Shown here in pieces: positions 1-64,000 of a DNA stretch of 64,000 nucleotides. The notes under the pieces are model-generated. The model was not told the DNA's origin, made no database searches, and was given only the letters and a program-made list of their open reading frames with translations. This DNA is from Nanobdellota archaeon (GTDB lineage: Archaea; Nanobdellota; Nanobdellia; Pacearchaeales; GW2011-AR1): positions 52,769-116,768 of the forward strand of contig JBBSXB010000001.1 of the NCBI GenBank assembly GCA_038046005.1, in the 5' to 3' direction. How positions within the stretch are numbered: position 1 is the stretch's first letter; every line of letters begins with the position of its first letter. A program made the position numbers and the translations under genes.

Positions 1-295
1 CTCCAATTTTTGGATTACTGCCCGCCCCAAGTCCTTGCGTTAACTCCCGGCCAATTAATATTTTTTGATCAGCGCTGGCATAAAGCAAATCTTGAGCATC
101 TGTATTAATAGCTATTAATTCTCCTCCCTTAATTCCAATTTCTTTCATTCTGCTTAGAGAATTATTTCCTCCACCTCCAACTCCCACAATTTTTGTTCTT
201 GCTGTTTGCTTTTTTATAAGCTCTGCTAACTCTTTATCAATTTCCCTAAGTTCTGGAGAAAGATCCGAATCATCTCCTTTAACCATATAACCCAT
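1..295 (-). CDS. ftsZ: Cell division GTPase FtsZ, N-terminal part (gene continues past window start)
   Basis: Reverse-strand translation from ATG at 293-295 gives MGYMVKGDD...KIVGVGGGGNNSLSRM...IAINTDAQDL...GLGAGSNPKIG, i.e. the FtsZ G-box/T1-T4 tubulin signature. ORF is open to position 1. Confidence 0.8.
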   Translation of the reverse strand, partial: MGYMVKGDDSDLSPELREIDKELAELIKKQTARTKIVGVGGGGNNSLSRMKEIGIKGGELIAINTDAQDLLYASADQKILIGRELTQGLGAGSNPKIG

Positions 296-326
296 TCACA
301 CAAAAAGAAATCTCAATTTATAAGTA

Positions 327-1007
327 TTATTGTGCTGTTTCTTCAACCTTAATCTCTTTCACTTCCTTAACTGCCAAAAGCTTTACTTCTAAATCAAGGT
401 CAAGTATTTCCCTGTATTTGTCTTTGAAAAGAACAATGAATTTTTCCAGTTCTGGCTCAACTTCTAAAGTTATCTTTTTTCCGTAGATGTCATATTTTAT
501 TTCTCTTCTAAACAAGAAGTCATTGAAAGCTTTTATTTTTTCGTTTAAATCTGTGACTTTCCTTAAAACCTTTACGTTGTAAACAACATGTTTTCCCGCT
601 AAAGGATTGTTAAAATCTACAATTACCCTCCCTCCTGAAGAAGTTATTACTTTTCCAACCCGATTATCAAAGTTAAAAACAGCTCCAGGCACAGGATTAA
701 GATTTTGTTGGATGAATATTTTTAAAGGAATAACTTGGACAAGTTTCGTGTCTCTAGGCCCAAAAGCATTTTCAGGGTCTAATGAGATTTCATACTTTCC
801 AATGTCTTTTCCAATTAAAAAATCCTCAACTCCCTTGAAAAACATTCCATGGCCTAACGCAAAAATGAACGGCTTTGCTTCAATTGGATTGTCATGGCCG
901 TGATGAAGCTTCTCAAGATCTTCTTTTATGTTGGAATCAAACACTCCTCCATCTCTTAATTTTCCCGTAAATTGCACTTCAATAAAGTCATTTTTTTGGA
1001 ATGGCAT
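327..1007 (-). CDS. FKBP-type peptidyl-prolyl cis-trans isomerase (long archaeal FKBP with IF-domain insert)
   Basis: 226 aa. N-terminal FKBP fold motifs (DGGVFDSN, FIFALGHGMFFKGVE) and a C-terminal extension, as in archaeal FKBP26/SlyD-like PPIases. Confidence 0.75.
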   Translation of the reverse strand: MPFQKNDFIEVQFTGKLRDGGVFDSNIKEDLEKLHHGHDNPIEAKPFIFALGHGMFFKGVEDFLIGKDIGKYEISLDPENAFGPRDTKLVQVIPLKIFIQQNLNPVPGAVFNFDNRVGKVITSSGGRVIVDFNNPLAGKHVVYNVKVLRKVTDLNEKIKAFNDFLFRREIKYDIYGKKITLEVEPELEKFIVLFKDKYREILDLDLEVKLLAVKEVKEIKVEETAQ

Positions 1008-1057
1008 GAAAATACCTGATTAAAAATCTTTATAAATGTATTTTTTTTAGGTAGATT

Positions 1058-1444
1058 ATGACTTTAAGAATAATCAATGCAATAGATGCCAAGACTGGAA
1101 CTAATATCATCATAGAAGGGATGGCCTATACCGTGAGAAAAATTGACATAAGCAAGACGGGAAAGCACGGAAGCTCCAAGTGCAGAATAGAAGCTGTCAG
1201 CATGATTAATGATCAAAAAAAAATAATTGCTGTTCCCGGGCATGAAAGATTTGATGTGCCGATGGTCAATAAAAACAAAGCACAAGTTCTTTCAATCGGA
1301 GACAAAGTAAGTGTCATGGATTTGGAAAATTTCGAGACTATAGAATTAGAGTGCCCTGAAGAATTAAGATCACAGATTGCAGAAAATGACAATGTTGAAT
1401 ATTGGGATATAAATGGGGAAAGAATAATAAAGAGGAAATTTTAA
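1058..1444 (+). CDS. eif5a: Translation initiation factor 5A (aIF5A) with hypusine-site motif
   Basis: 128 aa. STKTGKHGSSK matches the eIF5A hypusination loop (Lys in GKHG). OB-fold C-terminal half. Confidence 0.85.
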   Translation: MTLRIINAIDAKTGTNIIIEGMAYTVRKIDISKTGKHGSSKCRIEAVSMINDQKKIIAVPGHERFDVPMVNKNKAQVLSIGDKVSVMDLENFETIELECPEELRSQIAENDNVEYWDINGERIIKRKF

Positions 1445-1445
1445 A

Positions 1446-1733
1446 ATGATAAATCTATTAGACTTATTGAGCAGAAGAGAGGGTGATGAAAGACGAATAG
1501 AAAGAGCTAAAAGTGAAGATGGAAGCTATAATATTGTTGAGAATTATTTGCAAGAGGGAAGGTTACTAGGAATTATTCCAGTAGTTGTTGAAATTGAAAG
1601 AACATATTTTCCAGCAGGAAGAGTTTTTGCAGCAATAAATCTTGGACATAAAGAAAAAGTTAAAATTAAAACTAATTTTTCAAAAGAGTATAGGAAACAA
1701 TTAAATAAACTAAAAAGTGTAACTAATTATTAA
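1446..1733 (+). CDS. Hypothetical protein (95 aa), translationally coupled to aIF5A
   Basis: ATG 1 nt after the aIF5A stop codon. No recognisable motif. Confidence 0.4.
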   Translation: MINLLDLLSRREGDERRIERAKSEDGSYNIVENYLQEGRLLGIIPVVVEIERTYFPAGRVFAAINLGHKEKVKIKTNFSKEYRKQLNKLKSVTNY

Positions 1734-1736
1734 AAC

Positions 1737-1898
1737 ATGGCAAAAATACCTGAAGCTCAGAATAGAATGTTTAAGAATGTGTTTGTATGCAAAAGCTGCC
1801 ATACAAAAATTAGAGCGAACCCTCAAAAAATACTGAAAGGCAAAGTTAAATGCAGAAAATGTAAGAAGAGAGCATTTAGGCCTTTGAAAAGAAAGTAG
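1737..1898 (+). CDS. rpl40e: Ribosomal protein L40e
   Basis: 53 aa ORF below the track cutoff: MAKIPEAQNRMFKNVFVCKSCHTKIRANPQKILKGKVKCRKCKKRAFRPLKRK. Basic protein with a C-x2-C...C-x2-C zinc ribbon typical of archaeal L40e. Starts 3 nt after the previous stop. Confidence 0.7.
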   Translation: MAKIPEAQNRMFKNVFVCKSCHTKIRANPQKILKGKVKCRKCKKRAFRPLKRK

Positions 1899-1959
1899 CT
1901 AGATTAATAAACTTTCAATATTTGTTTTTATAAATTAGTTAAATAAAAAGAGGATAAAA

Positions 1960-3372
1960 ATGAGCTATATGATTTATGATCTTATTTTGTTGGGAATATT
2001 CATAATTGCAGTTGGAAGTTTTTTATACAGAAAAAGAGAAAATTTGAAGAAGGAAGGTTTGCTTTTTCTTTACAGAGCAGAGTGGGGAATAAAATTAATA
2101 AACAGCGTAGGGAACAAGTATAAAAAAACATTAAAATTTTTGAGTTACATTTCAGTGATATTAGGGTATCTGCTCACTGTAGGAATTCTTTATCTTACTT
2201 ACTCTATTGTTAAAATTTATATATTGCATCCTGAAGTTGTTAGTGCTATAAAAGTCCCGCCGATAACACCATTGATTCCCTACATTGACAAGGTTGTTCC
2301 TTTCTTGCCTCCTTTTTATTTCACATACTGGATAGTAATTTTAGCGATTGTCGCAATAAGCCACGAATTCGCACATGGAATTTTTGCAGTTTATAACAAA
2401 GTGAAGATAAAAAAAACAGGATTTGGATTTTTCCCATTTTTCTTGCCAGTATTTTTAGCCGCTTTTGTTGAGCTTGACGAAAAAGTTATGGTAAAAAAAT
2501 CAAATTTTGCGCAAAGAGCGATTCTTGCTGCAGGAACATTCGCTAATGTAGTTACTGCAGTTATATTCTTTATAGTTTTAGGATTATTTTTCATGGCAGC
2601 TTTTCAGCCAGCAGGAATTACTTTTGATGATTATTCTTATTCTGCTTTAAGTGTTTCATCAATACACTCAATTAATGGCGTCATAGTAGTCAACACTTCT
2701 GAAGAAGGTCTTCAAAAATTAATAAAAAATGCTTCTTTCAATGAGATTGAGGCAGGAGGGAAAAATTATGCCGGTATTAAAGGATTTTCAAGTGATGGGA
2801 AAACTATAGCTCTTTATGATGATTCTCCTGCAATAAAAGCAGGATTAAATGGTGCCATAACTGAAATTAACGGACAAAAGATAATGAGTGTAGATGCTTT
2901 GTCTCAGGAATTATCCAAACATAATCCAGGAGAAAGTGTAATCATAAAAACAGAGACAAGCAATGGAACCAAGAATTATAATATTACTTTGGGACGAAAT
3001 CCTGCTAATTCTGGGAAAGTTTGGTTGGGAGTTGGTTTTTTGACACAAGAAACGAAGGGATTTTTCAATAAGGTTTTTGCATCAATTTCTTCCTTTAAAA
3101 AACCTAATATATACTACAAGTCAGTAATCGGAGAATTTGGATGGTTCATATACCACTTGCTTTGGTGGCTCATACTAATAAGTTTCAGCGTCGCATTGGT
3201 TAACATGCTGCCAATAGGAATTTTCGATGGAGGAAGATTCTTTTATCTAACAATTTTAGCAGTTACTGGAAAAGAAGTTTGGGCCCGAAAAATCTTTAAG
3301 TGGGTAACTTGGCTTTTCATACTTCTGTTGATAGTTTTAATGGTTTTTTGGGCCTTTGCAGTTATATTCTAG
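1960..3372 (+). CDS. Site-2 protease family (M50) membrane zinc metalloprotease with PDZ domain(s)
   Basis: 470 aa polytopic membrane protein. HEFAHG zinc-binding HExxH in a TM helix. Central soluble region with PDZ-like sequence (GIKGFSSDGKTIALYDDSPAIKAGLNGAITEINGQKI). Second-TM LDG-like motif. Confidence 0.8.
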   Translation: MSYMIYDLILLGIFIIAVGSFLYRKRENLKKEGLLFLYRAEWGIKLINSVGNKYKKTLKFLSYISVILGYLLTVGILYLTYSIVKIYILHPEVVSAIKVPPITPLIPYIDKVVPFLPPFYFTYWIVILAIVAISHEFAHGIFAVYNKVKIKKTGFGFFPFFLPVFLAAFVELDEKVMVKKSNFAQRAILAAGTFANVVTAVIFFIVLGLFFMAAFQPAGITFDDYSYSALSVSSIHSINGVIVVNTSEEGLQKLIKNASFNEIEAGGKNYAGIKGFSSDGKTIALYDDSPAIKAGLNGAITEINGQKIMSVDALSQELSKHNPGESVIIKTETSNGTKNYNITLGRNPANSGKVWLGVGFLTQETKGFFNKVFASISSFKKPNIYYKSVIGEFGWFIYHLLWWLILISFSVALVNMLPIGIFDGGRFFYLTILAVTGKEVWARKIFKWVTWLFILLLIVLMVFWAFAVIF

Positions 3373-3425
3373 AAGGTTTTTTAAACTGCAAAGAATTGTT
3401 ACAACGATATAAAAAAGTGGTGAAA

Positions 3426-3737
3426 ATGGGAAAAATTTCAGAAAAACAATATACTTTTATGGTTGCAATTGTTGGGATTTTGATAGTTTTATCATTATTC
3501 TTAATCTTAAGTGACTTTATTGAATTTAGAACAGGAAACGTTGCAAAAGACGTTCAAGGAAAAAGGGAATGTTTTGTTGGGACCTGTAATACTTATTACA
3601 GATGCGGCGAAGCCGGAAGTTTACAAAAGAACACATGCACAGTAAATAAAGAAAGCGGGACTTGTGATCCCATAGAACCACCAAACACATGCCAATTTGT
3701 TGAAGAAGTTTGTAACACGAAGAAAGTTATTTGTTGA
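3426..3737 (+). CDS. Small membrane-anchored cysteine-rich protein (about 103 aa; start taken at internal Met)
   Basis: N-terminal hydrophobic anchor (FMVAIVGILIVLSLFLIL) followed by an ~65-aa domain with 10 Cys (CFVGTCNTYYRCGEAG...CTVNKESGTCDPIEPPNTCQFVEEVCNTKKVIC). The track ORF 3300.. starts within the preceding gene, so the start was moved to 3426. Confidence 0.4.
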   Translation: MGKISEKQYTFMVAIVGILIVLSLFLILSDFIEFRTGNVAKDVQGKRECFVGTCNTYYRCGEAGSLQKNTCTVNKESGTCDPIEPPNTCQFVEEVCNTKKVIC

Positions 3738-4049
3738 TTATCTAGAAGGAACATATTCTGCTTCCCAAAAAGAACCTTTACAGCCTTTCAAAGATAATAA
3801 TTTTAAGGCATTCATTAATTCAATTTGTTTTGTATTACCAAAAGTTAATTTTTCTAAACCTCTTTCTATATCTTTTATCCTGATAATTTTTCCAGAGTGA
3901 GTTTCGACATGAGGATCACGATTACTGTCTGGACCTAATGGAAAAACAGCAAAATACCCCTTTATTTCCAAGCCTATTATCAAACTTTCTCTTTCAGAAT
4001 CACTTAAATTTTGGTAAGTATCCCAATCAATTTTCATTTCACAAATCAA
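3738..4049 (-). CDS. Hypothetical protein (103 aa)
   Basis: ORF immediately downstream of two co-oriented small ORFs. No recognisable motif. Confidence 0.35.
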   Translation of the reverse strand: MICEMKIDWDTYQNLSDSERESLIIGLEIKGYFAVFPLGPDSNRDPHVETHSGKIIRIKDIERGLEKLTFGNTKQIELMNALKLLSLKGCKGSFWEAEYVPSR

Positions 4050-4095
4050 TAACTCCTTCTTCCGAAGTGTTTCACGGAGTAAACCTTCGCAGAAA

Positions 4096-4446
4096 TTATA
4101 AGTCTATGACACCCTCTTTTGTCAATGCAGCAAATCTAATTCCAACTGGAAAATTTATCAGCGCAGAAATCAAAGCCATGTGCTCTTTTCCTTCTCCAGA
4201 AGCTAAACTCAAAGCTACTTCCATGCCGCTAATTTTTCCCTTGAGTTTTTCTGAAAATTCATCTCTAAGCTCTTTTATTTTTTTGCTAAAATCTACCTTA
4301 ATAAATTCAAATGGTTTTTCATGCTTGAATTCTTTTGCAAAGTCATCTCCAAAAATAATTATCTTATCCCATTCTCCATACTTCATTAAACCAGAAACCT
4401 GCGCCCAGGTTCCCTTCCCAGTTGATAATAAAGCTACGAGTTCCAT
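4096..4446 (-). CDS. Hypothetical protein (116 aa)
   Basis: Start codon 1 nt after the stop of the upstream ORF 4448..4645 (coupled, or a frameshift-split gene). Confidence 0.4.
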   Translation of the reverse strand: MELVALLSTGKGTWAQVSGLMKYGEWDKIIIFGDDFAKEFKHEKPFEFIKVDFSKKIKELRDEFSEKLKGKISGMEVALSLASGEGKEHMALISALINFPVGIRFAALTKEGVIDL

Positions 4447-4447
4447 T

Positions 4448-4645
4448 TTAGTCTATTTTGGCTGTTTCTGTAATAAGTTTAATTAATCTAGACTGATCTG
4501 CTTCAACTTCACCTACTGTTTTTCCATCAGCTATTCTTTTTTGAGTTAGATGCGGTCTTGGATGGCCGTAATCTGGGTCGTTGCAGTATGCACAATTTGT
4601 TGGACAGGGAGTCCACTCTTGAGGATTATATTTTTGATTGTTCAT
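4448..4645 (-). CDS. Small protein with CxxxCxxC motif (65 aa)
   Basis: TPCPTNCAYCNDPDYGHP carries a C-x3-C-x2-C triad resembling a radical-SAM or Fe-S ligand spacing, but the protein is far too short for a radical-SAM fold. Confidence 0.35.
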   Translation of the reverse strand: MNNQKYNPQEWTPCPTNCAYCNDPDYGHPRPHLTQKRIADGKTVGEVEADQSRLIKLITETAKID

Positions 4646-4797
4646 TTTAAAAAGACAATAGTAGGATTTTTAAGCATTATTGTGATTTTTAAATTAGTAA
4701 TCTTTATAAACCGATTTTATCTCAAGATTTAGTCGTTTGAACCATATCGTCATGGGATATATTCTATGTTCATGGCGCATAATCTGGGAGACATACA

Positions 4798-5427
4798 ATG
4801 GAACTTGAAGAAGAACTAAAGAAAGCTCTGATAGAGCTAAGGAAAGGAAAAGAAAGAAAGTTTGATCAAACAGTTGACTTAATTGTAAATTTGCAAAAAT
4901 TCAACATAAAAAAAGATTCTGTAAATATTTTTGTTAACCTCCCCCACAAGATAAAAAATAAAAGAATAGCTGCTTTTTTAGAATCAAAGAATTCTGCCAT
5001 AGACACAATAACACAAGATGAGTTCAAAGGTTATAGTGATAAAAAATCTTTAAAAAAACTTGTGAAAAGATTTGATTTCTTTATTTCCCAAGCCAGTTTA
5101 ATGCCAAAAGTAGCCACTGTTTTTGGAAAAGTTTTGGGACCTGCTGGAAAAATGCCTTCCCCCCAACTTGGAATAATTATGAATGTTGATCAAAAAGCCC
5201 TAGAGGAATTAAAGGAAAAAATAAACAAAAGCGTAAGAATAAAGACAAAAGAAGCAAGTATAAAAATTTCAATAGGAAAACAAAGCATGGAAGATGAAAA
5301 GATAATTGATAATATAGTTACAATTTATAATTCTCTGATAAAAGCTCTTCCTAAACAAAAAGAAAACATAAAAAATGTAGAAGTTAAATTCACGATGACT
5401 AAACCCCAGAAAATAAGAATAAAATGA
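4798..5427 (+). CDS. rpl1: Ribosomal protein L1 (uL1)
   Basis: 209 aa. FDQTVDLIVNL and GPAGKMPSP motifs. GGGAGA SD-like sequence upstream. Overlaps the P0 start (ATGA). Confidence 0.9.
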   Translation: MELEEELKKALIELRKGKERKFDQTVDLIVNLQKFNIKKDSVNIFVNLPHKIKNKRIAAFLESKNSAIDTITQDEFKGYSDKKSLKKLVKRFDFFISQASLMPKVATVFGKVLGPAGKMPSPQLGIIMNVDQKALEELKEKINKSVRIKTKEASIKISIGKQSMEDEKIIDNIVTIYNSLIKALPKQKENIKNVEVKFTMTKPQKIRIK

Positions 5428-6251
5428 AATCTAAAGAAACAAAAAGAAAAATTCCAAAGAAAAAAATTGCTGAAGTTGAAAGTTTGAAAAACCTTATAAA
5501 AAGCAAGAAAACAATATTGATTGCATCTATAAAAAATATTCCCGCCTCGCAATTTCAAGAGATATCCAAAAGCCTGAGAGGAAAAGCTGTGGTTAAAGTC
5601 CCAAAAAAAAATCTAATAATAAGAGCCATAGATTCCTCTGACAAAAAAGAATTAGAAGAATTAAAAGAAAGCATAAAAGAAAATACTACAATACTATTTT
5701 CGGATCTTGATGCATTCGATCTCGCTGCTGAGCTGATAAAAAATAAGAGTTATGCTAAGGCTAAAGCCGGCCAAGAAGCGCCTGAAGACATAGAAGTCCA
5801 GGAAGGGCCGACAGAATTAATTCCCGGACCAGCTATAAGTGAACTTGGAGCTCTGGGAATACAAATCCAAATTGAAAAAGGAAAAATCCACATTAAACAA
5901 TCAAAAATTATTGCAAAAAAGGGCGAGAAGATTTCACAGCCAGCCGCTGAAGTAATGGCGAAGCTTGACATCAAACCATTTGTCATATCCTTAATCCCAC
6001 TAGCTGCTTTTGATAATACCGAAAACAAAGTTTACAAAGAGATAAATATTGACCCAGAAGGAACTTTGAATGGATTGAGAAACGCTTTCACAAGATCTTT
6101 GGCATTTGCAGTAAGTATTGCATACACTTGCCAGGGCACAATAAAATTACTTATAGCAAAAGCAGGGAGAAATGAAAAGGCTATTGAAAATTTGATGGTA
6201 AAAACTGATGTTCCGCAAGTAAATTCCGAGGAGGAAATTAAAAATGAGTAA
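5424..6251 (+). CDS. rplP0: Ribosomal stalk protein P0 (uL10). Short form lacking the conserved acidic C-terminal tail
   Basis: 275 aa. uL10 N-terminal domain (IASIKNIPASQFQEISKSLRGKAVVKVPKKNLIIRA). Ends ...VNSEEEIKNE without the EE-rich/GLSALFG tail seen in P1 downstream. Confidence 0.85.
   Translation: MKSKETKRKIPKKKIAEVESLKNLIKSKKTILIASIKNIPASQFQEISKSLRGKAVVKVPKKNLIIRAIDSSDKKELEELKESIKENTTILFSDLDAFDLAAELIKNKSYAKAKAGQEAPEDIEVQEGPTELIPGPAISELGALGIQIQIEKGKIHIKQSKIIAKKGEKISQPAAEVMAKLDIKPFVISLIPLAAFDNTENKVYKEINIDPEGTLNGLRNAFTRSLAFAVSIAYTCQGTIKLLIAKAGRNEKAIENLMVKTDVPQVNSEEEIKNE
6217..6234 (+). repeat. Direct repeat copy 1 (AAGTAAATTCCGAGGAGG) at the 3' end of P0
   Basis: Identical 18-mer recurs at 6578..6595 (3' end of the inserted ORF). 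Both copies encode VNSEE and supply the SD for the next gene. Confidence 0.7.
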
Positions 6252-6603
6252 ACAAGCGCTAGGAACATTTCCAGGATTTGATGAAGAGTTAGAAAGACTT
6301 AGAACCTTAGGACACGAAGCAATAATCTTGGGAAACAGAGAAGAAGTTCGTAGGATACTTAACGAAGATGTATATAATTTTTTATTCCAACAAGATCAAT
6401 ATCAAAGACAGCTTTATAGAACATTTAAAAACTTTGCCGAAGAGAATCCTGAACTAAAACCAATTGTAGGGGAATATTTATCAAAATTAGAACAAAGCAT
6501 CAGAAATAGGGCAGAAGCATTAAATTCTTGGAGTAATGATGTTAGGGGAAATCTAAAACTCTTTGAAGATTCAATAAAAGTAAATTCCGAGGAGGGAAAA
6601 TAA
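6244..6603 (+). CDS. Hypothetical protein (119 aa) inserted between P0 and P1
   Basis: Overlaps the P0 stop by 8 nt and the P1 start by 1 nt. Strong SD (GAGGAGG) 10 nt upstream. No recognisable family. Flanked by an 18-nt direct repeat. Confidence 0.5.
   Translation: MSKQALGTFPGFDEELERLRTLGHEAIILGNREEVRRILNEDVYNFLFQQDQYQRQLYRTFKNFAEENPELKPIVGEYLSKLEQSIRNRAEALNSWSNDVRGNLKLFEDSIKVNSEEGK
6578..6595 (+). repeat. Direct repeat copy 2 (AAGTAAATTCCGAGGAGG) at the 3' end of inserted ORF 6244..6603
   Basis: Exact 18-nt match to 6217..6234, 361 nt apart. Brackets the inserted ORF. Confidence 0.7.
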
Positions 6604-6893
6604 TGGAATATATATACGGAGCTTTATTGTTACACAAACTTGGAAAAGAAGTTAGTGAACACAATTTGAAAAGTGTTATTGCGGCTACAGGAGCGCATAC
6701 AGATGAGGGAAAAATAAAATCCCTTATTGCAAGTTTGAAGGGTGTTGACATAGATTTAGAATTAGCAAATGCTAGTTTAGTTTCGGCCGCACCTGCTCAA
6801 GGAAGTGCACCTGCACACGAAAAGCACGAAGAGAAAAAGCACGAAGAAAAGAAAGAAGCTGCTGCAGAAGGATTATCTGCTCTATTTGGTTAA
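6603..6893 (+). CDS. rpl12: Ribosomal stalk protein P1 (L12e/aP1)
   Basis: 96 aa. MEYIYGALLLH N-terminus, Ala/Glu/Lys-rich linker, C-terminal EGLSALFG tail. Confidence 0.9.
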   Translation: MEYIYGALLLHKLGKEVSEHNLKSVIAATGAHTDEGKIKSLIASLKGVDIDLELANASLVSAAPAQGSAPAHEKHEEKKHEEKKEAAAEGLSALFG

Positions 6894-6969
6894 TTTTTAT
6901 TTTAAGAGCAGGTAATCACAGACTTAGTTATAACACTATAGTAATTCTTAAAAAAGGTCGAAATTTATT

Positions 6970-7269
6970 TTGTGTATGGTTTTGATTTACAATTTGAGAT
7001 GTGGAGAGGATTTAGTCTTTAAACACGAAGGTAAAGTCACTCGATTATCTTTATTAGAGAAAAATGTTGATTGGGCCCTATTTTCACTTCAAAATGGAAG
7101 CAAGCCAGAACTTTTAGACATAGATTATAGAACTCACTACCAAATTGATGGACTTCCGCAAACCGATTTTTATCCTAAAGTAAGCCTAAAAACAAAAAAT
7201 AATAAAGTAGATATTTGGGTAAGTGTACCTCCATTTGTTCGTGTTCATGTTGAAAGAGATAGAAAATGA
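6970..7269 (+). CDS. Hypothetical protein (99 aa)
   Basis: ORF with ATGA overlap to a downstream 47-aa hydrophobic ORF. No motif. Confidence 0.3.
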   Translation: MCMVLIYNLRCGEDLVFKHEGKVTRLSLLEKNVDWALFSLQNGSKPELLDIDYRTHYQIDGLPQTDFYPKVSLKTKNNKVDIWVSVPPFVRVHVERDRK

Positions 7270-7409
7270 AAAAGCTAGATGTTTTCAAAGTCATGGCATT
7301 GCTATTTTTCATGTCAATATTGTTCACGCCTCAGCATTCTTTTGCCTGGCTTTATTTTGCAATTCCAGGATTAATATTCGGATTCTTGTGGTTTAAAAAA
7401 CTAGATTAA
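7266..7409 (+). CDS. Small hydrophobic protein (47 aa)
   Basis: MKKLDVFKVMALLFFMSILFTPQHSFAWLYFAIPGLIFGFLWFKKLD. Two predicted TM segments. ATGA-coupled to the upstream ORF. Below the track size cutoff. Confidence 0.25.
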   Translation: MKKLDVFKVMALLFFMSILFTPQHSFAWLYFAIPGLIFGFLWFKKLD

Positions 7410-7410
7410 G

Positions 7411-7420
7411 TTTATTAATA
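7411..7420 (+). promoter_or_regulatory. Putative archaeal TATA box (TTTATTAATA) for tRNA-Thr
   Basis: AT-rich TATA-like element centred about 27 nt upstream of the tRNA 5' end. Confidence 0.3.
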
Positions 7421-7442
7421 GTATTCTTTTTTGTTATTTTGT

Positions 7443-7515
7443 GCCTCTGTAGCTCAGTCAGAAGAGCAGTTGCTTCGTAAGCAAAAGGTCATGGGTGCAA
7501 ATCCCATCAGAGGCT
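7443..7515 (+). tRNA. tRNA-Thr (anticodon CGT)
   Basis: Hand-folded cloverleaf: acceptor GCCTCTG/CAGAGGC, D-stem GCTC/GAGC, anticodon loop TTCGTAA, T-arm ATGGG-TGCAAAT-CCCAT, discriminator T. One G-A mismatch at the top of the anticodon stem. Confidence 0.75.
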
Positions 7516-7521
7516 TCTAAA

Positions 7522-9465
7522 ATGTGGAGCTTATATAAAGGAGATAAATTTCTGGAACCTCTTCGTTTTTCTAATGGGAAATCTCAGGAAAATGTTGTTA
7601 GCGAAGTTCTGGAAGAGATAAAAAAAGGGACAAAGGTCATATTCATCAAAGGAGTCTGTGGAACTGGGAAAAGCGCCATAGCATTGAACATTGCTAGAAA
7701 AATTGGAAAAACTTCTATTGTTGTGCCTGGAAAAACTCTCCAAAGGCAATACAAAAAAGATTATGAAAATGAGAAATATGTTTTGAAAGATGATAAAACA
7801 AAATTAAAAATAAGTGTGATAACTGGGAGAAAGAACCATAAATGCAGATTTTTAATGGAAAACAAAGAGGCCATTCCTGTCGTAAAAAGAGAAATTAACT
7901 CTAAACTTCACGATATTTTTGCAGGGAAAAGAGAAGATATTGAAAATGAGATAAAAAAAGATGAGTCTGCAGATAATGATTCTTTGCCTTGTAAGATAGA
8001 GATAAAAGAAAGGAACTGGAACAAGTTGAAATCATATCTAAATCAAAACAAAGATGTTGACTCGAGTTCTTTCACAGAGTTAAGGGACGTAAAAAGAATT
8101 CCTGTAGCAAGTGTTTGTCCTTATTGGTCTCCGGTTTTGCCTGCAAGATTAGAACTTAAGGGAAAAATATTTGCTAACGCTAAAAAAAAGAAGTATATGG
8201 GCCTAGAAAATACTGAATTTATTTTCTATCAGAGAAAAGAAGGCTGTCCTTTTTACAGCCAGTTCAATTCTTTTATAGAGTCTGATGTTATAGTCTTTAA
8301 TTCAAGTAAATATAAAATAGAGTCTTCAATGAATAGAAAACCTTTGACAGAGGTAGAAATAATAGATGAGTGTGATGAATTCTTAGACAGTTTTTCAAAT
8401 CAAAAAAATCTTAATATAGAAAGGCTTCAAAATTCTTTGATTAATTATGTTAATGAAAATGAAAAAGATAAGAAGGAGATATCTGAGTTATTGGAAATAA
8501 TCCAGTATATTAAAAGAGATGCAAGAATAAATAATGCTATTGTTACAAAAGAAATAATCCCTCTAAAAGAAACGGGAGTTTATGATTTATTAAAAATTAT
8601 ATTAAAAAGTTCTGGAATTTTTGAAGAAGCTGATGATGAAAGCTATCTTTTTGATTGTGAGGAGATAGCAAAGACTTTCAAGGATTTTGTTAATGAAACT
8701 TACATCACTGCTGAAAAAAAAGACAAAAACATTATAATTAGTTTAGTTACGACAAATCTCGCAAAAAAGTTTAAAGAAATGGTTGATAAAAATAAAGCTA
8801 TAGTTTTAATGTCTGGAACTTTACATTCTAATCAAGTGTTAAAAGATATTTTTGGATTGGATAATTTTAAAGTTATTGAGGCTGAGGTTGAGAGCCAAGG
8901 AAGCATAATCGTGAAAAAAACAGGTTTTGAAAAAGATTTTAAATATTCTAATTTGTCCAATGGAAAACATTCAAGGGAAGAATATCTTAAAGCTTTGAAT
9001 AAATGTGTTGAGATTGCGAAAAGACCGACACTCATACATATCAATGCATTCATGGATTTGCCAAGCAATCAAGAAATTCAAGAATATGATCTGAAAAATT
9101 TGATAAGCAGAGATGAAATAAAAGATTCGCAGTCACAGAATAACGAAGTGGAGACTATAAACAAATTCAAAAATAAAGAAGTAGATGTTTTGTTCTCGAC
9201 TAAGGTTTCAAGAGGCATGGATTTTCCCGGAGATGAATGCAATAGTATTGTTTTTACAAAATACCCAAATCCAAACGTACAAGATCCTTTTTGGAAAATA
9301 TTAAACAGAACAAGACCTGAGCATTATTGGGAGTTTTACAGGGATAAAGCTAAAAGAGAATTGTGGCAGAAGATATACAGAGGCTTGAGATTTAAAGAAG
9401 ACAAAGTTGAAGTTTTAAGCCCTGATGTAAGAGTGTTGGATTTTTTTGAAAATAAAGGGAAATGA
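7522..9465 (+). CDS. Rad3/XPD-family Fe-S DNA helicase (superfamily 2)
   Basis: Walker A GVCGTGKS, DExD-like IIDECDEF, XPD-type SGTL motif (LMSGTLHS), four Cys spaced as in the XPD 4Fe-4S domain (KCRF, LPCKIE, SVCPYW, EGCPFY), C-terminal RGMDFPGDECNSIVFTKYPNP. The track ORF begins at a GTG inside the tRNA, so the start was moved to ATG 7522. Confidence 0.65.
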   Translation: MWSLYKGDKFLEPLRFSNGKSQENVVSEVLEEIKKGTKVIFIKGVCGTGKSAIALNIARKIGKTSIVVPGKTLQRQYKKDYENEKYVLKDDKTKLKISVITGRKNHKCRFLMENKEAIPVVKREINSKLHDIFAGKREDIENEIKKDESADNDSLPCKIEIKERNWNKLKSYLNQNKDVDSSSFTELRDVKRIPVASVCPYWSPVLPARLELKGKIFANAKKKKYMGLENTEFIFYQRKEGCPFYSQFNSFIESDVIVFNSSKYKIESSMNRKPLTEVEIIDECDEFLDSFSNQKNLNIERLQNSLINYVNENEKDKKEISELLEIIQYIKRDARINNAIVTKEIIPLKETGVYDLLKIILKSSGIFEEADDESYLFDCEEIAKTFKDFVNETYITAEKKDKNIIISLVTTNLAKKFKEMVDKNKAIVLMSGTLHSNQVLKDIFGLDNFKVIEAEVESQGSIIVKKTGFEKDFKYSNLSNGKHSREEYLKALNKCVEIAKRPTLIHINAFMDLPSNQEIQEYDLKNLISRDEIKDSQSQNNEVETINKFKNKEVDVLFSTKVSRGMDFPGDECNSIVFTKYPNPNVQDPFWKILNRTRPEHYWEFYRDKAKRELWQKIYRGLRFKEDKVEVLSPDVRVLDFFENKGK

Positions 9466-9759
9466 CCAGAGGAGTGTTTGTTTTTTCTTAAATTTGCAAT
9501 AGAGGAATATTATTATACTGGAAATTAAATATGAAATTAGCAAAGATAAAATTGATAAGATTAAAGGATTTACTTCTATTCTCCAAGGAGATTTACATCC
9601 ATATTTATAATATTCTTCAGGAGGAACAGTTTCATCTGGATCAACACACATAGTAGCTGTAAGCATAAATGAATAAAGAAATATTGTTATGAATAGAAAT
9701 AAAAATAAGACTACTTTTCCAACAGTTGGTTTGAAAAACTCTTTTAGTCTTTTACTCAT
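9415..9759 (-). CDS. Hypothetical small membrane protein
   Basis: Two hydrophobic segments. Overlaps the convergent helicase 3' end by about 50 nt, so possibly spurious. Confidence 0.25.
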   Translation of the reverse strand: MSKRLKEFFKPTVGKVVLFLFLFITIFLYSFMLTATMCVDPDETVPPEEYYKYGCKSPWRIEVNPLILSILSLLISYLISSIIIFLYCKFKKKQTLLWSFPFIFKKIQHSYIRA

Positions 9760-9898
9760 ACTTCTTATAATAAAAAGCAAATTTATAATCTTTACTAAAA
9801 ACCAGGTGTTTGTTTACTTTGAAGATTTCAAAGGAAAATATGTTATTTTTAATGGAGAGTAGATTATTTACTCTGATTTCATCCAAGAAAGAAGTAAA

Positions 9899-9997
9899 CG
9901 CCCCCGCCAGGAATCGAACCTGGAAGCCCAGAGGGCCTGGTTCTCTTGTCTAAATCTCAAACTCAAGACCAGTGCTCTACCATTGAGCGACGGAGGC
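9899..9997 (-). tRNA. tRNA-Ser (anticodon TGA) with 19-nt intron after position 37
   Basis: Sense strand reads GCCTCCG-TC-GCTC-AATGGTA-GAGC-A-CTGGT-CTTGAG[TTTGAGATTTAGACAAGAG]A-ACCAG, a long variable arm GCCCTCTGGGCTT, CCAGG-TTCGATT-CCTGG, CGGGGGC-G. Class II structure and G73 discriminator are consistent with Ser. Confidence 0.7.
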
Positions 9998-10019
9998 AAT
10001 ATAATTAAATTAACTGGTG

Positions 10020-10031
10020 AGTTTTAAAGGT
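10020..10031 (-). promoter_or_regulatory. Putative TATA box (CCTTTAAAAC on minus strand) for tRNA-Ser
   Basis: TTTAAAA element about 26-31 nt upstream of the tRNA-Ser 5' end. Confidence 0.35.
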
Positions 10032-10150
10032 TTTGTTATTTTGCACTTCGCTACACTCAGCGAATTGATAAAATATTAATAGAAAACAGCTAGGAATAAT
10101 CAATTATCAAAGTCCAACAAAAAATACATTAAATCTAAATTTTTAAAGAA

Positions 10151-10432
10151 TCAATCAAATCCGAGAAGTCTTCTCCACCAGGATGCTTTTACAGGCATAG
10201 AATGATCGTTTTCATCCATTATCTCATGGGTTATAACCGGCTTTTCTTTAAGAATGGGAGCCTCAGATGCAAGTTGTTTAGTGGCGTCCCTCATTGCCTC
10301 TTCTATGAATGTCCTTGAATATCCTTGATTTACCAAAGCCCACTTCAAAGATTCCATAGTGTAGCCTTTTTTCAGATTATTCTTAAAATATTCTGCAAGT
10401 CTTCTCTTTCTTTCGTTTTCTCTTTCACCCAT
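10151..10432 (-). CDS. Hypothetical protein (93 aa)
   Basis: Basic N-terminus. No recognised family. Confidence 0.35.
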   Translation of the reverse strand: MGERENERKRRLAEYFKNNLKKGYTMESLKWALVNQGYSRTFIEEAMRDATKQLASEAPILKEKPVITHEIMDENDHSMPVKASWWRRLLGFD

Positions 10433-10471
10433 AAAAAAATCATGAATTTAGAGTTTAAAAAGTTAGTTGTT

Positions 10472-11950
10472 CTAGACAATCTTTATTGGACTGTATTTTT
10501 TACAGAATCCTATTGCCTGCCTTAACCTTATTTTCGAATCAGAATAGATTGTTAGTATCTTATCTCCTTTTTTAACGCTCTCTTTAAGGTGATGGTAAAG
10601 GTATACTCCTGAAGATTTGTATGTCGGACAACCGACCGTCCTGGCAAGAGAATTTATTTTCTTATTGTCTATCTCCTTGATTCTTCCAGATTTGTATGAA
10701 AGCACATCGTGTTTGAATTTTCCAAGCTTAGGGTTTCTGACTTTTCCTTTTTGCGCTTTGATAATCTCCTTAAATTTATCGAATGCCCTTCCACAAACGA
10801 GAATCTCTTTGGCCATTGAAAAACCCTTGTCGGGTTTTGCTTTCCTGACCATTTCCAACAATTCACCGGCAAGAAATAAAGATTTATTCTCCAAGTCCAT
10901 TGGTCTGTCCTGATCCTGACGAAAAACTTTGAGTATGTCTGAGAGCTCCAACTCTGGACCTACACCATTGCCAATTGGCTGGCTACCATCAGTTAAAACA
11001 ACTTTTATTTTTTTATGGAAGTATTTTCCTATTTTTTCAAATTTTCTTTTGAGCCTTATTGCTGTTTTTTTGTCAACTTTAGCAGTTTTTCCATATGGAA
11101 TGTCTATCAAAATGTAACTGCTTCCACTGGCCAATTTTTTTGATATTATCGAAGCCAAAAGATGGGCCTCTGGGTCCAAGTTTAAAATTTTTTCAATCTG
11201 GATTATTTTTGAATCTGCAGGCACTATTCCCAAAGAGCCGCCCCAAATTATGAAGGCGTTAGTTTTTTTTATTATTTTTTTCAATTCTTTATTAGAAAAT
11301 TCAACTTTTGCAATTGTCTCTATCACATCTGCAGTTCCTGCTGCGCTTGTTATGGCCCTGGAAGAACTTTTTGGCATGATTAATCCTGCAGCGGCACAAA
11401 TTGAGACAACTAGGGGGGTTGTCCTGTTGGCAGGAATTCCACCTATGCAATGTTTATCAACAACAAGTTTGTTTCTTAAAGATAATTTTTCTCCAGTTTC
11501 TAAAATTGCTTTAATCAGATAAATTGTTTCCTTAAAGGTCATTCCTTGTTTGTATACGGCAGAAACAAAAAGTGCTAATTCCGGGCCAGACAGAGAGTTA
11601 TTAACAACATCTTCGATGATTTCTTTTATTTCTTTTTGTGACAGCCTTCCCCGATTAAGTTTTTTCTTTATTAAATCTAAACTGTCTGGGGGTTCTGAAA
11701 GTGAAACAATTATTTTTTGGCCCTTTTTTAGATTAAGCATCTTTGCTATTTCTGAAGAAACTCCAATTTCTCCCTCCCTAATGAATTTTGAAGCTATGTC
11801 AACAATTGCAGAAAGTTCTTTAGAAGTAGATGAAGACTTTAATGAAGCCCTTCCCCCTGGAGGCACACCTATTTTGTTCGCTGTTTTTTCATCAATAACC
11901 ACAACAGGAAATCCAGTAGACCAGTTTAATAACTTAACTTTTAGTTCCAT
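10472..11950 (-). CDS. deoA: AMP phosphorylase (thymidine phosphorylase/DeoA family, archaeal type)
   Basis: 492 aa, the length of archaeal AMP phosphorylases with their N-terminal extension. Pyrimidine-nucleoside phosphorylase motifs DKHCIGGIP, TSAAGTAD, and GxGxxD-like region. Confidence 0.8.
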   Translation of the reverse strand: MELKVKLLNWSTGFPVVVIDEKTANKIGVPPGGRASLKSSSTSKELSAIVDIASKFIREGEIGVSSEIAKMLNLKKGQKIIVSLSEPPDSLDLIKKKLNRGRLSQKEIKEIIEDVVNNSLSGPELALFVSAVYKQGMTFKETIYLIKAILETGEKLSLRNKLVVDKHCIGGIPANRTTPLVVSICAAAGLIMPKSSSRAITSAAGTADVIETIAKVEFSNKELKKIIKKTNAFIIWGGSLGIVPADSKIIQIEKILNLDPEAHLLASIISKKLASGSSYILIDIPYGKTAKVDKKTAIRLKRKFEKIGKYFHKKIKVVLTDGSQPIGNGVGPELELSDILKVFRQDQDRPMDLENKSLFLAGELLEMVRKAKPDKGFSMAKEILVCGRAFDKFKEIIKAQKGKVRNPKLGKFKHDVLSYKSGRIKEIDNKKINSLARTVGCPTYKSSGVYLYHHLKESVKKGDKILTIYSDSKIRLRQAIGFCKKYSPIKIV

Positions 11951-12004
11951 CTCTTTTAAAATAAGTAATTTAAATAAAAAAAGAATATTTGTTTTTATAT
12001 TTAT

Positions 12005-13042
12005 CTAATCTTTTTTTAGCAAGGTTGAATAAAAATTTTTATGGCCCCCTCTAAGCACTTCAAGAATTATGAGTAAATAAGAAAGTATCAAGGGGCCTAA
12101 CAAAAGCCCAAGGATGCCAAATACGAATATACCCCCAGTCATTCCAATTAAGATTATAGCAGAATGTATTTGTAATCTTCGTGAAACAAAAAATGATCTG
12201 TAAAAATGTTCAACATTTGAAGCAATTATTCCGAAAGCAAAAATTCCGAAAGCGTCAAAAGTACGATTGTTAATCAAGAGGTATATGACTACCGGAATCC
12301 AGACCAACATAGGTCCTAAGATAGGTAACACACCAACAACTATTGCCACTACACTTAATAACAAAGCATTAGGGACACCAAATAAGAACAAACCACTGGA
12401 CAGAACTACTCCTTGAATGAATCCTATAACAATCTGCCCGTAAAGAAGGGAGGCAGTCATGTCCTTCGAATATCTAAATATTTTTTCCTCAACTTCTTTT
12501 GAAAACGGGGAAAGACTCTTTACAAACTCAAAAATTTTGTCTTTGTCTCTAAGAGCAAAATAAAAAGTGAATAACACCACTAAGATGTGAAGCAATATAT
12601 TCGGCAGATTGAGAATAAAACTTGAAAAAGTATTTAATACGGAGTTTGCCACTTTGGGAATAAAAGATTGTATTGTGCCGGCAACCTCAGAAGAAAATTG
12701 CTCTGAAGCAAAAAAAGAAGGGGAGATTTGTCTGAGCAATCCAACAAAATCCATATTTTGAGCGGAAACATAAAATTTGAATGATTGATTTATAAGTATT
12801 GGGGTAAAAAGCCAAATTGGGATAACAATCAGCAAAAGCAAGATAATAGTGACTATCGACGCTGAAAGGTTTGGCATTTTAAAGTGTTTCAAAAGAAATT
12901 TGTATATTGGATAAAATATGAACGCAAGAATAAATCCGATTATTATATCCATGATAATTGGCCTTACAACTATAAAAGAAAGAATCAAAAGTACCACTAT
13001 AAGAATTATAGTTGAGGTTTTCCTAAATGAGTTATCTTCCAT
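12005..13042 (-). CDS. AI-2E family (UPF0118/PerM-like) membrane transporter
   Basis: About 345 aa, 7-8 TM helices. Conserved C-terminal pattern VVGVLPILGPMLVWIPVVIYLLI typical of the AI-2E family. Start taken at internal Met (MEDNSF...). Confidence 0.55.
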   Translation of the reverse strand: MEDNSFRKTSTIILIVVLLILSFIVVRPIIMDIIIGFILAFIFYPIYKFLLKHFKMPNLSASIVTIILLLLIVIPIWLFTPILINQSFKFYVSAQNMDFVGLLRQISPSFFASEQFSSEVAGTIQSFIPKVANSVLNTFSSFILNLPNILLHILVVLFTFYFALRDKDKIFEFVKSLSPFSKEVEEKIFRYSKDMTASLLYGQIVIGFIQGVVLSSGLFLFGVPNALLLSVVAIVVGVLPILGPMLVWIPVVIYLLINNRTFDAFGIFAFGIIASNVEHFYRSFFVSRRLQIHSAIILIGMTGGIFVFGILGLLLGPLILSYLLIILEVLRGGHKNFYSTLLKKD

Positions 13043-13104
13043 ATTATTATTACTAACTAGAAGTGCATGAAATTTATAAAGGTTTTTGAACAAAAATTTA
13101 GATA

Positions 13105-13812
13105 ATGAACTTCATAAAAAAGATATTTGATGGTAAAATTGATCAAAGTGTTCATCTTCAATTCCAGAAGTTTAGTAAAGGCGAGTTTAAGAGAAGAGCT
13201 TTAGTGAGAGTAAAAAATACCGGAGGAAAATTTAGCATTTCAACAAGCACAGAGTTTGCAAAAGAATTTATTAGAATATGTGCAGAAAAACTTGGGAACA
13301 ATAGAACTGGTATTACTGGAATAATTGTCTCAACCCTTGATCTTACCGGCCAACTAGAATTTAAAGATAAAAAGCAGTTTCAGGGCGTTAAAAAGTATAT
13401 TATAGACAACGAAATGTCTGGAAAAGAGATTATATCTTTATTAGAAAAGTTTCCAAAAGCTTTTTTTGCTTTAACTTTTAGCTTTGGGAATAATATTTTA
13501 AAAATAAAGCCGAAGCTTCCTAAATCTGGAAAACCTGGATCAAAAGGAGAAGATGAAATAAAACCAGATTTTTGCAAACTTGTCACAGATGATAAAGCTT
13601 TAGGGGAAAGTTTTGTTTTTGAAAGCTCCGGGTTTAAAGAAGCAGCCATAGCCCATGATTTTGTTATAACTGGCATAGTAATTTCGCCTGAATTGAAAAA
13701 GAGCAATGATTTTGCAAAAATTAGGGAAGAAGCGAAAAGAAAGGGCAAGATTGTAAGGAAAGGCAAAATTGATGGAAAAGAATTTATAAGTGAAAAAGAT
13801 TTTGAAGCTTAG
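13105..13812 (+). CDS. Hypothetical protein (235 aa)
   Basis: Two domains separated by a Lys/Pro/Gly-rich linker (KIKPKLPKSGKPGSKGEDE). No recognised family. Confidence 0.4.
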   Translation: MNFIKKIFDGKIDQSVHLQFQKFSKGEFKRRALVRVKNTGGKFSISTSTEFAKEFIRICAEKLGNNRTGITGIIVSTLDLTGQLEFKDKKQFQGVKKYIIDNEMSGKEIISLLEKFPKAFFALTFSFGNNILKIKPKLPKSGKPGSKGEDEIKPDFCKLVTDDKALGESFVFESSGFKEAAIAHDFVITGIVISPELKKSNDFAKIREEAKRKGKIVRKGKIDGKEFISEKDFEA

Positions 13813-14270
13813 TGCCCCGTTGGTTTTCTGGAACTACTACCTCTCCCATTACCTCTTTTGTGGCCGTTAGAGTAATCTATTCTCGTTGTTAATCCATTAG
13901 AACGCCCTTCTGTTTCTGAAATTATTCCATAATCGCAAAGAACTTCCTCTAACCTCTTAGGGGAAAAACCGAGAATTTTGGCCGCCATTTTTTTATTTTG
14001 GCTAACCAAACTATAAATTTTCTTAACTGTATCTTTCGGAGGTATTGAGAAACCTTTTCTGGTTGAATAATTATTTTCACTTCTTGCCAATCTAGCAAAA
14101 AAATCCTGAGGGATATATTCTTTATGTAAATGTTCATAAAGCCTGCTAGCTATCATAGGACTATTACCTGCAGCTAATAAAACAGCACGCATAGATGGTG
14201 AGTCGTATTTTGTTGAAACCATTAAAAGTCCCATGAAATTTAGTTTAAAAATGTTATCCCCCTTCATCAT
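13809..14270 (-). CDS. Hypothetical protein with probable HTH and Arg/Gly-rich C-terminal tail
   Basis: AAKILGFSPKRLEEVLCDYGI resembles a helix-turn-helix. C-terminus GHKRGNGRGSSSRKPTGH. True start uncertain (several in-frame Met). Confidence 0.3.
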   Translation of the reverse strand: MMKGDNIFKLNFMGLLMVSTKYDSPSMRAVLLAAGNSPMIASRLYEHLHKEYIPQDFFARLARSENNYSTRKGFSIPPKDTVKKIYSLVSQNKKMAAKILGFSPKRLEEVLCDYGIISETEGRSNGLTTRIDYSNGHKRGNGRGSSSRKPTGH

Positions 14271-14352
14271 AAAAAGCTTTATAAATCAACTTTTTCTCAG
14301 TAATTTATCCAGGGTAGAATTAAAATGATTTCCGCATCAACAATAGTAAGAA

Positions 14353-15300
14353 ATGCCTACAAGAAAATCACCGAGAAAGGGAAGTTTACAATATTGGCCA
14401 AGAAAAAGGGCCAGTAAGTTTTTGCCTAGTGTCAACTGGAATTCTATAAGCACTGAATCTAAAGGCCTTAAGGGAATTATAGCTTACAAAGCTGGAATGA
14501 TGTCTGCCCATGTAAAAGACAAGACCCCCGACTCCATGACTAAGGGAAAAAAGATTGCTATTCCAGTGACAATTCTTGAATGCCCAAACAACAAAATATT
14601 TTCAGTAAGGTTTTACAAAAATGGGATAGTTGTGAAAGAAGTCCTGGCCGAGAATCTTGATAAAGAATTGTCTAAAAAAATAAAACTTCCCCATAAAAAG
14701 TCTGAGAAATTAGAAGATGTTAAGGAAAATGAATATGACGACATTAGAGTTATAATTTATTCTGAGGCTAAAAAAACTGAGATAAAAAAAATTCCAGATT
14801 TAAGTGAGATTGGACTTTCTGGAGATGTGAAAGAAAAATTTGAATTTGTTAAAAACCATCTTGGAAAAGATATTTCTGTCGACGATGTTTTCAAAGCCGG
14901 AGAATTAATTGATGTTAGAGGTTTAACAAAGGGTAAAGGTCTTCAAGGGGCTGTGAGAAGATTTGGGATACAGCTTAAATCACATAAATCAGAAAAAGGA
15001 AGAAGAAGGGCTGGAAGCCTTGGACCTTGGCATCCCGCAAGAGTAACTTTTAGAGTTCCACAAGCAGGACAATTGGGAATGTTTACAAGAGTCACATACA
15101 ACAACAAAATTGTGAGTATCAAAAAAATGCAAGACAGCCCCATCAGAAATATTAAAAACTATGGAGATATAAAAACAAATTACATAGTTGTTTGTGGATC
15201 TATTCAAGGGCCATCAAAAAGACAGTTAATAATTACAAAGCCTTTAAGACCAACCAGAAAACAAGTAAAAAAAGATTATGAGCTTATGGAGCTGTTATGA
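14353..15300 (+). CDS. rpl3: Ribosomal protein L3 (uL3)
   Basis: 315 aa. N-terminal PRKGSLQYWPRKRA. Conserved uL3 core. Confidence 0.9.
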   Translation: MPTRKSPRKGSLQYWPRKRASKFLPSVNWNSISTESKGLKGIIAYKAGMMSAHVKDKTPDSMTKGKKIAIPVTILECPNNKIFSVRFYKNGIVVKEVLAENLDKELSKKIKLPHKKSEKLEDVKENEYDDIRVIIYSEAKKTEIKKIPDLSEIGLSGDVKEKFEFVKNHLGKDISVDDVFKAGELIDVRGLTKGKGLQGAVRRFGIQLKSHKSEKGRRRAGSLGPWHPARVTFRVPQAGQLGMFTRVTYNNKIVSIKKMQDSPIRNIKNYGDIKTNYIVVCGSIQGPSKRQLIITKPLRPTRKQVKKDYELMELL

Positions 15301-16127
15301 AATCAAACATTTTAGATATTGAGGGAAAGAAAGTAAAAGAAATAAACTTACCTAGTATTTTTTCTGCTCCAATAAGAGAAGACATTGTTGTTAAGGTATT
15401 AGAAGCAAAAAAGAGAAAACAGCCTTATGCTCCGTCACTTACGGGGGGAAAACATCACTCTGCCAGCGGAAAAATGAGGCATAGGAGACATGTTTGGCAA
15501 ACTCATTACGGAAAAGGAATTTCCAGAATTCCTAGAAAGGTTATGTCGCGTAGGGGAACGCAATTCAACTGGGTAGGTGCTGAAGTTGCTTCTACAAGAG
15601 GAGGAAGAAGAGCTCACCCTCCAAAAGTCATATCCATGTTCAGTATAAATAAAATAAACAAGAAAGAACTAAGGATTGCATTAATCTCGGCTTTAAGTGC
15701 TACTGCAAAAGCAGAAATTGTTGCATCAAAGTACAAAAGATTAGAAGAAAATAAAATATCACATCTTCCGTTTATTGTCGAGGGAAAAATTGCTTCCCTT
15801 AAGACAAAAGAGCTTATTTCTTCTGTTAAAAAAATACTTGGAGATGATTTATTTGAAGTTGCATTAAAAATTAAAACTCAAAGAGCAGGGATAGGAAAAA
15901 TGAGAGGAAGAAGGTACAAGAGCAATGCTGGTTTGTTGATTATTGTAGGAAATAATGAAGAGTTAAAAGCTAATGTTTTTGAAATAAAAAATTTAAACAG
16001 CTTAAGTGTGAATGATCTTGCTAAAGGGGGATTGGGCAGACTTACGCTCTACACCGAACAAGCAATTAAAGAGATTGATAATAAATTGTCTAGTAAACAA
16101 AACATCCAATCACAGGAGAATAAATGA
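15297..16127 (+). CDS. rpl4: Ribosomal protein L4 (uL4)
   Basis: 276 aa. Overlaps the L3 stop by 4 nt. Confidence 0.9.
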   Translation: MKSNILDIEGKKVKEINLPSIFSAPIREDIVVKVLEAKKRKQPYAPSLTGGKHHSASGKMRHRRHVWQTHYGKGISRIPRKVMSRRGTQFNWVGAEVASTRGGRRAHPPKVISMFSINKINKKELRIALISALSATAKAEIVASKYKRLEENKISHLPFIVEGKIASLKTKELISSVKKILGDDLFEVALKIKTQRAGIGKMRGRRYKSNAGLLIIVGNNEELKANVFEIKNLNSLSVNDLAKGGLGRLTLYTEQAIKEIDNKLSSKQNIQSQENK

Positions 16128-16399
16128 AACACGAACTAGTAGAAGATAAGGACATTATACAATTAAAACCAATAGTCACGGAAAAGGCAGTTATGTTGAT
16201 TGAATCACAAAACGTGCTAACATTTAAGGTAGACAAAAGAAAAACAAAAAAGGACATATCAAAAGAGATTGAAGAAGTTTTAGAAGTTGAGGTGGAAAAA
16301 ATAAGAACGCATATAAAGAGAAACCACAAGTATGCTTATGTCAAATTAAAACCAAAATTCCTAGCTATAGATGTAGCAACGAAGCTGGGGTTGATATAA
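16124..16399 (+). CDS. rpl23: Ribosomal protein L23 (uL23)
   Basis: 91 aa. ATGA overlap with L4. Confidence 0.9.
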   Translation: MKHELVEDKDIIQLKPIVTEKAVMLIESQNVLTFKVDKRKTKKDISKEIEEVLEVEVEKIRTHIKRNHKYAYVKLKPKFLAIDVATKLGLI

Positions 16400-16400
16400 T

Positions 16401-17096
16401 ATGGGAAAAAGAATAATTGTTCAAGCAAGAGGACATGGAAGTAATAGTTATAGAGTTAGAAGAAACGCTTTCAAATATAGAATAAAATATCCTAAAAAGT
16501 TGGAAGGAGAAGGAGTTATAATAAAATTAGTAAATTCAACTGGTCACATGGCCCCATTGGCAAAAATTAAATCTAAGGATGAAATTTTTTTCATGCCGGC
16601 ATTTAAAGGAATGATCGAAAATCAAAGTATCAAATTTGGGGGAAATGAAGTTAAAATTGGAAATGTAATGACGCTGAGGAATATTCCCGTAAAAACACAA
16701 ATTTATAATATAGAATCAAGGCCTGGAGATGGGGGAGTTTTCATAAGAACAGCAGGAACATCGGCTGAAATCAGCAAAGTTGTTGGAGAAAATATTTTTG
16801 TTGTAATGCCTTCAAAAAAAGAACGTGTATTCCATGGAAATTGCAGAGCAACAATTGGATCAATCGCCGGTTCTGGAAGACTTGAAAAACCAATTGTAAA
16901 AGCTGGGAAGAATTTTTATATTCGAAAGTCAAGAAATAAATTGTGGCCTAGAACTTCTGCAGTCAAGATGAACGTCATAGATCATCCTTTCGGTTCTGGT
17001 AGAGGGAAAAGAATCAAAAGTAAGATTGCAAAGAGAAATGCCCCGCCTGGTGCAAAGGTTGGGTTAATAAGGCCTAGAAGAACAGGTAAGCCTTAA
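16401..17096 (+). CDS. rpl2: Ribosomal protein L2 (uL2)
   Basis: 231 aa. GRNAxGxxxxxHxGGG-like C-terminal region (KMNVIDHPFGSGRGKR). Confidence 0.9.
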   Translation: MGKRIIVQARGHGSNSYRVRRNAFKYRIKYPKKLEGEGVIIKLVNSTGHMAPLAKIKSKDEIFFMPAFKGMIENQSIKFGGNEVKIGNVMTLRNIPVKTQIYNIESRPGDGGVFIRTAGTSAEISKVVGENIFVVMPSKKERVFHGNCRATIGSIAGSGRLEKPIVKAGKNFYIRKSRNKLWPRTSAVKMNVIDHPFGSGRGKRIKSKIAKRNAPPGAKVGLIRPRRTGKP

Positions 17097-17103
17097 AATT
17101 AAA

Positions 17104-17487
17104 ATGAAAAATAAAGTAGAAAATAAAATCAAACGAATTGTATCAAGAAGAGACATAGCAACTTTAACAGAAGGAGGTATTGTTTCAGTAAAATTAAAAC
17201 ACTTTTATCCAAGTGTTAGCATTTATACAACAACAGAAGAAGGATTATTTATGGTTGCGGGGAATTACATGACAACTACAAAATTAATAGCCCCTTTAAG
17301 AAATAGTTTGTTCAATCCAGAAGGGAGAATAATGGAACTCGTCGGTTTTACTAGAAATATGGAGTTTGAAAATGGGGCTTTGATTTTATATGATAAGGCT
17401 ATAGGAAAAAAATGTTTGCTCCCAGAGAGTGGAACTCCTTACAATTATTATAAAGACAGATTATCAGTAGAGGGATTAATAAATTAA
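17104..17487 (+). CDS. Hypothetical protein (127 aa) inserted between L2 and S19
   Basis: Starts 8 nt after the L2 stop. S19 starts 2 nt after its stop. No recognisable family. Not a known ribosomal protein at this conserved junction. Confidence 0.5.
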   Translation: MKNKVENKIKRIVSRRDIATLTEGGIVSVKLKHFYPSVSIYTTTEEGLFMVAGNYMTTTKLIAPLRNSLFNPEGRIMELVGFTRNMEFENGALILYDKAIGKKCLLPESGTPYNYYKDRLSVEGLIN

Positions 17488-17488
17488 A

Positions 17489-17881
17489 ATGGACAAGAAA
17501 AAAGATTTCACATACAGGGGAAAAAATATTGAAGAATTAAAAAAGCTTGAAGTTAGAGAATTTGCAAAATATATTAAATCAAGAGCAAGAAGGGCTGTAT
17601 TGAGAAATTTCCAGAGTATTGAAAAATTCCTAATTCGAGCAAAAGAAAAAATTGAAAAAAATAAGCAGATTAAAACTCACTTAAGAGATTTAGTTATTGT
17701 TCCAGAGATGATTGGAATGAAAATTAATGTGTACAATGGCCATAGTTTTATTCCTGTGGAAATAAGTGGAGAAATGCTTGGCCATAGGATGGGTGAATTT
17801 GCGCTTACTAGAGGAAAAGTAAAGCATGGTAGTGCTGGAATAGGTGCCACAAAAGGAAGTAAACACAAAGCTAAAAAGTAA
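17489..17881 (+). CDS. rps19: Ribosomal protein S19 (uS19)
   Basis: 130 aa. THLRDLVIVPEMIG...YNGHSFIPVEI...GHRMGEFALTRGKVKHG. Confidence 0.9.
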   Translation: MDKKKDFTYRGKNIEELKKLEVREFAKYIKSRARRAVLRNFQSIEKFLIRAKEKIEKNKQIKTHLRDLVIVPEMIGMKINVYNGHSFIPVEISGEMLGHRMGEFALTRGKVKHGSAGIGATKGSKHKAKK

Positions 17882-17883
17882 AC

Positions 17884-18459
17884 ATGACAGAAAATAAAAA
17901 ACAGACTAAAGAAGAAAAAGTAGATAACAAAGAATTAGAAAGCACCCCTAGTGAAAAACCCATCTCTAATGAAAGTGAAGTTAAGGAAGAGAAAAAAGAG
18001 ATTAAAGAAAAACCAAAAAAGGAAATAAAAAAGAAAACAAGTGCCGTTGTTAATGGAATTAATCTTCACATGTCAACAAAACAAGCCGCTGCAATTTGCA
18101 GGTTCATTAAATGGAAAGAAATAAAAAAAGCTGTTCAAGAATTAAAGGAAGTTTCTCAATTGAGGAGGGCGATACCTATGAAAGGCGAAATACCACATAG
18201 GAAAAATATTGGTCCTGGAAGATATCCTCAAAAAGCGTCTAAGGCGTTTGTTGAATTGTTAAACACTCTTTCGGCAAACGCTGAAACTAATGGATTAGAA
18301 AATCCAATAATAGCTAAAGCTGTTGCTAACATTGCATCAAGGCCTTATGGGAAATTTGGGGCTGTTAGGAAAAAAAGAAGTCATGTTGAAATAACTGCTA
18401 TTGATAAAAAAGAAAAAACACATTCAGACAAAAAAGCAATGGAGGGTAAAAAAAACTGA
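17884..18459 (+). CDS. rpl22: Ribosomal protein L22 (uL22) with ~55-aa Lys/Glu-rich N-terminal extension
   Basis: 191 aa. uL22 core from about residue 56. Low-complexity K/E-rich N-terminus. Confidence 0.85.
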   Translation: MTENKKQTKEEKVDNKELESTPSEKPISNESEVKEEKKEIKEKPKKEIKKKTSAVVNGINLHMSTKQAAAICRFIKWKEIKKAVQELKEVSQLRRAIPMKGEIPHRKNIGPGRYPQKASKAFVELLNTLSANAETNGLENPIIAKAVANIASRPYGKFGAVRKKRSHVEITAIDKKEKTHSDKKAMEGKKN

Positions 18460-18512
18460 AATTCTTTTAGGATTTCATCAAATCCGTTCATCAACGGAGG
18501 TTAAAACATATA

Positions 18513-19181
18513 ATGGAAGAAAAAAAGATTATTGATTTGAAAAAAGCAGAATTTGTTTTAAGAGAGTACATCAAAACTTCTCTAGGAAAAGGAAAAGTAA
18601 GCCGGGTAAAAATAGAGTATACTCCTGTTGGCGAAAAAATAATTATTTCAACAAATAAACCAGGATTAATAATCGGGAAGAGAGGAGAAAGAATTGATGA
18701 GTTGACCAGAACTGTAAAAACTAGATTCAAATTAGAAAATCCACAGATAGAAATAGATGAAATAATGGACCCAGAGTTTGATGCACAAATTGTCGCTGAT
18801 GAAATAGCTTTGGGTTTAGAAAGATTTGGCCCAATTAAGTTTAAAGTGATAGCATATAAATCACTTCAGAGAATAATGAACGCTGGGGCTCTTGGAACAG
18901 AAATAAGATTAAGTGGAAAACTCCCAGGTGCCAGAGCAAAAACTTGGAGATTTGCACAAGGATATCTCAAAAAAACAGGAGACAGTGCAAAGGTTGTAGA
19001 CCGAGCCCAATCAAGAGCCGAACCTAAAACAGGCACAATTGGAATAAAAGTCAGCATTCTTTCACCATATGTTTTATTGAAAGACAGGATAAACGTCAAT
19101 GAAGAACTTTTAAATAAATTAAGGGTGAATGATGGTTTAATAGAAAGCAACAGCGGAGGAAAGAAAGTTAAGAAAAAATAA
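18513..19181 (+). CDS. rps3: Ribosomal protein S3 (uS3)
   Basis: 222 aa. KH domain (GLIIGKRGERIDEL) and uS3 C-domain. Confidence 0.9.
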   Translation: MEEKKIIDLKKAEFVLREYIKTSLGKGKVSRVKIEYTPVGEKIIISTNKPGLIIGKRGERIDELTRTVKTRFKLENPQIEIDEIMDPEFDAQIVADEIALGLERFGPIKFKVIAYKSLQRIMNAGALGTEIRLSGKLPGARAKTWRFAQGYLKKTGDSAKVVDRAQSRAEPKTGTIGIKVSILSPYVLLKDRINVNEELLNKLRVNDGLIESNSGGKKVKKK

Positions 19182-19182
19182 A

Positions 19183-19386
19183 ATGGCAATATTAAAATCA
19201 AAAGAAATAGCAAAAATGAAAAATGAAGAATTGAATAAAAAACTTAAAGAGCTTAAGTTGGAATTAATAAAAGCGAAGGCTGGGGCTTCTAAGGCTGGCA
19301 CATCAAAGATTAAAGAAATTAAAAAGACTATGTCTAGGATATTAACAATCAACAAATCCAATGAGGAGGCGTTGAAACACAAATAA
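19183..19386 (+). CDS. rpl29: Ribosomal protein L29 (uL29)
   Basis: 67 aa coiled-coil protein in the canonical position after S3. Confidence 0.85.
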   Translation: MAILKSKEIAKMKNEELNKKLKELKLELIKAKAGASKAGTSKIKEIKKTMSRILTINKSNEEALKHK

Positions 19387-19388
19387 CT

Positions 19389-19685
19389 ATGGAAATATGT
19401 CCAAAGTGTGGATTACCCAAAGAAGCCTGTGTATGTGAACAGATAGCAAAAATTTCACAAAAGATAACTGTAACGACAGACAAGAAAACATACGGAAAGA
19501 TAGTAACTGTCGTCACAGGGTTCGGCGATGGAGTGGATGTGAAAAAAACCGCAAAAGCTCTAAAAAACGAACTGGCTTGTGGAGGCACCTACAAAGATCG
19601 TATGATCGAGCTTCAAGGAGATCATACCAAAAGAATAAAAGGTGTCTTGGTCAAGTTGGGTTTTGATGAAGAATCCATAAATTAG
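19389..19685 (+). CDS. sui1: Translation initiation factor 1 (aSUI1/eIF1) with N-terminal zinc ribbon
   Basis: 98 aa. CPKCG...CVC followed by the SUI1 domain (KITVTTDKKTYGKIVTVVTGF...LACGGT). Confidence 0.85.
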   Translation: MEICPKCGLPKEACVCEQIAKISQKITVTTDKKTYGKIVTVVTGFGDGVDVKKTAKALKNELACGGTYKDRMIELQGDHTKRIKGVLVKLGFDEESIN

Positions 19686-19698
19686 AAATACGCGAAAA

Positions 19699-20091
19699 AT
19701 GACAAAGAAGGAAACCAAAGTAAAAGAAGAAGGAATGCTAAAAATAGCTGGTGCTTTATGCAGTGATAGGAACTGCCATGTCCATGGCGGATTAAAGACA
19801 AGAGGAAGAATCTTTGATGGATTGGTCATAAAAAAATTCCCGAAAAGAGTCGCAATAGAATTTGACAGGATGACATATGTAAAAAAATATGAAAGGTATA
19901 AAAAATCAAACACAAAGATTCATGCCAGGCTTCCTGACTGCATGAGTGACAAAATCAATGTTGGAGACTACATTAGGGTGCAGGAATGCAGACCTTTAAG
20001 TAAGATAATACACTTCGCGGTTTTAAACAAAATCAAAAATAAAGAAGAAGCAACAAAGATTTTGAACAAACAGGAGACTAACTTAAAATGA
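19699..20091 (+). CDS. rps17: Ribosomal protein S17 (uS17)
   Basis: 130 aa. CSDRNCHVHGGLKTRGRIF...VGDYIRVQECRPLSK. Confidence 0.85.
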   Translation: MTKKETKVKEEGMLKIAGALCSDRNCHVHGGLKTRGRIFDGLVIKKFPKRVAIEFDRMTYVKKYERYKKSNTKIHARLPDCMSDKINVGDYIRVQECRPLSKIIHFAVLNKIKNKEEATKILNKQETNLK

Positions 20092-20432
20092 AAAGAGCAA
20101 TTATTTTAACAGGAAGAGAAGGAAACTCTGAGTTTTACAGTTTATTATTAGAACTAAATTCTAATGCTGTTTTTTACACTCATCGGTTTAAAGAAGGAAA
20201 TCATCAAGCTTTTTTAGACGAAGTTGCTTCAGATTTTGCAGAAAAAATTGCTGAATATAATAAATCTGGAATTTTAGAAGTAGGAAGATTAAATGGTTAT
20301 AATATAATAGATGGAAAACCTATTGAGGTAGATAAAATAGACACAACTTCGTTTGAAAGAAGATTAGAAAAATTGTTAAAAAATTTAAAGGGAGTAACTG
20401 CAGTAGAAAATATTGCAAGTTTAAACAACTAA
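20088..20432 (+). CDS. Hypothetical protein (114 aa) inserted between S17 and L14
   Basis: ATGA overlap with the S17 stop. L14 starts 2 nt after. AGGAG 14 nt upstream. No recognisable family. Confidence 0.5.
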   Translation: MKRAIILTGREGNSEFYSLLLELNSNAVFYTHRFKEGNHQAFLDEVASDFAEKIAEYNKSGILEVGRLNGYNIIDGKPIEVDKIDTTSFERRLEKLLKNLKGVTAVENIASLNN

Positions 20433-20433
20433 A

Positions 20434-20835
20434 ATGAAAGCAATAAGTGCACGAGGAACAGAAGGAATGAATTTAGGAGCCTATGCCGTGGCTGCTGATA
20501 ATAGCGGTGCTAAAATTGTAAAAATCGTCGGTGTTAAAGGAAGCAAGGCAAAAAAAGGAAAACAAACAGCTGCAAAAATAGCAGATTGGGTTAAGGTCAG
20601 CGTAAGAAAAGGTTTGCCAGATATGAGGGGAAAAGTATTTGATGCTGTTGTTGTAAGACAAAAAAAACCATATAGAAGGCTTAGCGGGGAAAGAATTGCT
20701 TTCGAAGATAATGCAGTCGCTATACTAAAAGATGAAAAAGGAAATCCAAAAGGGACACAAATTAAAGGTCCAGTAGCAAGGGAGGTTATGGAGAGATGGC
20801 AGCAAGTTGCTAAAATCGCTTCACTAGTCTATTAA
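20434..20835 (+). CDS. rpl14: Ribosomal protein L14 (uL14)
   Basis: 133 aa. Canonical uL14 sequence. Confidence 0.9.
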   Translation: MKAISARGTEGMNLGAYAVAADNSGAKIVKIVGVKGSKAKKGKQTAAKIADWVKVSVRKGLPDMRGKVFDAVVVRQKKPYRRLSGERIAFEDNAVAILKDEKGNPKGTQIKGPVAREVMERWQQVAKIASLVY

Positions 20836-20836
20836 A

Positions 20837-21262
20837 ATGAAAAATAAATTTTATAAAAATTGGAAAGCATCAAAGAATCCAAAAAAGCAGAGAAAATATT
20901 CAGCTAATGCTCCAATCCATTTAATAAAAAAAATGATAAGTGTAAATCTTTCAAAGGAATTAAGGAAAAAGTATGGAAAAAGAAATGTTCCAATTAGAAA
21001 AGGCGATACTGTAAGAATCATGGTAGGGAAATTAAGAAATAAAGAAGGGAAAGTAAGCAAGGTAAAGAGAAATGACTTGAAGGTTTATATTGAAGGTGTG
21101 CAGGTAAAAAAAAGAGATGGGTCTAAAGCAGATATTCCCACCAGGCCTTCAAATTTAAAAATAATTGAGTTGATTTTGGATGATAAAAAAAGAATAAAGT
21201 CTATTGAAAGAAAAGCAAACATTCACAAAGAAGAAAGTAAAAACAATAAGGAGAAAAAATAA
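20837..21262 (+). CDS. rpl24: Ribosomal protein L24 (uL24)
   Basis: 141 aa. KOW motif (IRKGDTVRIMVGKLRNKEGKV). Confidence 0.85.
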   Translation: MKNKFYKNWKASKNPKKQRKYSANAPIHLIKKMISVNLSKELRKKYGKRNVPIRKGDTVRIMVGKLRNKEGKVSKVKRNDLKVYIEGVQVKKRDGSKADIPTRPSNLKIIELILDDKKRIKSIERKANIHKEESKNNKEKK

Positions 21263-21263
21263 A

Positions 21264-21911
21264 ATGCATTTGAAAAGACATAAGTCGCCAAAAAAATGGC
21301 CAATAAAGAGAAAGGGAACAAAGTATATAGTTAAACCAAACTTTAGCACTAACCAAGGGGTTCCAGTATTAATTGCATTAAGAGACATGTTAGAGCTTGC
21401 AAAAAACAGAAAAGAAGTAAAAAAAGCTATTCGTGAAAAACAGGTTTTGCTCAATGATAGAAAAATAAAAGACGAAAAAAATAATGTCTTACTCTTTGAT
21501 GTTATATCAATAGTTCCGACAAACAAAAATTATAAGTTGCAATTATCAAATTTCGGAAAGTTTATGTTTGAAGAAGTTAAAGACGCAAAGTGGCAGCAAA
21601 AAATAGTCAAAGTAGTAGATAAAAAAATCCTTAATGGTAAAAAAGTGCAGATTAATTTAAACGATGGCCATAATTTCTTATATAATGGCCAATTAAATAT
21701 TAATGATTCTGTTGTTTTCGGCTTCAAAGAAAAAAAGATAATAAAAGTCCTTCAATTAAAAGAGAAAGCAAAAGCTATTGTTTACGCTGGAAAACACGCA
21801 GGTAAAGAAGGAGTTATTGAATCACTAGACAATAATAAAAAAATGATTGAATTAGATGTGGGTGGCAGCAAAATTAATGTTTTAATTAAACAGATTATGG
21901 TGGTAGAATAA
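21264..21911 (+). CDS. rps4e: Ribosomal protein S4e
   Basis: MHLKRHKSPKKWPIKRKGTKYIVKP N-terminus typical of S4e. Start placed at the ATG about 60 nt downstream of the TTG-initiated track ORF 21204. Confidence 0.85.
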   Translation: MHLKRHKSPKKWPIKRKGTKYIVKPNFSTNQGVPVLIALRDMLELAKNRKEVKKAIREKQVLLNDRKIKDEKNNVLLFDVISIVPTNKNYKLQLSNFGKFMFEEVKDAKWQQKIVKVVDKKILNGKKVQINLNDGHNFLYNGQLNINDSVVFGFKEKKIIKVLQLKEKAKAIVYAGKHAGKEGVIESLDNNKKMIELDVGGSKINVLIKQIMVVE

Positions 21912-21912
21912 A

Positions 21913-22422
21913 ATGACTAATAAAAAAGAAAATATTATGAGAGAAATAAAAATAGAAAAAGTTGTCTTTAATGTCGGAGGAATGGGAGAAACCTTAGAAA
22001 AGGGTTTTAGGTTATTAAAATTCCTAACAGAAAAAAATCCTGCCAGGATGAAATCAAATAAAAGAATTCCAACTTGGGATATAAGGCCTAATTTGGCTGT
22101 TGGGGCAGTAGTAACTGTAAGAAAAGACTTGGATAAAATTTTGAAAAGAATGCTTACTACAATTGATAACACCTTAAAAAGAAAGCAGATTAGCGAGAAT
22201 AATTTTTCTTTTGGAATAAAAGAATATATCGAAATTCCAGGAGTGGAATATCAAAGAGATATTGGGATTATGGGATTGGACGTCACTGTTGTTTTTAAAA
22301 GAGCTGGTAGAAGAGTTGGGATAAAAAAAATCAAAAAAGGAAAAATTCCGAAAAAACAAACCATATCTAAAGAGGAAATAATTAAATTTATGGAAGAAAA
22401 ATTCCAGACACAATTTATTTAA
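21913..22422 (+). CDS. rpl5: Ribosomal protein L5 (uL5)
   Basis: 169 aa. Canonical uL5. Confidence 0.9.
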   Translation: MTNKKENIMREIKIEKVVFNVGGMGETLEKGFRLLKFLTEKNPARMKSNKRIPTWDIRPNLAVGAVVTVRKDLDKILKRMLTTIDNTLKRKQISENNFSFGIKEYIEIPGVEYQRDIGIMGLDVTVVFKRAGRRVGIKKIKKGKIPKKQTISKEEIIKFMEEKFQTQFI

Positions 22423-22475
22423 AATGAAGTTAAATACAAAATTTTTAATCAAAGTAAATAAGGAGATAAATTTAA

Positions 22476-22706
22476 ATGACAGCAAGTGATTGGAAAAAAA
22501 TACTCAAACAATTAAAAAATAAGCCAGCAGTAATGGAGAAATTTATTAAGCACTGCAAACCTAAAGAAAGAAAAACGGGTATAGCTTCAAGAAAGTGTGA
22601 GAGATGTGGAAGGTTTGGAGCACATATAGGTTCTTACGGTTTGAATTTGTGCAGACATTGCTTCAGAGAAATTGCTCAAGAAATAGGCTTTACAAAATAT
22701 TCATAG
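22476..22706 (+). CDS. rps14: Ribosomal protein S14 (uS14, zinc-binding type)
   Basis: 76 aa. CERCGR...CRHCFRE zinc ribbon. GGAG SD 8 nt upstream. Confidence 0.85.
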   Translation: MTASDWKKILKQLKNKPAVMEKFIKHCKPKERKTGIASRKCERCGRFGAHIGSYGLNLCRHCFREIAQEIGFTKYS

Positions 22707-22713
22707 GAGAAAA

Positions 22714-23094
22714 ATGAGTCACGATATTGTTGCAGATGCACTAAACATGATAAATAATTCCCATAAGGCGGGAAAAGAAAATGTAAAGGTAAAGATAATT
22801 TCAAATCTTTTAATCGAAGTTCTAAAGATAATGAAGAAGAAAGGAGCTATAAAGAAATACAAAATCGAAAGTAAAGAAAAGTCTCTAGAAGTTTCTATAG
22901 GTGATTTAACAGAATGCAAAGCAGTAAAACCAAGATTTACCGTTAACAGAGATCAATTAGAAAAATACAGAAGAAGATACCTCCCATCAAGAGATATGGG
23001 GACATTAATAGTCTCAACTAATAAAGGCCTTATGACGCACGAAGAGGCTGAAGAAGAGAAAATAGGAGGTTGCATAATAGCATTCTTTTATTAA
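22714..23094 (+). CDS. rps8: Ribosomal protein S8 (uS8)
   Basis: 126 aa. Canonical uS8. Confidence 0.9.
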   Translation: MSHDIVADALNMINNSHKAGKENVKVKIISNLLIEVLKIMKKKGAIKKYKIESKEKSLEVSIGDLTECKAVKPRFTVNRDQLEKYRRRYLPSRDMGTLIVSTNKGLMTHEEAEEEKIGGCIIAFFY

Positions 23095-23095
23095 A

Positions 23096-23638
23096 ATGAA
23101 AAAAGAAATATTCAAAGAAATGGTTATTCCTGAGGGAGTTAATGCAAAGGTAGATGGAAATGTACTAAATATCAGTGGTAAAAATGGAGAGATTACAAGA
23201 AAAATGAATTTAAATAAATTAGAGTTCAAAATTTTTGATGGAAAAATTATTATTGGAAGAAAAAAGGCAACAAAAAACGAGAAGAAAATAATTAATACAA
23301 TGGCAGCACATATAAAAAATATGATTGATGGAGTGCAGAAAAAATTTGAGTATCAATTGAAAATATGCTTTAGTCACTTTCCATTCACTGTAGAAACAAA
23401 AGGTAATGAAGTGTTAATAAAGAACTTTCTTGGAGAAAAAGTCCCTAGAAAAGTAAATATGCTAAAAGATGTTGAAATAAAAATAGACAAACAGAATATT
23501 ACAATAAAGTCTGCAGATAAGGAATTAGCGGGACAAGCAGCAGCTAACCTTGAAGAGGTTACAAAGGTTAAAAACAGAGACAGAAGAGTGTTTCAAGATG
23601 GCATTTATATAACAAGCAAAGCTGGGAGAGAAATATAA
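23096..23638 (+). CDS. rpl6: Ribosomal protein L6 (uL6)
   Basis: 180 aa. Two-domain uL6. Confidence 0.9.
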   Translation: MKKEIFKEMVIPEGVNAKVDGNVLNISGKNGEITRKMNLNKLEFKIFDGKIIIGRKKATKNEKKIINTMAAHIKNMIDGVQKKFEYQLKICFSHFPFTVETKGNEVLIKNFLGEKVPRKVNMLKDVEIKIDKQNITIKSADKELAGQAAANLEEVTKVKNRDRRVFQDGIYITSKAGREI

Positions 23639-24012
23639 TGACAAAATTTTTAAGAAGAAATTCTGATAAGTTTTCAAAGCTAGGATTAAGGAAAAAGAAA
23701 AAGCAAGTGTGGAGAAGCCCTAAGGGAAGACATAACAAAATGAGGAAAAAAAGGAAAGGGTATCCTGCAGTTGTTAGTATTGGCTACGCAACAAATAGAA
23801 AAACAAGAGGAAAGATTGATAACAAAAATCAAATTGAGGTTAATAATATCAAAGAATTGGCCGGATTAAAAAATAATGATATTGTCTTGATTGGAAAAAT
23901 TGGAAAAAGGAAAAAGATAGAAATAGTAAAAAAGCTTAAAGAAATGAAAATTTCTGTTTCCAACCTCAATATAAACAAATTCCTAAAGAAGAATATGGGG
24001 GAGAAAAAATGA
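23638..24012 (+). CDS. rpl32e: Ribosomal protein L32e
   Basis: 124 aa. WRSPKGRHNKMRKKRKG motif. Confidence 0.85.
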   Translation: MTKFLRRNSDKFSKLGLRKKKKQVWRSPKGRHNKMRKKRKGYPAVVSIGYATNRKTRGKIDNKNQIEVNNIKELAGLKNNDIVLIGKIGKRKKIEIVKKLKEMKISVSNLNINKFLKKNMGEKK

Positions 24013-24413
24013 ACTTAAAAAAGAAAAAAGCATTGGCTGCAAAAACTCTTGGAGTTGGAAAGGGAAGAATCGTTTTCTTAGTGCCAAGATTAGATGAAAT
24101 AAAGGAAGCAATAACAAAACAAGATATGAGAGATCTTCATAAAGAGGGAGCAATACTAATAAAAACAATAAAAGGAAGAAAAACAAAAAAGAAAAGCGGA
24201 AGAAGAGGTTATGGGAAAGTGAAAATAATTGTTAACACAAGGAAAAAAGATTATATTGTACTAACTAGAAAATTCAGAGGAATGGTTAAAGATCTCTTGA
24301 ATAAAGGAATAATTTCAAAAGAAAACTCTTTAGAATTGAGGAAAAAAATAAAGAATAAGCAGTTTAAAAGTAAATCGCATTTTAATGAACAATTAAAAGT
24401 AAAGGAGTATTAA
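24009..24413 (+). CDS. rpl19e: Ribosomal protein L19e
   Basis: 134 aa. LKKKKALAAKTLGVGKGRI N-terminus. Confidence 0.85.
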   Translation: MNLKKKKALAAKTLGVGKGRIVFLVPRLDEIKEAITKQDMRDLHKEGAILIKTIKGRKTKKKSGRRGYGKVKIIVNTRKKDYIVLTRKFRGMVKDLLNKGIISKENSLELRKKIKNKQFKSKSHFNEQLKVKEY

Positions 24414-24887
24414 ATGGAAAAAGAAAAAGCACTAAAAGATTTTGAAGAAGGGTTCGGCAGATTAAAGCAAGAACTTAAGTTTAAAACTAATTTGGATGAA
24501 ATTGATGAAATTTTCTTTATTAGAGATGTTATACTTCAAGATGGATTTGTAAGCAAAAATTTATTCAGGCAAATGGCCTACAGGATTGCAGAATTTTATC
24601 TAAGATGGAATGATTATTTGCATGGTTTAATAATGCCAAACCCTCAAAATATTTTAAGTTTAAGCGAAAGTAAGATTTTTAACCAAGAAGAGAAAAAGAT
24701 TATAACAAACATGATAAAAAAGATAATGGAATTGAACAGCAAGAATATTCTTATAACTTTGACTAGGGATAAAGCAGAAGAAGGGAAGTTTATTGATTAC
24801 AGTGTTAATATGTGGAAAAGTGAATTACAACCAGAGATAATAAAATTAATTAAAAAAATAAATAAAGAATGGGGAGAAAACAAATGA
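24414..24887 (+). CDS. Hypothetical protein (157 aa) inserted between L19e and L18
   Basis: Starts 1 nt after the L19e stop (AGGAG 7 nt upstream). Its stop overlaps the L18 ATG (ATGA). No recognisable family. Confidence 0.5.
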   Translation: MEKEKALKDFEEGFGRLKQELKFKTNLDEIDEIFFIRDVILQDGFVSKNLFRQMAYRIAEFYLRWNDYLHGLIMPNPQNILSLSESKIFNQEEKKIITNMIKKIMELNSKNILITLTRDKAEEGKFIDYSVNMWKSELQPEIIKLIKKINKEWGENK

Positions 24888-25369
24888 GAATCCAGAAGAA
24901 AAGAAGAAAAGAATTCAAAACAAACTATTTGAAAAGACTAGAAATGCTCAAAAGCGGAATACCAAGAGTTGTCTTTAGAAAAACAAACAGATATTTGATT
25001 TCACAATATGTTGAAAGTAAAGAAGCACAAGACAAAATAATATTTGGAATTGATTCAAGAAAAATTTTAAATTACGGCTGGCCAAAAAATCTAGAAGGAA
25101 GTTTAAAGGGCGTTACTGCTGCTTATTTTTTAGGATTATTGACTGGAAAAAAGATTATCAAAGACAAACTTAAAACACCAATAATTGATTTTGGGCTTTA
25201 TAGAGTATTACCTAAGACCAAACTGCATTCTTTTGTTAAGGGAATGATTGATGCTGGAGTTAAGATTAAAGACAAAAAAGAAAATTTTCCGGAGGAAGAT
25301 AGGGAAAAGGGGAAACATATAACAAGTCTTAAATTTGAAGAGATTAAATCAAAAATAGAAAAATCGTAA
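24884..25369 (+). CDS. rpl18: Ribosomal protein L18 (uL18)
   Basis: Start placed at ATG 24884 (GGGGAG upstream, ATGA overlap with the preceding ORF). The track ORF starts 15 nt earlier. Canonical uL18. Confidence 0.85.
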   Translation: MRIQKKRRKEFKTNYLKRLEMLKSGIPRVVFRKTNRYLISQYVESKEAQDKIIFGIDSRKILNYGWPKNLEGSLKGVTAAYFLGLLTGKKIIKDKLKTPIIDFGLYRVLPKTKLHSFVKGMIDAGVKIKDKKENFPEEDREKGKHITSLKFEEIKSKIEKS

Positions 25370-25370
25370 G

Positions 25371-26219
25371 ATGAAAAAAACAGATAAAAAACAAGTATTT
25401 GAAGATGTAAAGAAAACTGTAGAGGCCTATGGGGCATTTTCAGAAGAAGAAGCAATCAAGAGTGCAAAAAATCCAGAGGAGATTACTGTAAAGTTGATTG
25501 ATGAAGACATCAAGGATAAAAAAGTTGAAGAGATAATTGAAGAGACAGAAAAAAAGGTTATTGGAGAAAAGATTAGAGAAGAAATTGCTGGATGGAGACC
25601 AAAGACAAAGCTTGGAAGAGAAACAAGAGAGGGAAAAATAAAAAATATAGACGAAATATTAGAAAATAATAGAAAAATATTGGAAGAAGAAATTGTTGAT
25701 TATCTGCTTGGTTTAAAGTCCGACTTAATTTCTATTGGACAATCAAAGGGAAAGTTTGGTGGAGGAAAAAGAAGGGCTTGGAGACAAACACAAAGAAAGA
25801 CCGAAGAAGGTAATGTGCCAACTTTTTCCACAATGGCTGTTGTTGGAGACGAAAATGGGCATGTTGGAGTTGGAATGGGGGAAGCAAAAGAAACTCTTCC
25901 TGCAAGAGACAAAGCAATAAGAAAGGCTAAGCTTAACATCATGAAAGTCGGGAGAGGGTGCTCGGCATTTGACTGTAATTGCAACGAACTCCACACTATT
26001 CCATTTAAAGTTGAGGGAAAAACTGGAAGTGTGAGAATTATTTTAATTCCGGCTCCACAGGGCACTGGTTTAGTTGTGGGAAAAGAAATAAAGAAGGTTT
26101 TAAAATTAGCTGGAATTAAAGACGTTTATAGCAAAACTTTTGGACAAAAAAGAACCTCATTCAATCTTGTCAAAGCGTGTGTTAATGCTCTTGAAAAAAC
26201 AATGGTGAAGAAAAAATGA
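25371..26219 (+). CDS. rps5: Ribosomal protein S5 (uS5) with ~80-aa acidic N-terminal extension
   Basis: 282 aa. dsRBD-like and uS5 C-domain (GKTGSVRIILIPAPQGTGLV). Glu/Lys-rich N-terminus. Confidence 0.9.
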   Translation: MKKTDKKQVFEDVKKTVEAYGAFSEEEAIKSAKNPEEITVKLIDEDIKDKKVEEIIEETEKKVIGEKIREEIAGWRPKTKLGRETREGKIKNIDEILENNRKILEEEIVDYLLGLKSDLISIGQSKGKFGGGKRRAWRQTQRKTEEGNVPTFSTMAVVGDENGHVGVGMGEAKETLPARDKAIRKAKLNIMKVGRGCSAFDCNCNELHTIPFKVEGKTGSVRIILIPAPQGTGLVVGKEIKKVLKLAGIKDVYSKTFGQKRTSFNLVKACVNALEKTMVKKK

Positions 26220-26268
26220 AAGCAAATCAAAGATTTTCATTCATTCGAAATTATAGGAGATTATTCAA

Positions 26269-26691
26269 ATGATTGTAGCAATAAGAATCAAAGGAGATGT
26301 AAACATAGACCCTAGAATAAAGGAAACACTTTACAGAATCAGGCTTAGAAGAAAATATTCTTGTGTGGTCATTAAACCAGATCCCGTTAGCCTAGGGGTC
26401 ATAAAAAAACTAACAAGTTTTATTGCATATGGAGAGATAAATGAAGAAACTTTGCACAATTTAATTGAAAAGCGAGGAAAACCGATTGACAAAAAAAAGA
26501 AAATAGATGTAAAAAAAGTTGTTGAAGAAATTAAAAAAGGGAAAAAATTTGAAGATTTAAACTTGAAACCATTTTTCAGGCTTCATCCTCCAAGAGGAGG
26601 AATAGACAGTGGAAAACACTTTGGAGTCAAAAAAGGAGTTTTGGGAAATAACAGAGAACATATTAATAAATTAATAGAGAGAATGTTGTAA
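26269..26691 (+). CDS. rpl30: Ribosomal protein L30 (uL30)
   Basis: 140 aa. Canonical position after S5. Confidence 0.85.
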   Translation: MIVAIRIKGDVNIDPRIKETLYRIRLRRKYSCVVIKPDPVSLGVIKKLTSFIAYGEINEETLHNLIEKRGKPIDKKKKIDVKKVVEEIKKGKKFEDLNLKPFFRLHPPRGGIDSGKHFGVKKGVLGNNREHINKLIERML

Positions 26692-26692
26692 T

Positions 26693-27157
26693 ATGAAAAC
26701 AAAAAAACGTAAAAAGTCGTCAAGAATGCACGGCAGAGGAATGGGCAGCAATGGAAGAGGATTTAGAAAGAAAGGAAAGGGTAAGGGTCATCGAGGAGGA
26801 AAAGGGATGGCTGGAACAGGAAAAAGAGCTGACCAAAAAAAAACTCTCGTACAAAAGCTTTATGGTCACGAATATTTCGGAAAACAAGGAATAACGAGCA
26901 GAGGAACAAGAAGAGATAAAAGAAAGAAAATAAATTTGAGGGACATATCAAATAACCTGAATAAATATGGGAAGAAAAGCGGAGATAAATGGGAGATAAA
27001 TTTAAGCGAATACAAAATACTTGGTGAAGGGGAAGTCACTCACAAACTTGTAATCAAGGCAAAAGAAGCTTCACAATCTGCAATTGAAAAAGTTGAAAAT
27101 GCTGGCGGTTCTATAATCCTTTCCGGAAAAAAAGAAAAGATTGAAAAAGAAGGGTGA
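26693..27157 (+). CDS. rpl15: Ribosomal protein L15 (uL15)
   Basis: 154 aa. Gly/Arg/Lys-rich N-terminal region. Confidence 0.85.
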   Translation: MKTKKRKKSSRMHGRGMGSNGRGFRKKGKGKGHRGGKGMAGTGKRADQKKTLVQKLYGHEYFGKQGITSRGTRRDKRKKINLRDISNNLNKYGKKSGDKWEINLSEYKILGEGEVTHKLVIKAKEASQSAIEKVENAGGSIILSGKKEKIEKEG

Positions 27158-27175
27158 ATTTAAGAGTGGATTAAA

Positions 27176-28609
27176 ATGAACTTTAAGCAGATATTTAATT
27201 ACATACCTGAGGTGAAAAAACCTGAGGAAAAAAAGCTCAGCTTTAATGTGAAGCTTAAGTGGACTCTTATTATTCTTGCAGCTTTTTTCGTTTTGGCAAA
27301 TATTTCTCTTTTTGGATTAAGCCAAAATTCACTTTCCAGGTTTGAATATCTTGCAATAATTCTTGGAACAGATTTTGGAAGCATAATATCGTTAGGAATA
27401 GGTCCGATAGTTATGGCTTCGATTATTTTGCAATTATTAGCTGGGTCGGGAATTTTGAATATTGACCAGACTACAGAAGAAGGGAAAAAATTTTTCCAAG
27501 GAATACAAACACTTATGGTGTTTTTCTTCATAATATTCGAGGCATTAATATACGTAATAATGCAAGGTCTTCAGGCGGCGCCAGGACTGACGGAAGTCGT
27601 TATATTTCAACTGATTCTTGGAGGATTAGCTATATTCTATATGGATCAGGTGACCACAAAATGGGGATTTGGAAGCGGAGTTAGTTTGTTTATTGCTGCA
27701 GGAGTCTCATGGAGGCTTATGACTGGAGGATTTCAGTTCATAAATCAGCAAGGAAGAAATTGTCTTTTAGATTTCAACAACACTCCTTGTGCGGGAAAAG
27801 TTCTTGTTTTACTCCAATCAATTGTAAATAGAGCCCCTATTGAGTTGACATCTGCTTTATCTGCAATACTTGCTACTATAGCAATAACATTGCTTGTTGT
27901 CTGGGCTCAATCTCTTAAAGTTGAAATTCCACTCTCGTTTGGCAGAATAAGAGGATATACTGTAAAATGGCCTCTTGCATTCTTTTACGCATCAAATATT
28001 CCAGTAATTCTTACAGCTGCCTTGGTTGCAAATATGCAGCTCTTTGGGGGGTTAATTGAAAACGCTGCTACAAGCTGTGCTCAAGGAACTTGTTCTGCGT
28101 TAGCAGGTTTTGCGTCACATTTAACATTTTTAGGAACTTTCATTAATGGACAACCGGTGTCAGGATTAGCATTTTGGGTCGGCTCAAATAATATTTTAGA
28201 CTTAATAATCAGAGGCGGACTTTTACCTAGATACTTGCTTCAAGGACTTACACATATAGTGTTTTTTATGGGTTTATCAATGATATTCTCTGTTTTTTGG
28301 GTTAAAACATCTGGGATGGACGCAAAGGCCCAAGCACATAAAATTTCTGCTTCAGGATTACAAGTTTCTGGTTTCAGACAGGATGAAAGAATTCTTGAAT
28401 CTATATTGTCTAGGTATATAATGCCTTTAACTGTGATGGGGGGAGCTGCTGTCGGACTCTTAGCTGCAACAACAGATTTGCTTGGGGCTTTAGTTTCAGG
28501 AACAGCAATATTATTAGTCGTAATGATAATGTTCCAGTTCTATCAGAGCATTGCGCAGCAACATCAGACAGACATGAATCCTGCAATAAGAAAATTCATG
28601 GGTAGCTAA
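27176..28609 (+). CDS. secY: Preprotein translocase subunit SecY
   Basis: 477 aa, 10 TM. Canonical position at the end of the spc-like operon. Confidence 0.9.
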   Translation: MNFKQIFNYIPEVKKPEEKKLSFNVKLKWTLIILAAFFVLANISLFGLSQNSLSRFEYLAIILGTDFGSIISLGIGPIVMASIILQLLAGSGILNIDQTTEEGKKFFQGIQTLMVFFFIIFEALIYVIMQGLQAAPGLTEVVIFQLILGGLAIFYMDQVTTKWGFGSGVSLFIAAGVSWRLMTGGFQFINQQGRNCLLDFNNTPCAGKVLVLLQSIVNRAPIELTSALSAILATIAITLLVVWAQSLKVEIPLSFGRIRGYTVKWPLAFFYASNIPVILTAALVANMQLFGGLIENAATSCAQGTCSALAGFASHLTFLGTFINGQPVSGLAFWVGSNNILDLIIRGGLLPRYLLQGLTHIVFFMGLSMIFSVFWVKTSGMDAKAQAHKISASGLQVSGFRQDERILESILSRYIMPLTVMGGAAVGLLAATTDLLGALVSGTAILLVVMIMFQFYQSIAQQHQTDMNPAIRKFMGS

Positions 28610-28683
28610 GCTTTAAAAAAGAGATTCTCTTAACACTAAAATGAACAAAATAAAAAAGGGAGTAAATTCCTTTTCTAAATAAA

Positions 28684-29220
28684 ATGAATAAAGAAGGAAG
28701 TTTCAAACCTGTAGTCATAGTATTGGTGATTTCTATGCTCATCGCTTTTTTTTGGAATAGTTTGACTTTTCTTAAAGATGGAGTGCATGCAGTCTTAAAC
28801 CCCACTCTTGGTGCTTTGATAAATTGGAATGTTAACATTGGAATGTCAATTGTAGTTTTGTTGATAACTGTTGTCACAACTGTGGTTCAAAAGTATACAA
28901 CAGATCAAGAAGCCTTAAAAGATTTGAAAAAGCAGCAAAAAGAAATGAATGAAAAGGCCAAACAGCACAGAAGCGACCCGCAAAAAATGCTCGAGATACA
29001 GAAAGAAATGGCTCCTTTAAGCATAAAGATGATGAAGCTTAGCATGAGGGCATTTGTATTTACCGCAATTCCTTTGCTTTTGTTCATCAGATGGTTTGTG
29101 GACTTCTTCACAAGCATAGGAAATCCAAAGATATTCGGATTTTTCAGCTGGCTTTGGTTTTACATATTGTTCAGCCTTATTGTAAGTGCAATCCTTAGAA
29201 AGATTATGAAAATTGTCTAA
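28684..29220 (+). CDS. DUF106 family membrane protein (archaeal YidC/Oxa1/EMC3-like insertase)
   Basis: 178 aa: TM, coiled-coil (KDLKKQQKEMNEKAKQ...MLEIQKEMAP), then two TM segments. Matches the architecture of archaeal DUF106 proteins, which commonly follow secY. Confidence 0.55.
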   Translation: MNKEGSFKPVVIVLVISMLIAFFWNSLTFLKDGVHAVLNPTLGALINWNVNIGMSIVVLLITVVTTVVQKYTTDQEALKDLKKQQKEMNEKAKQHRSDPQKMLEIQKEMAPLSIKMMKLSMRAFVFTAIPLLLFIRWFVDFFTSIGNPKIFGFFSWLWFYILFSLIVSAILRKIMKIV

Positions 29221-29248
29221 GGGACTTTGTTTACAAAGTGATTTCTGT

Positions 29249-30019
29249 TTAAAAAGTTGCTAGATAATTTTCATATTGGATTTTTATTAATTTGTAACCA
29301 TACTTTTTAAAAAATTGAATTACTTCTTTATAACAATTGTCATTTATCTCAATAATCACATTTTTTATTCTTTTTTTTGAGAAAAGATTTATTCCACCCT
29401 TTAAAATATTAAATTCTGAACCATCAACATCTATTTTAATCAAATCAATTTCCTTATTCTTAAAAAGATTATCCAATGTGTCTGTTTTAACTATTTCGAA
29501 TCCCTCACGTAGCCAATTATTAAACTTCTCTCTGCCTTTTCTGTTGCTTAATCCTACCCTAATTGGATAAACATTCTTGAGATTATTTAGGGATATGTTT
29601 TTATTCAATGTAATAAAATTCTTCTTATCAACTTCTATCGGAAACACCTCTGCATTAGGATTAACTTTACTAGCAAGAATAGTATATTTTCCTATATGTG
29701 CCCCCACATCTACAATAACTTTACTTTTCTTTGCAATTTTTTCAAAAACTTTTCCAGTTTCAAACTCATAAGAACCTGAAACAATATGCAGGTCAAGGCA
29801 TTTCTCCTTGCATAAAAATAAACCATAACCATTGTCTATTATTGTGGGTTTCATTAAAGTGTCTCCCATTGAAAATCTATCTTTCTTAAGAATCAACTTT
29901 TCAATTAGCCTACAAAACAAATATTTTAACTTTTCTTTTTGAACCGAAACATTATCTAAGAAACTGTTGCCCTTTAATTTAATAAATGATTGTAATTTGT
30001 TCATCTTTTCTATATGCAT
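29249..30019 (-). CDS. FkbM-family SAM-dependent methyltransferase
   Basis: 256 aa. DVGAHIGKYT and the IEVDKKNF...L.NV-like FkbM signature. Confidence 0.7.
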   Translation of the reverse strand: MHIEKMNKLQSFIKLKGNSFLDNVSVQKEKLKYLFCRLIEKLILKKDRFSMGDTLMKPTIIDNGYGLFLCKEKCLDLHIVSGSYEFETGKVFEKIAKKSKVIVDVGAHIGKYTILASKVNPNAEVFPIEVDKKNFITLNKNISLNNLKNVYPIRVGLSNRKGREKFNNWLREGFEIVKTDTLDNLFKNKEIDLIKIDVDGSEFNILKGGINLFSKKRIKNVIIEINDNCYKEVIQFFKKYGYKLIKIQYENYLATF

Positions 30020-30064
30020 AATTGTGCAGAAGTGATATTTAAAATTATCGGTATAATTAAACCT

Positions 30065-30283
30065 ATGTCAAGAGATAGTATTTTGGACATTACGGAAAAA
30101 ATATTAAAAAGGCTCTCTAACAAGAAAGAGCATACAATAAACAATATTTCAAATGAATTAAAGATTCAATGGAGAACTTCTGTTAAAGTTTTGGAATTTC
30201 TTGAAAGGATAGGTTTAGCTAAAGAAAGAAGGGGTAAAATAACTTACAAACAAGAGAGGTTGTTTAGTATTAGGAAGAAATAG
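30065..30283 (+). CDS. Small winged-helix DNA-binding protein (putative regulator)
   Basis: About 72 aa from the internal Met. ILKRLSNKKEHTINNISNELKIQWRTSVKVLEFLERIGLAKERRGKITY resembles wHTH. Divergent from the FkbM gene. Confidence 0.35.
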   Translation: MSRDSILDITEKILKRLSNKKEHTINNISNELKIQWRTSVKVLEFLERIGLAKERRGKITYKQERLFSIRKK

Positions 30284-30384
30284 TTTTTATATAAATTCTT
30301 AGACATTTCTGTTTAATAAACCAAGCTTTTAAATAAAATCTTGTCTAAGGAAAGTTTTATAATCTCTTATTTCTCTTTTCGATT

Positions 30385-30780
30385 ATGGAAAACCCCGAAC
30401 AGGAATTAATGTTCAAATTAAGTTACTTTGAACAGCAGATTAAGCTATTGCAGAATCAACTGGAGGCTGTTGAGCAAGCCTTGTTTGAGCTGTCCAATCT
30501 GAGCGACGGGCTGAATGAAATGAAAAATGGAAAGGACAGAGAAATTTTAGCGAGTGTTGGAAGAGGCATATTCGCAAAAGCAAAACTTTTATCTGACGAG
30601 CTTATTGTAGATGTTGGCGGAAAGAATTTTGTGAAGAAAAGCATTCCAGATACACAGAATATTATTGAAGCTCAATCTGAAAAATTAGAAATGATAAGGA
30701 AAGAGCTGGAAGATAATTTGGAAAAGGTTAATGAAGAAGTCACCAAAACTTTTGAAGAGGCTCAGAATAAGAGTGGATAA
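30385..30780 (+). CDS. pfdA: Prefoldin alpha subunit
   Basis: 131 aa. Coiled coil, two beta-hairpins (ILASVGRGIFAKAKLLSDELIVDVGGKNFVKKSI), coiled coil. Confidence 0.7.
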   Translation: MENPEQELMFKLSYFEQQIKLLQNQLEAVEQALFELSNLSDGLNEMKNGKDREILASVGRGIFAKAKLLSDELIVDVGGKNFVKKSIPDTQNIIEAQSEKLEMIRKELEDNLEKVNEEVTKTFEEAQNKSG

Positions 30781-30787
30781 AAAAAGG

Positions 30788-31603
30788 CTACTTAGCTTTT
30801 CTCACAAACTCACTATAGCTTAATATTCCAAGCTCACTAATTATCTTTGTTATATATTTTTTAGGCACAAATTCAAATGCAGGATTTTTTATCTTTACAT
30901 TTCTTGGCACTTTATCCCAAACTTCATTCAAAGATCTTTGTTCAATTGGAATCTTGTTTTTTGAGAACTTCCAAGAATCAGCGATGATATAAACAGGGAC
31001 TTTATGGTCATATGCTATTTCTGCAAACATCCCACTTCCAATTTTGTTTATTATTCCATTTTTTAATAATGCGTCTGCCCCAAGAAATACTTTATCAACT
31101 TGAGTGTTTCCCTTTCCTCTGATGATAGCAATTCTTGCCCCAGAGTCAGCATATTGTGTAACTTTTATCCCAGCTTTTGCAAGTTCTTTAGCGGTTTTTC
31201 TACCTTGATACAAAGGACGAGTTTCAGTATTATAAACCTCAAAATTTTTTCCTTTCTTTTTTGTATAAATCAAAGAATTGACTACGTTAGTTGAATGGCA
31301 ATGTGTAAAAATTTTGTCCTTGTTTTTTATAATTTTCAGAACATTGTTATTAATTTCATTTTGTGCCTTATCAAAGTGGAGAACAATTTCATCGTAAGAT
31401 GATTTTTTGGATAAATCAAGAACCTTAGACAGCATTGGTTCTGTTGGTCTTGCTAAAAGAAGTTTTTTCTTTGAATTTAAGTTTGGAAGTAAAGAATAAG
31501 CTTTCAAAGCAGCTTTTGCAATGTTTCGGGCTCCTTGAATTTTGACTGATTTTATATCATTTATGATTTTATTAAGAAATCTCTTTTTTGTTAGCAAATC
31601 CAT
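30788..31603 (-). CDS. eIF-2B alpha/beta/delta (e2b2) family protein, putative ribose-1,5-bisphosphate isomerase
   Basis: 271 aa. THCHS (catalytic-Cys position) and GADALLKNG (catalytic-Asp position) as in isomerases of this family. Confidence 0.6.
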   Translation of the reverse strand: MDLLTKKRFLNKIINDIKSVKIQGARNIAKAALKAYSLLPNLNSKKKLLLARPTEPMLSKVLDLSKKSSYDEIVLHFDKAQNEINNNVLKIIKNKDKIFTHCHSTNVVNSLIYTKKKGKNFEVYNTETRPLYQGRKTAKELAKAGIKVTQYADSGARIAIIRGKGNTQVDKVFLGADALLKNGIINKIGSGMFAEIAYDHKVPVYIIADSWKFSKNKIPIEQRSLNEVWDKVPRNVKIKNPAFEFVPKKYITKIISELGILSYSEFVRKAK

Positions 31604-31663
31604 TTTTTAATAATGCAAAAAGAATATAAAAAGGTTTTTAAAAGTAATCAATGTCAAGTTTAA

Positions 31664-32443
31664 ATGCACTATAAAGAGATAATGCTCCATAGACTTAGAG
31701 ACTTAGACTCAATTTTAAGAGCTAAAAAGAAAACTAAACTGTTTTTGTATGTATTTCTAAGACAAGTTTTTAAGTTAATTGGAATAAATGAAGAAAGAAT
31801 AAAATCTTTGATTGAAAAAAACGAGTCTAAAGTTTTTGGAAATATTTTTTATGTTAGAGAAAAAACTTTAGACTTTCTGTTTGTATCAAAGTATTACGAA
31901 CCAGAAACAACTAATTTTATAAGAAAAACAAAAGGCGATGTTTTTATTGATGTTGGAGCGCACATTGGAAGATATGCTGTTTTGAGTTCTGAAAGTTATA
32001 AAAAAGTTTATGCCATAGAACCTCATCCAGGGAATTTTAAATCTCTTAATAAAAATGTAAAACGCAATAATTTGAAAAACGTTTTTTGTTTAAATTTTGC
32101 TGCTTCTAATTTTGAAAAAACACTTTTTTTGGAAGATTTAAACATAAATACTGGAACAGTGAAAATTGATCCAGATGGTAAAATTAAGGTTAAGGCGAAA
32201 AAACTAGACAACTTGATTAAAAAAAATTCTATAAACGTCAGAGATTTGGGTTTGGTGCTCATTGACGTAGAGGGTCATGAGATTGAGGTCTTAAATGGTG
32301 CAAAGAACATGTTAAAGATAGGCAAGGCAAAACTTATAGTAGAAACTTTTGACTTAGAAAAATTGACCAGATTTCTTGAAAAGTATGGTTACAAAAAAAG
32401 AAGAATTTTCGATTACTACAATTATTTATTCGTAAAAGAATAA
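31664..32443 (+). CDS. FkbM-family SAM-dependent methyltransferase (second copy)
   Basis: 259 aa. DVGAHIGRYAV and the FkbM core. Paralogous to 29249..30019. Confidence 0.7.
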   Translation: MHYKEIMLHRLRDLDSILRAKKKTKLFLYVFLRQVFKLIGINEERIKSLIEKNESKVFGNIFYVREKTLDFLFVSKYYEPETTNFIRKTKGDVFIDVGAHIGRYAVLSSESYKKVYAIEPHPGNFKSLNKNVKRNNLKNVFCLNFAASNFEKTLFLEDLNINTGTVKIDPDGKIKVKAKKLDNLIKKNSINVRDLGLVLIDVEGHEIEVLNGAKNMLKIGKAKLIVETFDLEKLTRFLEKYGYKKRRIFDYYNYLFVKE

Positions 32444-32481
32444 TTACGAAACTTTAAAAATTCTTCCTGCGTGCTAGAGAA

Positions 32482-33342
32482 ATGCTTGAGTCTATTATAA
32501 ATCCAAAGAATGTTGAAAAGGGATCGTGGAAAATGCTTTTTATAGGTTTAATATACGGTTCTCTTTCATTATTGTTGGTTAAATGGTTTTTTGGAGGAGA
32601 TGTCGTCCTTTCAAAATTTTCAGGAATGATAACTGTGACTTTTTGTGTCATGTTTTCTCTGCCATTTATGTATTACCTAATAAAACAAGAAGAGGAAGAA
32701 GATGAGGAGATTGAAGGATTTTTTAGTGTATGGAAAATGCACAAAAATGCAGTGTACTCATTCATGTGGCTTTTTTTGGGATTTATAATCTCTTTCGCAT
32801 TGTGGTATATGATTTTGCATGACTCTAATTTGTTCAATGCTCAGGTAGAAACATATTGTTTGATAAATAGCCCGGGAAACATAGAAGGGTGTGTCGCGAG
32901 GTATAATATAGAGAATACTGTTTCGACGACAGGAGCCGCAACTAAAGAGCTAAGACTTCTTTCAATTATAGAGAATAATGTCTATGTTATGATATTCACC
33001 CTTATCTTCTCTCTTATTTTTGGTGCTGGAGCAATATTTGTTTTGGCTTGGAATGCAAGCGTCATATCTGCTGCAATTGGAATCTTTACAAATTATAAGA
33101 TTAGTGAGATTCCATTTGGACTTCTGAGATATATGATTCATGGGTTCCCTGAAATAACTGCTTATTTTATAACTGCTTTGGCTGGGGGAATATTTGGTGT
33201 TGGGATAATAAGGAATGGGGTAAAAAGCCCCAAATTTTTAAGAATAGTTGAAAATGTAGTTGTTTTACTTTTTATAGCAATACTTATCTTAATTGTTGCA
33301 GGAATTATTGAAGTGTATTTCACCCCCATACTCTTTAATTGA
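32482..33342 (+). CDS. SpoIIM/DUF95-like integral membrane protein
   Basis: 286 aa, about 6 TM. HGFPEITAYFITALAGGIFG resembles the DUF95 HGxxElxA motif. Confidence 0.5.
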   Translation: MLESIINPKNVEKGSWKMLFIGLIYGSLSLLLVKWFFGGDVVLSKFSGMITVTFCVMFSLPFMYYLIKQEEEEDEEIEGFFSVWKMHKNAVYSFMWLFLGFIISFALWYMILHDSNLFNAQVETYCLINSPGNIEGCVARYNIENTVSTTGAATKELRLLSIIENNVYVMIFTLIFSLIFGAGAIFVLAWNASVISAAIGIFTNYKISEIPFGLLRYMIHGFPEITAYFITALAGGIFGVGIIRNGVKSPKFLRIVENVVVLLFIAILILIVAGIIEVYFTPILFN

Positions 33343-33389
33343 TAGGACAAATAAGTAATCTTTAAAAATAATCTTTTAATTTTATATTA

Positions 33390-34388
33390 ATGGAGATGCT
33401 TTTGATTCTTACAATTTTTATAAGTTTTAGTGTTACGTTTCTGATAATCCCGTACTGGATAAGAAAAGCTAGAGAAAATGGAATGGTTGCAAGAGACATG
33501 CACAAAAATGGAAAAGATGGTGTTGCAGAACATGGAGGAATTCCTGTTTTGTTTGGGTTGACAATCGGAATTTTGTCTTATATTGCTTTGAAAACATTTT
33601 ATTTCAAATCAGATGGTGAAACGATTTTTATTTTTGCATTGCTAAGTTCTGTTTTGATTAGTTCTATTGTTGGCCTTATGGACGATCTTCTCGGTTGGAA
33701 AAAAGGATTATCTAAAAAAATAAGACTTATTGCCATAGCTTTTGCAGCAATACCACTAATGGTAGTAAATGCGGGAGTAGATTCAGTTAGTTTACCTATT
33801 ATTGGAGGGGTTAACTTTGGATTATTATTCCCTCTAGTGATTATACCTTTAGGGATTGTTGGAGCTACAACAACTTTTAATTTTTTAGCAGGTTATAATG
33901 GATTGGAATCGAGCCAAGGAATTTTAATTCTAGGGGCTTTAGCTCTGGCAACATACATTACTGGAAGCAGTTGGGTGACTATTATTTGTTTATGTGGTGT
34001 AGCCTCACTTAGTGCCTTTTACATATTTAACAAACATCCTGCAGACATATTTCCAGGAAATATTTTAACTTATCTCACTGGAACTATGATTGCAGCAGTA
34101 GCGATTATAGGTAATGTAGAAAAAATAGCAATAATTTTCTTTATCCCTTACATTATTCAGACTGTATTGAAAGTAAGAGGAGGATTAAAAAAAGAGAGTT
34201 TTGCTGGTTTAAACAAAGATGGAAGTTTAGAAATGCCATATGACAAAGTATATGGATTAGAACATATAGCAATAGTAGTGTTAAAAAAAATAAGACCAAG
34301 CAAAAAAGTTTATGAAAAAGACGTTGTTTATTTGATAAACATTTTCCAGATTATATTTATTGCAATTGGATTTTTGACAATCTTATGA
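33390..34388 (+). CDS. aglH: Dolichyl-phosphate (UDP-)HexNAc-1-phosphate transferase (AglH/MraY/WecA family, GT4-like)
   Basis: 332 aa, about 10 TM. MDDLLG and NFLAGYNGLE motifs (the NxxxGxDGL of the MraY/WecA family). Confidence 0.8.
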   Translation: MEMLLILTIFISFSVTFLIIPYWIRKARENGMVARDMHKNGKDGVAEHGGIPVLFGLTIGILSYIALKTFYFKSDGETIFIFALLSSVLISSIVGLMDDLLGWKKGLSKKIRLIAIAFAAIPLMVVNAGVDSVSLPIIGGVNFGLLFPLVIIPLGIVGATTTFNFLAGYNGLESSQGILILGALALATYITGSSWVTIICLCGVASLSAFYIFNKHPADIFPGNILTYLTGTMIAAVAIIGNVEKIAIIFFIPYIIQTVLKVRGGLKKESFAGLNKDGSLEMPYDKVYGLEHIAIVVLKKIRPSKKVYEKDVVYLINIFQIIFIAIGFLTIL

Positions 34389-34456
34389 TTATTGTTCTGT
34401 GAATTATACCTTACAAAATCCATAAACCTTTAAAATGCCTTATTCTTAATGTCTAA

Positions 34457-37420
34457 ATGACCGACGAAGAAAATAATGTTGGAAAAGAAAGCGAGAAAAA
34501 AGAATTTAATGAACATGTTCACCACAAAAAAAGCAGTGATGAAATTGATTTTTCCAAGTTTGTTAATGTGGTAAATAAAAATAATTATGTTTTAGTTTTT
34601 TCTATGCTTTCTCTTTTAGCACTAATAGTCAGCATTTTAAGTCTTGCAAAAGCAAATGTTGGAATCAGCGTTGTTAACAATCTGATTAATTTATTTCCTA
34701 CTTGGATTTTTTTGTTTCTTTTTGCAATGCTGATTTTATCATCTATATGTGCTTACTTTGAAAAATATGCAATAATGTTTTTGCCATTGTTGATATGGAT
34801 TATGTTTACAACTGCTTATGTAAGAACATCAAATTTAAGCCAGCTCAAAGATATAACTACTGGAGGCTATACTCTTGGACCAGATTTAGATCCATTCTTA
34901 TACTTAAGAAATGCTCAAGAAATTCTGAGAGGAACTCTCCAAAATCCTGACCCCATGAGATATGTCCCGCTTGGTTCACAAAACTACGCATTTGGTAATT
35001 TAATGCCTTGGGCACTTGTTTTTGTGTTTAAGATATTTTCTATATTTAGCAAAGTATCTCTAGAATATGCGGCAAACGTAACGCCCGTAATTTTCTTTTT
35101 AATATCGATGGTTGGGTTTTTTCTATTTAATAGAAGCATTTTTTCAATAAAATTTTCAAAAAACTTCGCAACAGCCGTAGCTATATTAGCTAGCGCCATT
35201 TATGCATTTTTGCCACAAATGCTCCATAGAACAACTGGTGGAATCCCTGAAATTGAAAGTTTAGGAATGGTTTGGTTTTGGTTTGCGTTGCTATTTTTTA
35301 CACTTGCTTGGAAAAATAAAGATAAGAAAAACTGGATAATTTACGGTGCTATAGCCGGAATCTTCACAGGATTAATGTCTTGGACTTGGGGAGGGTATAG
35401 ATATTTGTATATGGCCATAAGTGCAACTTCGTTTGTGTTCTTTTTATTTGAAAAAAATAGAAAAAAGAATTTTTACATATTCTTATCATGGGCAATTCCT
35501 GCCTTAATTCTAGAATTTTTAAGACTTAAAAGTTTATCAGCAATGATAATTAAAGTGAGTGATACTGGCTCGGCTATATTTATACTGTCCATATTCCTTG
35601 TTGATGTTTTAGTTGTAAAGACAAAACTAAAAGAAAGATTCTTCAAAAAGATACCTTTAAATGGAAGTCTGTTAAGTATAGCTATAGATGTTTTGCTCAT
35701 AATAATATTCTTATTAGTGCTTAATCCTAGTTTCTTGATAAATTCTACTTCAGGATTGATCCAAGGATTACTTTATCCATTTGGAAGAGGAAGAGTGGGA
35801 GTGACTGTTGCAGAAAACAAAGTCCCATATTTTTCAGAGATATTGGGCAATTTTGGAAACTTATTTTGGATTTTCCTCTTAGGAAATTTAGTAATATTTT
35901 GGGAATCTGCAAAAGAACTGAATAAAAAGAAAAGAATAACTCTCACAGCATTCTTTGTGTTATTACTTGCAGGATTATCTTTTTCTAGAATTTCGACAAG
36001 CAATTTATTGAATGGAAATAATCTCTTTTCAGATGTTTTTTACTTAAGTGGAATTATTTTATTTGGTGGTGCCATGGTTTATACTTGTTATAAAGCAAAA
36101 AGATTGAATGATGAGAGCACTTTGGATGGGTTAAAAAAAATAGGAGTTGCTGAAGTTTTAATTTTAGCACTTTCATTTTTTGCATTAGTCTCTACACGTG
36201 GGGCGATTAGATTATTTTTTATAATAGCCCCATTAATTACAATAGTTGTTGCATACATTCCTGTTAGGATAACCAAATCAATAAAAGACAACAGAGAAAA
36301 AGGGAAAAAGAATAATCTTGTTCTTTGGATTTTGTTTTTCGTATCAATACTAGCAATCCTAGGAGTTGGTATAAATAATGCAAACAGCACTTATGCCGAA
36401 GCAAGGTCTACAGTTCCAGGCATTTATGAACAATACTGGCAAAACGCAATGGCTTGGGTTAGAGAAAATACTACTGAAGGAAGTGTATTTGTTCATTGGT
36501 GGGACTATGGGTATTGGGTGCAAACTATTGGAGAACGACCGACAGTAACAGATGGGGGGCACTACATTGATTATTGGGATCATTTAATTGGAAGATATGT
36601 TTTAACTACTCCTTACCCAGAAACAGCACTTAGTTTCATGAAAACACATAATGTATCTTATTTGTTGATAGATGAGACTGATTTGGGAAAATACTCTGCA
36701 TACTCTAGCATAGGAAATGATCAAGACAATAATGACAGAATGTCCTGGATCTCGATGATGTTGCTAGACCAAAAACAAACTCAAGAAACTAGCAATTCCA
36801 CAATAATGGTTTATGCTGGAGGAAGCGCACTTGATGAAGACTTAATCTACAACCAAGGGGATAAAGAAATTTTTCTTCCTGAAGGAAAAGCAGGTTTAGC
36901 CGCGGTGATAATTGAAAACAAAAAATCAAATGAAAGCAGCCAGATTGGACAGCCAGTAGGAATTTTTGTGTATAATGGGCAACAGTTCAGAATTCCGATA
37001 AAAAGAATTTTCTTGAACAATAAGCTGATTAATTTTGATGAAGGAATAAATGCCACTGTCTTTTTGATTCCAACACTAGAGAACGCTCAAAATGGGGGTT
37101 TAAGAATAAACAATCTTGGGGGAATTATTTATTTGTCTAGAAAGGTGCAAGATGGTCTTTTTGCACAGCTTTATCTTATGGATGACCCTTCAAAAGAGTA
37201 TCCAACTCTAAGCTTAGCCCATGTTGAACCAGATCCATTAATAGGCAACATTAAGTCACGTGGAGCGGCAGATTTAGGGGATTTTATATATTACCAAGGA
37301 TTTAGGGGTCCAATGAAAATCTGGAAAGTCAGTTACCCAGATAGCATAATTAGCCGAGAGGAATTCTTGAGAACTGATGGATTATTTGGAGAATTTGATA
37401 ACCTGACTTTTACAAAATAA
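34457..37420 (+). CDS. aglB: Archaeal oligosaccharyltransferase AglB (STT3 family)
   Basis: 987 aa. N-terminal 13-TM region and WWDYGYW motif (VFVHWWDYGYWVQTIG) diagnostic for STT3/AglB. C-terminal periplasmic domain. Confidence 0.85.
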   Translation: MTDEENNVGKESEKKEFNEHVHHKKSSDEIDFSKFVNVVNKNNYVLVFSMLSLLALIVSILSLAKANVGISVVNNLINLFPTWIFLFLFAMLILSSICAYFEKYAIMFLPLLIWIMFTTAYVRTSNLSQLKDITTGGYTLGPDLDPFLYLRNAQEILRGTLQNPDPMRYVPLGSQNYAFGNLMPWALVFVFKIFSIFSKVSLEYAANVTPVIFFLISMVGFFLFNRSIFSIKFSKNFATAVAILASAIYAFLPQMLHRTTGGIPEIESLGMVWFWFALLFFTLAWKNKDKKNWIIYGAIAGIFTGLMSWTWGGYRYLYMAISATSFVFFLFEKNRKKNFYIFLSWAIPALILEFLRLKSLSAMIIKVSDTGSAIFILSIFLVDVLVVKTKLKERFFKKIPLNGSLLSIAIDVLLIIIFLLVLNPSFLINSTSGLIQGLLYPFGRGRVGVTVAENKVPYFSEILGNFGNLFWIFLLGNLVIFWESAKELNKKKRITLTAFFVLLLAGLSFSRISTSNLLNGNNLFSDVFYLSGIILFGGAMVYTCYKAKRLNDESTLDGLKKIGVAEVLILALSFFALVSTRGAIRLFFIIAPLITIVVAYIPVRITKSIKDNREKGKKNNLVLWILFFVSILAILGVGINNANSTYAEARSTVPGIYEQYWQNAMAWVRENTTEGSVFVHWWDYGYWVQTIGERPTVTDGGHYIDYWDHLIGRYVLTTPYPETALSFMKTHNVSYLLIDETDLGKYSAYSSIGNDQDNNDRMSWISMMLLDQKQTQETSNSTIMVYAGGSALDEDLIYNQGDKEIFLPEGKAGLAAVIIENKKSNESSQIGQPVGIFVYNGQQFRIPIKRIFLNNKLINFDEGINATVFLIPTLENAQNGGLRINNLGGIIYLSRKVQDGLFAQLYLMDDPSKEYPTLSLAHVEPDPLIGNIKSRGAADLGDFIYYQGFRGPMKIWKVSYPDSIISREEFLRTDGLFGEFDNLTFTK

Positions 37421-37468
37421 CTTTCTTAGATACATAAAGCTTTAAAATGAGTTTAGTTAAATTTTAAT

Positions 37469-38581
37469 ATGCAAACGAATCATTCTAGAATAGCTGTTGT
37501 AATTGGCACAAAAGCTGAGTTGATTAAATGTATGCCCATAATGGTAGAACTGCAAAAGCAAAAGAAGGATTACTTTTTTATACATACTGGCCAACATCCA
37601 CTAGGCAAGATATGCAAAGACTTTGGAATAAAAAAACCAGATTTTGTATTGAGTCCCGAGCCCAAAATAAGCACAAAATTTTGGTCAAAAATTAACAGAA
37701 TTTCTTTTTTGTGGTTTTTTTCAATGATTTTCAAGATTAAAGAGGTTATAAAAAAGATAAATCCAAAATATGTTGTTTACCATGGCGACACTATGAGCAC
37801 TGCTGCAGCTGCAATAGGGTCCAGTAAAATTATTAATCCTTTAAAAAAATGGACAAACGTACATCTGGAAGCTGGCTTAAGATCAGGCTCATTGTTTGAG
37901 CCTTTTCCTGAGGAAATATCAAGAAGAATTTCAGACTCTTTTTCTGATATCCTCTTAGCAGTATCAGATCTTACAGAAGATAACCTAAGAAAAAGCTATG
38001 GGAATAAAAAAATAATCTTAAAGACTGGCAATACTATTATTGATTCATCTTTGTATACTTACAAAAAAATAGAAAAAAAATTTAAAAAAGAAAAAGAAGG
38101 GTATGTGTTGATCAATATTCACAGACATGAACATCTAAGAAATAAAGAGAATTTAAGAAAAATTGTAGAGGTCATTAACTCTATAAAAACAAAGGGAATC
38201 TGGCCGCTTCATGATAATACAGAATATTATCTTAAAAAGTATGGTCTTTTTGAAAAAATTAATAGAAAAAAAATTTTGATAACACCTTTAAAGACTTATG
38301 AAGAGTTTATTTTTCTTCTTGCAAATTGCAAATATCTCATTGCTGATGGTGGCTCAATCCAAGAAGAAAGCCTTGTTTTTAAAAAACCTTGTTTAGTTCT
38401 AAGAAATAGAACTGAAAGACAAGAAGGACTTAAAACGGGAATTAATTTTCTCACAATGGATGTAAAAAAAGCAAAGGAAATAATAAAAAGTTTAGACAAC
38501 AACAAGATAAAGATTAAACCTTTCAAAAATCCGTACGGAGAACCGGGCTTAAGTAAAAAAATAATTGAAATACTAAGATGA
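37469..38581 (+). CDS. wecB: UDP-N-acetylglucosamine 2-epimerase (non-hydrolysing, WecB family)
   Basis: 370 aa. N-terminal IAVVIGTKAELIKCMPI...HTGQH signature. Confidence 0.8.
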   Translation: MQTNHSRIAVVIGTKAELIKCMPIMVELQKQKKDYFFIHTGQHPLGKICKDFGIKKPDFVLSPEPKISTKFWSKINRISFLWFFSMIFKIKEVIKKINPKYVVYHGDTMSTAAAAIGSSKIINPLKKWTNVHLEAGLRSGSLFEPFPEEISRRISDSFSDILLAVSDLTEDNLRKSYGNKKIILKTGNTIIDSSLYTYKKIEKKFKKEKEGYVLINIHRHEHLRNKENLRKIVEVINSIKTKGIWPLHDNTEYYLKKYGLFEKINRKKILITPLKTYEEFIFLLANCKYLIADGGSIQEESLVFKKPCLVLRNRTERQEGLKTGINFLTMDVKKAKEIIKSLDNNKIKIKPFKNPYGEPGLSKKIIEILR

Positions 38582-39678
38582 AAAAAATTAAGGTATACCT
38601 CCAATTTCCATGGAATATTTCTGATTCACAATATTACAAAAGTTTGATAGAAAATCCCCCAGAAGGAGTAGAATACAAAAACACCACATCAAGAATTGGC
38701 ATGATATCTTCGGGGAAAAAATTAGCCTGGTTTAATTTTTTGAAAAGACAAATAAGAAGCTGGACCAAAAAATTTGGAATGGTTATTGTTAATTCCCACC
38801 TCACAAAAACAAATGGAGATTTTGATTTAATACATTGTGCTCATTGTCTTAGTAAAAATTTAGACAAACCTTGGGTGGCAGATTTTGAATCATGGTGGCA
38901 AATGTGGATTTCTGGGAGAGACAGCATAAGAGGAAGAGACAAAGTTTTAGAAATTTTAAAGAGAAAAGAATGTAAAAAGATACTAACCTGGACTCCGGCT
39001 GCAAAAGTCGAGATAGAAAAAAAATTTCCAGAAATTAAAAATAAGTTAGAAGTGGTAACTTTTGCTATGCCTTTTAGAAAAATAAAAAAGAAAAATAAAA
39101 AAGAAAAAGTTCTTTTATTTGTGTCAAGGTATTTCTTCCATAAGGGAGGATTGCATGCACTAGAGGTTTTTGATAGAATAACCAAACAAGAAAAAAATGT
39201 TAGGGCTATATTGGTCTCAGATGTCCCAGAAAACATAAAAGAAAAATATTCGCTCAATAAAAAAATACAGATACATGGACTAATGTCTAGTTCTAAGATA
39301 ATAAAAGAAATTTTTCCTATGGCAGACATATTTGTTTATCCGGGTTATAGTGACACATTTGGGTTTGTTTTTGTAGAAGCATTATCTTTTGGCTTGCCAA
39401 TTGTGACCGTGGAAGGTTTTTCTAGAAATTTTATTGTCAAAGATGGTGAAACAGGATTTATAATAAAAAAAGACGCAGAGATTGAAATAGAGGCTTTAGG
39501 GAAAAAAGAAGAAATTATTGTTCAGAGGATGGTTGAAAAAACATTAACAATATTAAAAGATGAAAAACTGAGAAGGAAAATGTCACAAAATTGTATAGAA
39601 GAAGTTAAAAATGGTAAATTCTCTATAAAAGAAAGAAATAGTAAGCTGAAAAAAATTTATGAGGGAGCTATAATATAG
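38578..39678 (+). CDS. Glycosyltransferase family 1/4
   Basis: 366 aa. C-terminal E-x7-E-type motif (FVEALSFGLPIV). Confidence 0.75.
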   Translation: MKKIKVYLQFPWNISDSQYYKSLIENPPEGVEYKNTTSRIGMISSGKKLAWFNFLKRQIRSWTKKFGMVIVNSHLTKTNGDFDLIHCAHCLSKNLDKPWVADFESWWQMWISGRDSIRGRDKVLEILKRKECKKILTWTPAAKVEIEKKFPEIKNKLEVVTFAMPFRKIKKKNKKEKVLLFVSRYFFHKGGLHALEVFDRITKQEKNVRAILVSDVPENIKEKYSLNKKIQIHGLMSSSKIIKEIFPMADIFVYPGYSDTFGFVFVEALSFGLPIVTVEGFSRNFIVKDGETGFIIKKDAEIEIEALGKKEEIIVQRMVEKTLTILKDEKLRRKMSQNCIEEVKNGKFSIKERNSKLKKIYEGAII

Positions 39679-39682
39679 CAAA

Positions 39683-40942
39683 ATGGACAATACAATTGAA
39701 GCTGTTAAAAATTGCAGAGCTTGTGGAGCAAATAATTTTGTGCCGATACTATCTTTAGGAAATCAATTTATTACTAACTTTGTTTCGTCAGAAAAGGAAC
39801 AAGGAGAAAAAGTCCCATTGGATTTGATTTTGTGCAATGATTGTAAAGTTATGCAGCTGAGACATAGTGCTCCTCCAGAAGCCATGTGGGGGGATCAATA
39901 TTGGTATAAATCTGGAATTAGCAGCACTATAAAAGCAGATTTAAAAGATATTGCTGAAAAAGCCCAACAATTGGCCAAGTTAAATAATAATGATATTGTT
40001 ATTGACATTGGATGCAATGACGGAACTATGCTAGATTTTTACAAGGGGAAAAATCTTAGTTTAGTAGGATTTGAGCCGTCTAAAAATGTTGCAAGAGAAG
40101 CTTCAGCAAAGGGACATAAAGTTATAAATGATTTTTTTAACGCTGAGAGTTTTAAAAAGGAGTTTGGCAATAAAAAAGCAAAAATAATAACAGCTATCTC
40201 CATGTTTTATGATCTTGAAGATCCAAACAAATTTTTAAAAGACATAGTATCTGTGATGGACAAAGAGGGGATATTTATAATACAACAAAATTATTTGCTT
40301 ACCATGTTAGAACAAAACGCTTTTGATAATATTTGCCATGAACACAGAGAGTATTATTCTGTTTACTCACTAAAGAAACTCTTGAATAAACACAACTTAG
40401 AGATATTTGATGCCGAACAGAATAGCATAAATGGTGGAAGTGTAAGAACCTACATAAGACTGAAAAATAATAAAAATGTTAATGGATTTTCTGGAGCAGA
40501 AGAAAGGTTAAAAAAAATAGAAGAAGCTGAAATGAAAGCTAAATTAGACTCTGAACTCCCATACAGAAAATTTGCATCTAGGGTTGATGGTATAAAAAAT
40601 AAGTTAATGGATTTTTTAAAAGAGGAAAAGAAAAAAGGGAAAAAGATATGGATCTACGGGGCTTCCACAAGAGGAAATGTTATACTACAATACTTTGGCC
40701 TTGGACCAAACCTAATTGATTGCATAGCCGACATGAACCCAGACAAATGGGGTAAAAAAACCGTTGGCTCTTTAATCCCAATTGATTCTCCAAAAAAAAT
40801 GAGAGAAGCAAATCCAGATTTTTTAGTAGTGAACACTTGGCATTTTTTGGATGAGATAGTTAATCAAGAAAAAGAATATTTTAACAAAGGGGGTAAATTT
40901 GTCGTCGCTCTCCCAGATTTCAAGACCATTGATAAGACTTAG
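39683..40942 (+). CDS. SAM-dependent methyltransferase with N-terminal zinc ribbon and C-terminal C-methyltransferase-like domain (NDP-hexose C-methyltransferase-like)
   Basis: 419 aa. CRACG...CNDCKVMQL Cys4 ribbon, class I MTase core (VIDIGCNDGTML), long C-terminal domain. Architecture matches TylCIII-type sugar C-methyltransferases. Confidence 0.55.
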   Translation: MDNTIEAVKNCRACGANNFVPILSLGNQFITNFVSSEKEQGEKVPLDLILCNDCKVMQLRHSAPPEAMWGDQYWYKSGISSTIKADLKDIAEKAQQLAKLNNNDIVIDIGCNDGTMLDFYKGKNLSLVGFEPSKNVAREASAKGHKVINDFFNAESFKKEFGNKKAKIITAISMFYDLEDPNKFLKDIVSVMDKEGIFIIQQNYLLTMLEQNAFDNICHEHREYYSVYSLKKLLNKHNLEIFDAEQNSINGGSVRTYIRLKNNKNVNGFSGAEERLKKIEEAEMKAKLDSELPYRKFASRVDGIKNKLMDFLKEEKKKGKKIWIYGASTRGNVILQYFGLGPNLIDCIADMNPDKWGKKTVGSLIPIDSPKKMREANPDFLVVNTWHFLDEIVNQEKEYFNKGGKFVVALPDFKTIDKT

Positions 40943-41784
40943 TTCTCAATCAATCTTTTCTTAATCACACTTAATCCCTTTTCGAAAGTAGTAAACTTTA
41001 TTCCTAGACCATTCATCTTAGCAGTGTTTAAAGTTGCATTTTCCGGAATCTTTATCGCAACTGGCTGTGATTTATTTATTTTTATTAAAGAATTTTCTCT
41101 AACAATTGACTCAAGATTTCCTAGCAACTCAATTATTTCCATTTTATCCGGACCTGCTAAATGGAAAATCCCTTTTTTATTTCTTTTTACCAGTTCCATC
41201 ATTAATCTCGGAACATCATCCACAAAAATAGGTTGCCTGAGTTGATGAGGTTCCCGTAATTCTATAAAATTACCAGACAAAACTGTATCAAAAACCCCAT
41301 TTTTTTTATCTTTTCCATTATACCCATACATAATATCTACTCTAAGGATAATTCCTTTTGGGTTTTTCAAGATTTCTTTTTCGGCCATAATTTTTGTTCT
41401 TGCATACTCATTTATTGGGCTGGTTTTATCATCTTCATTATAATTGCCAGTTTTCCCATCGAATAAATAAGAAGAAGACATAAAAACCATCCAGGCTCCA
41501 ATTTCATTAGCGACCTCTGAGATATTCTTGGCCGTTTTATAGTTTAGGTCTTCGGCGAGGCGAGGATTATTCTCGCACTTAGTTGAGCTCGTCAAGGCAA
41601 CTGTGTCTAAAATGACTTCTGGTTTATACTTTAATAGGAATTTTCTTACCTCAGAAATGTTCAAAACATCCAATTTATTTTCTGAAGAATTTTTTCCAGC
41701 TTTCACCACTTCATTGTTTTTTGATAAAATTTCTGCTGCTTTCGTTCCCAAAAAGCCATCTGCGCCGATTATGGCTACTTTCAT
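40939..41784 (-). CDS. rmlD: dTDP-4-dehydrorhamnose reductase-like NAD(P)-dependent reductase (RmlD family)
   Basis: 281 aa. VAIIGADGFLG Rossmann motif and YARTK (YxxxK). Confidence 0.7.
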   Translation of the reverse strand: MKVAIIGADGFLGTKAAEILSKNNEVVKAGKNSSENKLDVLNISEVRKFLLKYKPEVILDTVALTSSTKCENNPRLAEDLNYKTAKNISEVANEIGAWMVFMSSSYLFDGKTGNYNEDDKTSPINEYARTKIMAEKEILKNPKGIILRVDIMYGYNGKDKKNGVFDTVLSGNFIELREPHQLRQPIFVDDVPRLMMELVKRNKKGIFHLAGPDKMEIIELLGNLESIVRENSLIKINKSQPVAIKIPENATLNTAKMNGLGIKFTTFEKGLSVIKKRLIEN

Positions 41785-42878
41785 TTTAAAGCGTGATAAA
41801 TTTTTTTGTATTTTCTGGCAATTGCAGACAATCCATTTTCCTTAAGGTAGTTAACACATTCTTGTTCCATTCTTTTAAGGTTTCGTGGTTTTATTGAATC
41901 TTTTATAACTCTTGGATAATCTTCGTCATCTTTAGCTATAGCAATTCCCTTAAAATGTCTTGACGCCTCATTAAAGAATTTTATATTGCTTACAATTATT
42001 GGCCTCTTTGCAGCTATTGAATGTGCAAAGATTCCACTCCCAATTCCCCCCCTATATGGAAGAAGAACTAAATCTGCTGCTGCAAAATATTTCCACCATA
42101 AAGGGTTCTTATCAGTTATGTCAAAAATATCAAAACGCACAAACTTTTCTAATTTTTTTTGTTTAACAATCTGTTTATTTTCCTCAATATAATCTCTTAC
42201 TCGGTCCGTATTTCTATCATTTACAGAACCTGGATTTGCAACAACAAGGGTTGTTCCACCTATTTTATCAGCTTGGTTGATGATAATATCATGGCCGTGA
42301 TCAGGCACCATACTCCCCATGAATAAATAAACTGGGCCAGATAATTTTAATTCCTTTTTTGTTTTTAATTTGTCATAAGAAGGCACATTCTCTATTATTC
42401 CTTGTGGAAGAACAGCTATTTTTGAAGGAGAAAAATTATACTCCTTGACTAATATATCCTTAAAAAACTCTGCATGAACAACAACCATATCTGAACACCA
42501 ATTTATAACTCTATTTTGAGTGAAATACAGAAATTTTCTAAAAAACGTCTTTAGTTTGCTACCTTTAAATTTTTCTTTTTTGGATAAAACTGTATGCATT
42601 GTCGTAATAACCCTACATTTACAAAAAGAAAACAAGAAATAAAGGGCAAAAAATGGAAGGCCATAACCTCCGAGCAAGTTATATTCGTGTTGTATATGAA
42701 CAACATCATATTTTTTTATTTCCTTAAATTTTTTGAATATATTGAATGGAGAACCGGCAGTATAATTTATGTTACTAATATCTTCTCCCTGTTGTTTAAT
42801 ACTATCAACAAGAGTTACAGAATAACCTGAAATCGCTTTTTCAGATTCTCTCGTTGGAAAAACCATTGCTATTTTCAT
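41781..42878 (-). CDS. Glycosyltransferase family 1/4
   Basis: 365 aa. GT-B fold. Overlaps the rmlD-like gene by 4 nt. Confidence 0.7.
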   Translation of the reverse strand: MKIAMVFPTRESEKAISGYSVTLVDSIKQQGEDISNINYTAGSPFNIFKKFKEIKKYDVVHIQHEYNLLGGYGLPFFALYFLFSFCKCRVITTMHTVLSKKEKFKGSKLKTFFRKFLYFTQNRVINWCSDMVVVHAEFFKDILVKEYNFSPSKIAVLPQGIIENVPSYDKLKTKKELKLSGPVYLFMGSMVPDHGHDIIINQADKIGGTTLVVANPGSVNDRNTDRVRDYIEENKQIVKQKKLEKFVRFDIFDITDKNPLWWKYFAAADLVLLPYRGGIGSGIFAHSIAAKRPIIVSNIKFFNEASRHFKGIAIAKDDEDYPRVIKDSIKPRNLKRMEQECVNYLKENGLSAIARKYKKIYHALK

Positions 42879-42901
42879 TTTGTTATTAGAGTTAATATCG
42901 T

Positions 42902-43888
42902 TTAATGAATATTACTTTTTGAGTGTTGAATTTTTATTTTCCAGTAATCAATTGTTTTTTTTAATCCTTCCTCTGGTGAGACTGTCTGTTCCCAATGCAG
43001 GATTTTTTTTGCTTGCGTACTATCCAGAACTAAATAAGGCTGGTCTGACGCCAATGGTCTATTTGGGTATCCTGGAGGGAATTCCCTCAAGTGCAATTTG
43101 CTTTCAGGAAATCCTATAAGTTTAGCAATTTTCAGCGCCCACTCTTTATTTGTAATTCCTTTTCCCCCAGAGATATTAAACGCGCTTCCTTGAATGTTTT
43201 TGGTTTTCATGGCTAAAAGGTAAGAATTAACATGATCCTCAACATACATGTAGTCTCTTATGGAATCTGGAGCACCTATGTAGATATCTTTTCCTTTGAT
43301 CATCTCTGTTATGAGGTACTCGGTAAAAAAACCCGGATCGTATTTTCTTCCAAACGTGTTGCTATTTCTTAAAATGACCACATTGAAATTATAAACTTTA
43401 TTTAGCATCCTCATGTAAATATCCATTGCTGCTTTGCTTACAGCGTATGGACTTGAGGCTTCTAATGACATATCTTCTGTGAAAGGAGTAAACTCTTTTA
43501 TCCCATAAACTTCTGCTGTTGAGGCTACTACTAGCCTAACTTTTTCAGGGCCATAAAGCTCAAGAATAGCCTCAGCCATATTCACTGACCCGAGATAATT
43601 TACTTTCTGGTATGCAATAGGATGTTCAAAGCTTAATCTTACTGGGGATAAGGCTGCAAGATGAAAAACAACATCAGGATTAACTTTTTGAAGAGAGTTT
43701 TTTATGGAGGTATAATCTACAATGTCGCATACGATTATTTTTATTTTGTCTTTAATGTCTTCTATGCTTTCTAAATTTCTTCCGATTACATGCCTAACAA
43801 TTCCGAAAACTTCATGGCCTTCATTCACTAATTTATGGGCCAATTCGCTTCCTATAAAACCAGTGATTCCAGTAATCATAACTCTCAT
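42902..43888 (-). CDS. NAD-dependent NDP-sugar 4,6-dehydratase/epimerase (GDP-mannose 4,6-dehydratase-like)
   Basis: 328 aa. ITGITGFIGSELAHKLVNEGHEVFGIVR closely resembles the GMD N-terminus. YAVSKAA catalytic YxxxK. Confidence 0.65.
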   Translation of the reverse strand: MRVMITGITGFIGSELAHKLVNEGHEVFGIVRHVIGRNLESIEDIKDKIKIIVCDIVDYTSIKNSLQKVNPDVVFHLAALSPVRLSFEHPIAYQKVNYLGSVNMAEAILELYGPEKVRLVVASTAEVYGIKEFTPFTEDMSLEASSPYAVSKAAMDIYMRMLNKVYNFNVVILRNSNTFGRKYDPGFFTEYLITEMIKGKDIYIGAPDSIRDYMYVEDHVNSYLLAMKTKNIQGSAFNISGGKGITNKEWALKIAKLIGFPESKLHLREFPPGYPNRPLASDQPYLVLDSTQAKKILHWEQTVSPEEGLKKTIDYWKIKIQHSKSNIH

Positions 43889-43928
43889 GAGATTGAGTAA
43901 GACTTATGATTTATAAGCTTTATTGACA

Positions 43929-44408
43929 TCAAGTAATGTTTAACCTAGACAGCAAATTATCAAGATATTTTTTTGATCCTTCTATGTCAGATTCTAATGG
44001 GGCCCACGGGGCGAATTCTTTGTAGATTTTAGGGTCGTATGGGCCTTGGGTTATTTCCAAAATCACTGCAGGATTATCAATAACAACTAATGAGTGGAAA
44101 TTTTTTTCCGGGATGTAGACTAAAGATGATACATCCCTAGAAGATTCCGAGACAATTTCGTAGTTTTTTATATCTCCTTCGTCTGTGAAATAGATCGGAG
44201 CAAGCTTACCTCTGAGAACTAACCAGTATTCATCTAATCTTTCACCATGCCTATGGGGCCTGACGTAAGTTCCTGGAAGCATTGCATTTAGTAAAGGTCT
44301 TACTCCCGTGTAATCTGCTGGTTTCAAAGCTTTAGCCTTCCTTAACCGAGGGTCTTTTCTAGCTTCTTCTAACAAATCATCAATAATTTTTTGGTTGACT
44401 GATTCCAT
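43929..44408 (-). CDS. Cupin-fold protein, WbuC-like (found in O-antigen/LPS clusters)
   Basis: 159 aa. RPHRHG metal-binding-like motif in a small beta-barrel sized protein. Assignment tentative. Confidence 0.45.
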   Translation of the reverse strand: MESVNQKIIDDLLEEARKDPRLRKAKALKPADYTGVRPLLNAMLPGTYVRPHRHGERLDEYWLVLRGKLAPIYFTDEGDIKNYEIVSESSRDVSSLVYIPEKNFHSLVVIDNPAVILEITQGPYDPKIYKEFAPWAPLESDIEGSKKYLDNLLSRLNIT

Positions 44409-44504
44409 AAAAAGTCCTACAAAAATGAGTTTTTAAAGATTTGGACTTCTAAGAGTATATTCTAATTACACAATCTTTTTAAAGAATTATTAGTAAGGTA
44501 ATTT

Positions 44505-45215
44505 ATGATATTTAAAACAGCAGTGATTATTGCTGGGGGGAAAGGAGAAAGACTGGGAGATATTGGAGAAGGACTACCAAAACCACTTGTAAAAGTTGAA
44601 GGAAAACCAATTTTAGAAAGAATAATCTTGTGGTTGAAAAAGAATGGTGTGGAAAAAATTGTGATAGGGGTTGCCTACAAAAAAGAAATGATTAAAGATT
44701 ATTTTGGTAATGGTAATAGACTTGGTGTAAAAATAATTTACACAGAACATGATGAGAATGGGGGAACTGAAGACGCTTTTAGGACTGCAATAGAAAAGTC
44801 TAAGATTGATGATGAAAATTTTTACGCATTGAATGGTGATCAAATCACAGATCTTCAACTTGAAGGGGTTACAAATAAACATTTAGTTTCACACGCAACA
44901 GTAACCATGATTACCACTAATCTAAGGACCAACTTTGGAATTGTGCAGATTGATGACAAGAATAGAATTGCTAACCTAAAAGAGAAGGGAGAAGTGAAAG
45001 GATTGCTCATCAATACCGGAATTTATGTTTTCAATAAAAAAATAAAAAATTATTTGGTCGGGGGAAACATAGAAGAAAAGGCTTTTAGAAAGCTGATAGA
45101 GGAAAAAAACATGATTTCATTTTACTATGACGGGCTGTGGACCAGCTTTAATGACAAAAAAGAACTCGCAGTAGCTGAAAAAGCAATTAGGGAATTTAGC
45201 GGACTGATTGATTAA
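44505..45215 (+). CDS. Sugar-1-phosphate nucleotidyltransferase
   Basis: 236 aa. N-terminal AVIIAGGKGERLGD...GLPKPLV signature of NTP-transferase (RmlA/GlmU-N-like). Confidence 0.8.
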   Translation: MIFKTAVIIAGGKGERLGDIGEGLPKPLVKVEGKPILERIILWLKKNGVEKIVIGVAYKKEMIKDYFGNGNRLGVKIIYTEHDENGGTEDAFRTAIEKSKIDDENFYALNGDQITDLQLEGVTNKHLVSHATVTMITTNLRTNFGIVQIDDKNRIANLKEKGEVKGLLINTGIYVFNKKIKNYLVGGNIEEKAFRKLIEEKNMISFYYDGLWTSFNDKKELAVAEKAIREFSGLID

Positions 45216-46332
45216 AATGAAAATCGGAATTGTGGCAGACGGCCCAAAAATATCGGGAAGCATGAAGTATATATTACAGCTTTATTCTAGAATTAGAAAA
45301 AAAGAAAAAACTTCACTTTTACATTTGGCATATGAGGGCAGATTAGATTTAAAAGGCTTAGACGTTGAAGAATTAAAACCTATAAAACTACCTTTTTTTA
45401 GTTATTTTTTTAACTTTGGAATTTATTATCCGATAAAAACTTGCTTTAAGTCACTGTCAAATTCTTTTGATATTATTCACTTTTCAAGGCACTATCCATT
45501 TTTTATCCTTTGGCATAAAATTCTAACAAAAAAAAAGATAGTTATTACATCGCATGATCTTTGGAAGTTAAACCATAGATATTTATTATTTTTAACAAAA
45601 ATTCTTAAAAGAGTGGACAAAATAATTACTGTCTCCAATGCAACAAAAAAAGAGCTGGTAGATTTGGGGCTAAATGAAGAAAATATTGAAGTAATTTATC
45701 ATGGGGTTGATAAAACAATTTTTAAGCCAATAGGTAGAGATAAAGCATTTAATCTTTTAACTAAAACAAAACTTCATGACAAGGTAAAAATTTTAAAAAA
45801 TGCAAGTAAAATATTTTTAAGTGTGAGTAATGATACTGAAAGAAAAAATACATCTAGGGTGTACGAAGCATTTTCAAAATACCTCAAGAAGGATGATAAA
45901 GCATTACTAGTAAGAGTGGTCTCGGCCACTAACAAGAAAATTATAGAATCTCAGACTAAAAGATTCAGCAGTAATGTATTATTTTTGCAGGGATTGTCTG
46001 AGGAAGAAATTAGTTTGATGTACAATATTTCGGATTTGTTCGTTTTTCCATCAATTTGTGAAGGGTTCGGTATGCCTTTACTGGAAAGTATAAGCTGTGG
46101 AACCCCTTGTGTTACATCAAACTTCCAGCCGATGACCGAAGTTGTCGGTGAATCTGGGATTTTAGTGGATCCTTACGATGTTGATTCCATTTATCAAGGT
46201 CTAATTTTGTGCCTAAAGAACAGAGATGTTCTTTCAAAAAAATCTTTAAAAAGGGCAGAACTATTTTCATTAGATAAAACTTTTCTTAAAACGTACGAGG
46301 TTTACAAAGATTTACAACAGGCCACAAAATAA
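45208..46332 (+). CDS. Glycosyltransferase family 1/4
   Basis: 374 aa. FVFPSICEGFGMPLLESISCGTPCV E-x7-E region. Confidence 0.75.
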   Translation: MIKMKIGIVADGPKISGSMKYILQLYSRIRKKEKTSLLHLAYEGRLDLKGLDVEELKPIKLPFFSYFFNFGIYYPIKTCFKSLSNSFDIIHFSRHYPFFILWHKILTKKKIVITSHDLWKLNHRYLLFLTKILKRVDKIITVSNATKKELVDLGLNEENIEVIYHGVDKTIFKPIGRDKAFNLLTKTKLHDKVKILKNASKIFLSVSNDTERKNTSRVYEAFSKYLKKDDKALLVRVVSATNKKIIESQTKRFSSNVLFLQGLSEEEISLMYNISDLFVFPSICEGFGMPLLESISCGTPCVTSNFQPMTEVVGESGILVDPYDVDSIYQGLILCLKNRDVLSKKSLKRAELFSLDKTFLKTYEVYKDLQQATK

Positions 46333-46333
46333 A

Positions 46334-47389
46334 ATGAAAATTCTTATGATTGCTACATATTACTTGCCCCGAGTTGGGGGTGGAGAGGATACTATAAAAA
46401 ATTATTGCAGGATTTTTAAGAAAAAAGGGCATTATGTAGAGGTAATAACAAAAAAATATGATATGTCGCTTAAAGACACTGAAATAATTGAAGGTGTCAA
46501 GATTCATAGAGTCCCTTACCACAGAAGTAACAAGCTAGGATTGGTTAAATTTTGGAGATGGATGTGGAAAAATAGAGCGAAGTTTAAGGATTTTGATGTA
46601 GTCATGTACAATGATTTTTCAACTTTTTATTGGTATTTACCACTTAAATTTTATTTTAAAAAACCAGATGTTATTTTGTACTACGGGTATGAGGGTTTTC
46701 CGATAAAAATAAAACACAAAATATTAAGAAGAATTGCAAAAGAGTTTACAAAGAAAAGCATTAATGGAGGAAGATATCTTGATAAGTATTACGGATTTAA
46801 AACTGATGATTATATTTATGAAGGTGTAGGGGATATAGAAAAAGTTCCAGTTAGTAAGAAAAAAAATAAGGCGGTTTTTATAGGCGGTCTTAGAAAAGAC
46901 ACATCTATATTGGAATATTTGAAATTCTTGAAGATTTTGAAGCAAAATCATGGCATTAACCTTGGCTTAGATGTCTATGGTGGAGGAGATTTGGATAAAC
47001 TGGCAAAAACATATGCCAAAAATAATAAATTAAATGTTATTTTTCATGGAGTTGTTCCAAATGCAAAGAGGTTCATTCCAATGTATAAATACGGATTTGC
47101 AACTCAATGGGGTTCAATAATGGACTGCATGAGGTCTAGAACATTGATCTTTGCGCTTTGTAAACTTCCAATTACATTAGACTATGACAGAGAGATTCTT
47201 GATGAAGGGCGATATGGAATAATCAGTACAGATCCTGGGGAAATGGTTGATAAGTTTATTAAGTGTTACAAAAATGAAAAACTGTTTAAAGACATAACAG
47301 CTCAAGCTTATGACCACTCAAAAACAAGAACATGGAATAAAATAGCTGGAAAGATACTAACCATATTGGAGCAAGCCATCAAGAGTTAA
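46334..47389 (+). CDS. Glycosyltransferase-like protein (GT4 N-domain, divergent C-domain)
   Basis: 351 aa. N-terminal MKILMIATYYLPRVGGGEDTIKNY resembles the Glyco_trans_4 N-terminus. Confidence 0.45.
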   Translation: MKILMIATYYLPRVGGGEDTIKNYCRIFKKKGHYVEVITKKYDMSLKDTEIIEGVKIHRVPYHRSNKLGLVKFWRWMWKNRAKFKDFDVVMYNDFSTFYWYLPLKFYFKKPDVILYYGYEGFPIKIKHKILRRIAKEFTKKSINGGRYLDKYYGFKTDDYIYEGVGDIEKVPVSKKKNKAVFIGGLRKDTSILEYLKFLKILKQNHGINLGLDVYGGGDLDKLAKTYAKNNKLNVIFHGVVPNAKRFIPMYKYGFATQWGSIMDCMRSRTLIFALCKLPITLDYDREILDEGRYGIISTDPGEMVDKFIKCYKNEKLFKDITAQAYDHSKTRTWNKIAGKILTILEQAIKS

Positions 47390-47420
47390 TTTAAAACATT
47401 TTTAAGCGTTAAGATTTTAA

Positions 47421-48527
47421 TCAATCAGTTTTGTTAAAAAAATCATCCAAACAACCACACACTCTTTTCTGATCATCCAGAGTTAACTCACCATGAAGAG
47501 GTAGAGAAAGAAGATTGTTGAATAGTAAGCTAGAATTTGTTAGCCCCCCCATATTTTTCAGATTTGCAAACGCTGGTTGAGTATGAAGCGCAAACGTTCC
47601 TATTTGGGATTCTATACCCTCACTGTGCAGATAGGAAATCACAGAGTCTCGTATTCCGTTTTCTTTTAGGAGCACAGTATAGGATTGAAAATTATGTTTA
47701 TTCCCTTCTGAAACATATGGTATTGTAAGGTAGCCTTTTTCCTTTAAAAGTTGGTTATATGAAAACGCTTTTTCTATTCTTCCGGTCACAATTTTTTCTA
47801 ATTTTTTTAATTGTTCCAAACCTATTGCTCCAAGGATGTTGCTAAACTTATAATTTGATCCCAAGGTTACAAATCGACCTTCTTCCATCCCAAAATGTTT
47901 GAAAGAATGCATTTTATTGTAAAGAATCAAATTGTCGGTGGTTATCATCCCCCCTTCACCAGTAGTAATTACCTTCCTGGGATGAAGACTAAAACAGGTA
48001 AGATCAGCAAGCGAACCCACCTTACACCCATCCAATTCTGACCCAAGGCTACATGCAGCATCTTCAATCAAAGGGATCCCAGCATTTTTTGCAAAGTCAT
48101 AGATTTCTTTGTCTAAAGGATTTCCCCCCCATGATACTGGCATAATTGCTTTTATTTTTGGAGTAATAGCTTCCTTTATTGCTTCGAGGGTTACGTTTCG
48201 TGATTTGACATCAACGTCAACAAGAATTGAATCGGCTCCAACAAGCATTACAGCTTCTGCTGTTGCAGGGTAGGTAAAATCTGGCATTACTACTTCATCT
48301 CCAGGGCCAATATTAAGAACTCTTAATGCTAGTTCAAGAGCAATGGTACAATTTGGAACCGCCACAGCATATTTTGCACCGACACTTTTTGCAAATTCTT
48401 CTTCAAATTTTTTAGTCACAACACCTTCAGTCAAAAATTTAGAGTCAAAAACTGCCTTTACTGCATTCAACTCTTCATCCCCCATTGTGGGTCTTGATAA
48501 GTGTATGTATTTTTGATTCTGTCCCAT
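47421..48527 (-). CDS. DegT/DnrJ/EryC1/StrS-family PLP-dependent sugar aminotransferase
   Basis: 368 aa. Characteristic family sequence, including the SxHxxK-like Lys region. Confidence 0.85.
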   Translation of the reverse strand: MGQNQKYIHLSRPTMGDEELNAVKAVFDSKFLTEGVVTKKFEEEFAKSVGAKYAVAVPNCTIALELALRVLNIGPGDEVVMPDFTYPATAEAVMLVGADSILVDVDVKSRNVTLEAIKEAITPKIKAIMPVSWGGNPLDKEIYDFAKNAGIPLIEDAACSLGSELDGCKVGSLADLTCFSLHPRKVITTGEGGMITTDNLILYNKMHSFKHFGMEEGRFVTLGSNYKFSNILGAIGLEQLKKLEKIVTGRIEKAFSYNQLLKEKGYLTIPYVSEGNKHNFQSYTVLLKENGIRDSVISYLHSEGIESQIGTFALHTQPAFANLKNMGGLTNSSLLFNNLLSLPLHGELTLDDQKRVCGCLDDFFNKTD

Positions 48528-48589
48528 TGGTTCTTTAAAAGACTACTATTTAAAAGGATATCTGTTTTGAGGACACAAATGTTTAAAAT

Positions 48590-49366
48590 ATGTATAATCT
48601 ACAAAAAATAATGAAGAATAACCCTTCAAATCTCAAGCAGGTATGGGAAGAATATTACGAAGAGGAAAGTGACACTGCAATAAAAGATAAGCCTTTTTTC
48701 TTGCTGGAAACAGAAACGATAGAAAAAGAAGTTGGAAAAATTGCAGAGAATAAAAAAAAGTTGAGTATCTTGGAGTTAGGATGTGGAACTGGCTTTTTAG
48801 CAAAAAGATTGATAAAAACTGTCTTCAAAAATCAAGAGTACACTTACACTGGAGTAGACATATCAAATAAGGCAATTGATAAAGCAAAAAAAAGAAAAAT
48901 ACCCAAGACTTTTTTCATGGAAGCTGATTTTTTTAATTTTTTTGAGAAAAGCACAAAAAAATATGATTTAATAATCTCCCAGAGATCCATAATGGCATTA
49001 TTAAAAAAGGAAGAGCAACTAAAACTTTTAGGTTTAATTAACTCTAGGCTGACAGATAAGGGCATCGGACTGTTTACAGAGTGTCTACATGAAGCTTCTG
49101 AAGAAATAAATGATTATCGAAAACAATTAGGGATTGAGCCATTTAAAAAAGTTTGGCACAGTAGATACCTGAGAATTGACGAAATAAAACAAATTTTTGA
49201 AAAATACAAGATTGTTGACTTTTGCTCTACTTACTGGCTAATAACAAGAATTATCTACCCTTATTTTAAAGAACCAAAACATAACACCCGTTTGTCTAAA
49301 GTTGTAGCAGAGTTCCCAGAGTCGGGAAAATATGGGCTGGTTAAACTAATAATTGTTCAAAAATGA
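48590..49366 (+). CDS. Class I SAM-dependent methyltransferase
   Basis: 258 aa. LELGCGTGFLAKRL motif I. Confidence 0.7.
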   Translation: MYNLQKIMKNNPSNLKQVWEEYYEEESDTAIKDKPFFLLETETIEKEVGKIAENKKKLSILELGCGTGFLAKRLIKTVFKNQEYTYTGVDISNKAIDKAKKRKIPKTFFMEADFFNFFEKSTKKYDLIISQRSIMALLKKEEQLKLLGLINSRLTDKGIGLFTECLHEASEEINDYRKQLGIEPFKKVWHSRYLRIDEIKQIFEKYKIVDFCSTYWLITRIIYPYFKEPKHNTRLSKVVAEFPESGKYGLVKLIIVQK

Positions 49367-50244
49367 AATCTATTTTGATAACTGGCGGAAGCGGTTTAGT
49401 TGGAAGTAATGTTGCTAAATTTTTTAATAATAAAGGTTATAAAATTTTTACGGTTGATTTGAAAGAAAGTTCATTTAACAACCATATTGTGTGTGACTTG
49501 AGCAAAAAAGAAAATTTAGTAAAGCTGCCAGAGAAAGTTGATTATGTTTTTCATTTTGCGGCGCATGTGGATGAGAAAGATGAAAATAAGGAGTATTTAC
49601 TAAGAAATAACGTACTTTCTACATTAAATGTATTAGAATATGCTCTTAAAAATAAGGTTGAAAAAGTTGTTTATTCCTCAAGCAGTGCAGTCTATGGAAA
49701 GACTGAAGAGTACCCAATAAAAGAAGATTTCTCAAAAAAGCCCCAGTCAATTTACGGAATATCAAAATATTTTGGAGAAGAACTTTGTAATCTCTATCGG
49801 AAAAGAGGGTTGCAAATAATATCATTCAGATTAGGTTATGTTTTGGCTCCAGTAATCCCAGAAAGGTATTTTATTTACAGAATTATGAAAAAACTAAACA
49901 ATAATGAGTGTATCACAATCACAAATGGAGTCAAGAATAGCATGTCATTTGTTGATGTGGAAGACATAGGGGCTTTTTGTGAGGAAGGGTTGAATAAAGA
50001 CCTAACTGGGAATTTTAATCTGACAGGCCAAAGAGAAGTGAATTCAAAAGAGGTCATAGATCTTCTAGTTAAAATGTTTAAAGAATATTCTGGAGAAATT
50101 AAAGAGGAAGAAAATAATTCAATCATGAGAAATTGTTTTTCCAATGAGAGACTTTACTCGACGTTTAATCAGAGGTATAGGCTCGGTATTGAGGATTCTT
50201 TAAACAGAATAGTCGCTAGTTTTAAAGACGGTCTAACGGAGTAA
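49363..50244 (+). CDS. NAD-dependent epimerase/dehydratase family protein
   Basis: 293 aa. ITGGSGLVGSNV and YGISKYFGE (YxxxK). Confidence 0.75.
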   Translation: MKSILITGGSGLVGSNVAKFFNNKGYKIFTVDLKESSFNNHIVCDLSKKENLVKLPEKVDYVFHFAAHVDEKDENKEYLLRNNVLSTLNVLEYALKNKVEKVVYSSSSAVYGKTEEYPIKEDFSKKPQSIYGISKYFGEELCNLYRKRGLQIISFRLGYVLAPVIPERYFIYRIMKKLNNNECITITNGVKNSMSFVDVEDIGAFCEEGLNKDLTGNFNLTGQREVNSKEVIDLLVKMFKEYSGEIKEEENNSIMRNCFSNERLYSTFNQRYRLGIEDSLNRIVASFKDGLTE

Positions 50245-51277
50245 ATCTTGCTTTTAAAGGAACCATATATTTCATGAATATAACTTCTGCAGGAGTTTTC
50301 ATCTTTGTATAGAGTTTGTCTGTAAGTGAAAAATGGGTGACTCTGTTCCCAAACTTAACACTACTTGCATTTGCTACAGTGATCAAAAGAACATCTGAAG
50401 AAGAGCCTTCGATATTTGAGATTACAGTTTTTGGATCTTGTGTTAATAAGATTTTGAATTGATAGTCTCTTGTGGACAGAACATCTTCCCTCGAAGAAGC
50501 ATCTTGTCTTGTGTCAATAGTATAACCACTGTATTTATTAAGATCACGACCAAATTCTCCTAAAAAGTTGGACATCAAGTTTAATTTTTCTTGTATATCC
50601 AGATTTTTATAAGAAGAAAAACCTTCAACCACTTTTGCAGGATTACCTCTAGCAAGCGAGTTTGGGAGGACATCTTTTGTCACATTACTCTGGAAAAGAA
50701 CAATTGCCCTATCTCCGATGGTTACTCCAGGAGAAACATAAACCGAACCTGTAAGCCAAACATCATTTCCTATAGTGACGGGCGCAATAGAATTAACAAC
50801 GCATCCTTCCAATAGTTCTCCATGGTATCCATGAGAGTATATCTCTGAGCGAGCCCCAATACCAACATTATTACCAATTGTTAACCCTCCAGATGAATTA
50901 AGAATAGCATCGCTACCTACCCAGAAATTATGGCCTATTGAAAGAGGTAAGTGACCTTGAAATCTAACTCCGTCCTGGACTGTCGCATAATCACCAATAG
51001 ATAATTTAGGAAGGTAAATCTTACAATTTTCCCACACATCACAAAAATCCCCAAGACTCAATGATTCAAGGTTAATTTTTCTAGAAGAAACAACATTAAC
51101 TCCTCTCCTGATTCTGGTCCCATCACCAACATAAATTTTCTCTCCAGCTAGTGAAACTCCATCTTCAATTATGACATCTTTTCCAATGTATAAATTGGCT
51201 GCTTCAATGTAAGCTCGCTTAGACACTTTTGCAGAATTATCAACGTATGAATTCGTTGCCTTTATATTTTGGGGCAT
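50222..51277 (-). CDS. Left-handed beta-helix (hexapeptide-repeat) acyl/acetyltransferase with ~120-aa C-terminal extension of unknown function
   Basis: 351 aa. Many [LIV]-G-x4 hexapeptide repeats in residues about 20-230. C-terminus has no recognisable motif. Confidence 0.6.
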   Translation of the reverse strand: MPQNIKATNSYVDNSAKVSKRAYIEAANLYIGKDVIIEDGVSLAGEKIYVGDGTRIRRGVNVVSSRKINLESLSLGDFCDVWENCKIYLPKLSIGDYATVQDGVRFQGHLPLSIGHNFWVGSDAILNSSGGLTIGNNVGIGARSEIYSHGYHGELLEGCVVNSIAPVTIGNDVWLTGSVYVSPGVTIGDRAIVLFQSNVTKDVLPNSLARGNPAKVVEGFSSYKNLDIQEKLNLMSNFLGEFGRDLNKYSGYTIDTRQDASSREDVLSTRDYQFKILLTQDPKTVISNIEGSSSDVLLITVANASSVKFGNRVTHFSLTDKLYTKMKTPAEVIFMKYMVPLKARFTPLDRL

Positions 51278-51331
51278 AGATTAAAAGGAGTAACGGCATT
51301 TAAAAAATTATGTGTTTTTAAAAATGGTTAA

Positions 51332-52330
51332 TTAAGAATTTTTCGATTCATCTCTCCATTGAATTAATTTTGTTAAACCATAAGGTAAACTGTATACTGG
51401 TTTGAACCCCAACATTTCTTCAGTTTTTTTAGTACTACCAATCCTGTTTTTCACAAGAAGTCTTGCGTCACCTTCACTATAGGGGTTAAATTTAACAGTC
51501 AAATCTGAATTCTTCAATTTAAGTATTAGGTTGCATAATTCTCTAATTGTTGTTTGAACACCCGTACCAACATTAAAAAATTCATCGGATAAAGGTGATT
51601 TAAGCGCAACAATATTGTACCTGGCAACATCTTCAACATAAACAAAATCGTAAGCCTGGGTGCCATCTCCATTTATAATTGGTTGTTCATTTGCATCTAT
51701 TTTGTTAAGCATTATAGGCACAACTCCAGAATAAACCGAGTCTTGATTTTGTCCTGGGCCATAAACATTCATGTACCTTAACCCAACATAATCTAAACCA
51801 AACCTATCATGAAAAGCTCTGCACATTGCTTCACCAGAAATTTTAGTAGCCCCATAAAAATTCCTATTGTTGAAAGGATGATTTTCACTCATTGGAATTT
51901 CAACTGCATCACCATAAACAGAAGCGGAAGAAGAGTAAATAAGTTTACTTATCTTATTTTTTACACAAGATTCAAGAACATTAAACGTTCCTTCTGTATT
52001 TACCTTAAAGGCAGTTCGCGGAAAATCTTTGCAGTGAAGAAGCCACATAGCCGCCAAATGAAAAACATAGTCTACCCCTATCATTGCATCATCGAGGGTG
52101 TCTAGATCATTTATGTTGCCACCATTAGGGTATATAACGCAACGTGAATCCAACAATAATTTTTCTAGATTTTCCATTTTGCCTCTAGAAAAATTATCAT
52201 AGACTACTACTTTGCCAACATTCTCTTTAAGAAGTTCAGAAACAACATGTGAACCAATGAAACCAGCACCACCAGTGACCAAGATTTTTGCCCCATTCAG
52301 ATTGTTTTCCATTTTAGTGAGATTAAACAC
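51332..52330 (-). CDS. UDP-sugar 4-epimerase-like NAD-dependent epimerase (GalE/WbpP family)
   Basis: 332 aa. VTGGAGFIGSHV and YGATKISGE (YxxxK). The alternative start at Met7 (52312) is also plausible. Confidence 0.8.
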   Translation of the reverse strand: MFNLTKMENNLNGAKILVTGGAGFIGSHVVSELLKENVGKVVVYDNFSRGKMENLEKLLLDSRCVIYPNGGNINDLDTLDDAMIGVDYVFHLAAMWLLHCKDFPRTAFKVNTEGTFNVLESCVKNKISKLIYSSSASVYGDAVEIPMSENHPFNNRNFYGATKISGEAMCRAFHDRFGLDYVGLRYMNVYGPGQNQDSVYSGVVPIMLNKIDANEQPIINGDGTQAYDFVYVEDVARYNIVALKSPLSDEFFNVGTGVQTTIRELCNLILKLKNSDLTVKFNPYSEGDARLLVKNRIGSTKKTEEMLGFKPVYSLPYGLTKLIQWRDESKNS

Positions 52331-52388
52331 TTTGCCTAGTAAAAAAAGAATGTTTAAAAGATTTTCGGTATAAAAACGAATGTATTAG

Positions 52389-54278
52389 CTAAATGTTAGT
52401 TGTAGAAACATTCATCTCTTTATACACTCCATTATCAATATAAAGATTATGCCAAACTTCAAAACAGAGCATGTTCCAAATGAGGTTGTATTTTCTTGTT
52501 AATTTTGGAGAAGGTGGAGAAGAAAGTATTTTTTTTATGTAATCTTGATTGATCATTCCCTTTTTAACTAAAACTCCATCAATCAATTTTTGTTGTGCTA
52601 AATCCCTCACTTCACTTATATAAGTTTCAAAATTAGTTGGACCAAAACCTTGTTTAGGTCGATTGATGGAATTTAACCCGATTTTTTCCCGCATAACTTT
52701 TTTTAGAAGATATTTTCCCACACCTCCATTGATTTTTAATGAATGGGGAATCGAAAAAGCAAAATTTATTAAAGTTTTGTTTAAAAAAGGTACTCTGGAT
52801 TCTAGAGAATTAGCCATAGATGTAACATCGTCAACGAATAGGAAATCATCAACCATCTTGACCTTAAAGTCTGCTTTTAACATTTGAGTTAAAACATCAT
52901 TATTGCCCTTGAAAAATTGCTGGTATTTTGATGTTAAATTACTCCATGTAAAATTTTTAAGGGTTTTTCCATATATATCTGAGTATTCTTCTGGAAAGAT
53001 TTTGTCTAGCGACTTTGAAAGCAAGTAGAAATCCGCCTTTTTATTTTGTTTGAGTAGAGAAGACAAAACTTGGCCCAATTCTGCAAAAGAAAGATCATCG
53101 GAACTATTTTTTATTTTGGAAATAAGCAGATCAAATTGCTCTTTAGAAAGAATAACCTTTTGGTCGTTGTTCAAAGCATATAAATACTTGTGATAGTATC
53201 CTGCAAAAAGTTCGTCAGAACCAAGTCCACTCAATACAACTTTAACATGCTTAGATGCTTCCTTTGCAATATAATAAGGATATAAGTTTCTTTTAGGAGT
53301 ATCAGCATACCAAATAAGCTTAGGAAGTTCTTCCAAAAAATTGTCTGAGATTATTATGTTTCGATGATCCACATTTAACTTTGACGCCATTTCTTGTGCA
53401 TGCTTAAATTCATCATTATCTTCGTTGAAACCCATACAAAAAGTTTTTATTTTGTGGGATGAAAATTTAGAAGCATAATAAGTTATTGTACTACTATCTA
53501 TCCCACCAGAAAGGTAGACACCAATTGGTACGTCACTTATTAAATGGGATCTTACTGATTCTTCTAAAAGTTTGGACATATTTTTTTCATAATAAGAAAA
53601 ATCGTAGTTTGTTTCCTTAACTTTTAAATCCCAATATTTAACTATTTTTACCCCATTCTCGGAAATTTTTATAAAGTGGCCCGGAAGTAATTTTTTTATT
53701 CCTTTAAAAAGTGTTCCCTCGAAGGGGATAAATCTGAAGTTCAAAAATTCGTGTGCCGCATTAAGGTCCACTTCCCTTTTTATTTCATCATTTTGTAATA
53801 TTGCTTTAATTTCTGAAGCAAAAAATAACTTGTTATTTTGCAGGATATAGAACAGAGGTTTGATCCCAACAGGATCTCTTACTAGGTATAAATTTTTTTT
53901 GCTGGTGTCCCATAATGCAATAGCAAACATTCCTTCAAAAAGATCAAAGCAGTTCTCCCCATATTGCTCATAAGCATGCACTATTGTTTCCGTATCGGAA
54001 TGAGTTTTGAAAATATGGCCTTTCTTTTCCAATTCCCATTTTAATTTCAAAAAATTATAAATTTCTCCATTATACACTACCCAGATTGTACCATTCTCAT
54101 TAGAGATGGGTTGTTTTCCATTAGAAAGATCGATAATACTCAATCTTCTGTTACCCAGTCCAACAATTTTATCAGAATAATATCCGTAATCATCTGGCCC
54201 CCTGTGAACTAGGGAGTTGGTCATTTTTTTAAGAAGAGGCATATCTTCTGTCCCATAAAAACCAGCAATTCCGCACAT
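52389..54278 (-). CDS. asnB: Asparagine synthase (glutamine-hydrolysing) family amidotransferase
   Basis: 629 aa. N-terminal MCGIAGF Ntn-Cys and SGGIDSS PP-loop motif. Confidence 0.85.
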   Translation of the reverse strand: MCGIAGFYGTEDMPLLKKMTNSLVHRGPDDYGYYSDKIVGLGNRRLSIIDLSNGKQPISNENGTIWVVYNGEIYNFLKLKWELEKKGHIFKTHSDTETIVHAYEQYGENCFDLFEGMFAIALWDTSKKNLYLVRDPVGIKPLFYILQNNKLFFASEIKAILQNDEIKREVDLNAAHEFLNFRFIPFEGTLFKGIKKLLPGHFIKISENGVKIVKYWDLKVKETNYDFSYYEKNMSKLLEESVRSHLISDVPIGVYLSGGIDSSTITYYASKFSSHKIKTFCMGFNEDNDEFKHAQEMASKLNVDHRNIIISDNFLEELPKLIWYADTPKRNLYPYYIAKEASKHVKVVLSGLGSDELFAGYYHKYLYALNNDQKVILSKEQFDLLISKIKNSSDDLSFAELGQVLSSLLKQNKKADFYLLSKSLDKIFPEEYSDIYGKTLKNFTWSNLTSKYQQFFKGNNDVLTQMLKADFKVKMVDDFLFVDDVTSMANSLESRVPFLNKTLINFAFSIPHSLKINGGVGKYLLKKVMREKIGLNSINRPKQGFGPTNFETYISEVRDLAQQKLIDGVLVKKGMINQDYIKKILSSPPSPKLTRKYNLIWNMLCFEVWHNLYIDNGVYKEMNVSTTNI

Positions 54279-54329
54279 TGAAATGAGAATCCTAAAGGCT
54301 TTTTAAAGTATGTTATTACTAAACGCCAC

Positions 54330-55691
54330 CTAATTAAAAGGCAGCTGATATTTTTTAAACCGCGACCATAGAACTAACATTCCCAAATAAAAAAGATTGC
54401 TGATTACTGTAGAGACAGTAACTCCATACACTTTGGCTAGGCTTCCAGAAGAAGCTAAAAGAAAAATAGCTGCTATGTTTAGTAAGATATTTAAGATTAT
54501 TGAAAAGACTAGTGAAAAAATAACTTTTCGCAGTTTTCCCTGTGAAATGTAAAGAGAAGAATAAAGTGAGATTATCGGGGATATCAACAGCACGACAGAG
54601 AATATTCTAAGAATGTTTGCTGATGAAATGTATTCTTCGCCAAAAATGATTTTTACTAAAAGAGGAGAAAAAACTAAAGTGAATAAAAATGCGAATATTC
54701 CAAGCAAAATGGTAATATTACGAGCTTTTTGAAACCCTTTATATAATCTTTTGCCTTTCAATTTTATAAATAGGGGAAAAAGAACACTTGAGAATGTTAA
54801 CAGAGGGATAGCAGAAGTAATCAAACTCAAAGCTGCCCTGTAGTAGGCAATAAATTCTGCGTCAACGAATCTCCCGAGAATTATTATGTCTATATAACCA
54901 AACAAAAGCCCAGAGAGAGTTAAAGCAGATAAAGATATGATAAATTTGTTAACAATACTCTTTTCATTTTTTTTCAATCCATCATTTCTTTTTTTTAGAA
55001 AGTTAATTTCTTTTTTGGCACTAAAAAAAATATACAAAAACACAGTCAAATAGGAAAAAGAAAGTCCAAGGATTACTGAGGCTATCAAAATATCCGAAGA
55101 AAGACGTGATATAAAAAGTAGTATTAGTAATGGCACTATGATAAGACGTAAAACTTGAAAAATAATTTCTTGGAAAAGACCTTTTTTAAAATTGTTTAAA
55201 GCCGGAAAAAGGCTTGCAAAAAGAGAATTCAGAGAATTAAAAGCGATATAAAAGCTTCCAGCAATTAAAGCATAAAATATGGGTTTTTCATAGTAATAAT
55301 TTGCTATAAAATATGATAATAAGATCATAATGAGGATTAATGAGGAGGTTAGAATAACTTTAGTTTTTAATAAGTAAGAAAAATATGCTTTAGACTTTTT
55401 TTCAGCCCTTGATGAAACGACGAATTTTATTAAAGTTTGCCCAATACCGAGATCAGAAAATAATGCAAAAAGAGATATTGTTGAAAGTGCTAAAGAATAC
55501 AACCCAAAAAGTTCAGGCATTAACAATCTTGCAGTAATTATCGTAAATATCAGAGAGCCTATTTTAGAAACTAAAATTGTTGCGGTGGTCCAGCCTGAAT
55601 TTTTAATTGCCTGGCCGGTATTGCCAGAAAAATTTCGCTTCTTTATCCTTATCAACACATCTTGCAAAAAAAAAGGTGTTTTTTTTAACAT
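54330..55691 (-). CDS. Polysaccharide/oligosaccharide flippase (MOP superfamily, Wzx-like)
   Basis: 453 aa, about 12-14 TM, no soluble domains. Confidence 0.6.
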   Translation of the reverse strand: MLKKTPFFLQDVLIRIKKRNFSGNTGQAIKNSGWTTATILVSKIGSLIFTIITARLLMPELFGLYSLALSTISLFALFSDLGIGQTLIKFVVSSRAEKKSKAYFSYLLKTKVILTSSLILIMILLSYFIANYYYEKPIFYALIAGSFYIAFNSLNSLFASLFPALNNFKKGLFQEIIFQVLRLIIVPLLILLFISRLSSDILIASVILGLSFSYLTVFLYIFFSAKKEINFLKKRNDGLKKNEKSIVNKFIISLSALTLSGLLFGYIDIIILGRFVDAEFIAYYRAALSLITSAIPLLTFSSVLFPLFIKLKGKRLYKGFQKARNITILLGIFAFLFTLVFSPLLVKIIFGEEYISSANILRIFSVVLLISPIISLYSSLYISQGKLRKVIFSLVFSIILNILLNIAAIFLLASSGSLAKVYGVTVSTVISNLFYLGMLVLWSRFKKYQLPFN

Positions 55692-55756
55692 AATTTAAAC
55701 AAAAGCTTAACACTTTAAAAAATGATCTTATTATAAATAATGTTTTTTTCTATATT

Positions 55757-56551
55757 TCACTCTTCAATTTTTCTTATAAGGTCTGTAAATGCAGGTCTTG
55801 TGATTAAGACACCTGCGGTGATTCCTATTAATGTTGTAACTGCAAAACCTTTAAGCAAGCCTGCTCCAGCCCACAATAAAGGCAACAATGAAACAAAAAC
55901 AGTGAAATAAGAACCGAGTATAATTGCAAATGCTCTCTTCATTTTTTCTTTAAGACTAAGGACCTTTCCATGTTTAGCCTCATCTATGACCACAATTTGC
56001 TGATCGACTCCAGTACCAATAGTTGCAAGTATTCCTGCAATTCCGGGAAGGTCAATATTCCATTTTATCAAAGCAGCAATTCCCAGAATTATTATCACTT
56101 CAGAAAAGCTTGTCAACAACAATGCAAGAGAAGTTTTGATTTTTTTGTATCTTACAAAGATTATTATAGAGACTGCCAAGAAAGAGGCGATGCCTGTAAT
56201 AAAAATGGCCCGTGTAAAATCCTTTCCATCATTATCTCCTTGGTACATACATCCGCTGCCAAGATGAACAAAGTAAATTCTTCTTAGTGCACATTCTGTG
56301 GATAAGTTTATCGCAGCGCTTACATTTGACTGTAGAGTTTCCTCTTTATGTTTTTCACACCAGTCAATGTTGGGTTTACCAGTTTTGCCAATAGCATTTA
56401 TAACAACTGATGGTTTTGTTTCATCTAAGAAAGAGGCTAGATCTTTAATATTCGTTGGATCGACAATTTCTCGGTCAACTATTTCATAACCTAAACTGCT
56501 AGAAATTCTCGTACCCAAAAATCCTTTGCCAAAAACAATTTGTTCATCCAT
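55757..56551 (-). pseudogene. Chimeric ORF: N-terminal ~110 aa of an RmlD-type reductase fused in frame to a diverged copy of the last ~150 aa of SecD
   Basis: Residues 1-110 align with the RmlD N-terminus (IVFGKGFLG...PSVVINA...). Residues about 113-264 are about 60% identical to the SecD C-terminus encoded at 57654..58150. The junction lies at GK(D/E)FT, shared by both parents. Confidence 0.6.
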
Positions 56552-57573
56552 CTTTCAAAGGTCTCCACCAAGATTCATTTTCTCTATACCATTCCACTAA
56601 ATTTTTTAAACCTGTGTTAAAATCTGAATGTTTTGGCTCAAAACCTAGCCCTCTAAATTTTGAATCATCTATAGAATATCTAAAATCATGACCCTTTCTG
56701 TGATCTACTCTTTGCACCATTTCTTCACCAACCCCAAATATATCGAGAAGTGTTTTAGTAACGTCAGTATTTGTTCTCTCATTTCTTCCCGCAATGTTAT
56801 AAATTTCTCCAGGTTTTCCTTTTTGGGATAGATGTCATATTGCTCTACAGTTATCCTTTACATCCAGCCAATCTCTAACATTTAATCCAGGATTTTCTAG
56901 AGACCACATCAAGGGAACTTTCTTTCCATCAATAAGATGTGTTATAAACAAAGGTAAAAATTTTTCAGGAAATTGAAAAGGGCCGTAGTTGTTTGCACTT
57001 CTTGTCACAATTACTGGAAGGCCATGAGTATAAAAATAAGATCTTGCAAGATGCTCCGCTGCTGCCTTTGTTGCAGAATAAGGGCTTCTAAGGTTTAGCA
57101 CATCACCTTCTTTTGAAGATGGGCTAAACTCATCTAGACTTCCATACACTTCGTCTGTTGAAACTTGTAAAAAAAGACTAACATTACTTTTCAAAGAAGC
57201 TTCTAATAGATTACGCGTACCCCTAACATTTGTTTCAACAAAAGAAGAAGAATCACCAATACATCTGTCAACATGAGTTTCTGCCGCAAAATGAAAAACT
57301 ATATTAGGTTTATATTCATTAAAAATTTCAGACACTTCTGGTGAACAAATGTCTACTTGCTTGAATTTATATCTTGATCGCTTCCCAGTCCCAAGGCCTA
57401 ATATGCATGCACTCTAAATTTCTTCCCTGCCCCGCGTATGTTAGATTATCAACATTGCAAACTTGGTTTTCTTCTTTAAATTCTGGGTCGTGAAGTAAAT
57501 ACTCAATAAAGTTGCTCCCTATAAACCCGCTTCCGCCTGTGACTAGAATTCTTGGCATTTTAAAAGCCAACAA
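56544..57573 (-). pseudogene. rmlB: dTDP-glucose 4,6-dehydratase (rmlB) disrupted by one frameshift and one in-frame TGA
   Basis: N-terminal piece (ILVTGGSGFIGSNF...NVDNLTYAG) at 57367..57573. Central piece (HFAAETHVDR...STDEVYG...YSATKAA...NNYGP) at 56835..57335. In-frame TGA at 56835..56837, after which the C-terminus (KPGEIYNIAGRNE...DHRKGHDFRYSID...WW) continues in the same frame to 56544. A +1 shift sits in a G-run near 57384..57394. Confidence 0.7.
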
Positions 57574-57653
57574 AAAAAACTATTTAAAGTATTATGTAGC
57601 AGGAATATATATTATTCACTTCTAGATTTTATTCTACAAAATCAGCTATTTTT

Positions 57654-59174
57654 CTATTCGTGTATCCTTCTAACAATATCTGCAAATGCGGGCCTCGTGA
57701 TCAATATTCCAACAGTAACACTTAGTATAGTTGTTAAAGCAAATCCTTTTAACATTCCTGCCCCTGCCCAAAATAAAGGGAGCATTGCTGCTATAATTGT
57801 GAAGAAAGCTCCAAAAATAATGAACAGGGCCCTTTTTATCCTTTCTTTTGCACTTAAATGTTTATTAGAAGTAGCTTCATCTAGTATAACAATTTGGTCG
57901 TTTACCCCCGTTCCCATTCCAGCTATTATTCCCGCGATACTTGGAGCGTCTAAATTCCAGCCTATTAAAGCAGCAATTCCCAAAGTTATGAATGCTTCTG
58001 AGAACATTGTTAAGATTACAGAAAGGGTTAATTTTATTTTCCTGTATCTAACAAATAAAATAATTGAGATTATTACAAATACTAAAATTCCCAAAAAGAT
58101 TATGTTCTTGGTAAACTCTTTCCCAAGATTAGGAGATAAAGTGTCCAGCTTGACAATTTCCAGTTTATAAGGAAGACTCCCAGTTATCAGTATAGTTTGA
58201 AGATTATGCATTGATTCTTCAGCAGCAGTATAAGCATCTTCTTCTGTTGCACCAGAGCCAGAACCAGAAATAGATATTTGTGTTGTGACTCTTCCCTTAA
58301 GGCTGTCCCCAATTAAAAGAGTGTCAACAAGATTGTCATCTAGATAAAGGTCTAAATTTTTAGACAAATAACTTCCCTGCGCAGTTAAGTTTACGCTAAG
58401 ATTTTTTGTTAAGTCAGCATGTCTTTGTGCTGCTTGTTCACTTAGATAAACTGAAAATCTGAAACTACAGAAAAATCCTCCAGATTGCGAGGGAAAACAG
58501 CTTTCCACTCCTGCACAAGTTGCATCATTTCTGCAAACAGAGGTTATGTCTTTGTCTCCGCCTACAAAAGCGGTGTCGTTCCCTATTTTAGCTTCAAATT
58601 TCCCTTGTTGGGAAATAAGAGTTTCCAAATCTTTAGGTGTTGCACCAGCTATTTCAATTAATACAAAATTATTTCCGCTCAAATCTGAAACTGGAGCAAT
58701 AACCACATCCGCAATTCCATAAACATTAAACCTATTACTGATTACATCCACAAGATCTGTCATTTCTGAAGAAGTAAGATCTTTCTCCTTGGCTTTTATC
58801 AAAGCCCTAGACCCTCCAGAGAGATCAAGTCCCGTCTTGATATTTGTTTTAGGGATAGAAGAGACTGTTAAACCCAAAGATTGATTAGAGTAAACAATAA
58901 ACTCTCCCTCATTTGTTGTTATTATTGTTTTTAAATATTGATTTGAATAATTTTTAGCGCCGACAATTTTGGAAAAATCTTCTACACTAGAAATTTTTTC
59001 ACCATCAATAAAAGTAATAACCTGGCCCTGCCTAAGCCCCTCCGATAATTCTGTGGAATTTCTTTCAACACTTGTTATCACAACCCCCTTTTCTAAAGAC
59101 TTCCAAGGAGCGATTATTAAAAAGGCCAAAAGTAAAACAGTTAGCAAAATCCAAATCCTAAGCCCTAATTTCAT
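57654..59174 (-). CDS. secD: Protein-export membrane protein SecD
   Basis: 506 aa. N-terminal TM, large periplasmic domain, C-terminal 5-TM region with GTGVNDQIVILDE-type motif. Confidence 0.85.
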   Translation of the reverse strand: MKLGLRIWILLTVLLLAFLIIAPWKSLEKGVVITSVERNSTELSEGLRQGQVITFIDGEKISSVEDFSKIVGAKNYSNQYLKTIITTNEGEFIVYSNQSLGLTVSSIPKTNIKTGLDLSGGSRALIKAKEKDLTSSEMTDLVDVISNRFNVYGIADVVIAPVSDLSGNNFVLIEIAGATPKDLETLISQQGKFEAKIGNDTAFVGGDKDITSVCRNDATCAGVESCFPSQSGGFFCSFRFSVYLSEQAAQRHADLTKNLSVNLTAQGSYLSKNLDLYLDDNLVDTLLIGDSLKGRVTTQISISGSGSGATEEDAYTAAEESMHNLQTILITGSLPYKLEIVKLDTLSPNLGKEFTKNIIFLGILVFVIISIILFVRYRKIKLTLSVILTMFSEAFITLGIAALIGWNLDAPSIAGIIAGMGTGVNDQIVILDEATSNKHLSAKERIKRALFIIFGAFFTIIAAMLPLFWAGAGMLKGFALTTILSVTVGILITRPAFADIVRRIHE

Positions 59175-60124
59175 TTTATTCCTCTTTTGTCACAGTACCA
59201 TTTAATTATACTGGCGTTTGTGAGCCATGTGTTGAAGATATCTGCGCATAAACCGATAGCCAGTATTAAAAAAATCTGCCTAAATGAATCTGGAAGACCG
59301 GTGACTAGGAAAAAAGCAGGAAGTACGGCTGCCAAGGCAGTTAAAGTCATTAATATACCTGTTTTGAATGCACCGTAAATTCTTTTGTTCAAAGAATCTT
59401 CATGAGATTTTAATGCCCTAGATGTTAGCAATATGTCTGTATCAACAGAATAACCTATAAGCATTAAGAAAGCTGCAATTCCTGCGGCAGATATTTTTAC
59501 CTCGAAAAAGTTTAATACTGCTAAAGGCATAACTATGTCTGCAAAGACTGCAAATATGACTGCAATGCTTGGAATAAATGTTCTAAAAAGAAATAATATA
59601 ACAAAAGACATTAAGATAAATGATATTATAAGAGCCATTATTAATTGCTTGTAAAAACCTTGACTCAAAGTTGATCCGGTAAACTCTATTGTAGAATTTG
59701 CATCTGTTAATTCATAACCAAGTACTTTTTCAATTTCTAGTTTTAATGTTTGTGGTTCTGCCGAGCTTTCAATTATTAGTGCAATTTGTTTTTGGGATGT
59801 AATATCACTAAGACTTGTGAATGATACATCTGGAAATTTTGTTTTTAGTCCTGTTTCTAAGACTTCCCTGTTTATGTTTCCTTGCAATGTTATGGATGAC
59901 CCACCTGAGAGAGAAACATCTTTGTAAATGAAATCGCCATGATTTTGATAGAATATAACTAAATAGACCAGACATAAAGCCAGGACAATTAGAGGAATTA
60001 AAAGCAGAGTCTTATGGTGTTTGTCATACCAATGTTTATGTTCTTTGAATGTTTTATGTTTTTGCTCTTGCGCATGCTCTTTTTTTTCTTCTGTTTTTTC
60101 CGCGTGTTGCTCGCTGTTTTCCAT
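59171..60124 (-). CDS. secF: Protein-export membrane protein SecF
   Basis: 317 aa. ATGA-overlapped with secD (archaeal secF-secD order). Confidence 0.85.
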   Translation of the reverse strand: MENSEQHAEKTEEKKEHAQEQKHKTFKEHKHWYDKHHKTLLLIPLIVLALCLVYLVIFYQNHGDFIYKDVSLSGGSSITLQGNINREVLETGLKTKFPDVSFTSLSDITSQKQIALIIESSAEPQTLKLEIEKVLGYELTDANSTIEFTGSTLSQGFYKQLIMALIISFILMSFVILFLFRTFIPSIAVIFAVFADIVMPLAVLNFFEVKISAAGIAAFLMLIGYSVDTDILLTSRALKSHEDSLNKRIYGAFKTGILMTLTALAAVLPAFFLVTGLPDSFRQIFLILAIGLCADIFNTWLTNASIIKWYCDKRGIK

Positions 60125-60152
60125 TTTTTAATATAATAAATTGCCTTATTAA

Positions 60153-60223
60153 ATGCGCCGGCCGGGAGTCGAACCCGGGCAATTTGCTTGGAAGGCAAAT
60201 GTCATACCGTTAGACCACCAGCG
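60153..60223 (-). tRNA. tRNA-Gly (anticodon TCC)
   Basis: Cloverleaf folded by hand: acceptor GCGCTGG/CCGGCGC, anticodon arm TTTGC-CTTCCAA-GCAAA, T-arm CCGGG-TTCGACT-CCCGG, discriminator A. Confidence 0.85.
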
Positions 60224-60278
60224 CGAGTAAATTACAAATATAGCAGCGAAAAACAAGTTTTAAAGGTTTTCTGTAAAG

Positions 60279-60707
60279 TTAAAGAATATTGTGCTTCTTG
60301 AGAAATTCCAGATGAGTGGGAATTATATTATTTATTTCATTTTTTGTAAGAATTAACTCGCTCGCCTCATCATTAAGGAAAATTTTTCCGGGTTTTAATC
60401 CACAAAGAAAAACCAGTGAAATTGCATGCTGACCGCCCCTTTTCCAATCATCAAATTCCATAAATCCTAAAAATTTTTTAACATCTAAACCAATTCCTAA
60501 CTCTCTGCCTGAAATTCTTTGAATTGATTCTTGGACAATTTCACCAAACAAGACAGTTCCTCCAGGAAGATGCCATTTTCCTAAGTAGGGAGGGATTGAC
60601 CTTTTAGTTAGTAAAATTCCTTCTTTGCTTTTTATAATTAGATCAACACAAAGTCTGGGAACCTTTGAGTAAATTTCCTTAAATTCTTCAGGCGAAAGTT
60701 TTTTCAT
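60279..60707 (-). CDS. NUDIX hydrolase
   Basis: 142 aa. Nudix box GGTVLFGEIVQESIQRISGRELGI (Gx5Ex7REUxEExGU). Confidence 0.8.
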   Translation of the reverse strand: MKKLSPEEFKEIYSKVPRLCVDLIIKSKEGILLTKRSIPPYLGKWHLPGGTVLFGEIVQESIQRISGRELGIGLDVKKFLGFMEFDDWKRGGQHAISLVFLCGLKPGKIFLNDEASELILTKNEINNIIPTHLEFLKKHNIL

Positions 60708-60740
60708 TCTACGAAGATGAAAATTTATTTTAAATAATTA

Positions 60741-60815
60741 TGCCCGAGACAGGAGTTGAACCTGCGACCCCAAGGTTAGGAACCTTGTGCTCTATCCAGG
60801 CTGAGCTACCCGGGC
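60741..60815 (-). tRNA. tRNA-Arg (anticodon CCT)
   Basis: Acceptor GCCCGGG/CTCGGGC, D-arm GCTC-AGCCTGGAT-AGAGC, anticodon arm CAAGG-TTCCTAA-CCTTG, T-arm GCAGG-TTCAACT-CCTGT. Confidence 0.85.
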
Positions 60816-60825
60816 TTAAACTAAA

Positions 60826-60909
60826 TGCGGAGTACAGGATTTGAACCTGCGCAGGCACTAAGCCAATGGAGCCTTAATCCATCCCATTTGACCACTCTGG
60901 CAACTCCGC
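60826..60909 (-). tRNA. tRNA-Leu, class II (anticodon loop reads TTAAGGC, so anticodon AAG as folded)
   Basis: 84 nt. Acceptor GCGGAGT/ACTCCGC, 3-bp D-stem, anticodon arm ATGGA-TTAAGGC-TCCAT, 15-nt variable arm, T-arm GCAGG-TTCAAAT-CCTGT, discriminator A. Confidence 0.7.
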
Positions 60910-60940
60910 GTAAAAACCTACGGTTTTTTATCCCTCAAGC

Positions 60941-60970
60941 AACTTCCTCTCTTTGCCTCCAAAGGAAGTT
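60941..60970. other. Perfect 7-bp inverted repeat (AACTTCC-N16-GGAAGTT) between the divergent tRNA-Leu and 5S rRNA genes
   Basis: Seen directly: AACTTCCtctctttgcctccaaaGGAAGTT. Could be a hairpin or regulatory element in the shared promoter region. Confidence 0.4.
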
Positions 60971-61004
60971 TTAACAAAATTATCAAATATTAGCTGTATA
61001 AAAA

Positions 61005-61016
61005 GCTTTATAAATG
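61005..61016 (+). promoter_or_regulatory. Putative TATA box (TTTATAAAT) for 5S rRNA
   Basis: Located about 21-30 nt upstream of the predicted 5S 5' end. Confidence 0.35.
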
Positions 61017-61035
61017 CTATAAATCATAAACTTTT

Positions 61036-61150
61036 GGAGACGGCCATAGTAGATTGGAAACACCTGGTCTCTTTCCGAACCCAGAAGTTAAGCTTTCTAC
61101 GCCGTTGGTGTTAGTGGCCGAAAAGCTGCGAAGCTTCGGTGCTGTCTCTC
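61036..61150 (+). rRNA. rrf: 5S ribosomal RNA (unlinked to 16S/23S in this window)
   Basis: GGAGACGGCCATAG...CCTGGTCTC.TTCCGAACCCAGAAGTTAAGC...GCTGTCTC matches the conserved 5S helix I/loop A/helix II-III pattern. The 5' and 3' ends pair as helix I. Confidence 0.8.
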
Positions 61151-61205
61151 ATTTTTTTTCTTAAGTTTTCGCAAAGAATATAAAATAGTTTTAATTGATA
61201 TAATA

Positions 61206-61517
61206 ATGAAGAAAAAAATAACAAAAAAAGAAGCTGAGAAACAAGTAGAAGAATTCTTCCATAATATTCATGAAAAAAGTTCTAAGGATGTCAAAAAAAT
61301 AAAAAGACTTGCAATGTCATACAATATAAAACTTGGAGAAAAAAGAAAATTATTCTGCAAAGAGTGCTTTACCCCTTACAAAGAACCAAGTGTTAGAATC
61401 AAAAATGATTTTATAACAATAACCTGCGACAAGTGTGAGCATAAAAACAGATGGAAATTTGAAGGGGAATTAGACCTTAGCTCAATGACTCATGAAGAAG
61501 ATGAATGTGAGTGTTGA
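61206..61517 (+). CDS. rnp4: RNase P protein component 4 (Rpp21/RNP4)
   Basis: 103 aa. FCKECFTPYKEPSVRIKNDFITITCDKCEHKNRWKF zinc ribbon with the conserved R and spacing of archaeal Rpp21. Confidence 0.7.
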   Translation: MKKKITKKEAEKQVEEFFHNIHEKSSKDVKKIKRLAMSYNIKLGEKRKLFCKECFTPYKEPSVRIKNDFITITCDKCEHKNRWKFEGELDLSSMTHEEDECEC

Positions 61518-61718
61518 CTAACTCTTCTTGAATTTTCCAATCAATTCTATGTAATCAGCTTGTCCTAGCAACATTGATCTGCAGCAATATCTTTCAATTC
61601 CGAGTTCTTCGAAAACTTTTTGAGCAGACTCTCCGTTTTCATTAACTCTTTTCTTGAATTCTTCCCATAAATGTCCTATGGGTTTACCGCATGAAAAGCA
61701 TCTGACTGGAACTATCAT
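61518..61718 (-). CDS. rpoN: DNA-directed RNA polymerase subunit N (RpoN/Rpb10)
   Basis: 66 aa. MIVPVRCFSCGKPIG...YCCRSMLL metal-binding motif. Confidence 0.85.
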   Translation of the reverse strand: MIVPVRCFSCGKPIGHLWEEFKKRVNENGESAQKVFEELGIERYCCRSMLLGQADYIELIGKFKKS

Positions 61719-61792
61719 AATAATAAACCTGGATGTTGGTTTTTAAAGTTTACTATAGATAACTTTAAATAAAATGAGTGAAAAATAATATC

Positions 61793-62535
61793 ATGACTCC
61801 AGACAAGTTAATAGAACTAAAAAATGTTGCAAAGTATTATGAGATGGGCTAGGCGACAGTCAAGGCTCTTGACTCCATTAATTTAGTAATAGAAAAGGGG
61901 ATTTTGTCGCAATTATGGGGCCCAGCGGATCTGGAAAAAGCACAGCAATGAATCTAACAGGAAGTCTTGATTTGGCGACGAAAGGAGATATTTTTCTTTC
62001 CAATGAAAACATTGAAGATATGACTGAATCTGAACTGGCACAGCTGCGCGGGAAAAAAATAGGATTGATTTTTCAGCAATTTAACCTTATCCCAAATTTA
62101 ACTGCGAAAGAAAATATAATGCTGCCAATGTTATTCCAGGGCATTAGCAAAGACGAAAGAGAAAGAAAAGCTAAAGAACTTTTGAAGCTTGTAGAATTGA
62201 CCGACAGAGAAGAACATTACCCAAACCAGCTTTCCGGAGGGCAGCAACAAAGAGTGGCGATTGCTCGTTCTTTGGCTAATGATCCAGAGATAATTTTAGC
62301 AGATGAGCCCACGGGAAATTTAGACAGCAAGACCGGTAAAAAAGTCATGGAATTTCTAAAAAAACTTAATGAAAAAGATAGAACAATAATAATTGTGACG
62401 CACGATCCAAATTTAGCTAGAGAGTATGCAAAAACAATTTATTCTCTAAGAGATGGAGTAATTGAGTCAGTTGAGAGAAAAACAAAAAATTCTTGGAAAA
62501 AAATAAGGGAAGAGAAAAACAAAAAAGGGGGATAA
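61793..62535 (+). pseudogene. ABC transporter ATP-binding protein (MacB/LolD-like) disrupted by an in-frame TAG and a -1 frameshift
   Basis: MTPDKLIELKNVAKYYEMG-TAG(61850..61852)-ATVKALDSINLVIEKG, then a 4-G run (61897..61900) where 5 Gs would be needed to stay in frame. The intact remainder begins at MGPSGSGKST (61915). Walker A/B, signature LSGGQQQR and H-loop are present. Confidence 0.7.
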
Positions 62536-62570
62536 ACTGTCAAAATTGATTCTGGCTTTTAATTTTTACA

Positions 62571-63789
62571 ATGATTAAAGATTATTTTACACTTGCTTTT
62601 GGGAGTGTCAGGCATAGGGGGTTAAGAAGTTGGCTCACGATGCTTGGGGTTTTTATTGGAATCGCTGCAGTTGTTTCATTAATCTCCATGGGCCAAGGAT
62701 TGAAAACAGCCGTTACTGGCCAATTTGGAGCTTTATCAGTTGACAAATTAACTATCCAGAACAAAGGAACAGCATTTGGGCCTCCTGGAAGCACTGTTGT
62801 TGAAAAATTAAATGACGGGGATGTAAGAATAATAACAGAGGCTAGGGGGGTTGATAAAGTGGTCACGAGGCTGATAAGAGTTGTAAATTTAGAGTATAAT
62901 AAAGTTGCAGAGTTTACGTATATGGGAGACATTCCCAATACTCAAGAAGGAGCAAATTTGGTTTATACAAGTCTTAATGTTGGCGCAAAAGAAGGCAGAC
63001 TTTTAAAACCTGATGACAGTGGAAAAGTCTTATTGGGAAATAATTTTGAAAACAACCAAAATTTTGGGAAGAAAGTTCAAGTTGGGAAAACAATAAAATT
63101 AAACGGAAAAGATTTTGAGATTGTTGGAATTCTTGAGAAAAGCAGCAGTTTACAAATTAATGGAGTAGCTTTAACCACAACTAAAGATTTGGAAGATTTG
63201 CTCAATATAAAAAATGAGTATGATTTGATTATTGCACAGGTAACAGATCAAAATGAGATAGAAAGTGTTGCAGCAGATATTGAGAACAGACTAAGAAAAG
63301 CTCGGAATGAAAAAGTTGGGGAAGAAAGTTTTAGTGTACAAACGCCCATTGAGGCATTGGGTTCTGTCACAACTATACTAGATATTGTCAACATAGTGGT
63401 TGTGGGTATTGCAATGATTTCATTGCTCGTCGGAGGAATTGGAATTGCAAACACAATGTACACAAGTGTAATTGAGAGGAGAAAACAAATAGGCGTAATG
63501 AAAGCTGTTGGAGCAAGAAATAAAGATATTTTACATATTTTTGATTGAGTCTGGGCTTTTGGGTTTCACTGGAGCAGCTATGGGGGTTTTATTGGGATTT
63601 TTAGCGAGCAAAATGATAGAGTACATTGCAATTAATATGTTAAAAACAAATTTGCTTCAAGTTGCCGCGCCAGTTTACCTTATTTTAGGGTGTTTAACTT
63701 TTGGTTTTTTAATTGGGGCTATATCTGGGACTTTCCCAGCAATAAGAGCGTCAAAAGTTAACATTGTTGATGCTTTGCGTTACGAATAA
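62571..63789 (+). pseudogene. ABC transporter permease (FtsX/MacB-type) interrupted by a +1 frameshift in a T5 run
   Basis: Track ORFs 62571..63548 and 63508..63789 are consecutive parts of one FtsX-domain permease (ends PAIRASKVNIVDALRYE). The frame changes at the T-run 63538..63542. One fewer T would restore ...KDILHILIESGLLGF... Confidence 0.65.
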
Positions 63790-63876
63790 TTAAAAAATAT
63801 TAACAAACAGTGAACACAAATCTTTATAAATAGGATTTTACTTTGAAAGACTAATAAAAAGAAGTTGGAAAATAAA

Positions 63877-64000
63877 ATGAAAAAGTGTATTTATTGCAGT
63901 GCCGAAATTCCTTCTGAGAGTGTAATTGATTTCTGCCACAGATGTGGTGTTGGTGTTTGGGGAGAAAAAATGTTCAAAGCAATACTTCAAAATATGGAGG
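63877..64000 (+). CDS. Partial ORF, putative zinc-ribbon protein (runs off the window end)
   Basis: [33 protein letters not shown]... with C-x2-C...C-x2-C. Incomplete. Confidence 0.25.

Follow-up and report, generated by a model that had tools for sequence, protein, structure and literature searches.

An AglB-adjacent surface-glycan island and the recombination scar at its right border in a Pacearchaeal genome

Glycan block, left flank and conserved core

The window (the whole stretch of 64,000 nucleotides that was analysed) carries a glycan block of 19 consecutive genes at 33390–55691 (22 kb), each of which has a glycan-pathway family match among the Pfam and NCBIfam profiles. The host is evidently a Pacearchaeota/Nanoarchaeota (DPANN) archaeon, and the homologues of its AglB, Wzx and SecD all belong to Pacearchaeota/Nanoarchaeota. 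An earlier note had described an AglB-centred glycan biosynthesis island, and for this small DPANN archaeon the description is borne out: the ORFs all exist at the coordinates given, their family assignments hold in Pfam and NCBIfam profile searches, and the block encodes the phosphosugar transferase that initiates the glycan, along with a flippase and glycosyltransferases. Within its interval of 29249–55691, the contiguous glycan genes occupy 33390–55691, but the left 4 kb is not part of the glycan block, and the right border is drawn short of two sugar pseudogenes and a remnant of secD (55757–57573). All of the enzyme families that it named are present, four SDR enzymes among them, but both FkbM genes lie outside the block.

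The left 4 kb contains a small wHTH ORF, a prefoldin alpha gene, an IF-2B-family gene, a gene for a SpoIIM-like membrane protein and the two FkbM-family methyltransferase genes, and housekeeping genes stand between both FkbM genes and the glycan block. FkbM 1 (29249–30019, minus strand; Methyltransf_21 5.7e-18; TIGR01444 75 bits, cut-off 37.7) is, by synteny, not at the corresponding position in the relatives L091 and L009, and is 35% identical to FkbM 2 (31664–32443, plus strand; Methyltransf_21 1.7e-17). The latter, inserted between the IF-2B-family and SpoIIM-like genes and missing from the same two relatives, is apparently a lineage-specific insertion. FkbM genes also occur in other Pacearchaeal glycan islands (L092 and L068).

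The core of the locus would span 33390–38581, perhaps reaching 39678. The initiating enzyme, an AglH/Alg7-type polyprenyl-phosphate HexNAc-1-phosphate transferase (33390–34388, plus strand; Glycos_transf_4 3.3e-29), has DD at aa 98–99 and an FNFLAGYNGLE motif, adjoins AglB in relatives too, and would begin the lipid-linked glycan with a HexNAc-phosphate. AglB, an STT3-type oligosaccharyltransferase of 987 aa (34457–37420, plus strand; PF02516, PF21436; TIGR04154 8e-26), contains WWDYGYW at aa 681–687 (nt 36497–36517), together with DLDPFLYLR (34883–34909), TVAE (35804–35815) and DLGK (36680–36691); it can be aligned with the C-terminal domain of Pyrococcus AglB, and would move the finished glycan onto Asn of secreted proteins. 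The WecB-type UDP-GlcNAc 2-epimerase (37469–38581, plus strand; Epimerase_2 1.2e-60; TIGR00236 205.3 bits, cut-off 210) may supply UDP-ManNAc. It is syntenic, at 75–81% identity, in L009, L010 and L091, and by this synteny counts, like AglH and AglB, as part of the conserved core. The order SecY...IF-2B-SpoIIM-AglH-AglB-WecB is kept in L091 (AglB 78% identical) and L009 (AglB 66%), and the gene content 3′ of WecB differs in these two relatives, L009 having nonulosonic-acid genes there.

Glycosyltransferases and sugar-modifying genes

Instead of the five GT-B glycosyltransferases counted previously, four were found: a, GT4-like (38578–39678, plus strand; Glycos_transf_1 1.3e-24), with a 49% homologue in the island of L009; b (41781–42878, minus strand; Glyco_transf_4 5.8e-12), with a weak match to Agl16; c (45208–46332, plus strand; Glycos_transf_1 1.5e-28; Glyco_transf_4 1.2e-18); and d (46334–47389, plus strand; Glyco_transf_4 9.1e-10; Glycos_transf_1 6.9e-5). 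With four such transferases, roughly a pentasaccharide can be built. The MOP/Wzx-type oligosaccharide flippase (54330–55691, minus strand; Polysacc_synt 2e-23) has homologues directly after secD in many relatives. Profile searches of the 19 genes found neither a Wzy-like polymerase nor a chain-length regulator or a ligase, and the block holds no unassigned ORF; since a Wzx flippase is present without a polymerase, the product would consist of one unit rather than a polymer.

Modification by amino, acetyl and methyl groups, C-methyl among them, was put forward in the earlier note and is likewise predicted from the encoded enzymes, which can be arranged in three sets. Most of these sugar enzymes score under the NCBIfam equivalog cut-offs, so their substrates are putative. 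The first set has five genes and would make an NDP-6-deoxy-3-C-methyl-hexose. It begins with a sugar-1-phosphate nucleotidylyltransferase (44505–45215, plus strand; NTP_transferase 1.3e-31; several NCBIfam models, all under cut-off). The extended SDR at 42902–43888 (minus strand) has GDP_Man_Dehyd (1.4e-60) as its top Pfam match, scores 169 bits with the dTDP-glucose dehydratase model (under the cut-off of 365), and has the dehydratase 2hun as its top PDB match at 126 bits against 122 bits for the GalE 4zrm; it carries STAEVYG, with TAE where TDE is expected, and YxxxK, and a 73% homologue stands beside an NTP-transferase in L023. It is probably an NDP-hexose 4,6-dehydratase, an assignment that these scores leave ambiguous. 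A WbuC-family cupin (43929–44408, minus strand; TIGR04366 112 bits, cut-off 42; DUF6016) stands where RmlC stands in the module of L096. The predicted NDP-sugar 3-C-methyltransferase of TylC3/TcaB9/MtmC type (39683–40942, plus strand; Methyltransf_13, _23 and _14) matches MtmC (4rv9, 2e-51) over its full length, and also TcaB9 and KijD1; it keeps four zinc-binding cysteines and a Glu-His pair, but has Asp and Cys in place of His181 and Tyr222 of TcaB9. The fifth member is an RmlD-like NDP-4-keto-sugar reductase (40939–41784, minus strand; RmlD_sub_bind 1.7e-41; TIGR01214 129 bits, cut-off 224).

The second set would yield a 4-amino-deoxy sugar. Its DegT-family PLP sugar aminotransferase (47421–48527, minus strand; PF01041 3e-96; PseC model 265 bits, under cut-off) has its PLP lysine in SLHPRK and scores higher in the PDB with perosamine synthase and ArnB than with WbpE; it probably acts at C4. 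It may be accompanied by an extended SDR of 293 aa, a predicted epimerase or reductase (49363–50244, plus strand; Epimerase 5.4e-42; NCBIfam matches all far under cut-off), and by a class I SAM methyltransferase (48590–49366, plus strand; Methyltransf_31, _25 and _23), for which the PDB gave no informative relative.

The third set is predicted to give a galacto-configured HexNAc or uronate carrying an O-acetyl group, which would be amidated only if the uronate comes from elsewhere. It consists of a GalE/WbpP/WbgU-type UDP-hexose or UDP-HexNAc 4-epimerase (51332–52330, minus strand; Epimerase 1.9e-55; motifs SSSASVYG and YxxxK; PDB matches 6dnt at 2e-52, WbgU, WbpP and UDP-GlcA 4-epimerase), an AsnB-type glutamine amidotransferase (52389–54278, minus strand; Asn_synthase 1.1e-75; GATase_7; TIGR01536 458.6 bits, over cut-off; TIGR03108 456 bits, under cut-off) with homologues within the glycan regions of L014, L066 and L090, and a left-handed beta-helix (LbH) acetyltransferase of the MAT/GAT/WcaF O-acetyltransferase type (50222–51277, minus strand; Hexapep 3.9e-12; WcaF model 1.8e-20). 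The top PDB matches of the latter are maltose and galactoside O-acetyltransferases, to which, with WcaF, it is closer than to the N-acetyltransferases WbpD and PglD; its C-terminal ~120 aa have no family assignment.

The variable slot and its right border

Glycan-gene homologues of varied content lie downstream of secD in 42 of the 51 species-level relatives. By this comparison AglB-WecB and secD enclose a variable slot that the island fills and in which relatives hold different glycan genes, and the resident secD-secF pair (57654–60124, minus strand; secD 57654–59174, secF 59171–60124; SecD_SecF_C) appears as the conserved right-hand anchor. AglB does not accompany the slot everywhere: in L088 and L081 SpoIIM abuts secD, with neither AglH nor AglB between them. 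As variable surface-glycan islands go, this one is of an ordinary kind; it may amount to a large investment and may serve host contact, as the earlier note suggested.

Just outside the flippase gene lies an rmlD'::'secD fusion (55757–56551, minus strand), in which rmlD, cut off after its N-terminal ~108 codons, is joined in frame, at about 56210–56239, to the last 158 codons of a second secD (codons ~349–506). The Pfam Epimerase/RmlD match stops at aa 108–109 and the SecD_SecF_C match starts at aa 109; aligned to L012, the fusion follows RmlD residues 5–117 and then SecD residues 351–506. Next to it is an rmlB (dTDP-glucose 4,6-dehydratase) pseudogene (56544–57573, minus strand) in three ORF pieces, which was aligned to the intact RmlB of L012 and L096; a 13-nt insertion shifts its frame near 57400, and at 56835–56837 a TGG codon has become the nonsense codon TGA. 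The closest relative, L096, has an intact rmlB-rmlC-rmlD-CMT-rmlA-wzx series after secD; its SecD and SecF are 93% and 91% identical to the resident ones, and its DNA is aligned with that of the window at 83.6% nucleotide identity, a collinearity that stops exactly where the rmlB pseudogene ends.

The affinity of the secD remnant is evidently foreign: at the SecD C-terminus the resident copy groups with L016, L011 and L014 (81–86%) and the remnant with L024, L026 and L027 (72–73%), another clade. No close donor has been sampled, the best Wzx match being 59% and the best remnant match 73%. Island GC and codon usage match those of housekeeping genes, so the check for horizontal origin proposed in the earlier note gave no foreign signal; it is instead the scar, together with comparative synteny, that demonstrates a horizontal replacement, in which part of the island would have been swapped in from another lineage.

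Replacement model and rival readings

The reading that we consider likely is that the region represents an agl-type N-glycosylation locus made up of a core that is conserved and a cassette that can be exchanged, and that in this lineage a Pacearchaeal import overwrote an earlier cassette of rml type (secD-rmlB-...-rmlD...). Gene families, motifs, synteny and scar are direct observations; the sugar identities and the N-linkage of this glycan are predicted from them. The cassette, at about 38.6–55.7 kb, would comprise the four GT-B transferases, the flippase and the three sugar-tailoring sets. Which way the transfer went, and how far it reached, is inferred: the import would stem from a different Pacearchaeal clade and start inside the donor's secD; overwriting would then leave the rmlB pseudogene and the rmlD'::'secD fusion as a scar.

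An artefact, whether a chimeric assembly at the island or its right border or sequencing errors posing as pseudogene lesions, has next to no probability: no point in its support was found, and eight overlapping contigs from six separately assembled runs (SRR32696707, 709, 711, 712, 680 and 678) are 100.000% identical to the window over 26215–60816, tile the whole island and include both the junction and the two rmlB lesions, while the frameshift, a 13-nt insertion, is no homopolymer slip. The chimera against which the earlier note had cautioned is therefore not seen. It is very unlikely, too, that the scar formed the other way round, with the remnant as the original secD and its 5′ part replaced by secF-secD-rmlB-rmlD' from an L096/L012-like lineage. 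The junction geometry alone gives no direction, but SecY, SpoIIM and AglB to the left of the island and SecD, SecF, RpoN and an ABC transporter to its right are equally close, at about 78–93% amino acid identity, to L091 and L096, two contigs of one metagenome sample. In the genome from which the 66% AglB comes, SecD shares 73% identity with the resident copy, which accordingly fits the organism's phylogeny, whereas the remnant is only 59% identical to the resident SecD and falls in the other clade.

The nature of the product raises two further questions. The earlier note had proposed a di-N-acetylated, amidated uronic sugar, and a WbpA/B/E/D/I-like route to such acids, its missing dehydrogenases being encoded elsewhere in the genome, would agree with the presence of WecB, DegT, LbH, a WbpP/TviC-like 4-epimerase and an AsnB/WbpS-like amidotransferase, and with L098, where secD is directly followed by a gene for a UDP-sugar 6-dehydrogenase. 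This proposal does not hold up well and is improbable: neither a UDP-sugar 6-dehydrogenase (UDPG_MGDP_dh) nor a WbpB-type Gfo/Idh/MocA oxidoreductase is found in the whole 64 kb window, LbH is of the O-acetyl type, DegT is nearer to 4-aminotransferases than to WbpE, and the five-gene module would be left without a role; a C-methyl-branched 6-deoxyhexose fits better. Somewhat less improbable, yet still unlikely, is that the product of the cassette is a non-protein glycoconjugate, be it a glycolipid, an oligo- or polysaccharide of the surface or else an O-linked glycan, the adjacency of aglB reflecting a shared conserved neighbourhood only. Glycan genes do follow secD in most relatives, with AglB nearby or not, the slot of L088 and L081 being wholly without AglH and AglB, and bacterial O-antigen clusters share these enzyme families and a Wzx. 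Against this, the 19 genes lack the polymerase, chain-length regulator and ligase, and AglH, AglB and the flippase lie within one unbroken block; the other Pacearchaeal islands of L092, L009 and L098 are likewise bounded by STT3 and Wzx.

Extent and content of the glycan block

Nineteen consecutive genes at 33390-55691, with a largest gap of about 100 bp in the ORF map, form a contiguous glycan block, and for every one of them the Pfam and NCBIfam profile searches gave a match to a glycan-pathway family. The order is an AglH-type Glycos_transf_4 gene, AglB/STT3, WecB, a first GT-B glycosyltransferase (a), a three-domain sugar C-methyltransferase (39683-40942), an RmlD-like reductase, GT-B (b), a dehydratase-like extended SDR (SDR328, 42902-43888), a WbuC cupin, an NTP-transferase, GT-B (c), GT-B (d) and DegT, followed by a class I methyltransferase, a further SDR (SDR293, 49363-50244), an LbH acetyltransferase (50222-51277), a GalE-like SDR (SDR332, 51332-52330), AsnB and a MOP/Wzx flippase (54330-55691). 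Nearly all the genes listed in the earlier note were thus recovered at their coordinates by the ORF map and the Pfam and NCBIfam searches; of GT-B glycosyltransferases four were found where five had been counted. The interval assigned to the island, 29249-55691, holds good from 33390 onwards, while its first 4 kb (29249-33342) are no glycan block and contain two FkbM methyltransferase genes amid a small wHTH ORF and the genes of prefoldin alpha, an IF-2B-family protein and a SpoIIM-like membrane protein. On the right, a border at 55691 leaves out the sugar-gene remnants at 55757-57573.

The two FkbM genes (29249-30019 and 31664-32443) are inverted relative to each other and flank the wHTH-prefoldin-IF-2B group. 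They have the lowest GC of the region (0.27-0.28), and neither is found in the syntenic regions of the related contigs L091 and L009. A recent inverted duplication was rejected as their origin, the two being only 35% identical.

A variable slot and the scar at its right border

On the left of the block, the order SecY-EMC3-prefoldin-IF-2B-SpoIIM-AglH-AglB-WecB is kept in L091 (AglB 78% identical) and L009 (66%). Past WecB, L009 carries genes for GNAT, CoA-transferases, a deacetylase, a CMP-sugar synthase, a formyltransferase and PseB/NeuB. On the other side, a SecD scan of species-representative genomes gave 80 loci, 51 of which had at least 5 kb downstream of secD; homologues of the island glycan genes lay there in 42 of the 51, in varying combinations and often with Wzx as the first gene. 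The content of the slot differs among L009, L091, L096 (the closest relative by SecD) and L098 despite the synteny of the core. From the left synteny and the varied content after secD it follows that the island occupies a slot of variable content whose two anchors are conserved. That is to say, it is a flexible glycan island of the replacement type, in which relatives hold different gene sets in the same slot and the borders are mosaic with remnants. Deviant base composition, a frequent though not obligatory trait of such islands, is not seen: GC (0.30-0.385) and GC3 (0.22-0.34) of the island are the same as in the ribosomal and Sec genes, and codon usage is indistinguishable between them, so that the comparison proposed in the earlier note as a check of horizontal origin gives no information on it.

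Other arrangements were seen among the relatives. In L088 (12042-22037) a SpoIIM-like gene lies about 0.7 kb downstream of secD, leaving no room for an island, and in L081 (3895-12421) it lies about 7 kb downstream; AglH or AglB homologues between secD and the SpoIIM-like gene were detected in neither. The AglH-AglB-cassette block thus seems to be absent from the slot, or to have moved out of it, in some lineages. In L092 (3508-14854) a Pacearchaeal island of very different content, with WecG, three FkbM genes, a radical SAM/SPASM enzyme and UDP-galactopyranose mutase, is placed between Wzx (59% identical to that of the window) and STT3.

The most informative feature of the locus is a recombination scar at 55757-57573 (minus strand), just beyond the interval of the earlier note, between wzx and the resident secD (57654-59174). 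It consists of an rmlB pseudogene (56544-57573), which is interrupted twice, by an insertion of 13 nt and by a nonsense change (TGG to TGA), and of an in-frame fusion ORF of 264 codons (55757-56551), whose first 108 or so codons are the N-terminus of rmlD and whose last 158 are the 3′ end of a second secD, 59% identical to the resident copy. Starting at secF, the window and L096 are collinear (83.6% nucleotide identity) right up to the point where the rmlB pseudogene ends, and there homology stops; L096 has an intact rmlB. When SecD C-termini are arranged in a tree, the resident copy groups with its expected neighbours (81-86%) and the remnant belongs to a different major clade, where L024, L026 and L027 match it at 72-73%; in this clade wzx commonly comes directly after secD. 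The SecD of the genome whose AglB is 66% identical matches the resident copy at 73%, and this identifies the resident secD as the native one.

The simplest reading of this arrangement is that DNA from another Pacearchaeal lineage overwrote a cassette of the rml type, the incoming DNA having begun inside the secD of the donor and been joined illegitimately within rmlD. When the donor of the cassette was sought via Wzx homologues, the best were 57-59% identical and came with a SecD unrelated to the remnant. No sampled genome qualifies as a close donor. L023 has homologues (65-73%) of the NTP-transferase and dehydratase-like genes of the island at about 10 kb from its secD.

A chimeric assembly, which the earlier note had named as one of the cases that would count against the cluster, is ruled out: the exact AglB protein and the exact fusion ORF of the right border are present on contigs separately assembled from six sequencing runs, and these contigs are 100.000% identical to window positions 26215-60816 and overlap one another across the island. 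Sequencing error was likewise rejected as the source of the pseudogene lesions. An integrative element was rejected as well, because the surroundings of the island yielded no long direct or inverted repeats and the tRNA genes are on the far side of secF. For AglB, Wzx and SecD alike, every close homologue is from a metagenome bin that carries the label Pacearchaeota, Nanoarchaeota or Woesearchaeota, and the best matches of AglB (78%) and SecD (93%) are from the same JGI sample. One independent contig, L007, agrees with the window without a mismatch as far as 55558, a position within wzx, and differs in its last 25 nt (L007 5253-5277); this end could be a branch of the assembly graph from a co-existing strain variant.

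Predicted assembly and chemistry of the glycan

AglB has an N-terminal STT3 domain (PF02516, aa 144-393) and a C-terminal soluble core domain (PF21436, aa 677-769) in Pfam, matches TIGR04154 at 8e-26, which is under the subfamily cut-off, and has more than 280 full-length homologues with STT3 annotation. Its WWDYGYW motif at aa 681-687 aligns with the catalytic motif of Pyrococcus furiosus AglB. By inspection, DLDPFLYLR (aa 143-151), PEIES (264-268), TVAE of the TIXE type (450-453) and DLGK of the DK type (742-745) were also located, following the definitions of acidic loop 1, TIXE/SVSE loop 5 and the DK/MI motif from the PglB and AglB structures. DLGK aligns to DWAKFNAI of P. furiosus, and four residues past its Lys there is a Tyr where Ile or Met is usual. 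AglH contains DD and AGxNGLE, both typical of Alg7/AglH-type GlcNAc-1-P transferases. With AglH, AglB, four GT-B enzymes and Wzx within 19 consecutive genes, the block has the layout of an agl-type cluster, which is also seen in L009 and L092. Profile searches of the 19 genes found no Wzy-like polymerase in the block; it would accordingly encode the initiation of a single oligosaccharide unit, its elongation by four transferases, its flipping and its transfer. The gene set argues for an N-glycan over a polymer, and the N-linkage is what we infer from it.

Most of the tailoring enzymes score below the NCBIfam equivalog cut-offs, and therefore we infer their specificities. The C-methyltransferase is the clearest assignment among them. 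Over its full length it is homologous to MtmC, TcaB9 and KijD1, sugar 3-C-methyltransferases of known structure (E 2e-51 to 1e-44), with the three-part architecture of PF08421 (zinc), PF13489 (SAM Rossmann) and PF08484 (Methyltransf_14), each above cut-off. C11, C14, C51 and C54 align with the four zinc cysteines of TcaB9. With TcaB9 numbering inferred from the H181N mutant chain, the alignment keeps the equivalents of Tyr76, Glu224 and His225 and has Asp for His181 and Cys for Tyr222; the roles of these five TcaB9 residues have reportedly been probed by the Holden laboratory.

Together with its neighbours, the RmlD-like reductase, SDR328, the WbuC cupin and the NTP-transferase, the C-methyltransferase makes up a five-gene module. 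SDR328 has the motifs STAEVYG and YxxxK, with TAE where the canonical dehydratase has TDE, and its best PDB match is a Pyrococcus dTDP-glucose dehydratase, barely ahead of GalE epimerases. In L096 (SecD 93% identical), rmlB-rmlC-rmlD, a C-methyltransferase gene, rmlA and wzx come straight after secD (L096 11615-17453); the five genes before wzx are a canonical, one-to-one analogue of the five window genes at only about 30% identity, with RmlC in the place of WbuC. Of 51 other relatives, 7 likewise have a C-methyltransferase homologue downstream of secD. Among the block genes the RmlA, RmlB, RmlC and RmlD equivalogs all stayed under cut-off and no dTDP_sugar_isom (RmlC) domain was found; the five genes may function like an Rml module, yet as a set they are not a member of that type. 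The genuine rmlB and rmlD of the window, at 55757-57573, are pseudogenes. Compared with RmlABCD and the branched deoxysugar pathways of TylC3, TcaB9 and MtmC, the module likewise combines a nucleotidyltransferase, a 4,6-dehydratase-like SDR, a cupin, a 3-C-methyltransferase and an RmlD-like reductase, but it has WbuC for RmlC, TAE for TDE and a methyltransferase changed at two TcaB9-probed residues. On the strength of the five-gene set and its analogue in L096, the product is predicted by analogy to be an NDP-6-deoxy-3-C-methyl-hexose, with WbuC as the putative epimerase or isomerase. A single-sequence AlphaFold model of WbuC, intended for comparison with RmlC- and FdtA-type cupins, had a pLDDT of 50.1 and was unusable. 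Our literature search found nothing on the function of WbuC or on PDB entries 8VR3, 8VR5, 8VR6 and 9BGP, and nothing on sugar C-methyltransferases of archaea, Pacearchaeota and other DPANN included.

The remaining tailoring enzymes bear on the sugar that the earlier note had proposed, a di-N-acetylated, amidated uronic acid. As candidates for the 2-epimerase, aminotransferase and amidotransferase of that route, WecB, DegT and AsnB are present. The nearest relatives of DegT are the C4 aminators perosamine synthase, ArnB and PseC, and it scores 196 bits against perosamine synthase versus 154 bits against WbpE. LbH is of the maltose/galactoside/WcaF O-acetyltransferase type (NCBIfam, PDB) and reaches 48.6 bits against a cut-off of 160.8 on the NeuD/PglB-family model, which speaks against an N-acetyltransferase of the WbpD/PglD type. 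SDR332 is nearest to UDP-GlcNAc and UDP-Glc 4-epimerases (6dnt, WbgU and WbpP in the PDB search). AsnB exceeds the asparagine-synthase equivalog cut-off with an equal score on the model of EPS-associated amidotransferases, and the profiles do not separate it from a housekeeping asparagine synthase. A glycan role is favoured by the presence of homologues in the glycan regions of three relatives. Profile searches found no UDP-HexNAc 6-dehydrogenase (UDPG_MGDP_dh) in the island ORFs or the other large ORFs of the window, and no WbpB-type 3-dehydrogenase (Gfo/Idh/MocA) in the window; the proposed sugar requires both. Against the WbpA/B/E/D/I and WbpO/P/S routes of Pseudomonas aeruginosa, the window shares a WecB/WbpI-like enzyme, DegT, LbH, a WbpP-like 4-epimerase and an AsnB/WbpS-like protein; it differs in being without WbpA/WbpO and WbpB and in the O-acetyltransferase type of its LbH. 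With the dehydrogenases absent from the window, the LbH of O-acetyltransferase type and DegT like a 4-aminotransferase, the uronic-acid reading is unsupported. The dehydrogenases may be encoded in another part of the genome, and in L098 a UDP-sugar 6-dehydrogenase does come straight after secD. As a whole, then, the finding of the earlier note is real and its general interpretation right, and its specific chemical prediction is the weak part. The C-terminal 120 or so residues of LbH (aa ~231-351 of the 50222-51277 product) had no match in Pfam, NCBIfam or the PDB sequences.

Relation to known loci, and other features of the window

Judged by analogy, the locus would function in the manner of the agl clusters that haloarchaea and methanogens have around aglB. 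As in Haloferax volcanii, Methanococcus and Halobacterium, it joins an oligosaccharyltransferase to an initiating transferase, glycosyltransferases, a candidate MOP-type flippase and tailoring enzymes, and in haloarchaea too the content of such clusters varies between close relatives (PMC11407970). Unlike them, it belongs to an uncultured DPANN (Pacearchaeota) archaeon and counts among its genes those of a WbuC cupin and a sugar C-methyltransferase of the TylC3/TcaB9 type. We know of no characterised agl pathway that contains either. In its population-level behaviour the locus resembles the O-antigen and capsule loci of bacteria, or replacement flexible genomic islands (galF-gnd in Enterobacteria; glycotype islands of Alteromonas, PMC3542563), where alternative glycan cassettes occupy a fixed slot between housekeeping anchors, exchange proceeds by recombination in or near the flanks and remnants of old cassettes persist at the borders. 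The differences are that the anchors here are aglB-wecB and secD-secF, that no Wzy gene is present, and that the product is probably moved to protein by AglB and not ligated to lipid A or polymerised.

The scar provides sequence-level evidence for the movement of glycan cassettes between Pacearchaeal lineages, and the dynamic is the same diversifying one as in bacterial O-antigens and haloarchaeal agl clusters; a known principle is thereby extended to a new group and no new principle is added. The locus also supplies a concrete set of enzymes, among them the compact module of five for a predicted C-methyl deoxysugar, and gives the uncharacterised WbuC cupin a candidate role. No description of such islands in Pacearchaeota or other DPANN archaea, and none of a DPANN N-glycan beyond gene lists, was found in the literature. 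DPANN archaea presumably live attached to host cells, which makes surface glycans plausible determinants of host recognition and virus resistance. A wider proposal can be made tentatively, and we consider it possible but doubtful as a whole: the N-glycan genes of Pacearchaeota, and perhaps of DPANN archaea generally, would sit between aglB-wecB and secD in a slot of serotype-like character, cassettes would be exchanged between distinct lineages by recombination, and the present cassette would put a 3-C-methyl-branched 6-deoxyhexose on surface proteins, with the WbuC cupin replacing RmlC. This class of sugar has, to our knowledge, never been reported in archaeal glycans, and if the proposal were true the orphan WbuC family would gain its first function.

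Several features elsewhere in the window were recorded as well. A stand-alone 5S rRNA gene (61036-61150, plus strand) lies beside a tRNA-Leu/Arg/Gly cluster (60154-60909), and neither a 16S nor a 23S rRNA gene was found in the window. At 9899-9997 (minus strand) there is a 99-nt Rfam tRNA match of 48.7 bits, absent from the ARAGORN output, which is possibly an intron-containing tRNA. The AMP/pyrimidine-nucleoside-phosphorylase-like gene at 10472-11950 (minus strand) and the IF-2B-family gene at 30788-31603 (minus strand) could be the DeoA and ribose-1,5-bisphosphate isomerase pair of the archaeal AMP salvage pathway. Directly after secY, at 28684-29220 (plus strand), an EMC3/TMCO1 (DUF106)-like membrane protein is encoded, syntenic in L091 and L088, which is a candidate archaeal insertase of the Oxa1/YidC type.

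Follow-up and report, generated by a model that had tools for sequence, protein, structure and literature searches.

A TylCIII-lineage sugar C-methyltransferase in an AglB operon of a Nanobdellota archaeon and its predicted methyl-branched sugar pathway

Introduction

Among the closest described relatives of the methyltransferase examined here are TylCIII (Streptomyces fradiae), EryBIII (Saccharopolyspora erythraea) and AviG1 (S. viridochromogenes), NDP-hexose 3-C-methyltransferases from the biosynthesis of mycarose and similar antibiotic sugars, for whose part in C3-methyl sugar formation genetic or biochemical evidence has been cited (PMC3539893). These enzymes serve actinomycete secondary-metabolite glycosylation, and their substrate, a dTDP-4-keto-2,6-dideoxyhexose, is made by way of a 2,3-dehydratase and a 3-ketoreductase. 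Coxiella burnetii CBU_0691 was predicted in silico to be the C3-methyltransferase of the lipopolysaccharide sugar virenose (6-deoxy-3-C-methylgulose), in a pathway where an NDP-4-keto-6-deoxyhexose that keeps its 2-hydroxyl group is methylated at C3, reduced at C4 and delivered to a surface glycan, in this case the bacterial O-antigen (PMC3539893). In Bacillus cereus, the existence of a CDP-cereose/CDP-cillose pathway is confirmed (PMC7725333). The B. cereus operon encodes RfbF, RfbG, a C-methyltransferase and a 4-reductase (a plasmid copy has the order rfbF-rfbG-methyltransferase), which together make a 3-C-methyl-6-deoxyhexose that is destined for a glycoprotein of the cell surface. The enzymology of cereose and cillose was reportedly described by Li et al. 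in J Biol Chem in 2017.

Here we describe a related gene in an archaeal protein-glycosylation operon, found in a 64,000-nucleotide stretch from the genome of an uncultivated DPANN archaeon of the Nanobdellota (hereafter the window; GCA_038046005.1, contig JBBSXB010000001.1), and compare its sequence, neighborhood and conservation with these systems.

Results

A three-domain sugar methyltransferase of the TylCIII lineage

The gene is the following:

39683 to 40942, forward strand: SAM-dependent NDP-hexose C-methyltransferase, TylCIII/EryBIII lineage (419 aa, ATG start)

A preliminary description of the window had read this ORF as a zinc-ribbon methyltransferase with a class I SAM fold and a long C-terminal domain resembling that of NDP-hexose C3-methyltransferases, and this reading holds at exactly these coordinates. 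The frame is intact, with no frameshift, and Pfam detects all three domains at scores far beyond chance. Methyltransf_13 (PF08421) covers residues 11-68 (E 4.6e-13; 49.6 bits against a gathering cutoff of 31.3) and includes the Cys4 ribbon, C11-R-A-C14 and C51-N-D-C54, whose four cysteines align with the zinc cysteines of TcaB9. Class I methyltransferase models (Methyltransf_23, E 1.4e-18, as well as Methyltransf_11/12/31) span residues 91-241, with SAM motif I as VIDIGCNDG at residues 105-113, aligned with VLDIGSNDA in TylCIII. Methyltransf_14 (PF08484) takes up residues 249-411 (E 3.9e-46; 157 bits against a cutoff of 23.5) over profile positions 2-160 of 160, so that both profiles proposed as a check in the preliminary description match above cutoff. 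NCBI has an identical protein from the metagenome-assembled genome of a Nanoarchaeota member, and in our homologue search 5833 of the 8000 scored candidates reached E ≤ 1e-10; the gene is common across DPANN and Bathyarchaeia genomes.

Searching the PDB by sequence returned the sugar methyltransferases MtmC (2e-51), TcaB9 (2e-46) and KijD1 (1e-44) as the best solved structures, each matched over its full length, with no O-methyltransferase close to the top matches and no structure from the TylCIII lineage. This full-length homology to three solved structures settles the fold. By its own standard, the preliminary description would have been refuted had O-methyltransferases or non-sugar methyltransferases matched best and had the C-terminal domain been unrelated; the best matches are sugar 3-C-methyltransferases, aligned from end to end.

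In common with MtmC, TcaB9 and KijD1 (E 1e-44 to 2e-51), the archaeal protein has the zinc site and, by alignment, the equivalents of TcaB9 Tyr76, Glu224 and His225 (Y73, E220 and H221). This catalytic set is invariant in our enzyme, in 83 related loci and in all reference enzymes, and the four zinc cysteines are kept in every locus of that set in which the stretch is present. The roles of the three TcaB9 residues were reportedly established by Bruender and Holden in 2012; for the choice of TcaB9 positions in mutagenesis, we found corroboration for His181 only, through the PDB variant 4e2w.

Two further positions separate the lineages. At the places of TcaB9 His181 and Tyr222 the archaeal enzyme has D177 and C218 (motifs MFYDL and D..CHEH), a pair that it shares with TylCIII, EryBIII, AviG1 and CBU_0691, whereas TcaB9, MtmC and the B. 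cereus-type enzymes have His and Tyr. We had considered these substitutions as a divergent or novel active site and dropped the idea, the same pair in the four relatives making it the lineage norm. The overall scores agree: identity is 34.7% to TylCIII (298 bits), 34.9% to AviG1, 34.1% to EryBIII (277-298 bits for the three actinomycete enzymes) and 35.1% to CBU_0691, compared with 30.6% to the B. cereus-type methyltransferase, 26.9% to MtmC and 25.3% to TcaB9. The three actinomycete enzymes (407-418 aa) have the same three-domain architecture and match along their full length, with the zinc cysteines, the Tyr/Glu/His set and the Asp/Cys signature identical; in CBU_0691, the first cysteine pair is absent from the sequence as printed in PMC3539893. 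In a neighbor-joining tree with 200 bootstraps, the TylCIII-type group including our enzyme is split from the TcaB9/MtmC/CDP-type group at 100%, and within it the archaeal enzyme falls in an environmental clade that is sister to, and distinct from, the characterized actinomycete/Coxiella branch (92%). This large clade extends across DPANN, Bathyarchaeia, Patescibacteria and other phyla. By these sequence measures the methyltransferase belongs to the TylCIII/EryBIII/AviG1/CBU_0691 lineage, an enzyme family that is already known, and the earlier label "TylCIII-like" is borne out.

The methyltransferase closes an AglB operon

Directly upstream lie four co-directional genes:

33390 to 34388, forward strand: AglH-like GT4 (Glycos_transf_4), predicted HexNAc-1-phosphate transferase starting the lipid-linked glycan (332 aa; PF00953, 3.3e-29)
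34457 to 37420, forward strand: AglB/STT3 oligosaccharyltransferase (987 aa; PF02516, PF21436; WWDYG at residues 681-685)
37469 to 38581, forward strand: WecB, non-hydrolysing UDP-GlcNAc 2-epimerase (370 aa; PF02350, 1.2e-60; TIGR00236, 205 bits against a cutoff of 210)
38578 to 39678, forward strand: GT1-family glycosyltransferase (366 aa), ending 4 bp before the methyltransferase start

The intergenic distances in the order AglH-AglB-WecB-GT1-methyltransferase are 68, 48, -4 and 4 bp, the negative value being a 4-bp overlap of the WecB and GT1 genes, and the methyltransferase is the last gene. The WWDxG motif is present in this AglB and in 17 of 17 AglB orthologs from related loci, where the AglH-like gene upstream of AglB is likewise conserved. 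An AglB with its WWDxG motif thus clusters here with genes of glycan assembly, as expected of an AglB-based N-glycosylation cluster, and the placement of the methyltransferase inside a glycan cluster, already noted in the preliminary description, is confirmed by a neighborhood of AglB/STT3, the AglH-like GT4, WecB, several glycosyltransferases, SDRs, a nucleotidyltransferase and a flippase.

A sugar-synthesis module adjoins the operon

On the other side of the methyltransferase, five genes follow:

40939 to 41784, reverse strand: RmlD-like SDR, predicted NDP-4-ketohexose 4-reductase (281 aa; PF04321, 1.7e-41; TIGR01214, 1.5e-37, under the equivalog cutoff)
41781 to 42878, reverse strand: GT4-family glycosyltransferase, embedded in the module (365 aa; PF13439/PF13692)
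42902 to 43888, reverse strand: RmlB-like extended SDR, predicted NDP-hexose 4,6-dehydratase (328 aa; motifs STAEVYG and YAVSK)
43929 to 44408, reverse strand: WbuC-family cupin (159 aa; TIGR04366, 1.7e-32)
44505 to 45215, forward strand: sugar-1-phosphate nucleotidylyltransferase (236 aa; PF00483, 1.3e-31)

The RmlD-like gene and the methyltransferase gene are convergent and share 4 bp, and the two are neighbors in 22 related loci; the RmlD-like protein carries a YARTK motif and has MAT2B and the Sulfolobus RmlD 2ggs as best PDB matches. The embedded GT4, a candidate transferase for the methylated sugar, is flanked by the reductase and dehydratase genes in most of the Nanoarchaeota loci as well. 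For the RmlB-like SDR, whose best PDB match is 2hun, NCBIfam gives dTDP-glucose 4,6-dehydratase first (169 bits, under cutoff) and LegB next, and the protein stays under every equivalog cutoff. It reads STAEVYG (Thr-Ala-Glu) where reference RmlB enzymes read STDEVYG (Thr-Asp-Glu), so the general-acid Asp of RmlB is absent, and STAEVYG is invariant in 20 orthologs. The nucleotidylyltransferase scores alike against the archaeal GlmU N-domain, ManC, HddC, AglF and RfbF models, all under cutoff, and its orthologs (at least 55% identity) lie adjacent in 14 loci; it and the Thr-Ala-Glu SDR are co-conserved beside the methyltransferase. The cupin, found only at our locus and in a 90%-identical relative, lies outside the conserved module; it is an accessory gene and may encode an epimerase. 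Elsewhere in the window, at 55.7-57.6 kb, SDR/SecF fragment ORFs occur; a search for repeated DNA as their possible origin found none.

About 25 loci of the Nanoarchaeota/Woesearchaeota/Pacearchaeota type show this operon order along with the reductase, GT4, SDR and nucleotidyltransferase genes. In deeper Nanoarchaeota loci (L019-L031) the SDR and nucleotidyltransferase are absent within the retrieved flanks. Linkage of AglB and methyltransferase is kept in 16-17 related genomes, while AglB itself has diverged by 35-50%. Methyltransferase, nucleotidyltransferase and STAEVYG SDR are adjacent in Bathyarchaeia as well, and another archaeal clade pairs the methyltransferase with a canonical STDEVYG RmlB, an indication that the methyltransferase acts on the product of a 4,6-dehydratase. 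Among the best-ranked literature matches, we found no prior report tying 3-C-methyltransferases to Woese-, Pace-, Nano- or Bathyarchaeota.

Discussion

A predicted pathway to a 6-deoxy-3-C-methylhexose

The genes at this locus are consistent with a five-step pathway. A hexose-1-phosphate would be activated by the nucleotidyltransferase (44505-45215), and the RmlB-like SDR (42902-43888), as a putative dehydratase despite its Thr-Ala-Glu motif, would convert the resulting NDP-hexose, whose nucleotide and hexose we leave general, to an NDP-4-keto-6-deoxyhexose. The methyltransferase would bind this product, with His221, held by Glu220, taking the proton from C3, the 4-keto group and Tyr73 stabilizing the enolate, and SAM donating its methyl group to C3. 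Reduction at C4 by the RmlD-like SDR (40939-41784) would give an NDP-6-deoxy-3-C-methylhexose of the virenose/cereose/cillose type. Finally, AglH, WecB and GT1 having started a dolichol-linked glycan, the embedded GT4 (41781-42878) would attach the sugar to it, and AglB would move the completed glycan onto Asn. We give this reading, that is, a zinc- and SAM-dependent NDP-4-ketohexose C-methyltransferase in a 6-deoxy-3-C-methylhexose pathway bound for the N-glycan, with its five steps taken together, a probability of roughly 0.6; a methyl-branched 6-deoxy sugar is probably present on the glycoproteins of the cell.

The comparison with known systems narrows the type of sugar. A mycarose-type 2-deoxy pathway (TylX3/TylC1/TylCIII/TylK/TylC2) was rejected: Pfam found no Hexose_dehydrat or aldo-keto-reductase match, and hence no 2,3-dehydratase or 3-ketoreductase, in 40 ORFs, a set that covered the glycan cluster (28.7-63.5 kb) and, from the first 16 kb, ten of the larger ORFs, nor was there any in the conserved module. 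In contrast, an actinomycete locus (L086) has a 2,3-dehydratase adjoining its methyltransferase. Since the 2-deoxygenation genes are absent, the pathway appears closer to virenose and cereose biosynthesis than to that of mycarose, and its product is likely a virenose- or cillose-like NDP-6-deoxy-3-C-methylhexose bound for the N-glycan. The logic predicted for CBU_0691 is the same, and the four activities predicted here (nucleotidyltransferase, 4,6-dehydratase, C-methyltransferase and 4-reductase) are also those of the B. cereus operon. We nevertheless discarded a CDP-sugar route of the B. cereus kind: the partner enzymes in that operon are bona fide CDP-glucose enzymes, whereas those at our locus fall under the RfbF and RfbG cutoffs (nucleotidyltransferase, 86 bits against 300 for TIGR02623; SDR, 114 against 278 for TIGR02622), and the B. 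cereus-type methyltransferase belongs to the other, His/Tyr subgroup.

Other fates of the methyl group or of the sugar can be weighed against the same evidence. The enzyme may be a genuine sugar C-methyltransferase whose product enters a different glycoconjugate (a glycolipid, a polysaccharide of the surface or an O-linked glycan) instead of the AglB-dependent N-glycan. Adjacency to AglB is no proof of destination, a Wzx-like flippase and many glycosyltransferases in the window could serve more than one glycan, and bacterial relatives in the clade (Patescibacteria, Planctomycetia and others) have no AglB, so that their sugar must be used elsewhere; we nonetheless regard this as unlikely for a gene that ends a tightly packed, co-directional unit containing AglH and AglB, and whose linkage to AglB has outlasted the divergence of AglB noted above. 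Methylation at C5 is improbable on present evidence. It would yield a 5-C-methyl, gem-dimethyl 6-deoxyhexose, followed by RmlD-like reduction as with NovS, and the methyltransferase family does include the 5-C-methyltransferases NovU, CloU and CouU. C5 is likewise alpha to the 4-keto group and could be served by the same catalytic set, the conserved partner reductase is of the RmlD-like type that the noviose pathway uses, and the archaeal clade stands apart from all characterized C3 enzymes in the neighbor-joining tree. However, the characterized or solved relatives in our comparison, which comprised TylCIII, EryBIII, AviG1, MtmC, TcaB9 and KijD1, are all C3 enzymes, the diagnostic residues all match the TylCIII group, and the conserved module has no RmlC/NovW-type epimerase.

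A DegT/PseC-like aminotransferase at 47421-48527, 6.5 kb downstream, raises the further idea that the enzyme acts like TcaB9 and KijD1 on a 3-amino-4-keto sugar to give a 3-amino-3-C-methyl sugar. This seems very improbable: the aminotransferase lies outside the conserved module and scores best against 4-aminotransferase models (PseC, ArnB), and the methyltransferase lacks the TcaB9 His/Tyr signature, is only 25% identical to TcaB9 and sits on the opposite side of the fully supported split.

Implications for archaeal surface glycans

The enzymology proposed here is of an expected kind, and the value of the finding lies mostly in annotation and glycobiology, less in new concepts. The TylCIII lineage, usually seen as an antibiotic-sugar family, extends to a large environmental sister clade. 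The preliminary description had called a C-methylated sugar in an archaeal N-glycan unusual, which agrees with a 2024 review on archaeal N-glycan sugars, where a term search found no C-methyl sugar. Judging by that review, and to our knowledge, no archaeal N-linked glycan has so far been reported to carry a C-branched (C-methyl) sugar; if the pathway is correct, its product would be the first, and the archaeal repertoire would gain a chemically distinct class of sugar although the enzyme family itself is known.

We know of no N-glycan structure determined for an archaeon of the Woesearchaeota/Pacearchaeota type, whose cells are thought to depend on contact with the host surface. Tentatively, the conserved loci suggest that Nanoarchaeota (DPANN of the Woesearchaeota/Pacearchaeota type) may share an N-glycan core built from three sugars, HexNAc, ManNAc and a 3-C-methyl-6-deoxyhexose, the last of which would come from the four-gene module with its putative, non-canonical Thr-Ala-Glu 4,6-dehydratase. 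The conserved AglB operon thereby offers a testable prediction, a methyl-deoxyhexose residue of 160.07 Da with a diagnostic tertiary methyl NMR signal. If this holds, the C-methyl sugar would mark the surface of these episymbiotic DPANN archaea throughout the lineage.

Methyltransferase Family and Lineage

The predicted sugar C-methyltransferase gene is real, intact and conserved. It lies where the preliminary description placed it, at 39683-40942 on the + strand, with an ATG start and 419 encoded residues, and both halves of the Cys4 ribbon noted there (C11-R-A-C14 and C51-N-D-C54) are present. The proposed three-part architecture also holds, with Pfam models for all parts exceeding their gathering scores:

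Residues 11-68: Methyltransf_13, putative zinc-binding domain
Residues 91-241: class I SAM methyltransferase models
Residues 249-411: Methyltransf_14, C-methyltransferase C-terminal domain (E 3.9e-46, entire profile covered)

An NCBIfam profile search returned no specific model, and the identical NCBI deposit is named [quoted passage not shown] Against a large protein collection, 5833 of 8000 scored candidates reached E <= 1e-10, and two relatives among the matches listed carry the JGI name "NDP-4-keto-2,6-dideoxyhexose 3-C-methyltransferase." In a search of all PDB sequences, the only strong matches were sugar 3-C-methyltransferases aligning end to end, namely MtmC (4rv9, E 2e-51), TcaB9 (3ndi and mutants, E about 2e-46) and KijD1 (5t64, E 1e-44), followed by generic methyltransferases at E around 1e-3; the best match is therefore not an O-methyltransferase or non-sugar enzyme with an unrelated C-terminal domain, the outcome that would have spoken against the original assignment. 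The same search returned no structure from the TylCIII lineage. Noviose-pathway 5-C-methyltransferases share this Pfam architecture.

The active site was compared at five TcaB9 residues reportedly probed by mutagenesis: Tyr76, His181, Tyr222, Glu224 and His225, all given in literature numbering (residue numbers in the PDB chains are 2 higher). The H181N variant is visible as a difference between the 4e2w and 3ndi sequences. The query and 83 related loci all keep Tyr76, Glu224 and His225 at the matching positions, and all four zinc cysteines are kept in every related locus where that stretch is present. The His181 position is Asp in 83/83 related loci, and the Tyr222 position is Cys in 80, with Ser in the remaining three. 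The Asp/Cys pair also occurs in enzymes of the lankamycin cluster (L090), a Pseudonocardia deoxysugar cluster (L086) and Azospirillum (L089), and the motifs MFYDL... and D..CHEH are found in all four of TylCIII, EryBIII, AviG1 and Coxiella CBU_0691, as aligned in the supplement of PMC3539893. The His/Tyr pair of TcaB9 and MtmC is found in the rfbF-rfbG-linked B. cereus enzyme (L084) and in those of Brachyspira, Roseibium and Sinorhizobium. A new active-site variant was considered and dropped, since annotated homologs share Asp/Cys.

Identities by blastp are 34.7% to TylCIII (298 bits), 34.9% to AviG1, 34.1% to EryBIII and 35.1% to CBU_0691, but only 26.9% to MtmC and 25.3% to TcaB9. In a neighbor-joining tree (200 bootstraps), the query falls into a TylCIII-type group that splits from a TcaB9/MtmC/CDP-type group with 100% support. 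Within the former, actinomycete enzymes and Coxiella form one branch (98%) and all metagenomic sequences a sister "environmental" clade (92%), inside which the Nanoarchaeota sequences are monophyletic (100%). On the residue signature, identities and tree, the label "TylCIII-like," first given for architecture, is therefore correct as a statement of lineage.

As printed in Additional file 1-F of PMC3539893, CBU_0691 has an annotated start that lies past the first Cys pair, and Ser takes the place of the fourth zinc ligand. Its start codon was mis-called, or else the Coxiella zinc site is degenerate.

Among GTDB contigs (one genome per species), close relatives occur in Nanoarchaeota, Woesearchaeota and Pacearchaeota (50-90% identity), in Micrarchaeota, Diapherotrites/Iainarchaeum and Bathyarchaeia (about 50%), and in Patescibacteria, Dehalococcoidia, Planctomycetia, Omnitrophota, Aminicenantes and Actinomycetota (44-50%). 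This spread makes the gene a common one among uncultivated archaea and no one-off acquisition. One contig labeled "bacterium" (L034, JAUUWR010000050.1) has the archaeal WecB-GT1-methyltransferase order and a 64% identical enzyme, and is probably mis-binned or unclassified Nanoarchaeota rather than bacterial. Six loci (L010, L012, L046, L052, L072 and L075) contain a second, distant Methyltransf_13/14 paralog that shares 28-32% of its residues with the query, or 47% in the case of L046, and two distinct C-methyl sugars may be made in some such genomes. On an Azospirillum thermophilum plasmid (L089, NZ_CP029359.1), an Asp/Cys enzyme directly follows pseB-pseC, which hints that some TylCIII-lineage members methylate UDP-4-keto-6-deoxy-HexNAc intermediates, not simple 6-deoxyhexoses.

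Gene Neighborhood

The methyltransferase ends an operon that includes AglB, and a set of sugar genes converges on it from the opposite strand:

From 33390, + strand: AglH-like GT4
34457-37420, + strand: AglB/STT3 (WWDYG at 681)
From 37469, + strand: WecB
From 38578, + strand: GT1, directly before the methyltransferase
40939-41784, - strand: RmlD-like SDR
41781-42878, - strand: GT4
42902-43888, - strand: RmlB-like SDR
43929-44408, - strand: WbuC-family cupin (TIGR04366, 1.7e-32)
From 44505, + strand: sugar-1-phosphate nucleotidylyltransferase, diverging from the - strand set

Gaps from AglH to the methyltransferase are 68, 48, -4 and 4 bp, and neighbors in the - strand set overlap or nearly touch. 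Across the Nanoarchaeota-type loci retrieved, gene order is nearly always the same. The flanks include AglB in 16 of them, WecB in about 20, an RmlD-like gene in 22, an SDR ortholog of at least 60% identity in 16, and a nucleotidyltransferase of at least 55% identity in 14. WWDxG is kept in 17/17 AglB orthologs. The methyltransferase is strongly linked to AglB, though this is circumstantial evidence. In Bathyarchaeia, a nucleotidyltransferase and an SDR of this type come directly after the methyltransferase, and in another archaeal clade (L035, L041, L042 and L055) a canonical STDEVYG RmlB lies near it. From these neighborhoods, the recurring partner of the methyltransferase clade is a 4,6-dehydratase-type SDR, which fits the need of a C3 (or C5) carbanion mechanism beside a 4-keto group.

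The motif of the module SDR is STAEVYG, with Thr-Ala-Glu in place of the Thr-Asp-Glu of dTDP-glucose 4,6-dehydratases; the counterparts are STDEVYG in S. enterica RmlB and STSE(L/M)(Y/F)G in GDP-mannose dehydratases. All 20 orthologs compared, from Nanoarchaeota and Bathyarchaeia, keep the motif with its Ala (ortholog loci L001-L018, L054, L058, L060 and L083). The SDR scores under every NCBIfam equivalog cutoff, best to dTDP-glucose dehydratase and then to LegB, and may represent a distinct dehydratase subfamily or have a different activity. Dehydratase activity is plausible from the sequence, because the Glu responsible for C5 proton abstraction is kept and GDP-mannose dehydratase functions without the Asp.

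The WbuC cupin is present only in the query locus and its 90% identical relative (L004), being absent from the other ~25 syntenic loci, and may be an epimerase altering sugar stereochemistry in this sublineage. A SpoIIM-like membrane protein (PF01944; 32482-33342, +) is encoded immediately upstream of the AglH-like GT4, a position conserved in numerous loci of Nanoarchaeota (L001, L008, L010, L012, L016, L017, L019-L021, L025, L026 and L028). Two FkbM-type (Methyltransf_21) genes just upstream of the operon (29249-30019, -; 31664-32443, +), similar to two copies in related locus L002, are candidates for glycan O-methylation.

Further along, a second sugar-modification set at 47421-54278 combines a PseC/DegT-like aminotransferase and a class I methyltransferase with two SDRs, a hexapeptide acetyltransferase of 351 aa and an AsnB-type amidotransferase of 629 aa; a gene for a Wzx-like flippase comes next (54330-55691). 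The set points to amination, acetylation or amidation of a sugar, either in the same glycan or in a second one, and shows no conservation together with the module. A canonical dTDP-glucose 4,6-dehydratase occurs at 56544-57573 (-) in three out-of-frame pieces (N-terminal with GGSGFIGS, middle with STDEVYG/YSATK/NNYGP and C-terminal with HDFRYSID). They adjoin a 264-aa ORF (55757-56551, -) that is RmlD-like over its first ~108 residues and a SecD/SecF C-terminal domain over the rest. No repeated DNA was found around them; they look like what is left of a decayed rmlB-rmlD pair (rhamnose pathway), or like a fault of assembly or reading frame beside secDF. The window holds this apparent rmlB remnant as well as the intact non-canonical SDR of the module.

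Proposed Pathway and Biological Setting

In the pathway we propose, the nucleotidyltransferase would convert hexose-1-P to NDP-hexose and the SDR would yield NDP-4-keto-6-deoxyhexose; C3 would be deprotonated by His221/Glu220, the enolate methylated by SAM, and C4 reduced by the RmlD-like SDR to give NDP-6-deoxy-3-C-methylhexose. According to work cited in PMC3539893, the TylCIII product has an axial C3 hydroxyl and an equatorial methyl. A glucose-configured start, if such it is, would lead to a gulo or allo product, that is, virenose/cereose or cillose. The embedded GT4 would be the obvious transferase for the methylated sugar, with AglH, WecB and GT1 suggesting a HexNAc-ManNAc start of a lipid-linked glycan that AglB would move onto protein.

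Four Pfam scans covered 40 ORFs on either side of the ribosomal-protein operon (16-28 kb), namely ten larger ones within the first 16 kb and those of the glycan cluster at 28.7-63.5 kb. None of these 40 matched a 2,3-dehydratase, an aldo-keto 3-ketoreductase or an RmlC-type epimerase, and the module is not a mycarose-type pathway. Its function parallels the predicted Coxiella virenose route, which uses the same methyltransferase lineage. The B. cereus CDP-cereose/cillose operon has the same four activities, but its methyltransferase belongs to the other subgroup and its partners are CDP-specific.

Among the unusual archaeal N-glycan sugars described in a 2024 review are 5-O-methyl-hexosulose, 6-C-sulfofucose, sulfoquinovose and inositol phosphate, and a term search of the review found no C-methyl-branched sugar. 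Among the eight best-ranked of 427 matching papers, none linked a 3-C-methyltransferase to Woese-, Pace-, Nano- or Bathyarchaeota. This is a known kind of enzyme in a new biological setting; while the mechanism is unsurprising, the prediction for DPANN surface glycobiology is solid and testable.

Follow-up and report, generated by a model that had tools for sequence, protein, structure and literature searches.

An rmlD::secD chimeric reading frame at the border of a glycosylation island in a Nanobdellota archaeon, a probable scar of recombination between island haplotypes

The window referred to below is the whole stretch of 64,000 nucleotides that was analysed, taken from the genome of a Nanobdellota archaeon. 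In it, a secF-secD pair adjoining tRNA-Gly and a glycosylation island are separated by remnants of sugar-nucleotide genes, one of which is fused to a piece of a second secD. We call the resident secF-secD alleles type A, and those found in the sister Nanoarchaeota metagenome-assembled genome L004 type B. The features, with L011 and L032 denoting two further relatives, are as follows:

31664..55691, no strand assigned: current glycosylation island (glycosyltransferases, AglB/STT3, aminotransferase, methyltransferase, Asn-synthase-like genes)
34457-37420: AglB/STT3, within the current island
40939-41784: the island's own full-length RmlD
42902-43888: the island's own 4,6-dehydratase
44505-45215: the island's own NTP-transferase
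54330..55691, (-): Polysacc_synt flippase of 453 aa, the gene with which the current island begins
55757..56551, (-): chimeric ORF, 264 aa (MEK6917464.1; labelled NAD-dependent epimerase/dehydratase by NCBI)
55757..56227, (-): 3' fragment of a type-B secD (codons 109-264 and the stop codon), assigned from the L004 match, a tree and the alignment to 3aqp
56213..56233, (-): recombination joint, placed by three-way codon comparison and the rmlD sequence of L032
56228..56551, (-): rmlD-like 5' stub, codons 1-108, Rossmann N-terminal half only
56544..57558, (-): rmlB (dTDP-glucose 4,6-dehydratase-like) pseudogene with two lesions
57616..57645, (-): relic, about 30 nt left from the final codons of a type-B secD, immediately after the type-A secD stop
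57654..59174, (-): the resident secD, type A and full-length, 506 aa (MEK6917468.1)
59171..60124, (-): type-A secF, 317 aa (90% aa identity to L011, 52% to L004)
60154..60224, (-): tRNA-Gly(TCC); conserved, it forms the left edge, and here identity to L004 is back to ~83%

The chimeric ORF consists of about 108 rmlD-like codons followed in frame by the last 156 codons of a secD gene, and its joint-spanning peptide reads ...YQGDNDGKDFTR. According to Pfam, residues 22-109 match RmlD_sub_bind/Epimerase and residues 109-249 match SecD_SecF_C (PF02355, E 4.5e-14). Residues 107-264 can be aligned to the resident SecD (residues 349-506) with no gap, 93 of 158 positions being identical (59%, E 3e-64; about 62-65% at the DNA level), in good agreement with the first-pass annotation, which had described the C-terminal ~150 residues as about 60% identical to, and collinear with, the C-terminus of SecD. 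The alignment to residues 266-413 of Thermus SecDF (3aqp) identifies this part as TM2-TM6, i.e. five membrane segments rather than the four counted earlier, and the SecD_SecF_C domain retains in TM4 the Asp equivalent to D340 of Thermus SecDF (GTGVDQQIV vs AAVD340GNV). TM1 and the large extracytoplasmic P1 domain are absent, as the alignment reaches only SecD residues 349-506. The N-terminal ~110 residues, likewise recognized before as RmlD-like, are 82% identical over 114 residues to P0074, an intact 278-aa RmlD-like protein of L004 (10001-10837), and the stub exhibits a dN/dS of 0.115. Its best match in the PDB is 4qqr, an NRS/ER-type 3,5-epimerase/4-reductase. The Gly-rich dinucleotide-binding motif is present (FGKGFLG, residues 7-13; GKGFLG also in the intact L032 homologue). 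On the other hand, the YxxxK motif and the C-terminal substrate-binding domain are missing, the Pfam match ending at profile position 111 of 287; the FYAKTK of P0074 (about residues 126-130) falls past the breakpoint at codons 108-111.

The first-pass annotation regarded the secD-like part as an old local duplicate of the 3' end of the resident secD that has since diverged to about 60%. Such an origin would be compatible with the gap-free collinear match and with the position of the two segments on both sides of the rml remnants, but it is refuted by comparison with other genomes. The fragment is 96% identical in protein (84% nt) to SecD of L004, against 59% to the resident SecD, and 120 of the 228 SecD C-termini compared are closer to it than the resident SecD is. 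In the NJ tree, the fragment and L004 are sisters (100/100), as are the resident secD and L011 (100/100), and the deep splits between the two pairs recur in 100/100 replicates. Moreover, the fragment and L004 secD differ with a dN/dS of 0.02 and a dS of 1.14, equal to that of the backbone (1.19), which indicates that nearly all of the divergence accrued inside a working secD gene; a copy drifting freely to 41% amino acid divergence would neither have stayed open nor remained 96% orthologue-like. We therefore consider local duplication hardly credible, and conclude from the sequence comparisons that the two secD segments are different alleles (xenologues) united by exchange between lineages. 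The L004 SecD (P0228) was missed by the word-indexed homologue search despite its 96% identity, and surfaced via gene context and a later search.

The resident secD itself is 93% aa and 86% nt identical to that of L011, and 64% aa and about 62-64% nt identical to the type-B gene of L004. In 100-nt windows, secF-secD shows 81-93% nucleotide identity to L011 and 48-74% to L004, while its flanks are about 80-87% identical to both; the NUDIX, tRNA, RpoN and ABC genes are about 80-90% identical to L004, as opposed to the 48-74% of secF/secD. The dN/dS of secF/secD is 0.09-0.26, and the two classes differ by 36-48% in protein. It is conceivable, if improbable, that type A and type B are ancient allele classes which persist side by side in Nanoarchaeota through their linkage to a glycan island on which diversifying selection acts.

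The crossover lies within codons 108-111 (56219-56230), and the fusion is in frame. In accord with the earlier observation of a shared GK(D/E)FT pentapeptide at the breakpoint, the motif N-x-G-K-x-F-T occurs there in rmlD, in type-B secD and in the resident secD. Codon by codon, rmlD and type-B secD share AAT nnn GGA AAR GnT TTy ACn; comparison of rmlD from L004 and L032 with type-B secD gives a microhomology of ~7 nt, GGAAARG, plus TTT at the joint, and GGAAAAG matches exactly between L032 rmlD and L004 secD.

A contig chimera built from reads of two co-occurring strains had to be considered, since metagenome assemblers do produce chimeras and since runs SRR32696708 and SRR32696710, whose numbers adjoin those of the runs with the chimera, yielded L004-type contigs (L008, L009); judging from the accession numbers, these adjacent runs belong to one project, and the partner lineages probably co-occur. 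However, across the joint the window is matched at 100% identity by contigs from runs SRR32696709, SRR32696707 and SRR32696678, and both flanks are the same in these contigs and in the deposited genome. The parental overlap of only about 7 nt is too short for an assembler mis-join, and the fragment, being just 84% identical to the co-occurring L004-type secD, could not have been assembled from L004-type reads. Hence mis-assembly, which the first-pass annotation had named as a ground for refutation, is excluded.

The suggestion that sugar-nucleotide genes were inserted into or next to secD was right in seeing a recombination footprint, but not as to the insertion, because relatives with an intact locus (L004/L005, L032) have rmlB-rmlD-rmlA immediately behind secD. 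In L004 the order is tRNA-Gly-secF-secD-rmlB-rmlD-rmlA-wzx, with the secF-to-wzx part, regarded as ancestral, found in L004-L007. In L032/L033, a type-A secFD-rmlB-rmlD block is 80% identical to and collinear with window positions 60160..56214, and the match ends at the joint. At least nine relatives have secD followed directly by a flippase, 70-600 nt apart; in the window the flippase begins 65 nt past the stop of the secD fragment. As proposed before, the chimera lies at the border of the glycosylation island, on the side of secD, and marks it. A genome in which a type-B secD at least 90% identical to the fragment precedes a flippase closely related to that of the window was found neither among GTDB species genomes nor in JGI metagenomes, and a search of 5.8 billion proteins returned flippase relatives only 57-59% identical at best. 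Among the candidate donors, P0241 was dismissed as it is not adjacent to secD, and P0243 (L030), which does lie beside secD, as that secD is distant.

Between the two secD segments, as noted earlier, lies the rmlB pseudogene. Its lesions, a +1 frameshift at ~57390-57394 and TGG>TGA at 56835-56837, are identical in three assemblies, and its promoter region is 94% conserved. The rml remnant is a mosaic in which the 5' part of rmlB is L011-like, the centre of rmlB (56700-57300) is 92.5% identical to L004, and the truncated rmlD is ~82% L004-like, which implies that more than one exchange occurred and keeps a one-step history from being proven. The best reading of the rmlB pseudogene and the rmlD stub is that they are decaying leftovers. 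The intactness of the 264-codon frame beside the decayed rmlB could hint at selection; at the lesion density of rmlB (2 per 1015 nt), by our own calculation, zero lesions in 795 nt would be seen with P ~0.2, so this intactness is not significant.

Taken together, we propose, with a probability of roughly three in four, that the chimeric ORF is a scar left when, within a group of related Nanoarchaeota, two haplotypes of a secD-flanked replacement glycosylation island were joined illegitimately through a microhomology. One parent would have had the order tRNA-Gly - secF(A) - secD(A) - rmlB - rmlD, as seen in L032/L033 and partly in L011 (D-type), and the other, postulated one the order secF(B) - secD(B) - flippase - island (S-type). 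They would have been joined in frame, rmlD codon ~108 to secD(B) codon ~351, at the GGAAARG/TTT microhomology. Type-A and type-B secD, only ~62% identical, are too diverged for homologous recombination, so that an illegitimate join would have been needed here, while at its other end the exchange most likely proceeded by ordinary homologous recombination, i.e. the event would be a homology-facilitated illegitimate recombination (HFIR). Either a genome with a native type-B secD lost secF and the 5' two-thirds of that secD to a ~3.9-kb secF(A)-secD(A)-rmlB-rmlD' cassette, or an island of at least 25 kb, carrying the 3' end of a donor type-B secD, replaced the 3' part of rmlD, rmlA and the old island. 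We slightly favour the incoming type-A cassette: the window backbone is nearer to L004 (dN 0.059) than to L011 (dN 0.114) over the 3.8 kb compared, and the dS of the type-A block to L011 (0.77-0.84) is below that of the backbone (1.22). These three-taxon distances are only suggestive, with dS of ~1.2 near saturation and a backbone of 3.8 kb. Afterwards rmlB, parted from rmlD and rmlA and redundant with the dehydratase and reductase of the island, would have started to decay.

Alternatively, albeit rather doubtfully, the joint could be that of a tandem duplication. In an L004-like ancestor, unequal exchange between the microhomology sites, 1.9 kb apart in secD(B)-rmlB-rmlD, would have duplicated the segment from the 3' part of secD to the 5' part of rmlD, so that both halves of the joint came from the genome's own genes, and later homologous exchanges would have brought in the present island downstream and type-A secF-secD upstream. 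The order secD ... rmlD of L004 does yield an rmlD5'-to-secD3' joint by duplication or by excision of a circle; the backbone-like dS of the fragment to L004 and the L004-like rmlD' are expected if both halves are native, and the edges of the type-A block, at tRNA-Gly and in the 5' part of rmlB, are clean and homologous-looking. However, this scenario requires three events instead of one or two, its duplicated intermediate occurs in no genome, and a D-type haplotype able to supply the whole left half of the joint exists in nature (L032).

The secD border was struck more than once. The relic of about 30 nt behind the type-A secD recurs in L011 and is most distinct in L032, where its score against the 3' end of L004 secD is reached by 0 of 5000 shuffles. 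It marks a second, older illegitimate join inside a type-B secD, and hence a border that is hit repeatedly.

The fusion ORF is most likely non-functional, as TM1 and P1 of SecD and the catalytic Tyr/Lys and substrate domain of RmlD are all missing, and its frame has most likely stayed open only because little time has passed since the event. It is tempting to consider a new gene instead, whose product, either the whole membrane-anchored Rossmann fragment or a TM2-TM6 module started at Met102 inside the frame, would be expressed from the conserved rmlB promoter, kept by selection, and interact with type-A SecF/SecD or modulate SecDF; it may, for instance, be a hybrid or dominant-negative subunit left from the allele swap of an essential gene. 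The open frame in a 33% GC genome, the conserved Asp, the 96% identity to a working SecD, and a probable location still inside the rmlB transcription unit speak for such a role. Nonetheless we regard it as very improbable: apart from the missing parts of both proteins, the insignificance of the open frame and the decay of the adjoining rmlB, the native SecD topology would presumably export the 110-aa N-terminal domain, which has no signal sequence. The chimera also forms a single cluster in one population, with all copies identical; none of the 368 homologue matches is another rmlD::secD fusion, and both Pfam domains co-occur only in the query's own cluster. One apparent second fusion (P0045, 92% query coverage) proved to be an incomplete SecD whose alignment had been extended spuriously through gaps. 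A bacterial promoter/terminator model, uninformative when applied to this archaeal host, returned 6 sites against 7.8 expected.

The joint provides a clean, datable marker of the exchange of chromosomal DNA by small-genome DPANN archaea across backbones ~80-87% identical, in which secF-secD serves as the recombination anchor of a hypervariable N-glycosylation/surface-sugar island and even the essential secFD genes are exchanged as complete alleles with 36-48% protein divergence. The joint sequence offers a simple handle for following island haplotypes in the source metagenomes, and the annotation of MEK6917464.1 should be corrected from epimerase/dehydratase to gene-fusion remnant.

With respect to known proteins, residues 1-108 of the chimera resemble the Rossmann N-terminal half of RmlD and the NRS/ER reductases (4qqr, 7jid, 3sc6), ending short of YxxxK and of the substrate-binding domain, and the C-terminal 156 residues resemble SecDF (Thermus 3aqp) in TM2-TM6 including the D340 equivalent; fused to an unrelated cytoplasmic fragment and devoid of TM1 and the P1 head, the product is not a SecD. 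As to the locus, the hitch-hiking of gnd with the rfb O-antigen region of E. coli is a related case. Replacement flexible genomic islands, among them glycotype, O-chain and S-layer islands, carry hyper-divergent border genes as their signature, an archaeon included (Lopez-Perez et al. 2014, PMC4033161). The locus studied here resembles them in its constant site by tRNA-Gly-secF-secD, behind which differing glycosylation gene sets of similar function follow (in the window, L004/5, L010, L011, L013, L030 and others), and in secF/secD border genes far more diverged than the adjacent core. It differs in that the border divergence goes beyond synonymous sites, whole secFD alleles having been swapped from distant lineages, that one border was resolved illegitimately into an in-frame gene fusion, and that the backbones are ~80-87% identical, as opposed to the within-species comparisons of that study. 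HFIR (de Vries & Wackernagel 2002; Prudhomme et al. 2002; summarised in PMC3240628) typically leaves 3-10 bp of microhomology at the novel joint, a range that includes the ~7 nt of the rmlD/secD joint. The proposed event is similar also in coupling the joining of foreign DNA to the deletion of resident DNA, and in having a candidate conserved anchor on the opposite side, tRNA-Gly (60154-60224) or the far flank of the island. HFIR, however, was demonstrated by experiments on transformable bacteria and on conjugation in E. coli, with segments of ~1 kb being typical, whereas here it is deduced from sequence, in DPANN archaea, for segments of 3.9 kb or at least 25 kb. The rmlD::secD chimera represents ordinary biology rather than a new kind of system, though it is a clear example of it in DPANN archaea.

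The locus belongs to a low-GC (~33%) metagenome-assembled genome of the Nanoarchaeota (DPANN) and reads, on the minus strand, tRNA-Gly, secF, secD, rmlB-like fragments, a 264-aa ORF and a flippase. With the flippase starts a ~24-kb block of glycosylation genes that extends to ~31.6 kb (31664-55691).

Features of the secFD border and the glycosylation island
60154-60224, minus: tRNA-Gly
59171-60124, minus: secF
57654-59174, minus: resident secD
56544-57558, minus: rmlB-like dehydratase, three ORF fragments
55757-56551, minus: 264-aa chimeric ORF
54330-55691, minus: Polysacc_synt flippase, 65 nt past the 264-aa ORF
44505-45215, island: NTP-transferase (nucleotidyltransferase)
43929-44408, island: DUF6016
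42902-43888, island: 4,6-dehydratase
40939-41784, island: RmlD, full-length
39683-40942, island: C-methyltransferase
34457-37420, island: AglB/STT3, 987 aa

In the NCBI records the resident SecD is MEK6917468.1 and the 264-aa protein is MEK6917464.1, the latter labelled 'NAD-dependent epimerase/dehydratase family protein'. The region upstream of secF (60154-60909) carries tRNA-Gly, a NUDIX gene (60279-60707), tRNA-Arg and tRNA-Leu. The window and the sister lineage L004 have the NUDIX gene; it is missing in a third lineage, L011, where the tRNAs remain and where an additional 282-aa gene lies among the ABC/FtsX genes.

The first-pass annotation described the ORF as an RmlD-like N-terminus joined to a SecD C-terminus, and this is confirmed. 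Residues 107-264 give a gap-free alignment with the resident SecD over its residues 349-506 (59% identity, E 3e-64; ~65% for the DNA), and Pfam assigns residues 22-109 to RmlD_sub_bind/Epimerase and 109-249 to SecD_SecF_C. The identical protein is found on nine contigs, and contigs of three sequencing runs match the window at 100% over both the joint and the lesions of rmlB, which shows the feature to be real and excludes an error of assembly or sequencing. In Thermus SecDF the counterpart of the SecD part is TM2-TM6 (3aqp residues 266-413), which gives five membrane segments rather than the four proposed.

The essential genes secF and secD occur as two deeply diverged allele classes between genomes whose neighbouring genes are ~80-90% identical at the nucleotide level. 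When window 57654-60124 is compared with L004 6468-8938, the resident secF-secD pair shows 48-74% nucleotide identity per 100-nt window (for the proteins, 64% in SecD and 52% in SecF), while the flanking NUDIX, tRNA, RpoN and ABC genes are ~80-90% identical to L004. To L011 the resident pair is 81-93% identical in nucleotides and 93% in amino acids. We refer to the resident/L011 allele as type A and to that of L004 and of the secD fragment in the chimera as type B. Around the Asp equivalent to Thermus D340, type A has the TM4 motif VNDQI and type B has VDQQI, both common in the phylum (of 228 Nanoarchaeota sequences, 104 have VNDQI and 65 VDQQI/IDQQI).

The secD fragment within the chimera was initially taken for a copy of the resident secD that had since diverged. 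We reject this origin: the fragment is 96% identical in amino acids (152/158; 84% nt) to the 3' end of the L004 secD, and neighbour joining of 63 sequences pairs the fragment with L004, and the resident copy with L011, as sisters with 100/100 bootstraps each, the two pairs being parted in 100/100 by splits with at least 10 tips per side. In closeness to the fragment, the resident copy is surpassed by 120 of 228 SecD C-termini. The fragment is thus the 3' end of another secD allele, nearest to that of the sister lineage. A word-indexed search for homologues of the chimera did not list the L004 SecD (P0228), which emerged only from gene context. Between fragment and L004 dN is 0.023 and dS 1.14 (dN/dS 0.02, comparably low to the 0.019 of the resident C-terminus against L011), and this dS equals that of the backbone (1.19), which indicates that essentially all divergence of the fragment arose inside a functional secD and that its time as a fragment was short.

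The N-terminal 114 residues of the chimera are 82% identical to their closest intact relative, P0074, an RmlD-like protein encoded, with flanks as in the window, in L004 (GCA_964363625.1) and L005-L007. The intact L004 layout is secF-secD(506 aa)-rmlB(337)-rmlD(278)-rmlA(290)-flippase-... The best matches of this operon 'RmlD' (L004 8995-11706; L032 2691-4247) are NRS/ER-type bifunctional 3,5-epimerase/4-reductases (PDB 4qqr, 7jid). The L004 operon lacks rmlC, L011 has rmlB-rmlC-rmlD, and in L032 rmlB and the NRS/ER-type reductase form one fused ORF of 519+ aa.

A codon-by-codon three-way comparison places the crossover within codons 108-111 (window 56219-56230); the ORF resembles rmlD before it and type-B secD after it, with the reading frame kept through the fusion. 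The pattern AAT nnn GGn AAA GnT TTy ACn (N-x-G-K-x-F-T) is common to both parents at the joint; the L032 rmlD and the L004 secD have the exact string GGAAAAG in common, followed by TTT. In two related loci, L032/L033 (ENA ERZ27253369; GCA_900218215.1), type-A secF-secD precedes rmlB and an L004-like rmlD, and the stretch is collinear with window 60160..56214 at 80% identity up to the joint, where the match ends. A haplotype that accounts for the left half of the joint (D-type) thus exists. On the other side, a flippase lies directly 70-600 nt 3' of secD in nine related loci (L013, L014, L016, L017, L019, L022, L023, L025, L030), and the fragment-65 nt-flippase arrangement resembles the 3' border that a secD would naturally have. 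A parent combining type-B secD with the present flippase (S-type) was searched for across the collections and none was found.

We propose that D-type and S-type haplotypes recombined, the chimeric ORF being the novel joint, and that one end would have been resolved illegitimately at the 7-nt microhomology, because the secD alleles (~62%) are too diverged for homologous crossover. Such microhomology is a hallmark of homology-facilitated illegitimate recombination, whose joints typically have 3-10 bp of it and come with a deletion (PMC3240628). The suggestion that this island border preserves a recombination footprint is borne out. As to direction, we slightly favour import of a ~3.9-kb type-A cassette into a native type-B secD: the window backbone is nearer to L004 (dN 0.059) than to L011 (dN 0.114), the fragment has the dS of the backbone, and the type-A block has a lower dS to L011 (0.77-0.84) than the backbone (1.22). 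Alternatively, the island could have been imported together with its donor's secD end, in agreement with the L004-like rml remnant and with a new glycan island being the type of cargo that selection would favour. L004-type contigs (L008, L009) come from runs numbered adjacent to the chimera-bearing ones, so that co-occurrence of the two lineages is likely.

The type-A block extends from the conserved tRNA-Gly to the 5' part of rmlB (~57300). Three lineages retain, after the type-A secD stop and ahead of the conserved rmlB promoter region, a ~30-nt relic of the last type-B secD codons (…TDLIRKIEE*), at 57616-57645 (minus strand) in the window, ~11530-11565 in L011 and ~2605-2635 in L032. It is clearest in L032, where its score against the L004 secD 3' end was reached by 0/5000 shuffles. 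This suggests that the type-A cassette itself had earlier taken the place of a type-B secFD, where secD(B) was followed by rmlB, through another (illegitimate) join inside secD.

Compared with intact relatives, the rmlB pseudogene between the two secD-like segments carries exactly two lesions: a +1 frameshift (near 57390-57394) and a TGG>TGA nonsense codon (56835-56837). The centre of the pseudogene (56700-57300), within which the TGA falls, is 92.5% identical to L004 and ~75% to L011/L032. The former value is well above that of the backbone (~80-87%), pointing to further patchy exchange; judged from these identities, the centre has the appearance of a patch recently converted between the window and L004 lineages. 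The rmlB/rmlD remnant is redundant, since the present island has a second, intact nucleotide-sugar set.

Most likely, the 264-aa ORF is a non-functional, recent remnant, and we consider a functional role very improbable. It lacks TM1 and the P1 domain of SecD, as well as the reductase catalytic motif and substrate domain, the YxxxK of the intact RmlD-like protein (FYAKTK, ~residues 126-130) lying beyond the joint. As native SecD topology puts the pre-TM2 segment outside the cell, the 110-residue Rossmann fragment would need to be exported without a signal sequence. Among 368 homologues there are no other fusions of the rmlD::secD type. With lesions as dense as in rmlB (2 per 1015 nt), a 795-nt ORF would stay intact in ~20% of cases; its intactness is thus no evidence of selection.

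The modest interest of the locus lies in clear evidence for inter-lineage exchange in DPANN archaea, including whole-allele replacement of the essential secFD. The phenomenon falls under known kinds: replacement glycan islands and scars of illegitimate recombination. In its behaviour the locus resembles a replacement flexible genomic island, a pattern known for O-chain and S-layer islands, an archaeon included (PMC4033161): as in such islands, position and neighbours are kept across relatives, the sugar genes differ, and the border genes are hyper-divergent.
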